A program made the translations under genes and the position numbers. Below the pieces are notes generated by a model that did not search any database, was not told where the DNA came from, and saw only the letters and a program-made list of their open reading frames with translations. This document shows positions 1 to 64,000 of a stretch of 64,000 nt of DNA, in pieces; within the stretch, counting starts at the first letter, position 1, and each line of letters begins with the position of its first letter. Origin of the DNA: Hydrolagus colliei (lineage: Eukaryota); the NCBI GenBank assembly GCA_035084275.1, contig CM068748.1, positions 6,262,001-6,326,000 on the forward strand, given 5' to 3'.

Positions 1-79
1 ATTTATATACTGTTGAAACAAGATTTAAAAAAAAAAATAATTCTATTATTGTTCTAGAATACAAAAGGACAGTACTGTA

Positions 80-660
80 TATAGATTCTAGTCATTTACA
101 CATGCTAAATTTAAAAAGCAACAAAGTCTATTCCACAGGAGAAGCTATTATCAAAATGATGTACAGTTAGAAGATATAGTTTTTTTGGTGTGTTTTTACC
201 TTAAAGAATGCAATTAGATGTGTTGCAATTGGTCCTTCAGCATCCCCAAATGCAGAAAGGATTCAGGTCTAATGTACTCATCAGCTTTAATACCATTCAC
301 TTTCACTGCAAGCTGCAGCTTAGGACACAGTCTGTTCCAGATAAAAACATTATCACCAACCAGTTCATTATCAATTAATCATTTCCATGATTGTAATGGC
401 GATGCAGGATGAAAAAAAAGCTAATAAAGTAGAAGTCAACTAGGATACGTCTCGTTCTAGGTTCAGTGCAGCTTACATTTTTGCTCTTCTGGCTTCTGAG
501 GCTTGTCATTTCACGAATAGCAAAGCTTACAACACCCTCCTGGCCGAGGAACCACAAGCTCAGCTTCACATTATGCACTGGGAGGAGTTTTGTCAGGTGA
601 CAACACAGTTTCAAGTACAGTGCTGGTGTTAGTGTGAGAGAACCTTCTGGGAGATGTAGT
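80..660 (-). mobile_element. Heavily decayed Penelope-like RT fossil (tentative)
   Basis: Minus-strand frames give motifs in Penelope RT order: LPEGSL; NVKLSLW..QEGV..AIR (cf. DVxSLYTxIPHEEG); RILVDFYF..FF (cf. ILxxNYFxF); DNVFIW (cf. DDIFxIW); SFLHLGMLKDQ (cf. SFLD...KDG); SPVE*TL...C (cf. IPYGQxL...C). Needs frameshifts and a deletion. Confidence 0.35.
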
Positions 661-1204
661 TATTTTGTATTGCACTTCTTGCTCGTTGACATTTATACTG
701 TAATATCTTTCCAATCATTTTGCACACTTCTCATTCGTTATTTCTGCCTATTTAAATAATTTGACGTTTCTTTATAAAAAATGTACAATTATTCATTGTA
801 ATAATGCTATTGTTGGTGTACTGTAGTTGTTGCATAAAACCCAAATATAGTATAGGTACGTTGCCAGGTTTGACATTTCTTAACAAAAATATAGATGTGG
901 TAAAGTTGGGCAGAATATTTTAAATTAGCACAATTAGCAAATTATCCAGGTTTAGGATGAAACCTACCTCTCAAACATGAAATTAAAAGCTTTACAGAAA
1001 ATGGCAGAAAGGGGTCATTTAATTTAAGAACTTGTTATTATGGCTATTAAGGAGAAACTTGCTGTGCTTTGCCGCTGAGAAGGAACATCAAAAATGCCTA
1101 TTCAATTCCCTGTCATCGCTAAAGTAGGTAAGTTTAATAAAAGTGGAAATTGTAAAATATCATCAGAGCATTGATAAGCGAATAATTTAGAAACATGAAA
1201 GAAT

Positions 1205-1420
1205 GCATGTAGTGGTCATTTGAAAAGAGACAGGAGTTTCTCCTGGTATGCTGACCAACAATCCTCCAAATAAAACTCATGGCTATTTGTGAGACAATGC
1301 TGTGTGAAAATTAGTTGCTGCGTTCACCCACAAAGTACAGTCATTCACTTTACAGTATATCTTGGGAAACTATTTGGGGCTTGCTGCTGACATGAAAGGC
1401 ACTATACTAAATATAGCATC
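1205..1420 (+). mobile_element. Old Deu-domain SINE, 3' half
   Basis: gaaaagagacaggagtttctcctggtatgctgaccaac...gctgtgtgaaaattagttgctgcg...gaaaggcactata matches the Deu core and L2-type tail seen in the fuller copies here. Confidence 0.7.
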
Positions 1421-1424
1421 TTAG

Positions 1425-1775
1425 AATTGTCGAGACTTCTCAAAGTGCTTCAACCAATTTGCACACAGCAATGACCCCATCTACCTGAACAGACAGACGA
1501 GACTTTAATAAAAACAGAGAGAGCTGGGAAAGCTTAGCAGGTCAGGCAGCATCTATGGAGAAAGGAAAATGAGTCAACATTTTGGGTCCATGACCCTTCA
1601 TCAGAATTCAACAGATGAGACTTTGGGTCCTCCAACGCTACCTCTGACATTGCTGCACACTTGCAGCTCTGCACTGGAGTGTCAGCCTAGGTTATATGAG
1701 AACATAGTCCTCAAATTGGCCCTATACCCACAACTTGCTAACCTGAGGGCGACAATGCTACCAACCGAGCCAGGC
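1425..1775 (-). mobile_element. Old DeuSINE (SacSINE1/AmnSINE2-like), internally deleted and split by a hammerhead mini-element
   Basis: Reverse complement gives a tRNA head ggctcggttggtagcattgtcgcc, then ctaggctgacactccagtgcag (Deu 5' part); it resumes after 1507-1610 with gtctgttcaggtagat...attgctgtgtgcaaattgg. Confidence 0.7.
1507..1610 (-). mobile_element. ~104-bp hammerhead-ribozyme mini-retroelement (Penelope-derived), copy 1
   Basis: Sense reads TGAATT CTGATGA A GGGTC ATG GACCC AAAA TGTT GACTC...gatgctgcctgacctgct...ctgtttttatt. Flanked by a 14-bp TSD acagaYgagacttt (1493-1506, 1611-1624). Confidence 0.85.
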
Positions 1776-1789
1776 ATTACATTTAAAAC

Positions 1790-1920
1790 ATCCACCCTTT
1801 TGTTCGTACCACCTTCCTTTGTGTTCCACCACCTCCCTTGCTCGGGTCCCAATCTGCTGTGTGAAGCAGTTTGTAATACCTCTCAATACGAAAGGCACTA
1901 TATAAATGTAAATTGTAAGT
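1790..1920 (+). mobile_element. L2-type 3' end fragment
   Basis: Pyrimidine-rich stretch followed by gtgaagcagtttg...gaaaggcactatataaatgtaa tail. Confidence 0.5.
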
Positions 1921-3474
1921 CATGCAGTTTCTTCTGTGCCTCCGTCCATTTCTTTGAATGGTGCAAAAATAGCTACTCCTGTTTGACGCATCACTCAACA
2001 ATTGCAACATTACATATAAGGTTTGGGGACTCGTTTTCCTATCAAATATATAAAAAATATATGATGGAGCTGCTCCATTATTATGCCCCACAAATCAGAC
2101 CTGGTAAATTTGCTGTTTCATCTTTTTTCCCCACTTTAGAATCTGCACTCCATGACTTTTTGAATTTTATAGTACTCAAGTGGCTTGTTAGCTGGTTTAG
2201 AAGTGGGCAGTATCCATTATCACAGGTGCATCATTATTGTCATCTGTACTTTTATTAACAAATTTTCACTGAAGAATTTCGGAATACTATGCCACCATAC
2301 ATTTTATATTTTAAATAATTAGTACACAAGTTTTCTCATTTAAAAAAGTAATGTCAGCAAGTTTATTTTAAAAACAGTTAACTTGAAATGAAATATTTTT
2401 ATAGTACACACATATTAATCAGCGTACCTCTTGAATAATTATTCATACTAACAAGCTAACCTTACTAATAAGTTATTTTAAGAGCTCAAAACAATTGTAC
2501 TTTTCTTTTATCTACTTCTAATCACACCAGTTGATTTATTTTCTCGCTACTGTAGTATTTGTCAAATGCAAGAATGATTATTATTACGATTACTTTACTG
2601 TAAGAGTGTGGGGGACATAGCTCAGAATTCTATTGAAACCTGAAATATGTGGTCCAAATTTAGTTTAGTTGTGCTTACTCTGAATCTCCGCTGTACACCT
2701 GTGTACTTTCTGTACAGTACCTGCTCTAACCCCTGTTCAATAGGCTTCATCTAGGTCCTTTGTGTGCCATTAGTTACAAGAGGCTCCTCCAGGTGGCTCA
2801 GTTTAATGGGAATAAAAATCAACACCATTTACATGCTCAACATTAGAACCATTACCATAGCCTTAATTGCATTCTGTAGTGACATTCATAACTTTACATA
2901 GTATATCAGGATAACTTCACAAGCAAGCAGGTAGGTAAGTTTTTTTTGTCTTTAGCCCAATTTACAACTGAATTGCATCAGCACTCAGTGGTATAGATTT
3001 TTCACTATAACATGCTTCACAGTACAATGGGTATATTCTATGTTCAGTTTGTTATAAACTGCCCAACTCAAAGCACACATTCTCACCTCATTTTTAAATC
3101 ACATAATTCTACTTAATCTTCTTAAATATTTTTGTTGGAAAAAAGTACAGAGAAAACAATAATCTGCAGCCCCCCACTGCCCCCCACACATATAGAAAAT
3201 TGAACAAAAAATACATGAAGGATTTGACTAAGCCACACGGCTTGGAAAAACAGATAATCACCAATAATACAATATGACATTCCGAGACCATCCTGCAGAC
3301 TTGCCAGACATGGGGTCCCATCGCACACAAAATGCTTTCAGTTACAGAATATACTGTCATTTCCCCAGAGAGCATGTCGCATGGATTATTCTTCTGCACT
3401 GTTTAAAAGGCCCTTCAAGGCACAACTGACAAGTGGCAGGTTATCAAGAAATGACTATGCAATAGAGTCATACA

Positions 3475-3900
3475 ACAACAACAATTTGCATTGATGTAGC
3501 ACCCGCCATGCCATTCGGCGTCTCAGAGCGCTTCACAATAGCGGAGCCTGGGGCCGAGCCAGGGGGAGGGGGAAGGTTACCATACACATGGTTGAACAGA
3601 AAGGTCTTCAGGCGCGACCTGAAAATGGAAAAGGAGGGGATGAGATGAAGGGATTGAGGGAGGGAGTTCCAGAGTTTCAGGGCATAATGTCTGAAGGCAT
3701 TGCCGCCAATGGTGGAGAGCTGGATTCGGGTGAAAAGGTGGAGGCCAGACCCAGTAGAGCAGCGGTAATGGGTACTGCTGTGAAGAGAGAGGAGGTTAGA
3801 GAAGTAGTGGGGTGCAGAGGAGTGGAGGGATTTAAACACAAGAGTGAGGATCTTGAAGTCGGTCTGCTGTATGACAGCATAAAACAATCTGACCAACAGG
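3475..3900 (-). mobile_element. 5'-truncated L2 LINE (ORF2 C-terminus, 3' UTR, TTG tail)
   Basis: ORF 3468-3959 contains DFKILTLVFKSLH..AP, GGNAF...LWNSLP and FRSRLKTFLF; tail gaagcgctctgagacg...atgcaaattgttgttgttg. Confidence 0.9.
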
Positions 3901-4034
3901 AGTGATGTAGCTGTAAAAATGAATTTCCACACAGAGAATGGAAAGTATGTGATATCCAAAGCTGTGATTCTCCGAGTTGTTTTTGGTTTGTTGACGAGTT
4001 AACATAGGAGTTAACCAAAACAACCACTATTGGA

Positions 4035-4137
4035 ACAAAAACAGAAAACGCTGAGAACACTCAGCAGATCAGGCAGCATCTATAGAGAAAGGAAAGTGAG
4101 TCAACGCTTTGGGTCCACGATGCTTCATCAGAACTCA
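4035..4137 (-). mobile_element. ~103-bp hammerhead-ribozyme mini-retroelement, copy 2
   Basis: Sense reads TGAGTT CTGATGA A GCATC GTG GACCC AAAG CGTT GACTC. Same ends as copy 1. Perfect TSD accactattgga (4023-4034, 4138-4149; 14 bp if the adjacent ca is counted). Confidence 0.85.
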
Positions 4138-4290
4138 ACCACTATTGGATGCCACTAAATAAAAATAGCTGATGGATAAAATACTATCTATGGAGAAAGT
4201 AAATTCAGTCAATGTTTTGGGTCCAGGAGCCTTCATCAGAATTCAACCACTTTTGGATACCACCGCATAAAAATAGCTTATGGCTAAAAT
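4079..4290. repeat. Diverged ~108-bp tandem duplication covering the hammerhead half of copy 2 plus its flank
   Basis: tctatRgagaaag...catcagaaYtcaaccactWttggatRccac...aaaaatagct.atgg.taaaat occurs twice. Confidence 0.75.
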
Positions 4291-4307
4291 ATTATGCAAG
4301 GTCATAC

Positions 4308-5045
4308 TTCACTCAGCTGATAGCACTTTTTCCTCTGAGTCAGATCGTTATGGATTCATGCACCCACTTCAGAACTTTGAGCTCAAAGTCTAGGTTGATT
4401 CCAGTGCAATGCTGAGGAAGTTCTGTGTTGTTCTGTCCTTCAGTTGAGACATTAAACTGAGGTCGCTCTGCCTGTTCAGCTGAATGTTAAAGAACCCATG
4501 ACAATAATAATAATCCTTGTATTTGATATAGCGCTTTTCACATCTTCTAGATGTCTCAAAGCGCTTCACAGAATATACTGTAAAGTGAATTGACTGAATA
4601 TATGTGGGTAAAACGTGGCAGCCAATTGTGCACAGCAGTGTCCCACAAACAATCATAGATTGAAATAACCAATTTATTATTGTTTTTGAGTGATTATTAT
4701 TATGCGTGTGGAGTAAGGAAACTTGCCCATTGTTTCGCCCTGTCTGGAATTGAACCCAGGTCTCTCATTTGTAAGGCAAATGCCTCTAACTAAGCTACAT
4801 GACTCCACTCCATGATACCATTCAAAAAGAGAAGGGAGTTTTGCCTCGTATCATGGACAACAATCTTCCAAATAATAGTTAGCAAATTCCTTTCAGGGCT
4901 GTTTGGATGACATTGCTGAGCATAAATGGGTTGCGTGTTGACCTGCAAATATACAATCATTACACATTGCAGAAAATGAATCTTGTGAGCACTTTGAGAT
5001 GTATTGACAATTTGATAAGGCATTACATCAAATGCAAAGATAATA
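4308..5045 (+). mobile_element. Old full-length DeuSINE interrupted by a younger SINE
   Basis: Head ctcagctgatagcactttttcctctgagtcaga; Deu core ccagtgcaatgctgagg...gagacattaaactgaggtc...aaagaacccatg; resumes at 4810 with ccatgataccattcaaaaagagaagggagtt...atcaaatgcaaag. Confidence 0.8.
4504..4808 (-). mobile_element. Younger tRNA-head SINE (head + ttgggcaagtttccttactccacac + Deu 3' part + TTA tail)
   Basis: Full-length, with A- and B-box-like head; TSD ccatgaca (4496-4503) / ccatgata (4810-4817). Confidence 0.9.
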
Positions 5046-6009
5046 CTACATTTGTACTAATTATGTGAGATATCATTTTATCGGAAATATTATATATTAA
5101 TTCCACTTTAGCTTCTTTTGAGATCTGAATAAATACAAGTACTGTACTTAGATGCAAAGGGTTTCAGATACAAGCCTATTTATTGGAGGGAATAAATTCA
5201 CACATTCAATATCAGCAGCTGTCCCCAAATTTGTATTTAATGTGGTCCCATAAACACATAGAAGGCAGTTAATGAATGTACTTTAGAAGTATGTGGGAAA
5301 ATATTAATGGAAATAAAATATAAAGATTTAGTAACATCACAAAACAGTTCAACTTATTTTCTTAACACATAGAACATCACATAAATATCAATTAAAATTA
5401 ATTAGAACGCACATTTTCTAAACATCTTTTCTAAGATGAAATAGGTGGTTTGTAGTTTCAACTGGATCTGCATCTCTCACCAGTGATACAAGAAACAACA
5501 AAATTACATTTACAGCATAGAGCACCTTTCACGTTGGGATGGTGTGTCTTTATCAGTATGAAATCTTTATCGTACTTTATTGCTGATTATGTAACAACAT
5601 TTTGTTTGCAATACATTTGAAAACTTGTAGCATATCACAATGACAAATTGAAATGAATAAAAACAAACTTTCAAGCGGTCTCAGGAGCACATTATCATTC
5701 CTATTACATTTGAGGTGTTTCATTGGTTATAAAAATATATCAAATGTTATCTGCATGTTTTCTCTGACTCAACCTCCAATAAGGGTTAATCAGTCAGTTG
5801 ATCCAGATAAACATGTCCGCGAAAGAAAATACAGTATTAGGTATAAATTCCAAAGGCTGTATTCAGCCAGTCTAATTACTTCAGAATAATTTGCCAGCTA
5901 AGAATATCTAAGTAAAGGGTCTACTTCAGAAGCAGCTACAAATGTCAATACACATGGTATTTACATGCCAGACAAAACATCTTGCTTCTTACTTTTTTTC
6001 ATTTGTAAA

Positions 6010-6630
6010 ACAGTGGGCATGATTCATTTTAACTAAATGAAAAGGTTTTTGAATGCAGTCATCAGTGATTTATTTGAACAGAAATAGTGATTTCTGTGTG
6101 ATGGTTGTGGAATCTGAAACACTTGAATCCTTGCAAAATGCGCTTTACAATCTACAAATAGGAGCGATGTAATTGGTCATTTATCATGGCTAGATTCATG
6201 CAACATTCCCCAAATTAAATGCAATTAGATTTAATTTGGATTCTTCAACAGTCTAAATGTGTTAGACCGAATGCCTGTGAATTTAATTGATAAGTAATGG
6301 ACTTCTATGAGGCAGAACAAATGGAATAAGTTGGCAACTCGGCAACCATTATGGAATACTTGTCTTTATTAGCGTAGGAACTTTGAATTCAGTGAATATG
6401 AAACATATACTTCTTGAATGTTTTGTATATTAGATGGTATAATAATAAATCACTGATAGAACTCTTTCAAATAAATTAAGAGTTGAAAGTGAAAATGGAT
6501 ATACTGTAATATAATATCCAGGTGCCAGATGTAAGAAGCTAAAAAGGGAAGATCATATGGTTAGTATTCTGCAAGCAAGAGCTCAAATGGATTGAAAGGC
6601 CTTCTTCATCCAAATCTCCTGTGTGATCTT
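6010..6630 (+). mobile_element. Heavily decayed CR1 RT and 3' end
   Basis: tatggaatacttgtctttattagcgtagga resembles tatgggatactaggctttataaatagggg of the young CR1; ends with gagctcaaatggattgaaaggccttc, like the CR1 3' UTR. Confidence 0.5.
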
Positions 6631-6741
6631 AGTTCAATTAACAAGTTTTCTTTAGAAAACTAAACGTACACCACAGCCACGAATGGGACCCATCCTCCAA
6701 TACATGATATATTGTGTACATAGTTCAATTTGGGTTCTAAT

Positions 6742-7073
6742 ATAATTATAATAATCTTTGCATTTGATATAGTGTTTTATATTGCCTTTACAAATAAATA
6801 AAAAGAAGAATCCTTGCATTTGAACACGGCTTTTCACAGAATATACTGTACTGTAAAGTGAATTGTCTGTTTATTTGTGAGCGATACACTGCAGTCAATT
6901 GCGCACAGCAGTGTCTCACAAACCGTTGTGGATTGAAGTGACCAATTTATTTTCTTGAGGGTTTATTATTAGTAGTGTGGAGTAAGGAAACTTGCCCAAG
7001 ATTTCGTCCTGTCATGAATCGAACGTAGGATCTCTTGCTTGCGAGGTGAGTACTCTACCAACTGAGCTACAGA
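6742..7073 (-). mobile_element. Younger tRNA-head SINE, full length, with an extra tail copy
   Basis: Head tgtagctcagttggtagagtactcac...gttcgattc; linker gggcaagtttccttactccacac; TTA tail. Confidence 0.9.
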
Positions 7074-7429
7074 ATTAAAAATGTAATGTTGAGTGTGTAT
7101 ATTAAGCACTATGGTTAGAAATCATTAGATATTAGACCCTAATGTGCTTACAAGAACTTTATTCCTCATCGATTGATAATTTCACAAAACAGAATGTATA
7201 CATTTAAATAACAGAAGAATTTTCCCACTAATTCGGATACAGTTCTAATTTATCTAATTGATTAGATTACTAAAAAAAATGTTTTTTCATATAAGAGGAA
7301 TGAATACATATAATAGACTGGGGCAAAATTTTCATATAACTTGTTTTTCATGCATCAGTCACATGTAGATGGCATCACTGTACATCAAGCTCAGTAGAAT
7401 AATACAGTTCTCAGTATTGTACAATTATC

Positions 7430-7830
7430 TAAGGTTGATGAGAAATAGCTGAAATATTTAAGCCATTGATGTTGCAAAACCTGATGCAATCTGACACAAA
7501 CAACAGAAAGAAAAGGTGCAAGTATCTCTTCAGCACCATTATAAATGTCAGATATTCAGGAATGAGTCATCTTTTCATCTGCACAGATACCAGAGTTGAC
7601 AGAACTGTGGAATGTATAGAAACCCTAAATCTATCAAGAAATTCTCCACTGGCACTAATGGTGTTCACAGCACCATAGATAATGCAACCAGAGTTATACT
7701 TCCAAGAGGAAAGAATACAATTAGATATTTCTGATTTACACCTTGGTATTATTACAAATATGGTTGCCCTTTTCCTCCTCACTGATATAGAAATAAAAAG
7801 CAAGTTACACTTCCACAAACTGAAAAGAAC
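7430..7830 (-). mobile_element. Decayed Penelope-like RT fossil
   Basis: Ordered motifs across shifting frames: LFISIS-EEE (cf. LYTSIPHEEG); NCIL..WKY (cf. NYFLFxGKY); MGAV...FLDRF (cf. AMG...FMGKF); LWYLCR*KDDSFLNI* (cf. LWxRYIDDIFLIW); GAEEILAPFL (cf. GxEExLxxFL). Confidence 0.45.
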
Positions 7831-7899
7831 ATTGGAACCAAAACATAATAATCACCCTTGCTTTGTTTTGTTATTGTGCCTGATCACATTGTTAACGTG

Positions 7900-8165
7900 T
7901 CTCAAAGTGAGTCTTTTTGTGCGTCACTCATCGGCAGAACTGGCAAGGCCAGACCACTCACTGGGGGCAGCGACTCATTGCATTCAGCTCCCGATAACCC
8001 TGCAAGCCAAAGCCCAAACTTGTAGTGTGATCCGAGCTGGACAAGCACTGCTCTCAATGGCATGCTGTGTCCCTTGAAGGTAGAGAGTGCGCATTCCAAC
8101 AAATATCACTGGAATTTCCATGTGAATGGAACTCATGTGAAAGGCACTATATAAATGTAATTTTG
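7900..8165 (+). other. Unclassified GC- and CpG-richer segment ending in an L2-type tail
   Basis: GC-richer than its flanks with several CpGs; ends gtgaaaggcactatataaatgtaa. Confidence 0.3.
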
Positions 8166-9474
8166 CCTTTGTGTGTTTGGTTACTCTTAAGCATGGTGAT
8201 GGATTCTAAATGCAAATACCTTTGAAAAAGTAATTAACTTTAATGTTATTTGTGCTTATGATGCAATAAGGTGATAAACAGACTGACTCCTAAGAGGTTG
8301 CCTAACCAACAAGAGAAGATAATGTCTAATAATTTCCTGTTAGAGTGATAAGAACCTTCTGTTATGCTGTCAGAATATATTTGTCTCTGTAAACCAAATG
8401 ATAAGATGTTGCCAGAGTATAGTGCTTCCAGTTCGGATAAAAATAATATACATTATCTTTGTTATATGATTGGAAAAAAAGTTTCTGTGTATTGGGACAT
8501 GAAATCTGGTTGAAGATTTGAACAATAAAAATCCTAAACACACCACAATTCCCAACATGTACAGAACAGCCTCTAACCAAAGGACAGCAGTGGAGGATTT
8601 TACTAATAATTTCATGTTGCTATGGCAACAGTTATCTGCCAAAAACCCAAATCATAGACAGATTAAAATACAGATTAAAAAGTAAGGTTGTTGATCAAGT
8701 GATAAATGGAGCCTGTCCAACAAAATTCTTATATAAAGAATATATTGCAGCAATCATAATTTTACTGACTTATTGTTTGTGCTTTTCAACCTTTTTTCAC
8801 ACTTTGTTAGCTTTCACATCCACACAATTAGCCCTTTTCAAAACATGGCAAATTGGACAGCTTTAGATGTTCACATCTGAAAGTCACAATTAGCACATTG
8901 AATCTGGATAATGAACAGCAAAAATTGGTCCCCATTCTGTCCTTTAATTGAACTCTGCAATGTGTTCATGAATGTCTTGACCTTCTGGGTTCTTAAACAA
9001 ACTTCTGCTTGATATTGCATTTTAACCAGCCCTTGCATTTCCCATTAAAACAGCGGTGTTCATCCTGAATCTCATGGGCCAATGTTAAATATTGGGATCA
9101 CTTCTAAACAAAGCCCAGATTATCCTTTTACATTCGCAGATATTTCAGATTTGTGACAGAGACTGAAATAACAATGACTCAGTCAGCAGTTTTAGTTATG
9201 GCAGTGTCTGACCTTACAGTATTTAAATTCGTATAGTCTTTTTTTGGGGTTGGCATCCTCCAATCCTTTACTGCCATATCATGATTTTACAAAAAAAAAG
9301 CTGTATGTGTAATTCATATTATCTTCCTTTCTGTAAATAAAACCTGCACTGTTTTTGAAGGTTTGAAAAGTGCTCTCAACTTTGCACTTGAGTAACTTGA
9401 AAAGGGCAAGATGATTTGGATAGGATGAAAATAACAAGTCATCAACTAAAGCAAGCAGCAACTCTGAATGGTTC

Positions 9475-9565
9475 AACAACAACAACTTGCATTTATATAG
9501 CACCTTTCATGCCGAGAGGACATTCAAGAAACGTAAAAATTCTTGCATTTGATATAGCGCTTTAT
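9475..9565 (-). mobile_element. Two adjacent L2/SINE 3' tail remnants
   Basis: caacaacaacttgcatttatatagcacctttca and ttcttgcatttgatatagcgc. Confidence 0.6.
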
Positions 9566-10659
9566 TTGCTCTCGTCTCCCTTTTACATTTAACTGGCAAC
9601 TGTAACTATGTGGGAAGAATATCTAAGTGGGTGTTCCTGCAGGAGAAAGACTTCCCTACAGATATCATCAACCAATGCTTACATTTGTTGGATTTTGTAG
9701 TTTAAAGAAATCACTGGTGGAAATTCAATATTCACCAGCTCTTAGACCGGAGATGTCAGACATCCATAAGTCCACTTACCGAATGTCTGTGGACAATTCT
9801 GGCAATAGATAGAAAACTGATGTTATTCCCTGGTGGAGTCTTTGCTAAGAATGGAATTTAGTAAACTGGAGCAACACATAAGAGATTTAGACTGATGCTT
9901 TGTATCCTTATATACCACAATGCTTTAAATCTTTAATGGAGTGAAGTTTGCTGTTCAGAATTCCCCCAGTTAAACTGCGTAATTTACTTATTACTAGATG
10001 TTAAAAGACACTAGGAAGTCTTAAATTCCCTGAGGCCAAAATTAAGAGAAACATAAGAAGGATGAAGTAATGGAATCATCACAACTTTAAAGTGAACCTA
10101 AAAGGGAGAAAAGAGGTATCACTGAGGCTGGGAATTTGCAAAGATTCAATCATGCATAACAGGTGGATTCACATGTTTAAAGTTTACCTGATGGAGGAGC
10201 AGTTAACGATTTAAACTTTTGATGGATAGTTAATATATAATATTATTCTGTTATTTGTGATGATGAAGTGAGAACTATGTAGAATATTATATAAATTTGA
10301 CTGACTAAATTTTCCTAAATCTAACGATTATGCACATATTAATCTTGAACCAATCTGGCTCTGACATTTTTATTTTTCAAACTAACCCATAGAAAAGCAA
10401 TAGAACTAGTTCTTGGAACAAAGGGGTACAAATTGTGACTGGTGATTGTTAATTAAAATTAACATGAGTGAACACTGATGTTAATTGAAACATAGATGAA
10501 CAATACACCCTGTCAGAGTTCCAGTGAGCATAGTGTAATTTAATTTACTGGAAGGAATCCCCACTCAGATTGCTTATTAAGAAATTGTGTTTGAAACTGC
10601 CAATATTAGACCCATACTGGAGAATTTGATTACAATTTAGGACTATAGACAAATAGGAA

Positions 10660-11095
10660 TAAGTGGAGGCCATTCCGCCTTCTATGAAGCACTTTGAGAT
10701 GTCCTTCCAATGCATAATGCTATTATCTAATTAAAGTAGTATCCAAAAGTACTTCACAGAAATTACCATAGAGTGTAGAAACTGTATTTTGTGGGCGAAC
10801 ATGACAACAATGTTCTGCAATCAGCTGAGAAGTGAATGACCAATTTTATCTGGGGGTTGTTGTCCAAATCCCTGGAGTATAATCCAATCTACCCAGTCTA
10901 TCATCATAGCTAATACATCCTTCGTAAGACCCTTCAAAACAGAATGATTATGAAGATTGGGTTCCCAAAACTATACACAGTATTCCAAATGTGGTTTGAC
11001 CAGTGTGTAAATAGAGTATTTGTCTAAAGCCAATTTGCTTTTGTATTCTTGATTATATTATAAAACCTAGCAACCGATTTGCCTTTTAAAATTGA
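10660..11095 (-). mobile_element. Old CR1 3' fragment with a SINE body inside it
   Basis: 10961-11010 reverse complement reads TLVKPHLEYCV*FW (CR1 TLVRPxLEYCVQFW); ggaggccattc at ~10666 is the reversed CR1 3' end. Confidence 0.6.
10680..10860 (-). mobile_element. Decayed Deu-3'/L2-tail SINE remnants
   Basis: ccaaaagtacttcacag...tttgtgggcgaacatgacaac...gaatgaccaattt (minus body), preceded by a short plus-strand tail piece gaagcactttgagatgtcc. Confidence 0.55.
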
Positions 11096-11127
11096 GTCGT
11101 CCACCCACAAAGATACAGTCAATTTAC

Positions 11128-11205
11128 TTTAGAGTATATTCTCTGAAGCGCTTTGAGACGTCTAGAAGACGTGAAAAGCACTATATTAAATGCAAGGATT
11201 ATCAT
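11128..11205 (+). mobile_element. SINE 3' tail
   Basis: gtatattctctgaagcgctttgagacgtctagaagacgtgaaaagcactatattaaatgcaaggattat. Confidence 0.8.
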
Positions 11206-11439
11206 TAAACTTGCCTGCTGATGCAACATTAAATTCCCCATTAAAAAAAACAGGCAATTTTGACCTTTGTTAGCTTGATGTTTAGAGCAATAGGACAGGT
11301 GATATACCATATCATACCATACCAAGGTGATATATCATAATGTTACCTGTCCACCCACATACAGAAGTTCAATTATGATGATCAGCTTTATTTTGTTTTT
11401 ATAAAAAAACTATTATTATTATTAAGTGGAGAGAATTTG

Positions 11440-11810
11440 ATTCAACGGATGATTATTACCCAGAGAATAGAAATTCCCCATTTGATTTTGTGGAAAGAAG
11501 ACTTGATACAGCCATTGCTTGATTTTTCTTCAAATAAGCAATTAAGATCCATTTCGCTTTCCAAGTTATTCTTACATTTTGTTAAATGCTGATACATTTG
11601 CAAAAAGAAACTCATCATAAACACTTCGGGAAGCAAACTGATATGACTGGAGACTTAAAGTTGGATTTAGAGCAATCATCAGCAAAATAGAAATATATCT
11701 TGTAGATTCCACCTGAGATCAAGTGATGATGAGTGAGTTGCCTGAACAGAAAAAGATAATATGCGTTATCCACTGGATTGCACCGAATGGCAGTATTCAC
11801 TTAGGAGAAT
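11440..11810 (+). mobile_element. Decayed Penelope-like post-RT linker fossil (tentative)
   Basis: YYPENRNSPFDFVERRL (cf. YHPxxxKNSIPFSQFLRLRR); RAIISKIEIYLVDST*DQV (cf. IIxKHWHILxSDPTLxEV); IAPNG (cf. RAPNL). Confidence 0.33.
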
Positions 11811-11850
11811 TGTTGGCAAAATGTTGAGGATAAGTGAAGGATCCCGTTAC

Positions 11851-11905
11851 CCTGTTTTAACATTAAAGGTGAAATGATTTTGCTCGCCGAGGTTGCCTCT
11901 GTCAT
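11851..11905 (-). CDS. Candidate first coding exon MTEATSASKNHFTFNVKT (phase 1), host gene unidentified
   Basis: ATG at 11905 with G at -3; open to donor CAG|GTAACG. No matching protein recalled. Confidence 0.25.
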
Positions 11906-11975
11906 TCCCCTTCCACACCCCCCCACCACCCCCCACGCCCCACCCAATTCTTTGCTCTTAGAAGTTTATATCTCA
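11906..11975 (-). promoter_or_regulatory. Candidate TATA box and G-rich/GC-box segment
   Basis: TATAAA (11970-11965), followed by gggtggggcgtggggggtggtgggg before the ATG. Confidence 0.25.
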
Positions 11976-13579
11976 TAACCAAATTAATAAACGACCCAGT
12001 TGTAGAAGTTCCACTGTCACTCGGGAAACATTCCAACCAGCAAATGTCAGCGGGACTGACAGTTATTATTATTTATAGAAAATTATGTGAACAATTATGG
12101 GGAAGAGAGAAATTAGACAGGCTAAATCAGAACGAAGGAGAAAGAAAGAGAAAAAGGGGGTTAAGGGAGAGCAGGAAGGTTAAAGAAAGAATGCCATCAT
12201 TTCTATTTTTCTATTGGATATTAATGTCTTTACAGAGCAAGGTACTGTATATAGAAAGTGTTTCTGTGCACAAGAACAAATAAATATTTTAGTAAAAGCC
12301 TATTTAGTAAAACGATTTGAGATTCCTGCAATCATGTTATTTATGGCCTAGCTATTTTTAAATTTGTCAACCATTCAACACAGATTTATTATGTACATCC
12401 ACTTCAGCATCACTGTGCAATATTAGACAGTTTACTTGATTAAAAAAGTAGCATAGTTATCGATTGTGTGTCATAACAAAAACCTGCTATACAGGTTCAA
12501 AATTGTGCTCTAATTAAACAATTAACTTTTGCATGGAACACTCAAACTGAAATTCCCAGCATACATGGGAAGGCCACTAAGCAATTAAAGGAAAATAGGC
12601 ACACATCAGTTTAATAACCCTATAGTCACCTGCTGTCCGTCTTTGGCTGCCAAAACCGTGTACAGTACCTTATTAATGAGTAATAAAACTGAATTGCTGC
12701 AATTTAAATGTTGTACATTGCAATCAGTGCATAATAGGAGGTTATCAAGACTTTTTGATGACTAAACATGAGAATAGGGAGCTGGCAACACATATGTGAG
12801 AGACAAACACAGGCACACTCATCTGGCCCAGTTTCATTTAAGCCTCTTGAAGCTCACAGAAAAGAAGGTTAATGAAAAAAGCTTTAGCAAAAGGCTACCA
12901 TCACTGGATAAAACAAAAATCTCATTTAGAGATGGATAATCAGATTTATATGCCATTTCCCCTCAAACCCTCTGGTTAGGAGTAGCCTGCTGGTGGTATT
13001 TTATGTCATCTGCAGTTCTGACATTGGATGAAACCATCAGAACAATTTTTAATTTGACCTATATTTCTATTATTTCATGATTCTCTCATTAACAATTGAG
13101 TGAAATACCAAACAGATCATCTTCCTTGTGGCCATGAAAAAAAAACGCTGTGCAAATTGATAAAAGATTAACTCGTATAAAGCTAAAGGCTTGCTATTGC
13201 ACGAAGCTCATTCTTGCATATGTATCTCAGCCCTAGATATGGCAGGCTCTACCAACATTAGAAAAGGAGGGAGGAAAATGATTAGTAGAAGTTAAGAAGT
13301 TAAAATACTAAAATCCAGGGATTAAAAGGGTAAAGCATTGGTAAGATTGAAATAACGGAGTGAAGGTGATATATCAAATTATATCAGTATAGTTACCATA
13401 ACATATTCACAATCAAACTCTGTACACAGGATGTCACATACTTCTTCACAAACCCAGAAAACTGCAAGATGAAAGAGCTAGGCTTCTTGATTATAAATGA
13501 TCCATGATATGTTCTAATCATTGATGAGTGAAAAAAATGTAACTAGAAAAACAGAATACTAACAGAAGTTCTACTTGGA

Positions 13580-13755
13580 GGACATTTTAGAGGGATTTCC
13601 TCTTTGATCAAGCTTATGGCCACTTTCCCTCCCCCATCTCCCCCCCACTACCCTCCACCCAACTCGGAATTGGGCCAGGGTTAAGCCCTCTGAGATGCTA
13701 TGCTGCTTAGAGGGCACCATATAAGTGATAAGTGTAAGTTGTTGCTGTTGTTGTT
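13580..13755 (+). mobile_element. L2 3' end
   Basis: ttcctctttgatcaagcttatggc (FLFDQAYG), C-rich UTR, aagccctctgagatg...gtaagttgttgctgttg. Confidence 0.7.
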
Positions 13756-14319
13756 TTTCCCACAAGCATGTTGAACAGTTTTACTATTCTTCCTAGATTG
13801 GCTGTGGAACAACCAGTGTACTATTTCCGTAAGCTTGATGCAATGATGAATGATTACCTCAATTATTAAATTAAACACAATTAATACATTTCCACATGTT
13901 TTTGTTTGTTTGGTTTCATTTTTGTTTCATTTTCTCCAAAAGGCTGGGAGTGGATGGGACCAGTGCTATGGTTCTAAGTGCCCCTTATAGCATTCTACAA
14001 ATGAGAGCTTAGAGACTGATTGTTAATAAGTCACAGAAGTCAACACATGGCGGCGATCAGACAAACCCTTTTTCACTCTAAACCAAATTCCTACATCAAA
14101 CCATAAATAATTGCAAAATGAGAAGTGACTATTTTATCCAAACAATCAATTTCTTCCACAGATTGTGTATAATTTCTGACTTAAAATTGTTTATTTAATC
14201 GTTTCAAGGAAATTCATAATCACAGGCAAAGGTTCCAAGACGATAGTGCTTTTTGATATTTCTTCCTCATCTCTCCTTAAGGAAGTCTTTTAGGAAAATC
14301 AGGAAAGCAGTTAACATTG

Positions 14320-14590
14320 CAACACTGATCTCAGAGTGGGCTATAAAGTGATAACCGGTTGAGAGAAAATAAAACTGAAAATATGTTCAGGTACATCAAG
14401 ACTGCACGATAAAAGGGCACAGGTTATGAGTGATGGAATGGCAAGTTTAAGGTGGATACCAGAAGCAATTCATTTCAACAGAGGATAAAAAAACAGAATA
14501 ATTCATGGGGAATATGATTGAGGCAGGTACAATTGATCCTTTAAAAAGCAGCCTGATGGGAGACTAAGAGGGTAAACTTTCTAAATACTG
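14320..14590 (+). mobile_element. Old CR1 3' fragment
   Basis: aaagggcacagg...caagtttaaggtggataccagaagcaattcatttcaacagagg...gtgatt-like attgaggcaggtacaatt...tttaaaaagcagcctgat matches RGH..FFTQRV..VEAG.I..FK..LD. Confidence 0.65.
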
Positions 14591-16029
14591 TAGATGAAAT
14601 CATATGTGCTAAATGATTTTATATGAAATCATCCAAATCTCTCTTCTGATCAAAGTTGTGATGTAACAAACAATGACATGTTTATGTTTTTTTGCTTTTT
14701 AACAATCAAGCAACCATGCTGTTCTTTTTTAAAAAAAAATCCACTTAACACACCAAAGTTGTTATATCTGGACTATGTATGATATCTTGAAAAGTGGGAA
14801 AGAATTATTTCTTCAGTTAGGATTACTCATTTAATACTGTATAACACTATTATGAATGGTGTATTGAAACAATTGAAACAAAACTTATTTAAACAAAAGA
14901 CTCAATACAAAGGTCAACCAACATGATTAAAAAATGGTTCTACATTGTGTCTCGAGTTCCTTTGAATCTATTTTATATAATCTCAGTGAAATCTGGGCAT
15001 ATTTATCCAATTCATTTCATGCACTGCTGTATCTGCACATTTTTTTTGCTGAGGGAGGTTGACTTTCAACTCAGTAGTTTCACCAGATTGTTGGACACCT
15101 GAACACCAGTCTGCTAGATGCACAATACATTTGACAAAAATGCTATATTTCATAATTATAAAGCATATGACATACATTTTCCTCCAGTAAACACTTTGAC
15201 TTGAAAATACAGAATTCAACATACATAATATCTTGTGACTCATTGTAGTTATGTACTTTGTTCTTTTTGTGAGTGGATCAGCAGTTTCAAGACGTTTACA
15301 GATTTCAGTGAAAAGACCTTCACTTCTATGAACAATAACAATTTATTTCATTACTGATTTCTTCAGGATTATTACGTAGAAGAAAAGTTGTATTATTAAA
15401 ATTATCTTCCTGCAGAACTTTGATACCTAAGCCAAATGATTACAATCAATCTATTCAAATGGAGGATAAGAAGTGGTGATAAAGGACTATGTTTCAATTC
15501 AGCAGTGAACTAAAGAGGACACTGGAGAATCCTAGTGGCCTACTTTACTGCTGATATAATTTGAATGATTGACGGTGCAGGCATGTTTGTGAAATGCAGG
15601 AATAAAAATTCTGTTTGAATTTAGCAAGAGTTTGCCAAATGTGGTGGAGTAATAATAATTAGTAGTAATATTTGATATTACTCAATCTAGAATTAAATTA
15701 GGTGAAAAAAGCAATAATTGAACCTGTTGTGGAAAATCCCATATTTCAGCCCCAAAAGTTATTTATTTAGCATTATTGACAATTGGATAGAGTGTAACTC
15801 CATTTTTTAATATATGTATGTATGTATGTATTGAGTAATGATCAGCACTCATGTATTGCAGGACAATGCTAACTTATTGGCATTGGCAATTCAATAAATC
15901 TTCAGTGATGGGCGTGATGACTGATGCTACTCAGCAAAAAAATCTCTGAAACCCCAGACAATGTACTCTAGCTTCCAAACCTTAGCTATAGCAAAACAAA
16001 AGGTTAATAAGGATCAATTGGCAATTAAA

Positions 16030-16150
16030 TTATTAATAATACTTACATTTTATATAGTGTTTTTCATCTCGGGAGTATGTCTCAAAGCACATCAGAAAAT
16101 ACACTGCAAAGTCTGGTAATTGTATGTTTTGTAGGTGAACATAGCAGCTA
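16030..16150 (-). mobile_element. SINE 3' part
   Basis: aataatacttacattttatatagtgtttttcatctc...gtctcaaagcac. Confidence 0.7.
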
Positions 16151-16799
16151 ATTGCAGTGTCCCTCAAACAGTCGTGAAGTATTAGATATTGCACATATGA
16201 TGATAGATGGCTGGAAACAGGCATCTCTTTGAACAAGTGTGCATTTTTGTAGAATCTTACAGATTAGAAACAAATTCTAAGACACCTCTGAAACACCTTC
16301 CTCACCCTTTTCTTTGATGGTGTCAGCATACAGCTACTTGGTGTACTGTTGCACGTATGTACAAGATAATGCAATGTTTGGATAGGCAATTTTTGTTGGG
16401 TAATTCAGCTATAATTGTTTTTACTTATTAGCGTTTTTAACACTTACAATTTAATTCCAACATAATCTCTGGATTTATCAATGAGTTGATCAGACTTGGT
16501 GATATTTCTGTTTGATGTGCTGTAGATTTGTGTTCGTCTGAGATCTATACAAGAAAGAAAAAAATCAATAAGGTCTTAATCAAAAAATGAAACCAATATC
16601 AAGTAGAACTAGTATTGATTCCATCACTGTAGTATCTTGACGATTATACAACTCGGCCCTCTGAAAGGAACAAGAACATAGGAGTGGCTGTTACAAACAT
16701 GGAGGTTACAAACATACAAAAACTAAGGTTCTGTGTATATGTAGTGGAAGGTAATGATGCATCTTAAAAAGTGAACAGTCTGAAAGAAATTACTAAAGT

Positions 16800-17480
16800 A
16801 CTTAATCATTGTAGACAGTGGGTTGTTGTGATTCCCATACTTGTGGCCTTGTGTAATAAATTTCATCTGCTTTGACAAGGAAAGAAAGGGACCTGACCAC
16901 AACCTCGTGGTAAAAGTAATGGGGATTTCAAAGAAGAAAGATTATAACTAATCAATGGAATAAATTTATATTTCAATGAAGTGAAGAAGAGTTCTAGTAC
17001 TTGGGTACCAATTTAACCGCTAAGGAATCTAATTCTTTCCATGCTATATATCTAAATGTAATTATACGGATCCACATTGACAGTGAATCACATATCTTCT
17101 TATTGCAAACAAGCTAAGCATATCCTAAGGTTCTGCATCTATATACTGTACATCAACATTTAAAAATATACTGTATTACCAGGTATTACATCCTGATCAC
17201 TCTCAATCAGTACAGTGAAGGAACCATTCACACAAATCTATGAAAGTGACTAACTATGCAGTTGAAGAAGAGCACGATAAAATTATTCGTATAGATAATA
17301 TAACTTAGCTAGTATAGGAAGATAATTAATTAAACTGATAATATTTGGTCTTGTGTGGGGTGACAATGATGATGACAAGAGCTAAAAGGTGAATGTATTC
17401 AGTTTAATATACAAGGTTTGGCTAAAGACATGTATACAATACTTTATAAAAGGTATTGTAGTTGTTATTATTTAGATAAC
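16800..17480 (+). mobile_element. Very decayed CR1 RT fossil (tentative)
   Basis: gctttgacaagg (AFDK), cctaaggttctgca...ctgtacatcaac (PQGS...YIN) and cagtttaatatacaag (QFN..K) appear in the correct order. Confidence 0.35.
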
Positions 17481-18872
17481 ACTAGGCATTGATTAACATC
17501 TCTTCTAGTCAGCTGTTCCATAATTAAGACAATGTTGTGCACCTTGAAAATTCAATAAAACGTTAGAAAACCACAGTTCAATCATGGGTTTTTTTCTGTG
17601 TGAGAAAACGCACTCACCAAATGTTTGGGGTACAATTTCATTTCAGACTACAAATTGAATTCAGTGTAAACCATTATAGTCTCTATTACTGCATAGAAGC
17701 ACCAATCTCTGGGTGAATAAATTGCTATTCTTCAGAGTAGTTGTGCAAATTACAGAGTGTTGTAAACAGCAATCAAATAAATATTAATCATATCATAGAT
17801 GATATACACATAAAGATGTGCCTGCAACATAAAATCATTGCACTATCTGAAAAGATAAAAATGATGAATACGTATTGGAAACTAAAGGAAAGGAAACGAC
17901 AGTGAAGTGAATCTTTTCTGTGAACCGACCTATAAAGAAAAACAAATGGAACATATTTGAGACCGATGAGAGGATGCTCTAGATTAAAATACATCAACAT
18001 TTAAGATTACACTGTATTTTTTGATAACATTTTGAATGGTAAAAATAGTATAACGGATTTTAGGAAATGACCATTTAAATAAATAGTGCAAGCATCACAG
18101 TACCCTGTAAAGACACGATATAAAAAAGTTTGAATTATATTAGGCTATTCAAGAGGATTTATAATTCCAATATGTTATTATACAAACTAAAGGATTGCCA
18201 GTGGACTATAACATCTAGGTTGGTAAAACTTTTTTCAATCTTGTTACATCTGCCTTTATTTTCCTTTACTACTAATTCCCTTCTATCTAGTTACATGTGT
18301 GGAATCTGTAAGGATATGTGCGAATGCGGGGAGGAGTTTGGGCAATAAATTGAATAATTGAATGTATTGTATGCTTTGCTTGAGTGGTATGTAGAAATTT
18401 ACTGCACTGATTTATTGCATTGGCTTTTAACACAATATTTTTCTATGGGTAGTCAGATGCTTCTTTCTGCTTCTGGTTCCTTCACTTTTACCTGATCCTT
18501 AGGCCCATTCAGAACTGTTTTACTGTGTGTAGGTTGAAGGATTACTGCATACCTGAACCAAATAGTACTGCTTTGTTAGACAATATCACTTTTCACAATT
18601 TGTCAATGAAATTACATTTTCAGCATAGATATGCAGTATCCAATGAACACATCTGGTAGTGACTTATTTATTGTTTTATAGGAGTTAACTGCCTCATTTA
18701 CAGTATGTTAAGGTGTTCTGCAATAATTGGATTGCTAAACTTTATGAATAGGAGTTACATTCTCAGGAATCTTTGCATGAGCATTTCCTCTGTTAAAGGT
18801 AAAAATGGCCAAAAATCACCTGATGAATTCATAAAGGAGCCGATGGTTTGAAACCAGCTGGGTGATTTATTT

Positions 18873-19115
18873 GAGTCCTGTAGCTCAGTGCTTAGAATAC
18901 TCACTTCACAAGTGAGAGACCTGGGTTCGATTCCCGGCAGGGTGAAACCTTAGGCAAGTTTTCTTACCTCACAGGTCACTCAATCCACAACTACCTGTGG
19001 GACAACTGGCTGCCACATTTCGCCCATAAAATAAATTGGATTCACTATTTTCTGTGAAGCGCTTTGAGACAGCTAGAAGATGTGAAAAGTGCTATATCAA
19101 ATGCAAGTATTACTA
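18873..19115 (+). mobile_element. Younger tRNA-head SINE with an internal deletion
   Basis: gagtcctgtagctcagtg...ctcacttcacaagtgag...gggttcgattccc; tail gtgaagcgctttgagac...atcaaatgcaag. Confidence 0.9.
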
Positions 19116-19224
19116 TATTGTTATTTACTATTACTTAGGAAGAGGCGTCATGGTTGGCAGAAGTAAAGAAGGATTTTAAATACATAGCAAGCAAATTTGA
19201 GGCAAAGTGTCCAATACAATTCAT

Positions 19225-19285
19225 ATAATAATCCTTGCATTTGATATAGTGCTTTTCACATCTTATCGACGTCTCAATATGGACA
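19225..19285 (-). mobile_element. SINE tail
   Basis: ataataatccttgcatttgatatagtgcttttcacatcttatcgacgtctca. Confidence 0.75.
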
Positions 19286-19664
19286 AGAGATAAGGTACAA
19301 AGAGACATTCCATCTCTTAGAATGACCCAGGGCAACTCATTGTTTCATTTCATCAACCCTCTCTGACATACTAATGTTACTCATAATCTCTGCAGTATCT
19401 AATGAATGATGCATGTGAGATAGTCTGCATATACTAGAGCTCTATAAAATACTAATCAGTTGTACATTTATGAAGTATGTAAATAATGTTTTACGAGTCA
19501 CACGTAGTTGATTTATTAAAGATTTTTATCCACCAAAATGACTTCTAAAAACGGAATAGCATAATCTTGCTTCTACAAAATTTGGAAGCCAATAATATTT
19601 CTAGCAGTTGGTTTGACAATTGGAGTTGCTCAGTTGCAGTTATAGAATATGTTTTAGATAATAA

Positions 19665-19790
19665 TAGCAATAATTCTTGCATTTGATATAGCACTTTACA
19701 TGTCTTCTAGATGTCTCAAATTGCTTCACAGAATATACTCCAAAGTAAATTGACTGTGTACGTATGGGCGAAATATACAATTCAAATCAT
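19665..19790 (-). mobile_element. SINE 3' part
   Basis: taattcttgcatttgatatagcac...gatgtctcaaattgcttcacagaatatac...tgggcgaaat. Confidence 0.75.
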
Positions 19791-20689
19791 GGCATTCCTA
19801 CTTTCTTTCATTAACTATACCCAGACGTTACAAAGTAAATACAAGATATGTAAAATAAATTGCTACAATAGTGATATTCAAACCCATTCTTACAATAATA
19901 TCCCCCTAAGAACTATAATCAGTATTGTATTATATTATGCATCAGACATACCAAGCAATTGGTATAAACACAGTTTCTTTAATTAATTTTCAATTTCTAG
20001 ACGTTCTAATTGCCACATAATGAAGGCACCTGATTTTTCAGGTGCTCGTAGGACTAATTAAAAATGACCTCTAAGAGCTATGCCAGAGATGAAAGAGGCA
20101 AAGACGTTATCTCGGCATCTGCTATGTTTAGCTTCCTCTGTGTGCTGGAGATTGAATAATTGGAATCTTTAAAGTCTAAAAAGCAGACATTTAATTAACA
20201 TTGTCTTAACATTAAGACAGCAAGGCGTAAATATACTAATGTAAATTTCTCAAAGAGGAAAAATTATTTTTTGAAAAATAGTCCTTAAGCAACATTACAA
20301 ATCAGTTCCACCATGAATTATAAATGAATACACTTCTCTCTATTAAATACAATGGTGAATCACTCTTTAAATTAAAATACAATCACATTTTGGTCATATC
20401 AGGAACCTATTGTGTGAGATGTCAGGATATTGTGAGATTCAAAATGACTGTAGTGGTGAAATATAAAAGATAATCTGACTTTAACAAGACATGACTGAGA
20501 AGAACTTGTGAATTAGGCTGCATGGGGTGTTAAGCATTGGAAGCCAATCATGGAGGCACTCAGAAATTTCCCGTTATCCCATCTTGTCAGTCCACCCATG
20601 AACTTGAACAAGATAAGATCCAGGTGCATGTATGACCATAATGTAAATGATGTTATGCTATATCTCTGAGGAAATACAATGAATTATGG

Positions 20690-20945
20690 AAAGACACCAA
20701 ATATGAAAACAGAATACAGTAGATATATATTCTCTGAGGCTGAACGGAACTAATCTGGAAAATATGTTGAGGGTTGAGTGACATTCAGGCAAATCCTTTT
20801 CTGAAGGGGAAATAGATATGGGGGAAGTGATGGATGCATCTGTGTTTATGGAGAAAGTATAAGTTATCCATAAAATAGTCACTGAGACCCATAAAACAGT
20901 CACTAAGAAGCTGGAGTATTTGAAGGTTCATAAAACAGGTACTAA
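20690..20945 (+). mobile_element. Decayed CR1 ORF2 fragment upstream of the RT
   Basis: gcatctgtgtttatggagaaa (ASVFMEK, cf. ASVFTKE) and aagaagctggagtatttgaaggttcataaa (KKLEYLKVHK, cf. KRLMSLKVDK). Confidence 0.5.
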
Positions 20946-21780
20946 AATAATTCAGTAAATGTAAGGGTGAAAATTCTTATGACATTGACTTGAAGCCAGT
21001 ACAATAAAAACACAGCTATTAAAATGCAGAAGTCTGTCTCTGGAAACTATCAGTCTGCTAGTGGAAATTTATACAGGTATGGTGAAAACATGTTGAAAAC
21101 CAACAACACTGGATGAGAGACAAGGAATTTTTTAATATCCTTGATATTTGGTATAGAGCTTTTCTCTACAGGAAAATAACCCAAAGTGCTTCATAGGAAA
21201 TACTATAAAATGCAGTGCCATTTATTTGTTCTTTAATATGTGGGTGTCATGGCATACAACAAGCTGAATGATGTGGAGTGAAAAAAAAACTAGTGGCTCA
21301 CATAATCTTCTGCACTTAGCGTGTCAATGACAGTGGCTAGAATGCTTGATTTTTCTGGCAGCAACACTGGCAAGACGTCCATGTTTGTGCCTGAAACACA
21401 AGAATTCCTGCAGCTGTAACTCAACACCTGTATCAGTCTGAGCTTTTTGCATTGTACAAATAGTGGAACTTTGTGATATACTTGTGCTAGCCATTTTTTG
21501 CTTCTATGTTTGTACATAAACTTAACATCACAACAACAACAACAAAATTACACATGTATAATGCCTTCCTAGGTGACTGAACCCACATCAGGCCAAGGAA
21601 ATGGTCTAAATTAGATCATTGGGTAGCAACACACATTTTCTATGGCTGTGCTCCCAGCAACAACCACAGTCAATTTACACTTGTTACATTTTTCCAGCTG
21701 TTATTTCACTTAATATACCAGAAAAAAATTCTATCTTGTGTTAAAGTTATGCAGTGTGGAAACTTGTAGCTGAATTATAC

Positions 21781-22023
21781 AAAACACAAAGTACTACAGA
21801 TACTGGGAATCTGAAATAGAAGTTGCTGGAGAAACTCAGCAGGTCAGGCAGCATCCAAGGAGAAAGGAAAATGAGTCAACTTTTCGGGTCTACAACCCTT
21901 CGTCAGAACTGGGGCTTGTTATTAGAGCCCCAGTTGTGATGAAGGGTTGTAGACCTGAAACATTGACTCATTTTCCTTTCTCCATGGATGCTGCCTGACC
22001 TGCTGAGTTTCCCCAGCAACTTC
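21781..22023 (-). mobile_element. Hammerhead mini-retroelement copy 3, with an inverted 5' duplicate
   Basis: Perfect 16-bp TSD tgtagctgaattatac (21765-21780, 22024-22039). Arms 21819-21916 and 21926-22023 are 98-bp inverted repeats (7 mismatches, 9-nt loop). Longer 3' tail ttcagattcccagtatctgtagtactttgtgtttt. Confidence 0.9.
21873..21911 (-). ncRNA. Minimal type-I hammerhead ribozyme, best-preserved copy
   Basis: CAGTT CTGACGA A GGGTT GTA GACCC GAAA AGTT GACTC: core CUGANGA and GAAA intact, stems I and II pair, one substitution in the helix III palindrome. Confidence 0.6.
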
Positions 22024-22534
22024 TGTAGCTGAATTATACTATAGTTTGGATTTATGCAGTATCTTGCTTGAGTGAGTAATAATAGTAGAGACCGATTACT
22101 GATAGAAGAGACAAAATAGCTAATAATAATTTTATTCTATAACTACGAAGGAAAAATTAATCATTATAAACAAATTATATCAGACTACAATTACCAAAAA
22201 TGAATGAAACTAAGCATCCTCCAAGAAAAAATGTCTATTGTAATAAAGTTCTACATATTGAAAGCCGATTTTGTTTATTCATGATGCATATGATATGCAA
22301 TTAAAATTCTTCTGCTCTTGTTTGTACTAGATAATGTTCTGGTTTTACAATTATTGCACAGAAAATTGAATCAATCCATCTCTTTGAAACTTTTAAATTT
22401 GATCATTTCTATGTCATTAGCTGAGTAACATAACAAATAACGTGAATTGTTAATCTGTTAGTTGAATATTGGTTAATTCAGTTTATTGAATAGGATTTGT
22501 AAATCCCAAACCATTTACACACCTCATCTAAGAA

Positions 22535-22920
22535 TATAGATTGTTGCAAGGATGTCTCAAAACCCTTCAGAGGAGTAGAATAAAGTGGAGTGCCTACATA
22601 TTTGTAGGCAAACGATGGTAGCACAGTTGTGCACAACAATGTCCCACAAACAGCCATGGAGTGAGTGACCAATCTTATTTGGGGGATTATTGGCCAGAAC
22701 AGTAGGAGAAACTCCCTTATCTTTTTGAGTAATGCCATAGGATGTTTAACTTCTACCTGGACAGGCAACCTGACCTTGGTTTAATGTCACAGCTGAAAGA
22801 CAGCACCTCTAACAACGCAGCGTAACCCCAACACTGCATTGGAGTGACAGTGGAAAACATCCATATAGATTAGATGTATATTTCCTTGAATCAGAGGCAA
22901 GAGTGCTACCACTGAGTCAA
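22535..22920 (-). mobile_element. Near full-length old DeuSINE (SacSINE1/AmnSINE2-like)
   Basis: Reverse complement: gactcagtggtagcactcttgcctctgattc...cactccaatgcagtg...gaggtgctgtctttc...acattaaaccaagg...cctatggcatt...gggagtttctcc...gctgtttgtgggacattg. Confidence 0.85.
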
Positions 22921-25464
22921 ACAACTGACTTACTCTGTATTTCTCTTCAGCTTTTCTCTTTTCAGATCTAATTACTAATAATTAGGTAGATATAAATATG
23001 TCAAGCAAGAATGATCATCGGAACGTAAAGAAATTATTGGGTTAAAAAAATGTCACCTGACAAATCCAGCAACTTTAACAATATATACTACCAAGAGCAT
23101 TCAGCCAATGAGTCACTGCAGTTAGTGGCATATGAAATTTCCATTATTTTGTATTGTTACCAATTAAGGCATTCTAAACTCCACATGTCGCTTTCTCTAG
23201 ATTTTCAATTTCAAGCATTTGACAAAAGACTCTTTAGATCAATCATTAGATAAAAGTGATTACGAGATTTTCTCAGTATTACTTAGGTTAATGAAAGGCA
23301 TCTATCACCTCATGTTTTGATTCGAAACAGAATATTTTTCTTAATTTAAACTTCAATGTGTAAGTCACAGCATTTTACTAAACTTATGTCCTTGTTTATT
23401 CAACAGGATGAGAGTTCAAATTGGTTAGGTGTAGGGTATATTGATAGGTGCCTTTCGATTGAAAATGTCAAGTCACATCAATCTCATTTGTTTCATCAAG
23501 TATGTTATAGTAGGCTTTCTGAAGTGACTAACTAAGCACCTAAATGTATCTATCATAGAGCTTAAAGCTGAAAGATTGCTTTCATTGACATGCAGACAAT
23601 TCTGACAACTACTCACTGACAAAGGACAATTATTTACCTCCATGTTTCATGTTTCACAAACACCTTTCAAATAATAACTTTATGATCTCACTTATCCCAA
23701 CAATTTATTACAACCTCTCACCCCAATTGATTTAAAGTACTGTACAGTACTATATAAACTTTGAAAAGTTCACTTCCCTAAAGTGTAGCCAAATTGGATT
23801 CATTTTTATATTGACCTCTTGAATTAAAGATGATGACCAAAAATTGACCTGAAAAAACAATTAAATTTTTTCTCAATTTAAAATAATAAGCAAATGTTAG
23901 CCACTGGAATCAATACAGACAGAGCCTGAACATGTGGCCTGATGTATATTGAACTTGCCAATTGCGGAAAGCAACATTTAAATTCAACTGGCTACAGGTG
24001 ACACAATAAATTGAAGGAAGAATAGGTCAGTTTTACAGGTTTCCTGCAGTCTACAAAAAATGGATACCACTTGACTGAAATTAGATTTCTAACAGTTCTA
24101 AAGTGCTGTATATCTGATTCTTTAATATTAAAGGATGCATGAACTCTTTCTGTCAGAGCTGATATTCCTCAAAAGCATATGCAAAACTTTTATAGATTTA
24201 TGGAAGCATATAATTTAATTATTTTTCCATGGATCGTGTGTACCACTAAAGGTGTCAGTTGCTGAATCTCACATCCTGTAGCCCCAGTTCAAAATCTCAT
24301 TACAGTATTCCCTGGAGAGGAAGCTGAGAGCCTCACACTGAACCATCACTACTCCCTCTCAGATTCTAAGTGAACTGTTGCTGCACTTCAGACCTGTGCC
24401 TAATTAATTATGAATTACTTGAAATATGGCCTGAGGTACAGGATGACCATAAATTAGTAGTTGTTGGTTGGATTACTTGCAAATAATTAGCATATCTTTC
24501 TAGTTTTGTCATTTACAAGTACTTACAAATTATATACTGTTAAATGTATTCCCTGAAATGGGGCTTTGCCAGTGATTAAAATATAAATTGAAGCTTCTCG
24601 GCTATTTTCCTAATTTGTACATTATCTACATGTTCTCGCTTAGTAAATTTGTACTACTCGAATTAGTAAATTCTAATTTACTTTGATTATGATGGCTGTT
24701 AGTACAATTGAATTCAAGTTGCCAAGTGTAAAAATATAATTAAGCATTTTACCTGTTTGCCATGTTATCTAATTTCATTTTTAAGCATTTTTGTCTTGCT
24801 TACATCTAGAAGTCATGCACATTTGTTCCAAATTCTAAATTTAAAGGAAATGAGAGGTATTTAACTTAACAGAATTGACTCTAATATGGATAAGAACAAC
24901 TAATATGTAGCATGCTCAAAGGCATGTAACTAGTTTTATCCAGTATATGTTTTAAAAAAGGTTGTTAATAATTATGAATCAATATTCTTGATTCTAGGTG
25001 ATATCAAGTAGTGAAGGAGTATTTCATCTAGTTCTTTGTCAAATGCCTTTTGGATAACTAGATACACTACATCATATTGTTTCGTACAAACAATTTGAAT
25101 ATCATCTCCTCAATAAAGTTTCTGGTTGGTCAGACACAATCTACCCTTACTGAACCTATGCTGGCTATTGTTTATTAGATTTGTATCCAAGTAATATTGC
25201 CTTTATTTTTCTAGTTCCACCATTTTCCAATTATTGACATTAGGCTAATGAGTCTGTAGTTGAAAAGTATGGTTTGATCACCGTCTTGAATATGGAAACT
25301 ATATATGCTTGCTTCAGTTGCAACCTCACCAGTGGTGATCTTAATATTTATCATACAAATCTCCTGCCTCCCAAAATAACCTGGGGTATAGATTGTCCAT
25401 TCTGGGAGATTAGTTAATTTTTTAGCTCTTGAGCCTATTTAAAACCTCACTGCATTTATGACAA

Positions 25465-25511
25465 GAGTCATGTAGCTTAATGGTTAGAGCACTCGCTTCA
25501 CAAGCAAGAGG
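25465..25511 (+). mobile_element. Truncated tRNA head of the younger SINE
   Basis: gagtcatgtagcttaatggttagagcactcgcttcacaagcaagag, ending after the anticodon arm. Confidence 0.8.
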
Positions 25512-25700
25512 ATAATAATAATAATCCTTGCATTTGATATAGGTCTTTATCACATCTTTGAGACGTCTCAAAGTACTTCACAGCATATACTGTAAAGTGA
25601 ATTGACTGTTTATTTGTGGGCAAAATGCAGCAGTCAATTGTGCACAGCAGGTCCCACAAAAAGTCATAGATTGAAATGACCAATTTATTACAGTTTTTTT
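25512..25700 (-). mobile_element. Younger SINE body and tail, inverted relative to the adjacent head
   Basis: ataataataatccttgcatttgatata...gtgcacagcaggtcccacaaa...tgaaatgaccaattt. Confidence 0.85.
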
Positions 25701-26149
25701 TTAACAGATTATTATGTTTCTGCAACAAGGTAGCAAAGAAATATATACAGAATATTGAAATTTAATTACCAATGTTATTACAGCATTTGGGATTTTATTA
25801 AGATTACTAGAAATCAATTTCATATCAAGAAAACAATCATTAAAAGCATCAAATATTCAAATAACTGTTACTGAACTCACAAATAGTTCACTATTGCAGG
25901 GATATCAGATATTCCATGGGGATAATGACAATAGTATCTCTGAAGCCTTAAAAATGATTATGCAAAGTGCTTCAATAACCCTTTGCCCTCAATGGGCTAA
26001 TTTTACACCAAAATATTCAATTGAATTCCATAGCAACAGTTCAATCTAATGGTTGCAGAGTTACAATTATCCTAATGAATAGTTTTAATTTGTTTTTTTA
26101 TTAATAAAAAAGAATCTTATTACTATCTCTGTTGCTATAGCTATATATG

Positions 26150-26340
26150 TTACTATAGCTGTGCGCAAGTTGGCTGCTGTGTTTCGCCCACAAATATGCA
26201 GTGAATTTTCCTACTCTTCTTCATCCTGCCCTGATTCCTCCGCCCCCCTGCCCTTGTCCCTACCTAACTGTAAACCTCCTTGGGACATCATCTCGATATG
26301 AAAGGAGCTATATAAATGTAAGTTTGGATTGATTGATCTC
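26150..26340 (+). mobile_element. SINE subfamily with CT-rich insert and GATT tail
   Basis: gctgtgcgcaagttggctgc...cctgcccttgtccctacctaactgta...tatataaatgtaagtttggattgattgat; same design as 52356-52560. Confidence 0.75.
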
Positions 26341-26365
26341 TTATTAATTCAAAAAATGTCATAAA

Positions 26366-26850
26366 ATGCAATGAGAAAGCATTGCTTATCCTCAACCACT
26401 CTAGTATAAATAAGGCGTAAATGATACAAAATTGCTGTCCATGTCTTCACCTGATTCCCCACCCTGATCACTCCAGGTCTTGCCAAGCACCATTGGCTCC
26501 CAAATGCAGAACAGATTGATTTCAAGATCTTCACACTCATTTTCAAATCACTTCACATCATGGTACTCGCCACCACATCTCTGATTTGCTTATACTCCAC
26601 GACCAGCTGCCTTTAATCAGCTGGCTTGGATCTTCTTAAGCTTTGTCCCCAGCTGTGCTTTTAGCCACTATGCCCTAATCTCTGGAATTCCCTGCCTCAA
26701 CCCCTTCATTTTGCCCCATCTTTGCCCCATCTTCAAATCACATCTGAGGTCTTTCCTCTTCGACAATGCCTCTCCTTTTTCCAGCTTGGTGTCAAACCAC
26801 ATTGTTTTAGCAACATAAAGATATAACACACATAAAGGGCACTTTATAAA
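26366..26850 (+). mobile_element. L2 ORF2 C-terminal fragment and 3' end
   Basis: SINKA*MIQN, HWLPNAEQIDFKIFTLIFKSLH, LWNSLP and FLFDNA. Confidence 0.8.
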
Positions 26851-26859
26851 ATCATGTAT

Positions 26860-27260
26860 AAGGGTCTTGGCGGTCCAAAGGGAGAGATATCATTGGAGTC
26901 GGGCAATGTTGTGGAGTTGGGGGAGGTACCCCAATGGAGTTTAAAGGATAGTTGCGAATCAAACAAGACACTGACGTTCCATACTGGCTCGTGAATTGGA
27001 GTGTGCATCAATGTAGTTTGATGCTATCAATGCCTGAGTTGAGAAGGCGCTGATGGGAGAAAAGCTTGAGGGTCTCTGTTTTGTTGAGATTCAATTGGAG
27101 AAAGTTAGCTCTCAGCCAAGATTTGATGTCCGACATCAGGAACAGCAGTGGTCCTGGAATGAAGGATGGAGCAGATTTTGGTATCATTTGCATAGAACTA
27201 TCTCTGCGGATGACATCATTGAGCAGGAGCATGTAAATATTGAAGAGGAATTATATGGAT
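26860..27260 (-). mobile_element. L2 RT fragment
   Basis: IYMLLLNDVIRR, YANDTK-like, SDIKSWLRANFLQLNLNKTE and LHNIARL..LS..TAKTLIH. Confidence 0.8.
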
Positions 27261-28746
27261 GTAATCATTGATTACCCAGAATACTCAAAGAAATAATAAC
27301 CATCAAAAGTTGACTATAAATCCCTGAACATATTTTATCCATTAGGAATGTTCGTTAAATCAGCAGATATTAATTAACAACTGACAGTGTTACTGTGAAG
27401 CATACTGTTTTGCCACAGGTATTTTGATTGTAAGAACAGAAAGTCAGTTGATTGATATAAGAGGCATAACTAACTAGGAAATATACTTCTGATCAATATG
27501 AATTTTCTGTGCCGACATCCATAATGACAGAAAACTGTAATGAGGCTGCAGCTGCAGTTATCTAATTTAATAGGAATTGTAGTTTTCTTTGTAATAAAAA
27601 TATCATTATTCATAAGATAAGCAATTGCCCATGAAGAAGCTGCCTGTTTGCTTGGAATACATTATTTTCAAGACCATCAGTGAATGCCAATTTCATCAGA
27701 AGGTCAACCTGTTTCCAGTACCACAGGTAATGGTGGTTCATTGCAGATGCTTACTAATGAGCTGGATTAAAATTTGCATGCTGCAGAAATCCAGTTTCCA
27801 CCCATGTAAACCATACAAACAAGTATGACTTGCTCTGTCTTCACCTCTATCTGCTGGTTAATAATGAATTGCAGGCCCCAGATCCCCAAAACAATGGTAA
27901 CAAGTTTCAGAGGTTAAAAGACTAAAGTCTGCTTTTATCGCACATAACCTTATAATCTCAGCCATGAAGCCAATTAAGCAATAAAATGTTCTCAATTGAT
28001 TTCCAAAAGTGCATTTGGAACCCACAACCCACTAACCCAGAGGTGAGAGTAGTCACCATGCCAGGTTGACACCTACATATTAAGTAAGGTATGTTTTAAT
28101 ATAATGAATACATGGGTTGAATATAATATAATCAATGTGTTCAGGTTTCCCATTGGCATTAAATGTAAAAGTCTGTGTTTTACACAAAGTTTATATTTGA
28201 GTGTTTCCTTTGTTCTAAATTGTATTCTATTCATTATTATTTGGAGGATTGTTAAGCTTAATAGCAGGAAACTTGCCAATGGTCATTTACCTCTTACAAT
28301 ACTGAGTCACACATTTTAACTGCATCAATAAGCCATTAAATGAACTAGCAGGGCATAGCTAGTTCAGCTGTGCAGAGTGGAAAAGGGATGTGTGTCTGTG
28401 TGTGTGTGTTTGGCCAAGCCACATTAGAAGTGTCACAAAGAACCGAATGGAAAGGACACATTACATTTGTAAATGAAACATCAATATGGTAGCACGCTGT
28501 TATTGAAGGAAACAGTGACTGAATGCCCACAAGCATTAGAATGTCAAGCAGTTGCAAATCCTGGAAATTTATGTGTGGCAGGTCAGCGAGCTGGATGAAC
28601 AAGCCCAGGCAATATGGTGGAAAAATTGACAGAGATACCATGAAAGGATAAATACTCATAATGGGAAATATCATAAATAATGGAAAATTATGTAAAATGT
28701 ACAGTACTTATGTCCAACTGTAATAGTAGTACATTCCTGTGGCTTC

Positions 28747-29045
28747 TGGAGTCTGGTAGATCAGTAGTTAGAGCACTCGGCTTATAAGCGAGAGACATGG
28801 GTTCAATTCCAGGCAGTGAACTTGGGCAAGTTTCCTTACTCCACACGCCTGATAATAATCCCTGAAATAAAATTAATAATCTGGTCACTTAATCTATGAC
28901 TGTTCGTGGGTTACTACTGTGCGCAATTGACTGTTGTGTTCCGCCCACAAACGTACAGTAATTTCACTTCCGTGAAAGCGCTTTGAGATGTCTAGAGGAT
29001 GTGAAAAGTGCTATATCAAATGCAAGGATTGTTGTGATTATTATT
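28747..29045 (+). mobile_element. Younger tRNA-head SINE, full length
   Basis: Head, ttgggcaagtttccttactccacacgcc linker, Deu 3' part and TTA tail. Confidence 0.9.
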
Positions 29046-30569
29046 CCAAATAAAGTAGCAGGCAAGTGTCAGTCAAAGCAAATTCATAAATATTGTTATG
29101 GCGGTAAAGTTGTTTAATCGGAAAAAAAACATGTAGATTCACTCAATCCTTTAATTCCAATTTTGCAAATCAACCTCTTTCAAATCTGCCCAGTCACTTT
29201 CTCAGAATCCTTTTATCCTTGTATCATCCATATTCAATTGCCATTTAAGTCCTTAAAGCGATATGCAACAATTACTTCATAAAAAAGGATAACTAGGCAG
29301 AAATATATTATGACACATTTCCTAAATATGGCATCATAATTTTACATAAAACATTCAGGAATGCATACAGTGCACAAGCATTGAATAAAACCATAAAAAA
29401 GTTGATTATAATTACCATTTGATAGTTAGCTTCATAACTATAGAGGAACTGTTCTAAATATTTAGAAATAGTACTTGATAGCATACACAGTAAATATTTC
29501 TAAGTGCACATGTTGTAAACTGACATGCACACATAAAGTTTTAAAAATCACAACACTTCTATGTGATTTGTATGTGAAAAACTCTTAAGAATAATTGCCA
29601 AACTTAATTGCAGTGTCTTATCCCATTAAGCATCCTATAGACCTCTAAATTCCTTTGGGGATCTTAGTTTCACTAGGCATTCCTCATAGTGCCTCTGTAT
29701 AACATTGTAGACCAGTATTGTTGTCCAACACTCATACCCTTTTCAACGTCTGCTTTCGTAAATTCAATCCCAATCATGAAATATATCATATGTGCATCCA
29801 GTTTTTAGTTTCAACATATCAAATGGCTCTAATGGCATGTTAGCCCTTTGTCAATGTGATTTTCTTTCATGGTAGCAGTTTTTTCCCATTTAGATTAAAC
29901 TTTAACTAAGTTATATTATTTGAGTTAAAGTACAATACTTTGTTCCAATATGCTTGATTCTTCTGCGTCTGAAACAATGGTAATACACAGGAAATGCAAT
30001 TCCATTAAAAGAAAAGGTACCATTCATTTTCGCGTAAATGTGAACCAACTGTTTTACGTGGCAAACATTTTACAGTGGTATTCAGATTATTTATTGCAGA
30101 AAATCTTTGGCAGAAAAAGTCCACCCAAATCTAAACTTGCCTCTTGTCTTGAATCTTCAGCTAAATCTGACAGGTATAGTCTTTGACGTGTGTTGTCAGA
30201 AACTGTAATATGGAGGTTTAGTCGTAATGTGGATTTCAACATATTTGTCTGAACCTGCACTTTTCTTCTAGAAAAGTCTTATTTTGCAATGTCACAGTGG
30301 GCCACTGTAATAAAAAAGCAAAGCATACATCCACGGAGAAAATAAACCTGTACGTATTTTCTTGCAGGAGAAAATTATTTTTTAAATGAATCATGCAGGC
30401 TGAAAATTGCCCTGAATGTAGTCACGTATACAGTCTGCCTTCATTTGTTGTGTCACAGTGATTTATCTGTCAATTCAGCAATTTTAAAGGATTCTCTCAT
30501 TTTCAATGTTCTTTTCGAGTGTCTTCTGTTCATCAAATGAATTCATTTGATATAATCTTTGCAGTTAAT

Positions 30570-30890
30570 ATAAACACTACCATGTCATTGAAACATCTCA
30601 AACTGCTGCATAGTGTTTTAGAGTAAAGTGACAATTCTATATGATGTGTGTGCATTTATCAAGAAAAGCATCAGCCAAGTTGCAAATAGCAATGTCCCAC
30701 AAATAGCCATAAGTGAATGATTTAATTTTTTTAAAAATCTTGTTGACCAGCACATTGGAAGAATCTCTCTTTGGTTTTCAGAAAGCGTCATGGAATCTTT
30801 ACTGTCCACTGAACTGGCAGACACGACCTCGGATTAACATTTCATTTGAAGGATGATGCCTCTGATAATGCAGAACTTCTGTTTATGAAG
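30570..30890 (-). mobile_element. Old DeuSINE (core and 3' part)
   Basis: Reverse complement: gttaatccgaggtcgtgtctgccagttcagtggacagtaaagattccatgac...gctatttgtgggacattgc. Confidence 0.7.
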
Positions 30891-31810
30891 ACTGAAGTGT
30901 TCATACTGCAGGCACAGGTTTGTCAAGGTGTCTATAGTGGAACAATATGAGTTGGAAGACTGCCGTTATTACATTGCGCTTGACCTCAGTTTGACTGCAA
31001 AGAAATTGGAGCTCTAAACCTAAATGATAGCAAACACAAGCACAGTGCACTACCAAACCAGTTCATGGCTAGTTTTTAATGGTTGAAGAGACCAATTCAC
31101 ATTTTACTGTTAGGCGACATTTATTGTTTAACCAGTATAAAGTCAGTGTGATGGACAAGAGAATCGAAGAGGGAATTTTGAAAGCTTGTTTTTTTTTAAA
31201 AAAAAGGGCTTTAAATGTACTATTGGATTAAAAAAAAGCATAAATGTGACACATCTCTATGTCATAAGTTAGCACAATTTGTTTTGACCATTCCATTTCA
31301 AAGATGAGAAAAGTACAACATGAAAGGTGATCTTAGGGGTCAGGATTTATAGGTTTGTGTTAGTAACCAAAATTAAATTGAGCTCAGTTTATCATTTGTT
31401 TACATTCTTACAATAAGATCATGACTGATTTAAACTTTCCTAGTCCATGAGTTAGAGACAATTAAATATTAATCGTATGGGTAAGGTCCTTTCAGTCACT
31501 GCAATGGTTTTCTTATTAAAGGTCTTATTTGCCTAATTAACAGATCACTTACACACCGCATACTTATGAAATAATTAATGCTGCCAATGTCCTGGCAGGA
31601 AATACAACCATGCACATTTAGTGTGAGAAAATTTAAGTCAATGAACTGTTTCCAAATATCGATGGATTCTGAGAAAATTATCACTGAAAATCCTCGGAAA
31701 ATGCATCCATTAAGCAATAATCAAAACAGAACTGAAGAAAAAAATGCTGCAATCTATGCATAGGGCACAGCACAAAATTGTTCTACGTGTTTTCTTTCAT
31801 TTTTATTCTC

Positions 31811-32015
31811 AACAACAACAACTTTGATTTATATAGCACCCTCCACGCCGGACGGCATCTCAGAGCGCTTCACAACAACAGATCCCAGGAGCGAGCCAGG
31901 AGCAGGGGTAGAAAGGTGACCAAAAGCGCAGTCGAAGAGAAAGGTCTTTAGCTGGGAACTAAAACTGGTGAAGGGAGGGCGCGAAGCGAAGGGAGTGAGG
32001 AATAGAGTTCCAGAG
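31811..32015 (-). mobile_element. Young L2 3' end
   Basis: CpG-retaining tail gtgaagcgctctgagatgccgtccggcgtggagggtgctatataaat...gttgttgttg; ctctggaactct (LWNS) and FLFDC. Confidence 0.85.
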
Positions 32016-32788
32016 ATTGCAACTCCTAATTATTCCCCTAATTATTCTCACCGCTAAAGTCTCCAAAGATGGAATATAGTTAACCGAGAGGATCCTTCAA
32101 TGTGACCAACATGCAATCACTACAGTACTTAGAAGAGAGCAAGGTGGAAAATTGGTTCATCCTAATAAGCAACTGAAATTGTTCCCTCTGTCAATTTCAG
32201 TTGCTGAAGATTATCCATGAAGCCATGTTTCAGCATTTGGTCAAATGGATGAACACGACCGAACTTCAAACACCAAAATAATAGGAATGCTAACAACATA
32301 ACTTACTTACATATCATCTTTCACGTAACGAACTCTCATAAAACACTTTCCAGGGATTGTAAATCTCCAAGCAAGACAGAAGGAAGAGAGGGTAAGAGGA
32401 AAATATCTGAAGGCATGGACAAAAAATGGCTTTGATGATATGCAGAGAGGATAATTTTGGGAAGGAATTCCAGACAGCAGCTTAGTGGTTGAAAACCTGA
32501 TGGTCAAAGGTTCACCATTTATGTTTTACACAGGATGTTATTTTACATTTCTTACAATTTGATTTGAATAATTTGCTGTTTCAATGAATTATTTGCTTCT
32601 ACGATATTTGAGTTACGACCCTAAATGTAGGGGGAAGAATCACTGTTAAATACACAAGTGTCAGTGTTCATTTTCTTATCTTTTGATTAAGTAAATTAAA
32701 TGTGTGAGGTAACTAGAGGCGGCAGGCTATTACAGTAAACGTACTTAGGAGACAAGAATAATGAATTTGTCAATCCTAATCCTAACAA

Positions 32789-34637
32789 TTAGCGAGTAAG
32801 ATTAAGGGGAAGCCTAAGGTTTTTTACCAACATATTAAGAGTAAAAGGTTGGTCAAGGATAGGGTGGGGCCAATTAGGGACCTAGGAGGAAATCTCATTG
32901 TGGAGGCAGAGGGCATGGCTGATGTACTGAATGAGTACTTCGCCTCTGTCTTCACAAAAGAAAAGGATACAGCCAATGCCATGGTATTGGAGGAGAGGGT
33001 AGGAGAAATGGATAGAATAATTATAACCAGAGAGGAAGTTCTTAAAAGGTTGATGTCACTCAAGGTGGATAAGTCACCTGGTCCGGATGGGATGCACCCT
33101 AGGTTACTAAGGGAGGCACGGGAGCAAATAGCAGGGACTTCTGGCCACGATCTTTCAATCTTCCTTGGACACAGGGGTCGTGCCAGAGGACTGGAGGATA
33201 GCTAATGTTACTCCCTTGTATGAAAAGGGGCAGAAGGACAAGCCTGGTAACTACAGACCAGTCAGTCTAACGTCAGTAGTGGGCAAACTTCTAGAGTCCA
33301 TAATCAGGGACAAGGTAGATCTTCACTTAGAAAGATATAGGCTAATAAAGGACAGTCAACATGGATTTGTTAAAGGCAAATCTTGCCTTACAAATCTGAT
33401 AGAATTTTTTGATGAGGTAACGGAATGGGTGGATAATGGTAGCGCAGTTGATGTAGTTTACATGGACTTTCAAAAGGCATTTGACAAAGTGCCACATGAG
33501 AGACTTATTAGGAAATTAAAGGCCCATGGTGTAAAAGGGACAGTGGCAGCGTGGATCCATAACTGGCTGCGAGACAGAAAGCAGAGAGTTGTAGTGAGCG
33601 GCTGTTTTTCAGACTGGAGGGAAGTGAGCAGTGGTGTGCCACAGGGATCAGTTTTGGGACCATTGCTGTTTGTAATCTACATTAATGATCTGGACTTGGG
33701 TGTACGGAGTACAGTTTCCAAGTTTGCAGATGACACTAAGTTAGGGAGAATAGTAAATAGTGAGGAGGATAGTAGCCATCTGCAAGAGGATATAGACAAA
33801 TTGGTAAAGTGGGCAGACACATGGCAGATGAAGTTTAATGCAGAGAAGTGTGAGGTGATGCATTTTGGGAGAAGAAATGAAGGGAGGCAATATAGGCTAG
33901 ATAGTACAATTTTAAATGGTGTGAAGGAACAGAGAGACCTGGGGATTTGTGTTAGTGACTCGTTGAAGGTGGCAGGACAGGTAGACAAGGCTGTTAAGAA
34001 GGCATATGGGATACTAGGCTTTATAAATAGGGGTATAGAGTACAAAAGTCAGGAAGTGCTGACTAAGACTTTGGTGAGGCCTCAGCTGGAATACTGTGTT
34101 CAATTCTGGTCACCACACTACAGAAAGGATGTGAAGACTTTGGAAAGGGTACAAAGAAGATTTACTAGGATGGTGCCAGGATTGAGGGACTTCAGCTATG
34201 AGGAGAGGCTAGATAGGCTAGGGTTATTCTCTCTGGAGCAGAGAAGATTGAGGGGAGACCTAATAGAGGTTTATAAGATCATGAGGGGTTTCGACAGGGC
34301 AAATAGAGAAAAACTATTTCCACTCGTGGGCGAATCTGTGACTCGTGTTCACAGATTTAAAATAGTTTCAAGGCGAAGTAGAGGGGAGCTGAGGAGAAAT
34401 GTTTTCACTCAGCGAGTTGTTCGAATCTGGAATGCATTGCCTGAAACGGTGGTGGAGGCTGGTTCGATAACAACTTTTAAAAGGGAATTAGATCTTTATT
34501 TAGGGAGAACAGGTCTATTAGGCTATGGGGAGCGGGCAGGGCAGTGGGATTGAATCGCTCTTTTCAAAGAGCCGGCACAGACTAGATGGGCCGAATGGCC
34601 TCCTTTTGTGCCGTACAATTCTATGAATCTATGAATC
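32789..34637 (+). mobile_element. Young 5'-truncated CR1 LINE (copy 1)
   Basis: Starts LASKIKGKPKVFYQHIKSKR; full RT; 3' UTR stem-loop cggcaca..ggccgaatggcc..tgtgccg; (tctatgaa)n tail. Confidence 0.97.
32849..34553 (+). pseudogene. CR1 ORF2 reverse transcriptase with one +1 frameshift near 33137-33141
   Basis: ORFs 32849-33205 and 33165-34553 join to REQIAG/LATIFQSSLDTGVVPEDW; motifs DFQKAFDKVPH, GVPQGSVLGP, FADD and LEYCVQFWSP. Confidence 0.95.
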
Positions 34638-36797
34638 ATTCACACACAAGGTTCTCCCACCAGTAAATTAGCCAACAACAATTTTGTCCTTGCCAGGAAA
34701 TGGTTTAAATGCATGTGATTTGAATGTAGCAAAACATGTCCAAACAATTCTTAAACCTTCCATAAAACTGAATGATTGCCAAAAATGCTGTACAGCTTTA
34801 TTGAATAAAACATATACATAATCATAATGTACAATTTGCTATTTGTTCAGCGGAATCCATAAGTATTTGCCTATGAAAAAGTAAATGATTAATACAGAAT
34901 CCACCCCAAAAAAATATTTAAAGCATTGAAGATTATTATTAGAAGAAACAGATGTAATATTAGATACAAGCTGTCTAAACTTAAGTATCAAATGTCTAAC
35001 TTCTCTGTTTTTCAATTGAATAATGCTTTATCAGCTATTTTTGAATTAAAGCGCAAAGGTATTGGTATCTTTTCGAAACAGTTGAAAATGTTTAAACATT
35101 TGAGTCGTGCATCATTTAGCCATTCTTTTAAATGTATTACTACTTCATTGAAGCATTGCATTAATAGAGTTTAGAATTTGAAGAAAGGCTGAAGCAGGGA
35201 TTGTATCTGCCACATCAACTGATGTACTAGATAGATGCTTCATTCATAGATCACACTATAAGTACTGTACAGTGGTGCATGAACAAAATAATACAGATCT
35301 GGTGTATGAAATGTGATATCCCATTTTATGAAGCACACAGGAGAGTATGAAAACATATGGGTTGAATTTACAGGAAACAAACATTTAAAGAATTAATGAT
35401 GGTTTACATTTTGTTTTTGCGGTGATACGTTTCCTCTCAAGTACTCCAGGGTGGGCCTGTGTCTTCACTTAACCGGACAGCAAGTGGGGCAGAATACAAT
35501 CAATTCAATCATAGCCGGGCATGTGAGCAGCCAGCCATCTGACTGTGAAGTTAGCGAGATTAACCAGGTCCATCACTTAGTGATGGTTAAAGCACTCAAT
35601 GATTCAAACCACTTAGTAAATAGTAAATTATAGTTATCATAATAATAAAAATGATTATCAATAATATCAATAATGATTATTATTATCAAGAGAATACTAT
35701 CAAGCTTGTCAATCTTGCTTTTAGTACTTCTGAACATCAATAGTTTGAAAAATATACACCCTTCATGGGGTCAATTTTTTTTTAATGACATATAGGATCA
35801 GAGTACAGGATGATCTGTTGAAGACAACATTTGGGCAAATGCATAAGTGAAAAGTACAGAAAAAATTATACATTGGACTGAATTGCAGTAGTATCATACT
35901 GGGTATTTATCAAAATACTGTATCTTTTTTTTTCCAGAATGGCACTGAACTTAATTGATTGTTGCTAACATTGTTGGCTGAATAAAAGCAAAGAGTGAAT
36001 AATGCCATTTCTTCAATTGTACCTGACATGCAGATATTTCATGAGGAAAATCCAAGTGTTATACAAATACATGCCTCAACGAATGTCCACACACATTTAA
36101 AAATCAATAGAAATAATGGTAACCTTACAACAACCAGTTGCACCATCAGTGTCACAGAGTAATGTGTTTGCAATCAGCAGTAGTTCCTCAAGGTCCAACC
36201 TTTCCACCAGAGGCATAACAAAATATATATTAAGTTGTTGAACTGTGAAGTCAATTTTAACTCAAATCAAAGAAATGCTAGCCATGAGCAGGGGGTCACT
36301 GGAGCCCATTTATATTTTTGGTCGACTTCAGGTTGTAGCTTGGAATAAAGAAGGTGAAGAATGATTGTTTCTGTGACCCTCTGCCAAGAATGCTGTGAAG
36401 CAAGCCTTAGTTGAGGCGAAAGGAAACTATTCCAATCAGCAAGAGTCTTGAGTTGGTAGTTGAAACTGGCTCAGAACAGATGAAATTGGTTTGCTGAGGA
36501 ACATAGGCATCCATAGAAGCCTCATGTTATTTATTTATTGGGAGTTTGGAAATATACTTGAAACTCCCGGATCTTAACTTTTTTTTAAATAATGCACAAA
36601 ATGAGTAACCACGTGCTTATATTTATTTTTTGTATGCCGCATTGGTGACAAACAAAACAAATTGCTTTCGTACCTTGTTGATAAGTTAAACTGAAACAAA
36701 ATAACCTGAATATGTTATTACAAATAAAATGTAATATTAGTAACAAGCTTCACATAATAGGGTATAATGAAGAATTTACTCAGGTCTGTTTTATCTG

Positions 36798-36945
36798 AAT
36801 TATAGAAATTTCAGAAGGAGGCCATTTGGCCCACTAAGTCTATTCTGCTGCAAGTTCCCCCACTGGAGCTCTCCATTTTAATTCCAATTCCCTGTCGTTT
36901 CCCTGTAGTCTTTTATATTGTTCCACTTCAAATATTTATAGAATT
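36798..36945 (-). mobile_element. Old CR1 3' end
   Basis: atagaaatttcagaaggaggccatttggcccac is the reversed CR1 3' stem-loop and tail. Confidence 0.55.
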
Positions 36946-37135
36946 ATAGAATTTGACAGTCTCTTACTACTTTGATATTCATAGTTGGAATTCTAAGAGA
37001 TCTGGCCTGTCTATTTCAAGTATGATTAATTAGCTTCCTGATGCAACTCAATGGGAATGGATAAAAACTAACTAGGCAGGATTCAGCTTGAGAAAATGTC
37101 TGTGAACAGTTCCCAATATGTAGTTCAAAAATGAG

Positions 37136-37604
37136 AAATATTGATTAAATCCTTTCTTAAAAAAAACGTATCTGCTTTGAAACAATATTGCAGGATAAGT
37201 ACAATGAGACACAAACTACATAAAGGATGCTAATTGAATGAGGGTGTGGGAGAAAAATTAACAAAATCTTTCTCATTTCTTCCTCTTCGGAATGCCACAG
37301 CAGAGATAACGAGAGGCAGCAGCTTGTTAGATTGAAATTTCCGGAGAGATCAGACAAACAAACTTATCATCAAATGTTCTTACACAAGGTTTGTAAAAAT
37401 TAGTCCACAGCGATTTGAACATTCTTATCCCAATGGTGAGATTGTTCACCCTTGGACTGTCAAATGAGAAAGATTTTGTTAATTTTTCTCCCACACCCTC
37501 ATTCAATTAGCATCCTTTATGTAGTTTGTGTCTCATTGTACTTATCCTGCAATATTGTTTCAAAGCAGATACGTTTTTTTTAAGAAAGGATTTAATCAAT
37601 ATTT
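37136..37604. repeat. Perfect 143-bp inverted repeat with a 183-bp spacer
   Basis: 37136-37278 is the exact reverse complement of 37462-37604; no TSD seen. Confidence 0.95.
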
Positions 37605-37880
37605 TTTACTCCTCAAATCCTAAAATTCCATTCTTTGAATGACACCAAAATATCAAAAGAATTTAAAGGAACATGAATGTAAATTATTTGTTTGAATATG
37701 GCTACATGCTCTTAAACTGATTATTATTCCCGACCCCCTGGAGCATTTTTCAAATGAATAGAGCAGTGAATTCCAGACAACCAGCTTACTTCCTGTTGAA
37801 CTGGTAAATTAACATAATGGTATAACTGCTAGTTGCACTTCTATTGATTAACAACCTGACAAACTCTCACTTAGGAGAAG

Positions 37881-38779
37881 AGTTAGGGAGAATAGTAAAT
37901 AGGGAGGAGGATAGTAGCCATCTGCAAGAGGATATAGACAAATTGGTAAAGTGGGCAGACACATGGCAGATGAAGTTTAATGCAGAGAAGTGTGAGGTGA
38001 TGCATTTTGGGAGAAGAAATGAAGGGAGGCAATATAGGCTAGATAGTACAATTTTAAATGGTGTGAAGGAACAGAGAGACCTGGGGATTTGTGTTAGTGA
38101 CTCGTTGAAGGTGGCAGGACAGGTAGACAAGGCTGTTAAGAAGGCATATGGGATACTAGGCTTTATAAATAGGGGTATAGAGTACAAAAGTCAGGAAGTG
38201 CTGACTAAGACTTTGGTGAGGCCTCAGCTGGAATACTGTGTTCAATTCTGGTCACCACACTACAGAAAGGATGTGAAGACTTTGGAAAGGGTACAAAGAA
38301 GATTTACTAGGATGGTGCCAGGATTGAGGGACTTCAGCTATGAGGAGAGGCTAGATAGGCTAGGGTTATTCTCTCTGGAGCAGAGAAGATTGAGGGGAGA
38401 CCTAATAGAGGTTTATAAGATCATGAGGGGTTTCGACAGGGCAAATAGAGAAAAACTATTTCCACTCGTGGGTGAATCTGTGACTCGTGGTCACAGATTT
38501 AAAATAGTTTCAAGGCAAAGTAGAGGGGAGCTGAGGAGAATTTTTTTCACTCAGCGAGTTGTTCGAATCTGGAATGCATTGCCTGAAAAGGTGGTGGAGG
38601 CTGATTCGATAACAACTTTTAAAAGGGAATTAGATCTTTATTTAGGGAGAACAGGTCTATTAGGCTATGGGGAGCGGGCAGGGCAGTGGGATTGAATCGC
38701 TCTTTTCAAAGAGCCGGCACAGACTAGATGGGCCGAATGGCCTCCTTTTGTGCCGTAAAATTCTATGAATCTATGAATC
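37881..38779 (+). mobile_element. Young 5'-truncated CR1 LINE (copy 2, ~99% identical to copy 1)
   Basis: Begins just after the FADD motif; open frame to ERAGQWD*; same 3' UTR and tail. About 9 substitutions versus copy 1 by eye. Confidence 0.97.
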
Positions 38780-38912
38780 TAAGATCCCACCATTCCCTGC
38801 AGATTCCTAGCAGTAATCTCAGATACCGCTTGTTTAATATGAATAGAGTGAGGCCATCTTCAGAGATCTGATCAGAGATCCTCATGGAAAATTTTCAGAT
38901 CACATTTTCTCT

Positions 38913-39020
38913 GTGTCCTGTAGTTTAGTGGTTAGGTCACTCACCTTGCTAACGAGAGGACCTCAGTTCGATTACCGGGCAGCTGTAAACTTTGGGCAAG
39001 TTTCCTTACTCTACACGCCT
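38913..39020 (+). mobile_element. Younger SINE head and linker only
   Basis: gtcctgtagtttagtggttagg...agttcgattaccgggcag...tttgggcaagtttccttactctacacgcct. Confidence 0.85.
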
Positions 39021-40494
39021 CTGTTTGTATGAACATACCATATGTGCAAATGACAACACTCCGTTATCAGTTTCATAAATTGTTAAAATAGGTTAACTTT
39101 CACATACCTGTAACTATGAAGCAGGCTGGTTTGTCCACCTTCATGAATCATGTAAGGAAATCATGTAAGGAACATTTTCTGCTTTGCTATTTACCTTGTT
39201 CTTTGTTCTGAGTGGAACATTGTCTTTCTGTTCTGACCTGGGCGTCACTTGAACACTACCTTTAATGATGCTGTGATAGTTATTTTAAAATATTATGGCA
39301 TTAGATACCATGAGACCATCAAACTCAGTGCAAAATTGAGATTAAATATAAAACTTTCCTGATTTGTTATTCTTAGCTTAGCTTATCTTAGTTATTCAGA
39401 GAATGAGTATTAAACGGAGCTCATTTAACTCTTTTAAATGCTGAATTATGGTAACAATCTCAGAAATCCAATGCCTTTGGGATAGTGCTTTTGAAAACCA
39501 TTACATCACTTTCACAAGCTGCAATATAACACTTTGACTGTATAATTGCGATATTGCTTGTACAGTGAAATGGCTTATAATTGACATTCTGTAAACACTA
39601 ATTGCTATTAGCCATTTCCTCGTGAGGAAAATTTATATTATTAATTGGTTCTGGTATTCTGGCAGACAGAAACCCTAAAATGGCTCGATATGCATATAAG
39701 TAAGATGTCCAGTAATCCATCCTAAAAAGCCCAACAATGGTTTTCTTGCAAATTTCACCCAATAAAAATCCCATCTTTTGGATGCTGCCCAATATGGCTA
39801 TGTGTTAATTTTCAAGAGAAATTGTTTGAAAGTTAATTAAGATTGCTATATAATGGAAATTCCAATATTATCAGGGCCAGCAGCTAGCAGGCAGGACTGA
39901 TGTACAGCATTAATCATGCACAACATTATGCTGATAGAAGTAATTTCTCTTGTTCAATGTTTAACTGAGCGGGTGTCAGTTGATGACCTGCATCAATTCT
40001 ATTTGGGACAATAGCTTCTGTTGCACAGCATTATTTATCCATCCACTTACATAGTTTTAGTAATTTAACAGAATAATCACAGACCAAGGTAATGAATGTG
40101 AAAACCTTTTTAACTGTAAAGACATTAACCATATTGTAATGCAGATGTATAATATACACATCCACAACACATCGAAGCTGTCTTGAATTGTCTCATTCTG
40201 CATCCTGAACATTATTAACACATAATTCAATAAGTTTGACACAGCAGAACATCACTTTGAAAAAAAATTGCAGTAACAAATATAGGGGTCCAAACAATTC
40301 CAATACAAAATCATTGGTATATTTAATGCCAGGTTTAGGGTGTGTGTGGGGGGGTGGGTGGAGGGGATAGATGGTTTTGTGCCAGTTCAATTTTGCTCAG
40401 TTTTGTGATGTAAATATCTTTACTAACATGAAGGAAGTGGACCAGTCAATCACATTAGCAGTTAGGCAGCTAAATCAGGTCATGATACAATCCA

Positions 40495-40555
40495 GTACAA
40501 AATTACATTTGTATAGCACCTTTCACGTCGGGAGGATATCCCAAGGCACCTAGTA
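40495..40555 (-). mobile_element. L2/SINE tail
   Basis: caaaattacatttgtatagcacctttcacgtcgggaggatatcccaaggc. Confidence 0.7.
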
Positions 40556-41454
40556 ATCATACAAGAGCAAGGAATTTCCCAAAGCTGGAGCTCAGTTACC
40601 AGCCCCACGTGGGAACCAGCATTTGAACTCTTGAACACATGGTGTTATCATCTGACGATATAGGCTACTGAACAATAATAATACATTTCTGGACAGGGAA
40701 ATATGCTCAATAGGCTTGCTTGATTTGCATTTCAGTGGAACTTCTGAACTAACGTTTGATTTAACTAAACATTTCCACTGTGCACAGTATTGGATCCATG
40801 AAATCACCCAAGAGGATCTGTTTGTCAAGAAAATTTAAATGAACAGTGGTGGACTGGCTATACAGGAATCCAGGACATTTCCCAAGCGTCCCATTGATCG
40901 GCTCTGGAGTACCTCATGAATCCGCGGCTTTATTTAGCATCAGAATCCCAAGCCTTTTGGGAAGCCAGTCTGCTGCTCAAAGTGAATCCTGTGTAAAAGC
41001 AGCGGGGCTTTGAAATAATGAGCCCTGAAGTCTTACTTAGAAGATAATTTGTTCTGTTACATTGGACAAAGAAATCTGTATTGAGGGACTTATAACACAA
41101 ATAGGCAGGGGAAAATTAGTTTGCTAGCATTGGTATTCTTAATAAGCTTTCTTATCTAAACTAACAAATGAACAGGACCATTACATTTCTGATAGAACAG
41201 TTTCTGATTATGTGACATGTGGGTTTCCGAAATTGCCTTCTTCCTAATGAACTATTAAATGAATGTAAAATAACTATCACATCATATCTTCAATATACCT
41301 AACATACTTTGTCAGCCTAAATAAACTGTTCTCTTTTATCAAAAATCAGCCACAAGTATAATTTTAAAATACATCATTCAAATATTTTCACAGATATAAA
41401 TAATTCTCAAACAAAATCAACTCATTCTTTAGTTATACAGATTTCTTTCATTTA

Positions 41455-41645
41455 CGTGCATCAACTTCATCTTTCGCCCACAAATATAGAGTCAATTTTC
41501 CTACTTTCCTTCCCCCAACCACAACCCCTCCCCCCCTGCTCTATCCCAACCTTGGGACATTGATGTATTCTGTGAAGCGCTTTGACAGGTCGATAAGACG
41601 TGGAAAGCGCTATATAAACTTAAGGATTACTATTTATTATTATTA
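41455..41645 (+). mobile_element. Hybrid SINE 3' part: CT-rich body joined to a TTA-type tail
   Basis: ttcgcccacaaat...ccccctgctctatcccaaccttgggacat, then gtattctgtgaagcgctttgac...aaggattactatttattatt. Confidence 0.75.
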
Positions 41646-42153
41646 TTTTAGAACAGTCAGGATAAAAGGACAAATATGCACATAGTTTGTACTTTACAAC
41701 TGTTAACCTCTTATTCATTGACTTCATTGGTTTTACAAACAATGAAAAGGCCAGACCAGTGAAGACTGAATTATAGAAGTGACAGGTCAATCCACAGCCA
41801 TGATCATGTCAATTCATTTGTAACTCCCACTTTTTAGTCTGCTGAGATTTTCTGTACCCATAAGGTCATCTTTGGCAATCTAAAGGTTAAAACTAACATG
41901 ATAAAGAGATTATAAGTGCTATAACATTTTCAGAGAGATAGACTGGTTCAATTTTAAATCCATCTCAAAGCATTAAGTCTTTTTAATGCATTATGGAATG
42001 ATTCTGATGTTATGAAAGTACTTTGCTGACAGCCATTACCGTCATTCCCTTGCAGTATTTGCACAGCACGCAGTTCATCTTTTGGAGTGATTCATGAAAA
42101 CCTTTGAACTAAATTTGTGTGTGTGTGTGAGAGAGAGAGGTGTGGAAAGTATG

Positions 42154-42505
42154 TAATAATAATAATCTTTGCATTTGATATAGCGCTTTTCACATCTTAT
42201 CGACGTCCCAAAGCGCTTCACAGAATATACTGTAAAGTGAATTGACTGTATATTTGTGGACGAATTGCGACAGCCAATTGCGCACAGGAGTGTCTCACAA
42301 ACAGTTGTGGATTGAAATGGCCAATTTTATTATTGTGATTTTTTGGGACAGATTATTATTAGGTGTGTGGAGTAAGGAAACTTGCCCAAGGTTTTGCCCT
42401 GACCTGCCTGGATTCGAACACAGGTCTCCCCAGCTTGGTCTCCCCAGCTTGGTCTCCCCAGCTTGCAAGACAAGTGCTCTAACCACTAACCCACAGGAGC
42501 TCCAC
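42154..42505 (-). mobile_element. Younger tRNA-head SINE, full length, with a 14-bp x3 expansion in the head
   Basis: ggtctccccagctt occurs three times at 42423-42464. Confidence 0.92.
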
Positions 42506-42711
42506 TAAGATGTATTAAGATGAATCATGTCTGATGCCAAATAAATTTTATTTTGTTCAACCATTAAGCACTCCCAGGTAAAGTGTAGCATGATATAAAT
42601 GGAGAAGTTACATTTTTTCAATTATACACCAGAGTTGTATGATAACCCACTATCCACTTAGCAAGGGCTCACATCTGTATTTGTCACCTACATATATACA
42701 GTCACTACATT

Positions 42712-43022
42712 GTGGAGTCCTATAACTCATTGGATAGAGCACTCACCTTACAAACGAGTGACCTGGGTTAGATTCCAAGCAGGGCAAAACTTTGGGCAAG
42801 TTTCCTTACTCCACACACCTGATATTAGTCCCTCAAAAAGAAATAATGAATTGGTCGTTTCAATCCACGACTGTTTGTGGGACATTCTGTGTGCAATTGG
42901 CTGCCGCATTTCGCCCACAAATATACAGTCAATTCACTTTAACATATATTCTGTGAAGCATTTTGAGATGCCTAGAAGATGTGAAAAGTGCATATCAAAT
43001 GCAAGGATTACTATTATTATTT
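42712..43022 (+). mobile_element. Younger tRNA-head SINE, full length
   Basis: gtggagtcctataactcattggatagagcactcaccttacaaacgag... through gcaaggattactattatt. Confidence 0.92.
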
Positions 43023-44024
43023 AAAAGTATATTCAGTGAAGCACTGTGATATATTTTCCTGATAAGAAAGGTGCTATACAAAATGCAAGGATTATGAATT
43101 ATTATTAACTCCTGGAACCAGAATGTCTAAAAAAAAGTTAAATGTTGTTTGTATAATCTAACCTAATTGCACAGTCTCATTCTTTATTTGCCTAACAGCA
43201 AAGTCATAGAAATAAAACTAGAACCTGTGCCTTAAGCACAAATGGAAATTAAGGCAAATTAAGTGCGTATGCAAATAGCTTTGAAATATTTTCTTACAAC
43301 TTGCCTAATGTATTCACATTGCCAAGCCTCAGGCAATATCAGCATGAGAAAATAATTCACTGTTTTTAAACAGAATAGCACACAATAATAGCACACAAAA
43401 GCATTTACTTTGTCATTCTCCCTAGCTAATTTTATCTTCACTGAAATTCCTAATTGATTACTGACTCTCTATTTCACGTTATGCACCATTATTTCATGGA
43501 TTGAGTATAATGAAAAGCATTAGTTGCAGGGCCAGAATTCAGTTCTAAATTATCATCTCCATAACAGTTCATAGCCTTGTCAGTAATGGATGCTCTACCA
43601 ACATTTAGTTTGAGATACAGTACACTGTTGGACTGAGTAATGGAAGCTCTGCATCTATACTAATGAGTGTTTAATACTGATTAGGTGGGGAGGAGTAGAA
43701 ACAGTTCCATTCCCTAAACTAACATCCGCCCAGTGATAAGTAAAACATCACACATTCCAATTATTTCCAAAATGTAAATGATGTGTGGTTAATTGCTCTG
43801 CGTAAATTCTAATTTTATTAAATGTTATACCAACCTCACTTGAAAAGACAGACTCAAAACTATTCCAATCTTTGGCATTTAGTTAAATCTTCAGTCTGTT
43901 ACATTTGCAAAGCATTTACATTTTAAATTTCAGCAATCCATAGTTGCAATTATATTTACCCAACCTATGTCTGGTGAGCTTGCCACTAAAGTATATTTAA
44001 CACCTAATGTTGGTTTATGAAGAT

Positions 44025-44477
44025 AACAATCCTTTCATTTGATATAACACCTTATCACATCATTGAGATGGCCAAAGCACTTCACGGGATAATAATAATC
44101 CTTGCATTTGAAATAGTGCCTTATCGTGTCTTCAAGACATATCCAAGTGCTTCACAGAATATACCGTAAAGAGAATTGACTGTATATTTAGTGGGAGAAA
44201 TACCACAGCCAATTGCATGAATTGAGCTACCAAACCCACAAACAGTAATGTATTGAGCGATATAAATTATTTTTAAAAAGGGATTTAAAAAAAGGGATTA
44301 TTACCTCAGAAAAGCAATCCGTCAATCGACTAACAATTGGGTTCCTACTTACTGCTATGTAAACAGATACATGTGGAGTAAGGAAAGTTCCCCAACGTTT
44401 CACCCTGCCTGGGAATCAAATCCAAGTCCTCTCACTTGCGAGGTGAGTGCTCTAAGCACTAAGCTACAGGACTCCAC
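44025..44477 (-). mobile_element. Younger SINE (long-linker variant) plus an extra tail
   Basis: Head gtggagtcctgtagcttagtgcttagagcac; ~70-bp extra linker shared with 54481-54770. Confidence 0.88.
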
Positions 44478-45639
44478 ATAGGATCATTGTAAAGTGGATC
44501 AAATGTGTATTTTGTGGGAGAAAGCATTATTTATGAGCAAGCATTATTTGCTTGACGTGCAAATTTTAGAATAAGTATGAAAATGAAACACGAGTGCATC
44601 ATCATTGTCTTATTGCAGCTAGGCATGGTTTTCAATGGAGCATGTAGTTGCACAGAAGGATAACAACATTAAAATATGCCTCAGTCACAGCAATTACACA
44701 AATAAGGAAGCATACTAGAAATTCTGATAATTTTCTTACATTTCCACCATGTTAACAAAAATTGTACCTGTACTTAGTTATGCCTTTTTTTTTTATAGAA
44801 AGATTATTCCGCCGCAAACAAAAATTCAAGTGTTCCAGGATCATCATAATTTTCAAATCAATCAAAATCCTCTTACATTTTCTCTGATTCAGTCAACCAA
44901 CTCGGGAAACTTCTAAAATAGAGTGCAAAATAAATGCTTATCTTCATTTTCAATTAATGATACCAATTTCCCTGTTATCCTCAATATTAAAGAATTGTTG
45001 AATAATATCTAAAAAGTGCTCACTGAGTTTTCTATTGTATACAGTTCAGGAAATTCATATCTTATTTATCTTATACCGTGCAAGACTCAAACACCTGGAT
45101 GTTCATTTTGTTGAGCAAAGCTTTTTTTTTACTGTTTCTTGATTTGAAAGAGAGTTTTGTCAGATTCATGCATATAAATAAAGATGAATTTTCATAATTA
45201 GCACAGTTCTGAGCAACTCTGCCAAGTAGTGCCTTATAACTCAATTAGGGAGCGGCTAAACAAAGACAACAGAAAATATTGTTTCCTCTTTTTATTGCTT
45301 CAGTAATTTCGTACATAAATGAGCAAAACTGTTCAGATGGCAAAACTAGAAAGAAGAAAGAGTTTATGTCAGCAAACTACAAATAGAATGCATCTACGAG
45401 CATTTGCTTACAATTACCTGATATGGAGCATGGGATAGACTCACAAAGTTTAAGTCTCTTCATCATTCAGTTGGCTGAGCACCCTGTAGATCATGTAACA
45501 TCCTCTCAGAATAGTTGAACAATTCAGTCTCAAATTGAAAAGGCAGTGGAATTTATTGTTTCCTTTCTATGGAATGGTTGACGAACCAATTAACTCTTCC
45601 CTTATGTTTTCTCAACTTGGGGTGCTTCAGGTCAGGTTT

Positions 45640-46010
45640 TCAATTCCTCCCTCCACAGATTGCAGATCGTCCAGAACTCTGCAGCCTGTGTCCTCTCCCT
45701 CATTAGGCTCCATGACCCTATCACCCCATCCTGATCTGACTACATTGACTTCCTATCACACAAAGTTCAGGTTCAAGATACTGGTCTTCACCTTCTAAGC
45801 CCTCCATGGTCTCACACCCACCTATCTCTGTGACCTCCTAAACCCCTACCAACCTGTCCACTCCTTCCGCTCAGCTGGCTCTGGCCTGCTTCATATCCCC
45901 TGACTCACCCGCCCCACCATTAGTGGGTGCGCCTTCAGCCACTCTGCCCCCACCTCTAGAACTCCATCCCGGAGTCCCTAGGCTTCACCCATCCCCTGCC
46001 TCCTTCAAAG
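45640..46010 (+). mobile_element. L2 ORF2 C-terminal fragment
   Basis: LHRLQIVQNSAACVLS...HDPITP, FKILVFTF*ALHGLTPTYLCDLL and SGCAFSHSAP. Confidence 0.9.
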
Positions 46011-47059
46011 TAATTATTATTACGACGGATTTCAAGGTTAATTTGCCTTAAAGATTTATTACCAAGTATTGACAAAAGGAAATGCATAGATAAATAATAA
46101 CACTCAAATATTTATAAATTATACTAGTTCAATAGAGAGAGAACCACAACTTTGTATTACATGTAATTAAGCCTGTTTTTCTATGCAACGTTTCACTCAT
46201 TAGAAATTCATTGCATCCAAATCTGGATTTTGCTTATTTAATAATGAGTTAGACCTACTACCAACAATTTAATGAAATGGGAAAGCCATTGAGTTCAAGT
46301 TCAATGAACAAACTATGCACGTTGAAATTTCTGCACTTGTGACAATTATTTGAGAAGGTTGATTTATGTTGTATTAAATAAACGTAAAGAGAATGTGCTT
46401 CAATGCATACTTTCTCGCGTTGAAATGTAATGGGAAACTTCACAAGATAATAACAAAGCTAATCATTATGTGACTCAATGCCTCCCATAGCTGTAACATT
46501 TAACACAGTCAGTCACTGTGCAGAACAGGTGGAACATGATGAGAGGAAATATTGTTCCCTATTGGCATCTGCTGTGGATTCCAGCATTCTGGTATACTGT
46601 ATTACTTTGCCTGCTCTACATAAATGCAAGTTGTTGTTGTTGTTTTTTTTACCATCGCTTACTTAATAATGACTTAGACCTAGTGTAAAAAAAAATTATG
46701 TACGCACCTCTATTTGTCAAAACTTGTTTATCCTGGAATTCCATTAAAAACTTCAAAGCTCCATTAAAGTGATTTTACTTTGCATTAGATGAGGCAGAAT
46801 TGCATTCTTTTTGGATAACAATAGCTGAGTTGAAAATATACATTTGACTTACAAATATAATTGATTACTTTAAGATGCTAATTATTAAGTGATGAAAATG
46901 CAAGAAATGACTTTTATCATCTTCCATATCACCTTTTTCACAGCCATAAGTGAAAGTTCAGATTAAATATCTAATTTACTAGGCATTGATTTATGTATTA
47001 TGTAATGATTGATGTTTTTCTTGTAAATATATACCAATATTTTAGAGAACTACAGAAAA

Positions 47060-47361
47060 CTAGCTATAACACCGCGTAACATACGCAGCCTACTGTTTTT
47101 GAACACGTTTATTCATATATTTCAAAACTTTTTTAAAATAATGTATTTGTTGTTGACAAAAAAGGGTGAGCTTTAATCACTGGGTTGTTTTTCTTTGTTG
47201 TTGTTTTTTGTTTGATTTTAAGCTGTATTGGTTTTTGTTTTCCTGTTAGAAGTTCATTGTTACAATTGCGGAAACATACCTAATTGCATAGATAGATTTG
47301 ACACATCCGCGTCAGGAGGACACAATTGCGGAAACATACCTAAGGCTTTTATATCTATAGA
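47060..47361 (-). mobile_element. Non-autonomous Helitron (302 bp)
   Basis: Minus strand A|TC...CTAG|T with no TSD; GC hairpin gcgta-tgt-tacgc about 10 nt before CTAG; internal 22-bp direct repeat. Confidence 0.7.
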
Positions 47362-48058
47362 TACACCAAATTAAGGCATTAGAAAACGTTTCCAAAAAAT
47401 GTGCAGTACAGTACTTTGTTTTGAACTCTGTTGCTTAACTTCTACACTATTTGCAAGCAAATTAGCCAATTAGCCTCACTTGCTTGCATTACTTAACTCA
47501 CAATCAAATGTTACACTCACAAAGTTGTATTGAATATTTGTATGAAATTAATGATAGTTTTAATCCTATACTGTATTTGGCCTGATTGTTACAGTCACCT
47601 TAAACAAAAAGTTGATTTAGAATTTTTGCAGCAGTGTTGAAGCACCTAACACTTCTTAATAGAATGCACAAAAGAAAAATTGCAATATGAACCTTCCCAT
47701 CAAGTCAAATTCTATTTCAGAATGTCTTGGGATATTACTGACAGATTTGAAATCCAATCCACACCCCTAGGGCCTAAAATTCACTCATTAGTAAAGCTGT
47801 CTAGCATAGCGACAAGCATTATACACACTATTAAGATTGGTTAACTTTACAAACCAGTTGAATTTCACCACATAGATGTCACTAAATACCTTTCAATCCA
47901 ACTAGTAAAACCTAATGCCTGGAAATTGGTGCCTGGAAACTGTATCAAATTTAAAATTATGTTAGGCTACTAACGTATTATTCTATAGTTGAGGCAAAAT
48001 GGGTAAAATCTATGGAGTGAAGTCCATTGAAATATGTACTCGACACACATGTAATTTA

Positions 48059-48184
<126 letters not shown>

Positions 48185-49199
48185 TCAAATTGTAGAGTCA
48201 TGGTGTGTTAAACATACAGTTTATATATCATCTTTTTTTTAATACTGGCTACCATTATAAGTGGAAGATTATTTTCTGTAAAGACAATAGCAGCATATAT
48301 TTAGTTTACATGGAGGCTCATTTAAATTATTTAAGCCTCTGTTAACAATACGTTGCAAACATCAATTCAGTTTCAAAATCATTACAGTAGAAATGTGTAG
48401 GAAATTTATATTTTTCCAACAATGTTCAAATTAAACATAAAAATACCATAGAATAATTTTAGTAATATATACAGGGTAGTGAGTTACCTGGTTTATCACA
48501 TCAATAAATAAACATACCCTATTTCCAGACTTAGGCAAGGTAACAGAGATTTAGAACATTTGATTCAGAGGAAAAAGTACATTTTATAACCTACTTATAA
48601 TATATAAACAATATATACAATATAATGTGTACAATACAATATATTAGTGCACCTCACTTAATAGCATGACAAGTATTTTCTTTTATAATGTATGGATTTA
48701 ATATTTCAGAGGCGAGAGAAATCTATTTTCCAAATAGTTTAAAAATAAAATGTTTCCAGCAATTGTTTACCGAGCTAATAACCATTTTTATCTTTGGCGT
48801 GACCATGAACCAAAACAAAATATTTTAAAATCAAGCTCTGATTTTCAGTTTTTATATGAAATAAAAATGAATTTCCATGACTTTCATTCGAATTTTCACA
48901 TTGAGTAACAGAGCTAAAACCTTTCTCATTCTCTATGGATTCCATGAAGAATATCCCATGCATTTGATACAACGCCAAGCAAATTTTCCAGAAGTCACAC
49001 GCTGAGTTCTGTTAAGAAGTGAAAGGAACTCGCCTGGTCAATTGGAGGGCACTGAAGCAGCCTTCACACCTTCCTCTCCTAATTGTAGTTTATTTTAGAA
49101 TCCAATTGAAATATTTCAGTGCACTTTAATAAATGGGAAATTTGTTACAATTTAAGTACTTTCCACCACACAGTTATAGCAATCTATGTCCCTGAAGAC

Positions 49200-49450
49200 A
49201 ACTAGCTCGTTCCCAGACCTCAATCAAAACCGACGCCACTTTAACTGGCTTCCTGGAGCTGGACAGTGGAGGCCCAGTTGATTTACCCTCCAGTGTTTCC
49301 TTAACCTCATTTGTGAAGTGCTTTGCTTCTGCTTGCCATTTTCCAGATAATGTGTCTAATATCAGCAACTTACCATTTGAACACTTAAAGTACAAAATTG
49401 CATTCTTGAATGCTGATGCGCAATGCCCTAATAAGTGAAGTACTCTGTCA
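49200..49450 (-). mobile_element. Possible Penelope N-terminal fossil (tentative)
   Basis: ~95 open codons including FKNAILYFKCSNGKLLILDT...QAEAKH (cf. LKNNxDIxIKPADKGGAVVILDT..Y..EA). Confidence 0.25.
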
Positions 49451-49559
49451 CTTGGTCTCTGATGTTATGTTTCACAAACTTGTTGAACAGAATTCAAGAA
49501 AGGGAAATGTAGAGAATGACATTCATTTCAAATGCAGTATCAGACATTAATACACCATG

Positions 49560-49745
49560 TATAGGATACAATGGAGAGAGGTGGGAGGCACGATCGAAAA
49601 TGAGGGTTTTGAGATCGGCCATGAAGGAGGCAAGATAGGAAGCGAGGTGGAGGGATTGTGGGATGGAGTTCCAGAGTGTGGGGGCAGAGAGCCTGAAAGT
49701 GGGGTGAGGCAGTGGCGGAGTCTGGCAATGTTGTGGAGGTTGTGG
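49560..49745 (-). mobile_element. L2 3' fragment
   Basis: Reverse complement reads SAPTLWNSIPQSLHL...DLKTLIFDRA. Confidence 0.8.
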
Positions 49746-51039
49746 AAGGCAGTGCTGGTTAATTGAGTTTATTTACTCAGTGGCTTACTTATTGATTTGC
49801 AGCTACATACCGAATTCCTAGTGTTAAACACCAGACTTTACCATTTAAACAATGGTAAACAATGAATATTCAGTGTATCTAACAAAGCTACATTAGTTGC
49901 AATCTATCACCATCATCATCATCTCTGGAAACATGTTTATGCCTCAAGTTATAAGTTTATGCCTCCTAGTTTTCTTTCCACTTTATTGATATTAATCATA
50001 ATTCATTATGCTACCACGTTTACATGATGGGGAAACTAATAGGAAAATACAGATTTAATGATGGCAATACTGCAGGATCCTTTATTTCATGCTAAAGGGA
50101 GATTAGATAATGAACAACCTGCCTCGTTTTCATTCTGCCAGGCTACGTTTTTTTATTCTAGTCTTGTGTGCACCTAAAATAGAAACATATTATCCATCAA
50201 TCAGATTTAATAAATGCAATATGGGCTACCTCACCATCATTACACTCCAACAGTGACTTACACCCCATCTCAAAATCAGCTAATCTTTTGTATTTTTCAG
50301 TGGTTGAAATAATTATATCTGTGGTTTGAAACATTGTTATTATCGCTACTTAACAAAAGCAGCTGTAAAATGTGATCGGTAGCTTTTTGTGCACGTTCTG
50401 TTTGTCATATCCAGTCATGATCAATACCTATAATAAAAAAGCAAAATGTGCCAATTGATGTTTTGCCAGTGAAGACATTAGCATTTTTCCAGAGTTTGTA
50501 TTGTAGTAATTGAAACTTGTATTCATGTCACTCGTCGACTATAATAATAGCTTTGCAAATGTCGCAGTACCTAAGAAATGCTTTTTAATCTCAGATTGTA
50601 CTGTCAATTTATTGTAATGAATTCCATGTACTGAACCTCTTATGACACTATTTATGTATCACTGGATACTCTGAAAAATGTTCTGTGGATTATCTCTAAT
50701 CAACAATGTTATATCCACTGAGATTCAAAATTAATTGCAACTTTATTTAAATATTTCACCAGAAAATGCCCTTAAGTATTTGGAATGTGGTCTATATTTG
50801 TGCAAACAATGACATTTTCTGGTTGTGCAACATTCTGCAAATCGTATGAACATAAAACTAACACAGTTCAATGGAGACTTCAGATAGCACACAAAGGAAA
50901 CTTCAAATGCACCTTCATGACAGCTTAAAACTGTCAACTGTAAGAAAAGCTGTGTTTAAAGTCCTGCCAGGATAGGATTAATCTCATGGTACAATTTTAT
51001 AGAGTATCTGCAAAAGGAGGAATTGTCACAAAGGATAAA

Positions 51040-51108
51040 CATTTGGATAAGCGCTCCGAGACGCCATCCAGTTTGAATTGTGCTATATAAATGCAAGTTG
51101 CTGTTGGA
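51040..51108 (+). mobile_element. L2 3' tail
   Basis: aagcgctccgagacgccatcc...gtgctatataaatgcaagttgctgttg. Confidence 0.8.
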
Positions 51109-51328
51109 TAGATGTCAACTGTGGTAATTAAACTCCCAAAACAAATCCAGCCCTCAATGAGAACAGAGCTTTCCTCGTCAATCAGCGACCTCGCATACAA
51201 CTCAGGGGCACTCAGCATTCCAGAACACTTCTGCACACGTGTAGTGAATGTTCAACTCCATTTTGCAGTGAAAAGCAGTCAGAGAGATCCTTGTTATAGG
51301 TAGTGGGGAAATAAACTGCAAACCTCAC

Positions 51329-51353
51329 CATACGGTCTCTCTCTCTCTGTCAT
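51329..51353 (-). CDS. Candidate first coding exon MTERERPY (phase 1), or an exon ending at ATG; host gene unidentified
   Basis: aagcATG with A at -3; donor ATG|GTGAGG; CpG-retaining, repeat-free surroundings. Confidence 0.33.
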
Positions 51354-51790
51354 GCTTCTTTCTCTCTGTCGTTTCCAAGAAAACAAGCTGCCTTTTCTCC
51401 CGAGTCCCACTTCATAATTTAACACAGCAGCAGTGCCAGCACTGTCAAAAATAGCTGATATTCTGAGCACACAAAAAAGACAGTTTTACTAGTCCATACA
51501 CACAGGCAACAATTGACACACGAGCAGCTGCACCCTTTGTGGGTGAAGGGGGGCAATTACAATCAGCGTTTACAAGCATAATGATGAGTGAATAAATGTG
51601 ACTGTGTACAGCATAACACCTGCATCTAAATTTGCACTCTCCTGCACTTCCCTATTTTCATCCTCGCCTACCCCTATTATAGTCCCGATAATTGTCTGTG
51701 ATCTCCCCAAAGGATCTCAATGATCTCTCCAAAGGTTTCTTCAAGAGTACCCATCACCAGCTGTTATGTGATTGGCTCCACTGCCCCTAG
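51354..51790 (-). promoter_or_regulatory. Candidate 5' UTR and promoter
   Basis: Purine-rich UTR-like stretch; AGCCAATCA (NF-Y consensus, 51777-51769) and a CAGCTG E-box upstream of the donor. Confidence 0.3.
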
Positions 51791-52355
51791 CTGAATCTAT
51801 TCTCCATTTCATACACAGTAATAGTGTGGATTGTTGAACTTGACTCCTTGTGGGCAAAGAATATCTTTATTGTGGACTATCCTGAAAGATTGTGCTTTCA
51901 AAAACTGCATATTCTTGTATTTTGAATGGATCGTTTTGTATGTTAAATATCGCAGCCCATGACATAAACAAGCATACATTTATTAATTCAGTGAAACAGT
52001 GAAACAGCTATGCCCAAAAGAGGTATCTTCCACATATCTTAGCTTTCCTTTTATCTTTTCTTATTCGCCAAATAGCAAATCCCTCCCCACCCCCAATATC
52101 ATGTTATGTACATTTTTGCTAAAACCTTCAATGTAACATCATTAAATGATGATTTTAAGTAACTAAATCCCTTTAAATGTCCACTTTTATTTATTTGGTT
52201 ACTTTTTCAACCATTACAAAGCATAAAATCCAATTTGAACAGATTTATATTTGTGACTTTTACTGTGAAACTCAATATACTGCTGAGACCAATCATGTTT
52301 GAAGGTTACGGAAAAATATGAAGATCTAGATTATATTCCAGACTTTAGAAAACAC

Positions 52356-52680
52356 TAATCAATCAATCAAAACTTACATTTATATAGTGCCTTTCACGTC
52401 GGAACGACGTCCCAAGGCGCTGTACAGTTAGGTAGGGACAAGGGCAGGGGGGGAGGGGTTGGGGCAGGATGAAGGAGAGTAGGAAAATTGACTGTATATT
52501 TGTGGGCGAAACGCGGCAGTCAAATTGCGCACAGCAGTGTCCCACAAACAGTCATGGAAGTGGGATAAGGGAAATGGGGGGGAAAAGATGGCAAGGGAAG
52601 GGGGAGGGGCAGGGGGAAGGAGAGCAGGAAAGCCGACTGTACACTTGTGGGTGAAACTCGGCAGCCAAATGTAAAAACCA
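52356..52680 (-). mobile_element. GATT-tail SINE subfamily with a duplicated body segment
   Basis: aatcaatcaatcaaaacttacatttatatagtgcc...; gactgta.a.ttgtggg.gaaac.cggcag occurs twice. Confidence 0.85.
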
Positions 52681-53239
52681 GGCCTTTTTTTTTACGTAAT
52701 CTCTCTTGTGAAACATAGAAAATCCAATAGTTTTCCAGGATATATTCTCCCCAGGATCCATTTTTCAGATGTCTCAAAATGGCTTTCTGTAAAATTTTAA
52801 GATGTATTGTGATTCTGCACCTCAACATCTTAAATTTGCAGTCATCCCATTGTGCATTTCTACATTCCTGATATTTTTTTCTTTATACTTCAATCAATGC
52901 TGTTCAATGGTTCACGGTTCATAAATATATTTATATTTTAAAAGATTCTACATAGTATTAGATCTGCAGTGCTTCCTGATTTTGTGGAATTGGTATATGT
53001 AGCGGGATTCAAAATGAGATATATATTCCAGGCCAAATGTTGCTCCACACAGTCAAAATTGATGCTGAGATGCTAGGACAATTCTATAAGAAAACATTTG
53101 GTCAAAATAAGTGATCTGTGATTTTTAAAAAAACACGATTTAAAGATCAATTGCTTTAGAAGCAGGCAGAAGTTGGAAACGTTTGAGGGACAACAATGTT
53201 ATACACATTGTCATAGCATTAGCATACCTTAAATTGGTT

Positions 53240-53500
53240 TTATTCTTTGTGTGTAATTGATGGTGTCCTATTAGTTGTGGAAATAAAAGAATTATTCCTT
53301 CTTCTAAAGAATCATGTGGACTTTCTTCAGGTGGATCTGAGAAAGCAGGAAACCTATTCTGATAGGTATGTAACACTGCCTTCCATTGGTGATGATGAGC
53401 ATCTCCTTAATTATAACCACAAAATCCTGTGGATTTAGCAAAGCCCTGGCTATAGGATTTTGCACAAGAGGAGAATGCAAGTTGAAAAGTATCCTGAATT
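53240..53500 (+). mobile_element. Possible Penelope linker fossil (tentative)
   Basis: GGSEKAGNLF then SIGDDEHLL..ILWI*QSP (cf. PGAEKLRHVL..IDDDEHL..LLAFKQPP). Confidence 0.3.
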
Positions 53501-54480
53501 GTTGAAGCTTATTTTTGGACCTTTGAGAAATAACTTCACAGTTGAAAACTAATGTCACATTTTATCATAAATCTTAAAAAGACTTGTGTGAAATTGCCTG
53601 TAGTTTTTGTTTTCCCACCAATTCATAGGACTGAACTGAAGCTGGAGGCATTACCATAAGTCTTGTAATATGTGACTACATTATAGACTCACCAATGGGA
53701 TTTAAGTTAATGCACATAGATGAATGTACACAGGATGATCAACAGAGTCTTAAATGATTAAACCTAATAAAGCTCCCTTATGCCTACTAATGTTTTATAA
53801 ACCATTATAAATCATCATAATCATTTCCTCTACAAATGACTTCATTATTGTCTGGACTATTTATAGGAATGATGAGTTAAGAAGGAACATTTCACTTTAC
53901 ACTGAATCTATAAATATTAAATAAATCTCTGTTTCCTTTTAATAATGGAAGTAATAGGGCCAGTAGAAACAATGCATATATTAAAAATAGTCTGATGATG
54001 ACAAATAATCAAACTAGCAATACTTTTACAATTGCAGTTTTATAACAGTTATATTTAATATCACTATTTTGTGCCTACACAGTACACATGTCTGCCTCCT
54101 AATGAAGCTTTCAGTTCCTTGGATACAATTTCAGTAAGGTGGTGTCGATAACATTGCCACACACATAAAAATCTTTAACAATAACACTGAAGTGATATGG
54201 ACACCCAAGAAACAGTGATAGCTACAAAATGTTTAAACACTCACTTCACAGTGCAGTGTTTGATCTAAAAATAGGAAGAAATAAGTGTACTTTCCTCACC
54301 CATGTTTTTGTATACAAATATAACACTGTGAGTTTTAAATAGTTTTACTTTTATTTAACCACTTAAGTTGTAGCTATTTAAATATAATTAACCATTTGAA
54401 ATGTACAGTGAATGTCAAAAACATTCTAGGTTTTATGGCTTTCCCAGAGCCTTACCCATATGTATTCCATATTCCAAACA

Positions 54481-54770
54481 TAATAATAATAATTTTGCAT
54501 TTGATGTAGGTCCTTGTCATGTCTTCAACATATCTCAAAGTGCTTCACAGAATATGTTCTAAAGTGTAGTGACAGTTTATTTTGTGGGCAAGCTCGCAGC
54601 CAATTGCACACAGCAGTGTTCCAAAAACAGTCATATATTGAGTGACCAAATTACTATTTACAAAAAAGTAAATTAAAATATTTGAAGGGATTATTATTAC
54701 ATCCCAGAAAACAATGCACCAATCGACTAACATCAGGGATCCAACCTACTTCTAGGTAAACAGAGGAGAA
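54481..54770 (-). mobile_element. Long-linker SINE variant without its head
   Basis: TTA tail, Deu 3' part, and linker gggattattattacatcccagaaaac...atcgactaac shared with ~44290-44370. Confidence 0.8.
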
Positions 54771-54789
54771 ATACCTGAAGCAACATATT

Positions 54790-54860
54790 GCTGTTGTTGA
54801 GACATCTCAACGACGTGATAAAACACAATATTGAATGTAATGATTAAGGATTATTATGAC
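54790..54860 (+). mobile_element. SINE tail
   Basis: ttgagacatctcaacgacgtgataaaacac...aaggattattat. Confidence 0.6.
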
Positions 54861-55479
54861 TCTTCACACAAAAACATTTTTTTTAATATAGTACGGCTGA
54901 AAAAGAGTAGACATAGTTTGCTTTTCTCATGCTTTTCTCATGCCAAATCCTGACAAGTACCTTTTGTCACAATTCATTTCTCTTTGTATACTGTTCCATA
55001 ATTCTGAAATTGCCCATTTCCTCAATGAGGACTGTCCTATTAGTATCTTTGCTACTCAGATAGTTTCTGTTTGTGTAACTATAAATATTCTAAAATAAAT
55101 ATTTTAGAATCACAAGCTGTCAAGTGCAGAGATAAAAATAAAGAGAAAATTCAGGTTGTTGCCAGGCAAAACCCATTTTGTCCTCAATGCGATATTAATA
55201 AAGTAGATTTTTTTGTGTATTACCACAGGAGTCCAGATGGAAGATCCAGAATGACAATCTCTCTGTTTGACTCCTGATCAATTGACGTTTCATTGGCTGC
55301 CCCCAAGCATTTTTTACATTGATGTCATAATGCCATTAGAATGCAATGGTTCAAAAAGGGAAGTAATGTGTAAAAGTTTTAAAAATCAATATAAATTTCC
55401 GAATACCATATCTGGTTTTACTGCATTGTTGAATTCCACAATCTGGACAGAGAGACGTCTGTGATGGTGGAGCATCTCC

Positions 55480-55540
55480 TCCCATGGGACATCCTCCCGG
55501 CATGAAAGGCACAATACAAAATGTAATTGTGTATTGTTAT
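55480..55540 (+). mobile_element. L2/SINE tail
   Basis: tgggacatcctcccggcatgaaaggcacaatacaaaatgtaattgtgtattgtt. Confidence 0.65.
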
Positions 55541-57699
55541 ACCCTGCTCCAGATGGAGGTGAGGCGTGACGCACCCAAAGACCAAAGAGGGGACCCAGGC
55601 CTCTAAGGTGAGATGACACTACAGATATCCTGGAGCGCATTCTCGAGTACTGGGACATTATTAAGGCACTGGAGTCCTTGGCAGAATGGGAGCTATTATA
55701 GATGGGGGGGGAATCCCCATTCCATTTGGTAACTGAGCCGAAAGGGATACATGACCAGGCGATGCCCCCAAATGAAAGGCAGCAAAATAAAATGGTGCGG
55801 TTAAGCAAAACATGCCTTTTAAACTGCCATGTCAAATGAGAGGGGCAGTGGGAAGTCAGCAGGAAAGGAAAGGAAACAATTTGCATCACAGTTTGCATTT
55901 ATAATCGTTGAGAACACAATGGGTTTAGCTTGGCAACAACTTCGGCTGAACTGAAGCAGCCAAGGAGAAAATGGAAGCAGGGAATGATGCTCAAATGGTG
56001 AATGTCTCGTCTGATCTTAGCCACCTAGAATGCAGAATGCATTGGTCCTAGAATGCATTGCACAGTCAGTTACTAAAGGCTTGTGCAAATGGAGTCCTCA
56101 GTCACCATGCATTGGACAAAGAGAATAGGGCCTGGAGAAACAGTGGAACTTGCCAACGTTAGGCTTCAGGCAACTATGGACCAGATGACATTGGTCCATG
56201 GGCTCCCAGGTGGAGATCAAGAGTGTCTTAGCAGATGTGTTGGTAACAGAGATCAAAAACGATCTCAACCTACATCTGAGCATAATGAAGACCTAGGGTT
56301 TTCTGGTGGGGTCTGTTCTACACGATTCAGAGGTAGATCATATCGGATAGGGATTCTAAGCGACATAATATAAAATGTAAATGGTATGGCATTGTGTAAC
56401 CTTCAAAGTAAGCAGTAAGGATAAAAGTAAATTGTACTTTGCATAACCAATACATACACAGTGAAAGTGCTACATTTAAGTGCTGTTTTCAAGAGTAATA
56501 CATAAATTGGGCCATAAAGAGTGCCATGTTGTAAATTGGATATTTGGATGGGTTATCTATTAGTGAGAAGCTATAAACAATGCATTTTATGATAGCGGTC
56601 ATTGTATATCAATGTCACCTGTGTCTCTTCTGCTTAGTTGATCCAAAAATCAAAAATCTGTATTTGGTAAGTATTCTGAGACATTATCCTATGTAGAGAG
56701 TGTTATATTAATGCAAGTTGTTGTTGTGCATAAATTACTAATTACACTTTTGACACATAATCTAATTTGGAAATGTACTGAGCAGAATAATTTTGCTTTA
56801 TGAAAAGCTAACGTGCCTTTTTTCAATATGCTGGATCTTATTGAAAATGCTATATTATTGTACAATAAGAGCAAATTTCCCATTAACTGTATCATGATTA
56901 TAATTTGATATTAGTAGAACATGGGCAATAGCCAAGTTTCCTAACCACTATAAAATACTGAATTCATCTATTCCTAGTTACTGTTTCATAATAAATCTCA
57001 GCTAACACATTATGTGTTAGTCATAAGAAGTACATGTCTCCCTGAAATGTCATTATTGCACTGTGTAATTTCAATGTCAAGTAATAGCAGAGGCATTATC
57101 CATTAAATCAATGTCCTGAGGCACAAAACCCACATACAAGTATTACAAGAAAAGCTACAGATCGTGTAATGAAACTTTCTGTAATATTTCTAAGCATGAA
57201 TAAATCCATGGTTTGTTAAATATATAAATCAACTCTCCTGGGGCTGCTGAGCAGTTTGAGATTGTACATTTTATCACAGCTTGAGAGGGTTATGAGTCAT
57301 AAATGCTGTTTATATTTATAAACAAAGAATTTATAAAATAATACATTAAAGTATGTTTGAGAAAACAGTTTGCAATGTAGCCTGGAACTCTATTACTTTC
57401 CTGTTGCATTTATATTAATAATTATTATTATATTAATAATGATGCATTTGAATAAATAACTAAGCACCCAACACTAAAACATGACAGGTTGTTGTTTAAA
57501 TTCTGTGAACTTCATCAACAGTTTTGCATTTATAATATTCTTTTTTAGGTTTGACAAGATGAGTCTTTACTCAATCCTCAAATTGTGGGAAACAGAGATG
57601 TCTCATAGGGAATATTTTAGAGATCCATAAGAAATTAATTAAGAATCTTAAGAATTAAAAATGTATCTGACATTTTATACTTTATAATCAACATAATCT

Positions 57700-57765
57700 C
57701 CCTACCAACCTGCCCACTCCCTCCGTTCAGTGGGCTCCAGTCTGCTCCATATCTACCGCCTGATC
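57700..57765 (+). mobile_element. Short L2 ORF2 fragment
   Basis: ccctaccaacctgcccactccctccgttcagtgggctccagtctgctccatatc, near-identical in design to 45843-45900. Confidence 0.65.
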
Positions 57766-58559
57766 CACAAACACAAGTAGTATTTTGTGCTCAATGAAAC
57801 CATAACTGTGACAAGCATTTCTGCCATTTTGCCAATCTATTCAACATTCCTTGTAGTCAATTTCTCAGTAGTGTGTATTCATTCAGCACATGGTACAATT
57901 ATACCATTGACCAGCAAGCTTATCTTTGCAAAGAAGGTAAATTCGGGGTAAAAAGGACATACACTAGAAAATATTTCTTTGCACACATCTAGTTAAAGAC
58001 ATGTTTTCCCGAAGGTTAGTTGAGATCAAGATATTGGACTCATGTAATGTTGATGCAGTTTGATGCTGTAATGGGAATATGGTAAGGTGGGTAATCTGGA
58101 AAAATCAGAACAAATAGCCTGAAGTGTTTTCTTCAGACCAACCAATAGTGTGATGTTGTGTATTTCCCAAGAAAAACAGCATTGAAATATTTTTTTGCGT
58201 GGGAACTGCAAAAGACATGTTCAGGTTAGCCTGTTTCTTGCTGTTCCAACAACAGGATAATTTCCGGAAAGGAAATTTGTCTATTTTTCATTGCAGGTTG
58301 CAAGTGGAGGCAACCTTCCCTGAAACCCCCAAGTGACTTTCCATTCTCAACAATATTTCTGTTTACCCCACAATGTGAGATGGTCAAATTAAAAGAAAAA
58401 GAAAAATCGTTTTCCCAAAAGATTCAGTTTGTGATTTTGTTAAATATAAAAGACAATCTTCGAAGCAGAAACCTTAATTTGCTTTTTTTGGGAGGGGTGT
58501 TGGGGGGAATGGTGGGGCGAAGGCTTGATTAACCTGAGGACAGTTTGTAAGTTTTTTTT

Positions 58560-58900
58560 AAGGTTCAGAGTAATGCATATAGTGCAGTGTTTTAGAACAC
58601 TGCATTTTTACCTGTGGGATTTGAGCTCGAATGAAATCCAGATTGATGAGCTGAAAGTCTCTCTGTAACAGTTGGTAAGGTCCCTAAGATAAATGAGTTT
58701 GGACAGTCTCAACTCAGTTCCCAGTGGGCTGAAGCAGAAAGCACAAAACTGCCCATAATTCAGCACTAATTGGCATGAGTTGGGCAATCTCACACAGAGA
58801 AGTGAAAAGCATGACTGGTATGGGAAATATGAATGTAATGCAAGTGCAGTAAGTGATGCCCTCTTGAGTTTTAAATTAAGGCATGTTGTAAAGTGCAGTG
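58560..58900 (+). mobile_element. LF-SINE-like element
   Basis: Collinear blocks recalled from the LF-SINE consensus: ctcgaat..ccag..ctgaaagtc; aaatgagtttgg..gtctca..cagttcccagtgg; gcactaattggca..tgggcaatctca.cagaga; gatgccctc..aaggca. Confidence 0.6.
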
Positions 58901-60469
58901 CAGCCACAATGTCAAATTGTGTCTTAACCTAGTTTGTACATAGTAAATGGCTAAATTGTGTCACTGGGTGAAAAGACAACAAATAGTCCACCCGCCACCT
59001 CTACCATTCATCACCTTAAAATGCATTTTTTTTACTACAAGTAATAATGTACTTTTGACACTGAACTAGTCAAAATCTAGTTCTAATTTGTTTCCCTATC
59101 CTAGGTTGACCTTTGTGACTTACGAACAGATGGCATGGAATTCATCTTGCCAAACTGCAGCACGTTTGTCGATGTATGCTTATGTGCTTATTATAATTTT
59201 AACCTATTCAAAATTGTTGTCATGAAAAGGGATCTACCATCCATCTTAACTGCCCAATAAAAAAATTATTTATGCCCTGGTGTCAAGTACTCCGGGACAT
59301 TACCTCACGTGAAGGATGCTATATAAGTGTTGTTGTTGTTATGGTTTGTCTTAAAGTTCTCTAAACTTCAGTCAGTAGAGTATTTTCCCATACTATTCAC
59401 AGTTTGAAATAACAAGTTAAGTATAATTCTTTAGTGGAATCTTAGCTTGAGAAATCCTATATTATGAGAAATGTAGACATTTCCTACAAAGATTGTGGAT
59501 CAAATTTATTCTGGACTTGTTTTTACAGCCAGTTTTGCCCATCATGGTCATTTGTGAAATAATTTTTTCATTAAATGTAGAATTTTTCCATCTACTCATG
59601 GTTGGTGCTTTTAAATTTCCTCTAGGGAGCTGAGTTATTTATACTCCAAGTACAGAAGCATTGATAAAAATAATAACCACAAACACATACTCTCAAATAT
59701 TTATAAAGTTAACTTTTCCTCTGCTGAATTGTACAGATGGACTCCATACATACGCACACACATTAATGATGATATAGAATATTCATGGAGGCACATTATG
59801 AAGGAGAAAAAATGTAAGAAATTACTATTAATGTGAGTGGGAAGTGCTAGCTTTCAAATTAGATTTGTCTGTAATTAAACACTGGCCAATCTCGATGCAG
59901 AGGATAGTGACACTAAAGAGACCACATTGCAGCAATACCACACCATCAATCATTCTTTTATACAAAAAAGGAAAGAATTTTCAGACATACACATTATCTC
60001 CCAATGGAGAAATACTTCTGAACATCCTTTGTGCCTCTGTGAGACATAAATCCTGTTGGAGAAAATTGCCTTTAATCTTGTACTATGTGTGCCTTTTCCT
60101 CCCTACTGCACTTACGCAATATCGTGGCACCCAAAAGTGAGCTGGAAATCTATTTAAATGATCTGAAGAATGCTTAATTGACCGCACTGGCCTCTATGCT
60201 GCTCCATCTACAAAACAAGTGCCCTGTGACTGAGGTTAGCATTGCCCTTGATGCCCCCAAAGAGCTCATTCATCAAGTGTTAACCTTGATTCATCACCCT
60301 TTGCTATTCTTTACTTTGACTGATTATGCTGCACGATAGCAACTTACGGGATTGCTTCAAATACCAGTGAGTTGATCTTGTAGGGGTTCTTCATCTCAAT
60401 GAACCTTATTTCTATCAAATAATATCTGTACGCCATGCTAAAATGATTAGTACAGTGTCCAACAATGAT

Positions 60470-60770
60470 AATGGAAGCAAAAAGGATGCTGGTGTGGCGT
60501 AGCTAAAGATAACACAGGTCACAAGAATTGTGCTGAGCTTGTACAAAACACTAGAGAATTGCATACCATTCTGGTGAATGAAATAAGTAAGGACAGGTTT
60601 GCATTGCAGGGGATACAGTGAAGGGTATTAAGATTGATAGATGTTATCTGGGTTACGAGGAGAGCCTATAGAAACTGAGAAAGTTCACACAAAAGAAGCG
60701 AGAGCTGAGGGATATTACTGAATATTCGAGATCACCAAAGATATAGAGGGACAGTACCTAAACGAATATG
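60470..60770 (+). mobile_element. Old CR1 RT C-terminal fragment
   Basis: aggatgctgg, gtgctgagcttgtacaaaacacta (VLSLYKTL), ccattctgg (PFW), tacgaggagagccta (YEESL) and gagctgagggatatt. Confidence 0.7.
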
Positions 60771-61399
60771 CTTAACATCATCAAAAGTCTAGAAAGAAAG
60801 TGATATGTACCTTGGTTCTATCGTACAAAAAATGATTGTCCAGGTTCATATGTTTCTCGTGGTAGGAAAACCTTCTCAGGTCACGTTCAAAGTGCTGCAT
60901 AAACGATAAGATACAAAAAAGTCATTATTACTTCCTATTACTGTTGACAAAATTTGTCATCACAATGTCAGGCATCCAGTAAAAATGGTGCTTTTCAGAA
61001 GTAGTTATGAAAGTTTTTCTGCTACTGTTTCAGTGTACCACAACGGGAAAACATTTCTGTACTTGTTAAGTTCAGAAGTAAATGCCTCCACTTCCCTTGC
61101 AGGGAGATTCTAAGAGGATAAGTCTATCTGTAGCCTCTCACATTGAGCACCAGATGGCCATCAAACGAGAAGCTGTAACACTCAGCCAGCACATGGGGAC
61201 CTTCATGTGGTAATCAAAGAAGAGAAGCAAAATGCCTGAATAGAGGAAGAAAGCTTTCCTATCAAAGATTTTCAAGGTGTATTTTTTTAAGAAAAAGTAT
61301 CTAGCAAATCTTTTCATCTGGTACAGGTAGGAGGCAAACATTAAAAACAATATTTTTTTCACAATCCTGCAAACCTACCACCTTAGCAGCTGTGTCTAC

Positions 61400-61700
61400 T
61401 CAGCCAACACTTTATGCTTTATGTCTCTTGCCCAATCCATCCAACATCTGTGGACAAGATTTCTCATCCATTCTTCCATTGCAACATATCCAAGAAAATG
61501 GTATTTGCTGATGTTCTATGGAACTCTATCCCAAATTGCCTCTGAAAGCGCTTTACAAATTTAATTTGTTGTTGTTGCCTCAGTCCTTCCCTCCCTCCTA
61601 TTAAACCCGCCTTCAGCCCTATCTTTTCAACTGTGCTTTTAATCATTTTGCTTCTTCCAACATGAAAGGCGCTATATCAAATGAAGGATTATTATTATTT
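61400..61700 (+). mobile_element. Decayed L2 3' fragment with TTA-type tail
   Basis: ctatggaactctatccca (LWNSIP), ctatcttttcaactgtgcttt and atgaaaggcgctatatcaaatgaaggattattatt. Confidence 0.55.
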
Positions 61701-63071
61701 ATTCACTTACATTCAATTTTCGCACCTGCAATATTAGAATGTCAAAATTATTAATCACAAAATATTGCATGTTCACATGTTAATCACATATTGCATCGAT
61801 ATAGTTGATATACTGTATACTACACACATTTCTCTACAAATGGGATAATTCAGTGAAGATTGATAAATTTGTTGATCTTACCCTCTGGTCAGTAAATTTA
61901 CTAATTGAATGAGTTTATGACTTTTAAATTGCATCACAAACTCACTCTGTCAAGGTTTGTAGGCAATTGGAGAATTAGAATCATAATATGTAATTATGAG
62001 TCTAATTCTTAAGTGTTCTAGAATTATACCCTGGGTGAGGTGTGCTATATAAACGCAAGTTGTTGTTTTCTATGCTCACTTCATTCAGTACCTCTATATG
62101 TGATTTTATTGTATAGTGTATATCGAAAGACTAATAACAGATTTAATTAAATTCCTAATGCTTCTATGTATATTTCCAATTCAAGATAAAGTGTAGTTAA
62201 AAATGTCCCTGAACATCAATGTCCCCGAGCTGGCTTGTTTTGGGCCGAGCTAGCACATCTGAAATGCTAAGGCTCCAAATAATCATAAATGTCCCCATAG
62301 TACTGTATTTTGAAAATTGCCGTGATATATTTAGCCCTCATGGGCGTTTTAGTATAAAATGAACAGTTGCCAGACATTTTCATGCCAACTGATTCATGAG
62401 AAAACAAACTATGAAGCTATCACAAGGGGAAACAGATGCACTTGCTTTATAGGGTTGATAATTCAGTTGTCTTTACGCATTGGCTTTGACTTCAGCTTGT
62501 GAGGGTCAGAACATTTCAGGTCTATGTGTAACCAAATATGAAGCCATCTCCAATTTCAGCAATATGTATATCTCCGGACTACAGGGAGTATAACATATCA
62601 ACACAACTGCATTATTAGGGTAGATGGTTTTTTACAAACCTATAAATTCTGTGAGACCTCCCTTGATTTATTTTTTTGCCAATTCATTCAGGATTGAAAA
62701 TAATATGTATGACTATGAGATTGCTATTGACCATACTCTTTACCTCCCTCCACCACACTCACCCAAAAATACTGCAGAAACGGTACATTTAAATTATGAA
62801 AACATTGGATGAATGTACAGTATATTCTGGATTTTTTGCTTGATTATTTCTGGGGTTCAGGAAATATCTATGCTCACTTACTTGCAATTTTGAGTAGTAA
62901 ATAAAAAATGCGTAGAGACACCATCGTTGAGCATCAATACTGATGTGATCTCCATACTCAGATTTACATGGAGCATGTACTTTGACCTTTTTGTGTACGT
63001 ATGTACTTTGATCTTTTTGTATGTTTGTTAGTAAAATGTTAAGATGAAAATCTAGTGTTTTTCATGAAAAG

Positions 63072-63132
63072 TAAGTGGGACATCCTCCTGACGTGAAAGG
63101 CGCTACACAAACGTAATTTTGTTGTTGTTGTA
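63072..63132 (+). mobile_element. L2/SINE tail
   Basis: gtgggacatcctcctgacgtgaaaggcgctacacaaacgtaattttgttgttgttg. Confidence 0.75.
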
Positions 63133-64000
63133 ATTGTTCTTTTTGATTGTGTGCACTTTACTTCCTTGGTTACTACTTATGGCTATTTGCTAAAATGGTG
63201 TATAACATGGGTGAAAACATCAGAAACACCAGTAATATAGTATAAAGAGGTGTGCTGTTAATCATGGTCACTATTTACTCTATTGGCCTTCACTGGAAAT
63301 TATTCCACAAGTTAACTTTCCTCAGTGTAGAATAATCTGTTTATTTCAACCTCACCCTCCTGAATTTGAGATTGTGACATTTTATGGAGTACTTCTCTCC
63401 ATGGAATACAGAATTGCAATCCAGGTTCTCTGTACTCTTTTATATTTTCTCAAAAAATTATATGAGAGTTGAAACGTGTATTCAGTGTGTGTAGAGTAAT
63501 ATCTATTTTTAAATTGATGTTTAAAGCTCTAATAATCAATTTCCTTCATAAAAAAATAAATTGACACAAGAATTTATGTTTTTCCTCAGTTTTATTTTCA
63601 GGACTCTAGTTAAACTAGGCGTTCCTCTTTAATCTTTATTGCTTAAATTATTCGGTCACAGAAATCTGGAAACAGAAAATGTTCTCTTTTGTATCCACTG
63701 AGCCAAGCTAGGTCAATATAATTAGGGTTTTGCAGCTGCCTGCATCTCCTATAAGCAGCATGCCAGAGTACGACAGAGATGTCTCTAATGGTTACATTGG
63801 GAATTAAACACAAAAGGAAGCATCTCTGCAACATTTTGTGAGTTCACCCCTGCAGTGTGTCAAGCGTAACTATTTCTCATTTTGAAATCGATTCGGGTAA
63901 GATTAGGTGTATTTTTAAAATCCGAAGATAGTAAAGCTAGTCCTGTTTCTAAAATCTATTTTAGTAAGATTAAATACAAACCACTGTACATCAGATGCAT

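Follow-up and report, generated by a model that had tools for sequence, protein, structure and literature searches.

Hammerhead-bearing short insertions in a 64-kb window of Hydrolagus colliei and their relation to Penelope-like retrotransposons

A 64-kb window of Hydrolagus colliei DNA (the whole stretch that was analysed) contains several short insertions carrying a hammerhead-ribozyme motif, which raises the question of whether they form a distinct and possibly uncharacterised SINE-like family, as a preliminary description had proposed, or are pieces of a known type of element. The five copies observed in the window are very probably old, inactive 3'-terminal (pseudo-LTR) fragments of a Penelope-like element (PLE) retrotransposon family common to sharks, rays and skates, resulting from three insertion events and one local duplication. 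They are PLE 3'-terminal fragments and not a new kind of element. The hammerhead motif carried by the fragments is already known for the Penelope class, and the unexpected part is the common start of the short copies.

Copies observed in the window

Three insertions, each flanked by its own long direct repeat, were observed at 1507-1610 (c1), 4035-4135 (c2) and 21781-22023 (c3), with target-site duplications (TSDs) of 14, 14 and 16 bp, respectively. All three had been described before, with the end of c2 placed at 4137 rather than 4135 as found here. The earlier observation that c1 and c2 share both ends was reproduced by pairwise alignment, with an identity of 84%. The features of c1, and of c2 with its tandem copy (c4), are as follows.

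1493-1506, no strand: left TSD of c1, ACAGACGAGACTTT, 13 of 14 bases identical to 1611-1624
1507-1610, minus strand: c1, solo PLE terminal unit of 104 bp, bounded by the hammerhead 5' edge and the short 3' end
1571-1609, minus strand: c1 hammerhead motif, GAAUUCUGAUGA-A-GGGUC..GACCC-AAAA-UGUU-GACUC, dead core (G12 to A)
1611-1624, no strand: right TSD of c1, ACAGATGAGACTTT, 13 of 14 bases matching the left repeat
4021-4034, no strand: left TSD of c2, CAACCACTATTGGA, 14 of 14
4035-4135, minus strand: c2, solo PLE terminal unit of 101 bp, both ends as in c1
4098-4135, minus strand: c2 hammerhead motif, dead core (G12 to A), helix II damaged
4136-4149, no strand: right TSD of c2, CAACCACTATTGGA, 14 of 14
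4078-4295, no strand: 108-bp tandem duplication, 2.0 copies, 83% matches, holding the hammerhead half of c2 and 48 nt of host flank
4186-4245, minus strand: c4, duplicated partial c2 copy with the fifth motif copy of the window (G12 to A)

The c4 motif copy and the 108-bp duplication had been overlooked in the preliminary description. The repeat unit holds 48 nt of host flank including the c2 TSD, and the tandem is therefore a segmental duplication that followed insertion; since it carries the c2 host flank along, c4 is not an independent insertion.

The third insertion consists of two copies head to head, with an arm identity of 92.5%, and its arms extend upstream of the hammerhead motif by 19 nt or more.

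21765-21780, no strand: left TSD of c3, TGTAGCTGAATTATAC, 16 of 16
21781-21916, minus strand: c3 left arm, with 19 nt or more of sequence before the hammerhead, stopping at the long 3' end
21781-21807, minus strand: 3' 'tail' extension of 27 nt, on the left arm only, homologous to long tails in shark, ray and skate
21873-21911, minus strand: left-arm hammerhead motif, both core boxes intact (CUGACGA, GAAA), palindrome of helix III lost (AAGU)
21917-21925, no strand: c3 loop, TGTTATTAG, 9 nt, head-to-head junction of the arms
21926-22023, plus strand: c3 right arm, stopping at the short 3' end
21931-21969, plus strand: right-arm hammerhead motif, dead core (C3 to G), helices II and III CpG-decayed
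22024-22039, no strand: right TSD of c3, TGTAGCTGAATTATAC, 16 of 16

No Pol III-type head (tRNA, 5S or 7SL derived) was found in the units, as had been stated before; the Rfam tRNA matches in the window were observed only at 7004-7076 and 18874-18945, outside the units.

Sequence and fold of the hammerhead motif

The CpG-corrected consensus, GAGUU-CUGACGA-A-GGGUC-GUG-GACCC-GAAA-CG-UU-GACUC, has the form of a minimal type-I hammerhead, in agreement with the preliminary description, including the CUGANGA/GAAA core and the extra A after A9; ViennaRNA folded it with helices I and II as drawn. The core boxes C3-U4-G5-A6-N7-G8-A9 and G12-A13-A14 are present in this consensus and in the c3 left arm, the only one of the five copies with an intact core; c1, c2 and c4 carry G12 to A and the c3 right arm C3 to G. 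A pattern search (CTGATGAAGGGTCNNNGACCCGAAA, up to 3 mismatches) gave 4 matches in the window versus 0.00 expected, while a strict minimal-hammerhead descriptor returned one intact motif, the c3 left arm, versus 0.02 expected from mononucleotide shuffles. By a hand count on the copy alignments, 11 of the 19 differences within the 41-nt motif were CpG to TpG or CpA, with CpG sites making up ~20% of the motif, so that an earlier statement that most departures are CpG transitions was roughly right.

Helix II (A-GGGUC/GACCC) is closed by a G10.1-C11.1 pair, and a single unpaired base separates 10.1 from position 9. Helix I is formed from both ends of the motif (type I), with GAGUU/GACUC in the window, AGCU/AGCU in the bamboo shark and GUC/GAC in the rays. 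The palindrome at 15.2-16.2 reads A-CG-U in the consensus; c2 and several of the ray and skate copies keep its CG, which has elsewhere decayed to UG, CA or AG. Across 12 copies from four species, 77% of the helix cells pair (82% in helix II, 73% in helix I) versus 19-49% with the partners slid, and five helix pairs are changed on both sides, two of them in helix II and three in helix I. This covariation was not significant in a shuffle control, where 104 of 500 shuffles reached the observed score.

An Rfam hammerhead search, proposed in the preliminary description, gave no match in the window with any hammerhead model, neither at the gathering score nor at E <= 10. This is expected for a motif without helix III, and PLE hammerheads of this kind required a special descriptor (PMC4209133). 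The hallmarks of PLE hammerheads given by Cervera and De la Pena (PMC4209133) are the extra base after A9, the G10.1-C11.1 pair, a palindromic ACGU replacing helix III and a short helix I. All four are present in the consensus, and every structural peculiarity listed in support of a Penelope-type motif is among the published ones. The motif is a PLE-type minimal type-I hammerhead, for which cleavage after GUU would be expected only as a dimer, through the ACGU palindrome.

Origin of the copies and of their ends

A tblastn search with Poseidon_Ac and 120 PLE proteins as queries did not detect a PLE ORF in the 64-kb window, so that an autonomous element is linked to the copies through related genomes and not through the source genome. 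Homologous modules are present in stingray, skate and bamboo shark. Stingray copies were matched at E = 2e-12 by an HMM trained on the copies of the window and the bamboo shark, and a stingray reference used as the query matched all four window copies (E = 3e-8 to 1.5e-4) together with about 45 skate copies. On the minus strand of one skate locus (L023), 17653-16040 holds remnants of an RT and GIY-YIG ORF (tblastn E = 7e-42) with the motifs YLRYIDDCF and IYCIRCSRCQLIYIGETKRRL; a pyrimidine-rich UTR of ~315 nt comes next, then the hammerhead (15690) and the short end (15597). A stingray locus (L016) has degenerate RT and EN remnants, the ORF end, the UTR, the hammerhead and the tail in this order. 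At least nine copies in the related loci are extended upstream, and related copies reach ~300 nt or more in this direction, through a 3' UTR into the PLE ORF. The module downstream of the RT/GIY-YIG ORF in skate, together with the published hallmarks in the consensus, identifies the copies as PLE sequence, and the position of the module in skate and stingray agrees with the earlier proposal that a Penelope RT/GIY-YIG protein may have mobilised them. A bamboo shark locus (L015) considered as another ORF link was rejected, a different PLE family being inserted beside the tail copy.

The 3' ends were observed at two alternative sites, 27-45 nt apart. At least 14 inverted pairs were found in the related loci, and one arm was long and the other short in 8 of 8 inverted pairs examined. 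PLE insertions have been described with a tail of 30-40 bp that is often confined to one end, and with an adjacent inverted 5'-truncated copy (Craig et al. 2021, PMC8557442), while Poseidon of Anolis has two internal RT start sites, with both strands cleaved and extended (Frangieh et al. 2024, PMC11167929). In the Poseidon of Anolis sequence, 85-92 nt separate the hammerhead cut from the longer start site downstream of it, and in c3 the distance is ~93 nt. Since two alternative 3' ends and one-arm extension of inverted pairs are the known PLE 'tail' signature (PMC8557442, PMC11167929), the copies are PLE terminal fragments, and the proposal of a distinct SINE-like family was not upheld, with c3 and the related copies also extending upstream, the latter into the PLE ORF.

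The 5' ends are less simple. Of the seven solo copies bounded by TSDs, five, drawn from three species, share their start to within a few bases; it lies at the hammerhead 5' edge, and the common terminus is the A of YYAGTY, with which helix I begins. The 5' terminus of c1 and c2 is also that of a stingray solo (R1, L016 404-546) with a perfect 14-bp TSD and of two skate solos (L022 5615 and L020 28998) with 14-bp TSDs, and with this recurrence the shared end of c1 and c2 is no coincidence. The discrete 5' end claimed earlier held for these solos, whereas other copies run upstream, the detectable 5' ends ranging over >300 nt, or end within the hammerhead motif (L018 8163 and L017 13908). The 5' ends are thus neither random nor uniformly discrete. 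Random 5' truncation would not give a common start, so the simple 'truncated tail' picture leaves the shared end unexplained; the common start may mark where an RNA begins or a separate non-autonomous lineage, and the data agree both with a by-product formed from all PLE transcripts and with such a lineage. Read by eye, the 5'-edge motif of each of the three lineages agrees with YYANWYY, the initiator consensus.

The anatomy of the copies, their homology to those of other elasmobranchs and, in related genomes, a physical connection with a PLE ORF are shown here; we infer ribozyme activity and the enzymology of insertion, the steps of the latter being drawn by homology with studied PLEs. The PLE RT/GIY-YIG protein would nick both target strands 12-16 bp apart, a stagger that would produce the TSDs. 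Reverse transcription would begin inside the PLE RNA, ~65 or ~95 nt downstream of the hammerhead cleavage site, with the two neighbouring start sites giving the short and long ('tail') 3' ends, and would copy back through the hammerhead. In the solo units c1 and c2 the cDNA would stop at the preferred position at the hammerhead 5' edge. In the inverted pair c3 a second cDNA, primed from the other strand, may have joined head to head, with the long tail on one arm only.

The common start could instead mark the ~100-nt unit as a discrete, non-autonomous family of retroposons headed by a hammerhead, with transcription from its member copies and mobilisation through a PLE RT/GIY-YIG protein acting in trans. 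The two ends common to c1 and c2, the same terminus in the stingray and skate solos, and the grouping of five of seven solos near one start although 5' ends range so widely all agree with such a family, as does the initiator match, D. virilis Penelope having an internal initiator-type promoter (PMC2377424). We consider it unlikely, however, as the module runs on into the UTR and PLE ORF in longer copies such as that of skate L023, the supposed start is overrun by c3, and two copies end inside the motif. While c1 and c2 differ from c3 at several positions, no sign was found of solo lineages separate from ORF-bearing masters. The initiator match, and with it the putative promoter, may be incidental because the AGUY part is also constrained by helix I, and an ordinary PLE mRNA would give a discrete 5' end just as well if reverse transcription began at its 5'-proximal tail site and ran to the cap.

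It is very improbable that the copies represent a non-LTR retrozyme, whose tandem hammerhead units give transcripts that self-cleave at one ribozyme after another, circularise and return to DNA. The c2 and c4 motifs lie in direct orientation 108 bp apart, skate has head-to-tail module arrays (L017 6989-7423) and arrays of a 68-nt unit (L023, 14239-14836 and 5271-5341), and vertebrate retrozymes, one chondrichthyan's included, reportedly derive from PLE pLTRs (bioRxiv 10.64898/2026.07.22.740005). Yet the c2/c4 unit includes host flank and a TSD, the G12 to A change is already present in both of its cores, neither c1 nor c3 is tandem, and the predicted cleavage site is the start of no copy. No head-to-tail array of element-only hammerhead units was found in the window, its sole tandem being the one at 4078-4295. 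We give almost no credence to an origin without any ribozyme-related element, whether as an ordinary repeat that matches CUGANGA/GAAA by chance or, at c3, as a microRNA-like hairpin. The absence of an Rfam hammerhead match, the four of five copies that lack an intact core and the microRNA-family Rfam matches on c3 (mir-2766, 41 bits versus a gathering score of 60) would suit this explanation, but these matches are below gathering scores and spurious, stemming from the hairpin formed by the inverted arms of the 243-bp insertion. The motif and helices are moreover conserved from shark to skate, the departures are those expected of CpG decay, and the features agree point by point with the PLE hammerhead definition.

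Comparison with known systems

As PLE terminal fragments, the copies resemble the PLE minimal hammerheads (PMC4209133) in their type-I topology and CUGANGA and GAAA boxes, the unpaired base between 9 and 10.1 and the G10.1-C11.1 pair, the 5-bp helix II and 4-6 bp helix I, and a helix III of which only A15.1-U16.1 remains, flanking a palindromic CG, so that the motif would act as a dimer. In both cases the motifs are mostly dispersed and single or in opposite-strand pairs, but the pairs described there are 100-700 bp apart while the inverted motifs of c3 are separated by only ~25 bp. No description of the elasmobranch family was found in the PLE hammerhead literature surveyed.

Animal non-LTR retrozymes (PMC7229834, bioRxiv 10.64898/2026.07.22.740005) are likewise small non-coding units with a type-I hammerhead and monomeric 'solo' copies, and share a PLE pLTR origin and dependence on PLE protein (Cervera and de la Pena 2020; Li, Clavereau and Pollet 2026). 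They are defined, however, by head-to-tail arrays and circular RNA intermediates, whereas the window copies are solo or inverted. The schistosome Sm-alpha and Sj-alpha are also SINE-sized dispersed repeats with a type-I hammerhead but, as cited in PMC6765202, their helices are canonical with tertiary contacts and their promoter is placed before the ribozyme, from which the window units, with no Pol III head, differ.

The PLE insertions of PMC8557442 and PMC11167929 are matched here in the two 3' ends 27-45 nt apart, the one-arm tail in all eight inverted pairs, the hammerhead 65-95 nt upstream of the 3' end and the TSDs of 12-16 bp. Neither report mentions a sharply preferred 5' end at the edge of the hammerhead, as observed here. 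The tail is GU-rich in sense here and AC-rich in those PLEs, and the hammerhead, which overlaps the start codon there, lies here past the ORF stop and ~300 nt of UTR.

Hammerhead-bearing insertions in the window

The preliminary description had reported three insertions with hammerhead motifs, each between target-site duplications (TSDs), and reading the loci directly bore this out with minor coordinate corrections:

1507-1610, c1, flanked by ACAGACGAGACTTT and ACAGATGAGACTTT
4035-4135, c2, flanked by a perfect 14-bp TSD, CAACCACTATTGGA
21781-22023, c3, a two-arm inverted pair flanked by a perfect 16-bp TSD, TGTAGCTGAATTATAC

Local BLAST found five copies in the window, namely c1, c2, both arms of c3 and an additional copy at 4186-4245. 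The c3 arms share 92.5% identity and face each other head to head across a 9-nt loop. The additional copy sits within a 108-bp tandem repeat (4078-4295; 2.0 copies, 83% matches) whose unit takes in 48 nt of the host flank of c2 along with its TSD, and it is therefore a later segmental duplication rather than an insertion. A retrozyme dimer at 4078-4295 was rejected, as the second direct-orientation hammerhead arose by duplication of half of c2 plus host flank. A 229-aa ORF on the + strand (1569-2258), which starts inside c1 and runs antisense to the hammerhead, matched nothing in Pfam and is most likely spurious; the open antisense frame of the element (LSRSGSI..GERKMSQ) likewise found no match in a protein search.

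The hammerhead motif is far from chance: the motif pattern matched 4 times in the window where none was expected, and a strict minimal-hammerhead descriptor found one intact motif (c3 left arm) against 0.02 expected. The CpG-corrected consensus strand of all motifs was GAGUU-CUGAYGA-A-GGGUC-GUG-GACCC-GAAA-CG-UU-GACUC, and its ViennaRNA fold reproduced both of the drawn helices, I and II. CpG transitions accounted for 11 of the 19 departures within the 41-nt motif, counted manually on the alignments. Across the four species sampled (12 copies), helix cells were paired in 77% of cases, compared with 19-49% when partners were slid, and five helix pairs had changed on both sides; the column-shuffle control for covariation was not significant in this set, so the covariation support is modest.

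The Rfam hammerhead models gave no match in the window at the gathering score or at E <= 10, and Cervera and De la Pena required a special descriptor for such motifs (PMC4209133). Sub-threshold Rfam matches were to microRNA and snoRNA models, caused by the c3 hairpin and UGAUGA, with tRNA-like matches elsewhere in the window. The latter (7004-7076, - strand, and 18874-18945, + strand; 30.7 and 46.1 bits to the Rfam tRNA model, several stems mispaired) are probably the heads of tRNA-derived SINEs and not tRNA genes. The ribozyme structure originally drawn was correct, and the peculiarities listed with it are the published general pattern of hammerheads in Penelope-like elements (PLEs): a base between 9 and 10.1, G10.1-C11.1, a palindromic 15.2-16.2, a long helix II and a short helix I. 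In that study most of the motifs were scattered single copies, described as "probably related to truncated PLEs", and some formed pairs on opposite strands (PMC4209133).

Elasmobranch relatives and a Penelope-like ORF

No PLE ORF was found in the window, where the reverse transcriptase (RT) ORFs (33165-34553 and 37844-38695) belong to two CR1-like LINE copies (32849-34553 and 37844-38695, both + strand). The C-terminal ~250 residues of these copies are nearly identical, which indicates a young family, and their best database identities, 60-67%, were to proteins of bamboo shark, stingray and skate, in keeping with an elasmobranch source; an exact look-up of the LINE ORF matched no record. Four further CR1-like RTs (P0015, P0037, P0241, P0259), 64-67% identical to the window LINE, were deposited as Klebsiella pneumoniae or Proteus mirabilis on contigs of 1.2-1.7 kb; one clusters with a bamboo-shark protein at >= 90% identity, and they are probably elasmobranch DNA contaminating bacterial assemblies.

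Relatives of the hammerhead elements were reached from the LINE search through the elasmobranch proteins to their genomic loci, giving one locus of bamboo shark (L015), one of Atlantic stingray (L016) and seven of little skate (L017-L023). Profile searches placed the module, that is the hammerhead with its 3' terminal sequence, in all of these alike. An HMM from window and shark copies matched the stingray copies at 2e-12, and a stingray reference matched the window copies at 3e-8 to 1.5e-4 as well as about 45 skate copies. Metagenome matches to GATGCTGCCNGACCTGCTGAG (14 loci) were all chance with no hammerhead nearby, and a longer pattern had no match in bacterial or archaeal genome contigs or in viral contigs.

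The link to a PLE was observed on the minus strand of skate L023, where RT and GIY-YIG ORF remnants (17653-16040; tblastn E = 7e-42) carry the motifs YLRYIDDCF and IYCIRCSRCQLIYIGETKRRL and terminate in ..PGGMNIEFSQLS. Beyond this ORF lies a pyrimidine-rich UTR of ~315 nt, after which come the hammerhead (15690) and the short 3' end (15597); the same order recurs in degenerate form in stingray L016. We rejected L015 19654-18851 as a GIY-YIG ORF with this tail, as it represents another PLE family inserted beside an older tail copy. This unrelated second bamboo-shark family (L015 18956-19905) is an inverted pair with TSD ATGAGCAATAAAT; it retains an intact 191-aa GIY-YIG ORF end, with the stop codon placed inside the loop of the family's own hammerhead (CUGAGGA-U-GUCACC..), and its AC-rich 3' ends are about 35 nt apart. 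A PLE ORF opened through the tail by the conserved AUG in AGAUGCUGCC was also rejected: the frame is open in c3 and the ray, but in the copies of skate and bamboo shark it is closed or shifted. The Poseidon_Ac protein query returned no elasmobranch protein among its best 120 matches; PLEs have been reported from every vertebrate lineage studied, elephant shark among them (PMC4350176). We conclude that the window elements are fossil 3'-terminal fragments of a PLE family widespread in elasmobranchs, and these loci should be masked in annotation as Penelope-like fragments, not as ribozyme genes or microRNA hairpins.

3' ends and inverted pairs

The copies have two alternative 3' ends. The short end (..CCAGC(N)10-20) was used by c1, c2 and the c3 right arm. 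The long end, 27-45 nt beyond it and containing ..UUCCAGCAUCUGCAG.., was used by the c3 left arm, where the extension is 21781-21807. Inverted pairs make up at least 14 of the insertions, and one arm was long and the other short in all 8 pairs with readable ends among the following:

Window: 21781-22023
Bamboo shark L015: 603-822, 5677-5903
Stingray L016: 17253-17700, 15575-17204
Skate L017: 7815-8003, 8657-8828, 9012-9178
Skate L019: 13506-13665

This pairing would be expected if each target strand primed at its own RT start site. In Poseidon of Anolis, Frangieh et al. found RT initiation at two internal sites next to each other, with cutting and extension of both target strands; RNA cleaved by the hammerhead did not serve as substrate (PMC11167929). 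The longer start site there is 85-92 nt past the hammerhead cut, and the c3 long end is at about 93 nt. No copies beginning at the predicted cleavage site (GUU|GACUC) were found, and cleaved RNA was therefore not the template. The copies also match the PLEs of Craig et al., in which 5' truncation is frequent, an inverted, 5'-truncated copy lies next to the element, and a tail of 30-40 bp is often present at one end only (PMC8557442).

Some inverted pairs are centred in the helix II palindrome. Two independent skate insertions with different TSDs (L017 8657-8828, centred at 8751/8770, and 9012-9178, centred at 9104/9121) share an identical head-to-head junction position, a palindrome (GUUUCGG/CCGAAAC) to which helix II and the GAAAC box both contribute, which suggests snap-back or template switching at this hairpin. 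Skate loci also contain head-to-tail arrays, one with a 68-nt unit from GAAACGUC to the short 3' end at two loci (L023 14239-14836, 5271-5341) and one of three units, repeated every 150-185 nt or so, that takes in some 30 nt of sequence upstream of the hammerhead (L017 6989-7423). These are retrozyme-like or satellite-like derivatives of the module.

The recurrent 5' end

The 5' ends were heterogeneous, with at least 9 copies extending upstream into the UTR and 2 stopping within the motif. An automated TSD search matched 76 of 294 mismatched control pairs, with false positives frequent where copies adjoin, and TSDs were therefore counted only if they consisted of non-element sequence and abutted both ends. 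Five of the seven solo copies with clean TSDs begin within a few bases of one position, the A of YYAGTY that is the first base of helix I, each with either microhomology of 2-4 nt or two additional bases at the junction:

Window: c1 and c2
Stingray L016: solo copy R1 (404-546), perfect 14-bp TSD
Skate: L022 5615 and L020 28998

In each of the three lineages the site agrees with the initiator consensus, and Penelope of D. virilis has an internal initiator-type promoter (PMC2377424). That the shared position is a defined RNA 5' end is proposed purely as a hypothesis, since in D. virilis 46 nt plus a 75-nt intron separate the start from the hammerhead downstream, and since helix I partly forces the initiator match. 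The same position may instead mark an RT stop, or processing at an apparent 3' splice site. The splice-like feature is a polypyrimidine tract ending in CAG directly upstream of the hammerhead in long copies:

Stingray L016: 15680-15690, 17590-17600
Skate L018: 6700-6712
Skate L021: 5215-5227
Window: 21912-21916

This arrangement recalls the D. virilis Penelope intron, reported to end at helix I, and the same bases also fit the initiator motif. The proposal of a separate SINE-like retroposon family was unsupported by the tests that could be made, although a modest form of it survives through the recurrent 5' end.

A stronger reading, which we offer tentatively, takes a defined RNA 5' end further: the 100-145-nt module may be the RNA segment from an initiator-like YYA(+1)GTY transcription start to the internal RT start sites of the PLE, with the solos as "strong-stop-like" full-length cDNAs primed at the 5'-proximal copy of the RT start signal. 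So read, the module would be analogous to the retroviral R region. Since it would carry both the start site and the RT recognition site, such a unit could in addition spread as a non-autonomous retroposon headed by a hammerhead, the smallest of its kind known. The 5' end that recurs at the hammerhead edge could show where PLE transcription starts, or could point to a minimal derivative that is non-autonomous. The elasmobranch copies are moreover a clean natural record of three points so far shown in vitro for one lizard element, namely the two internal RT start sites, the use of both target strands, visible in the long and the short arm of every inverted pair, and the exclusion of hammerhead-cleaved RNA as template.
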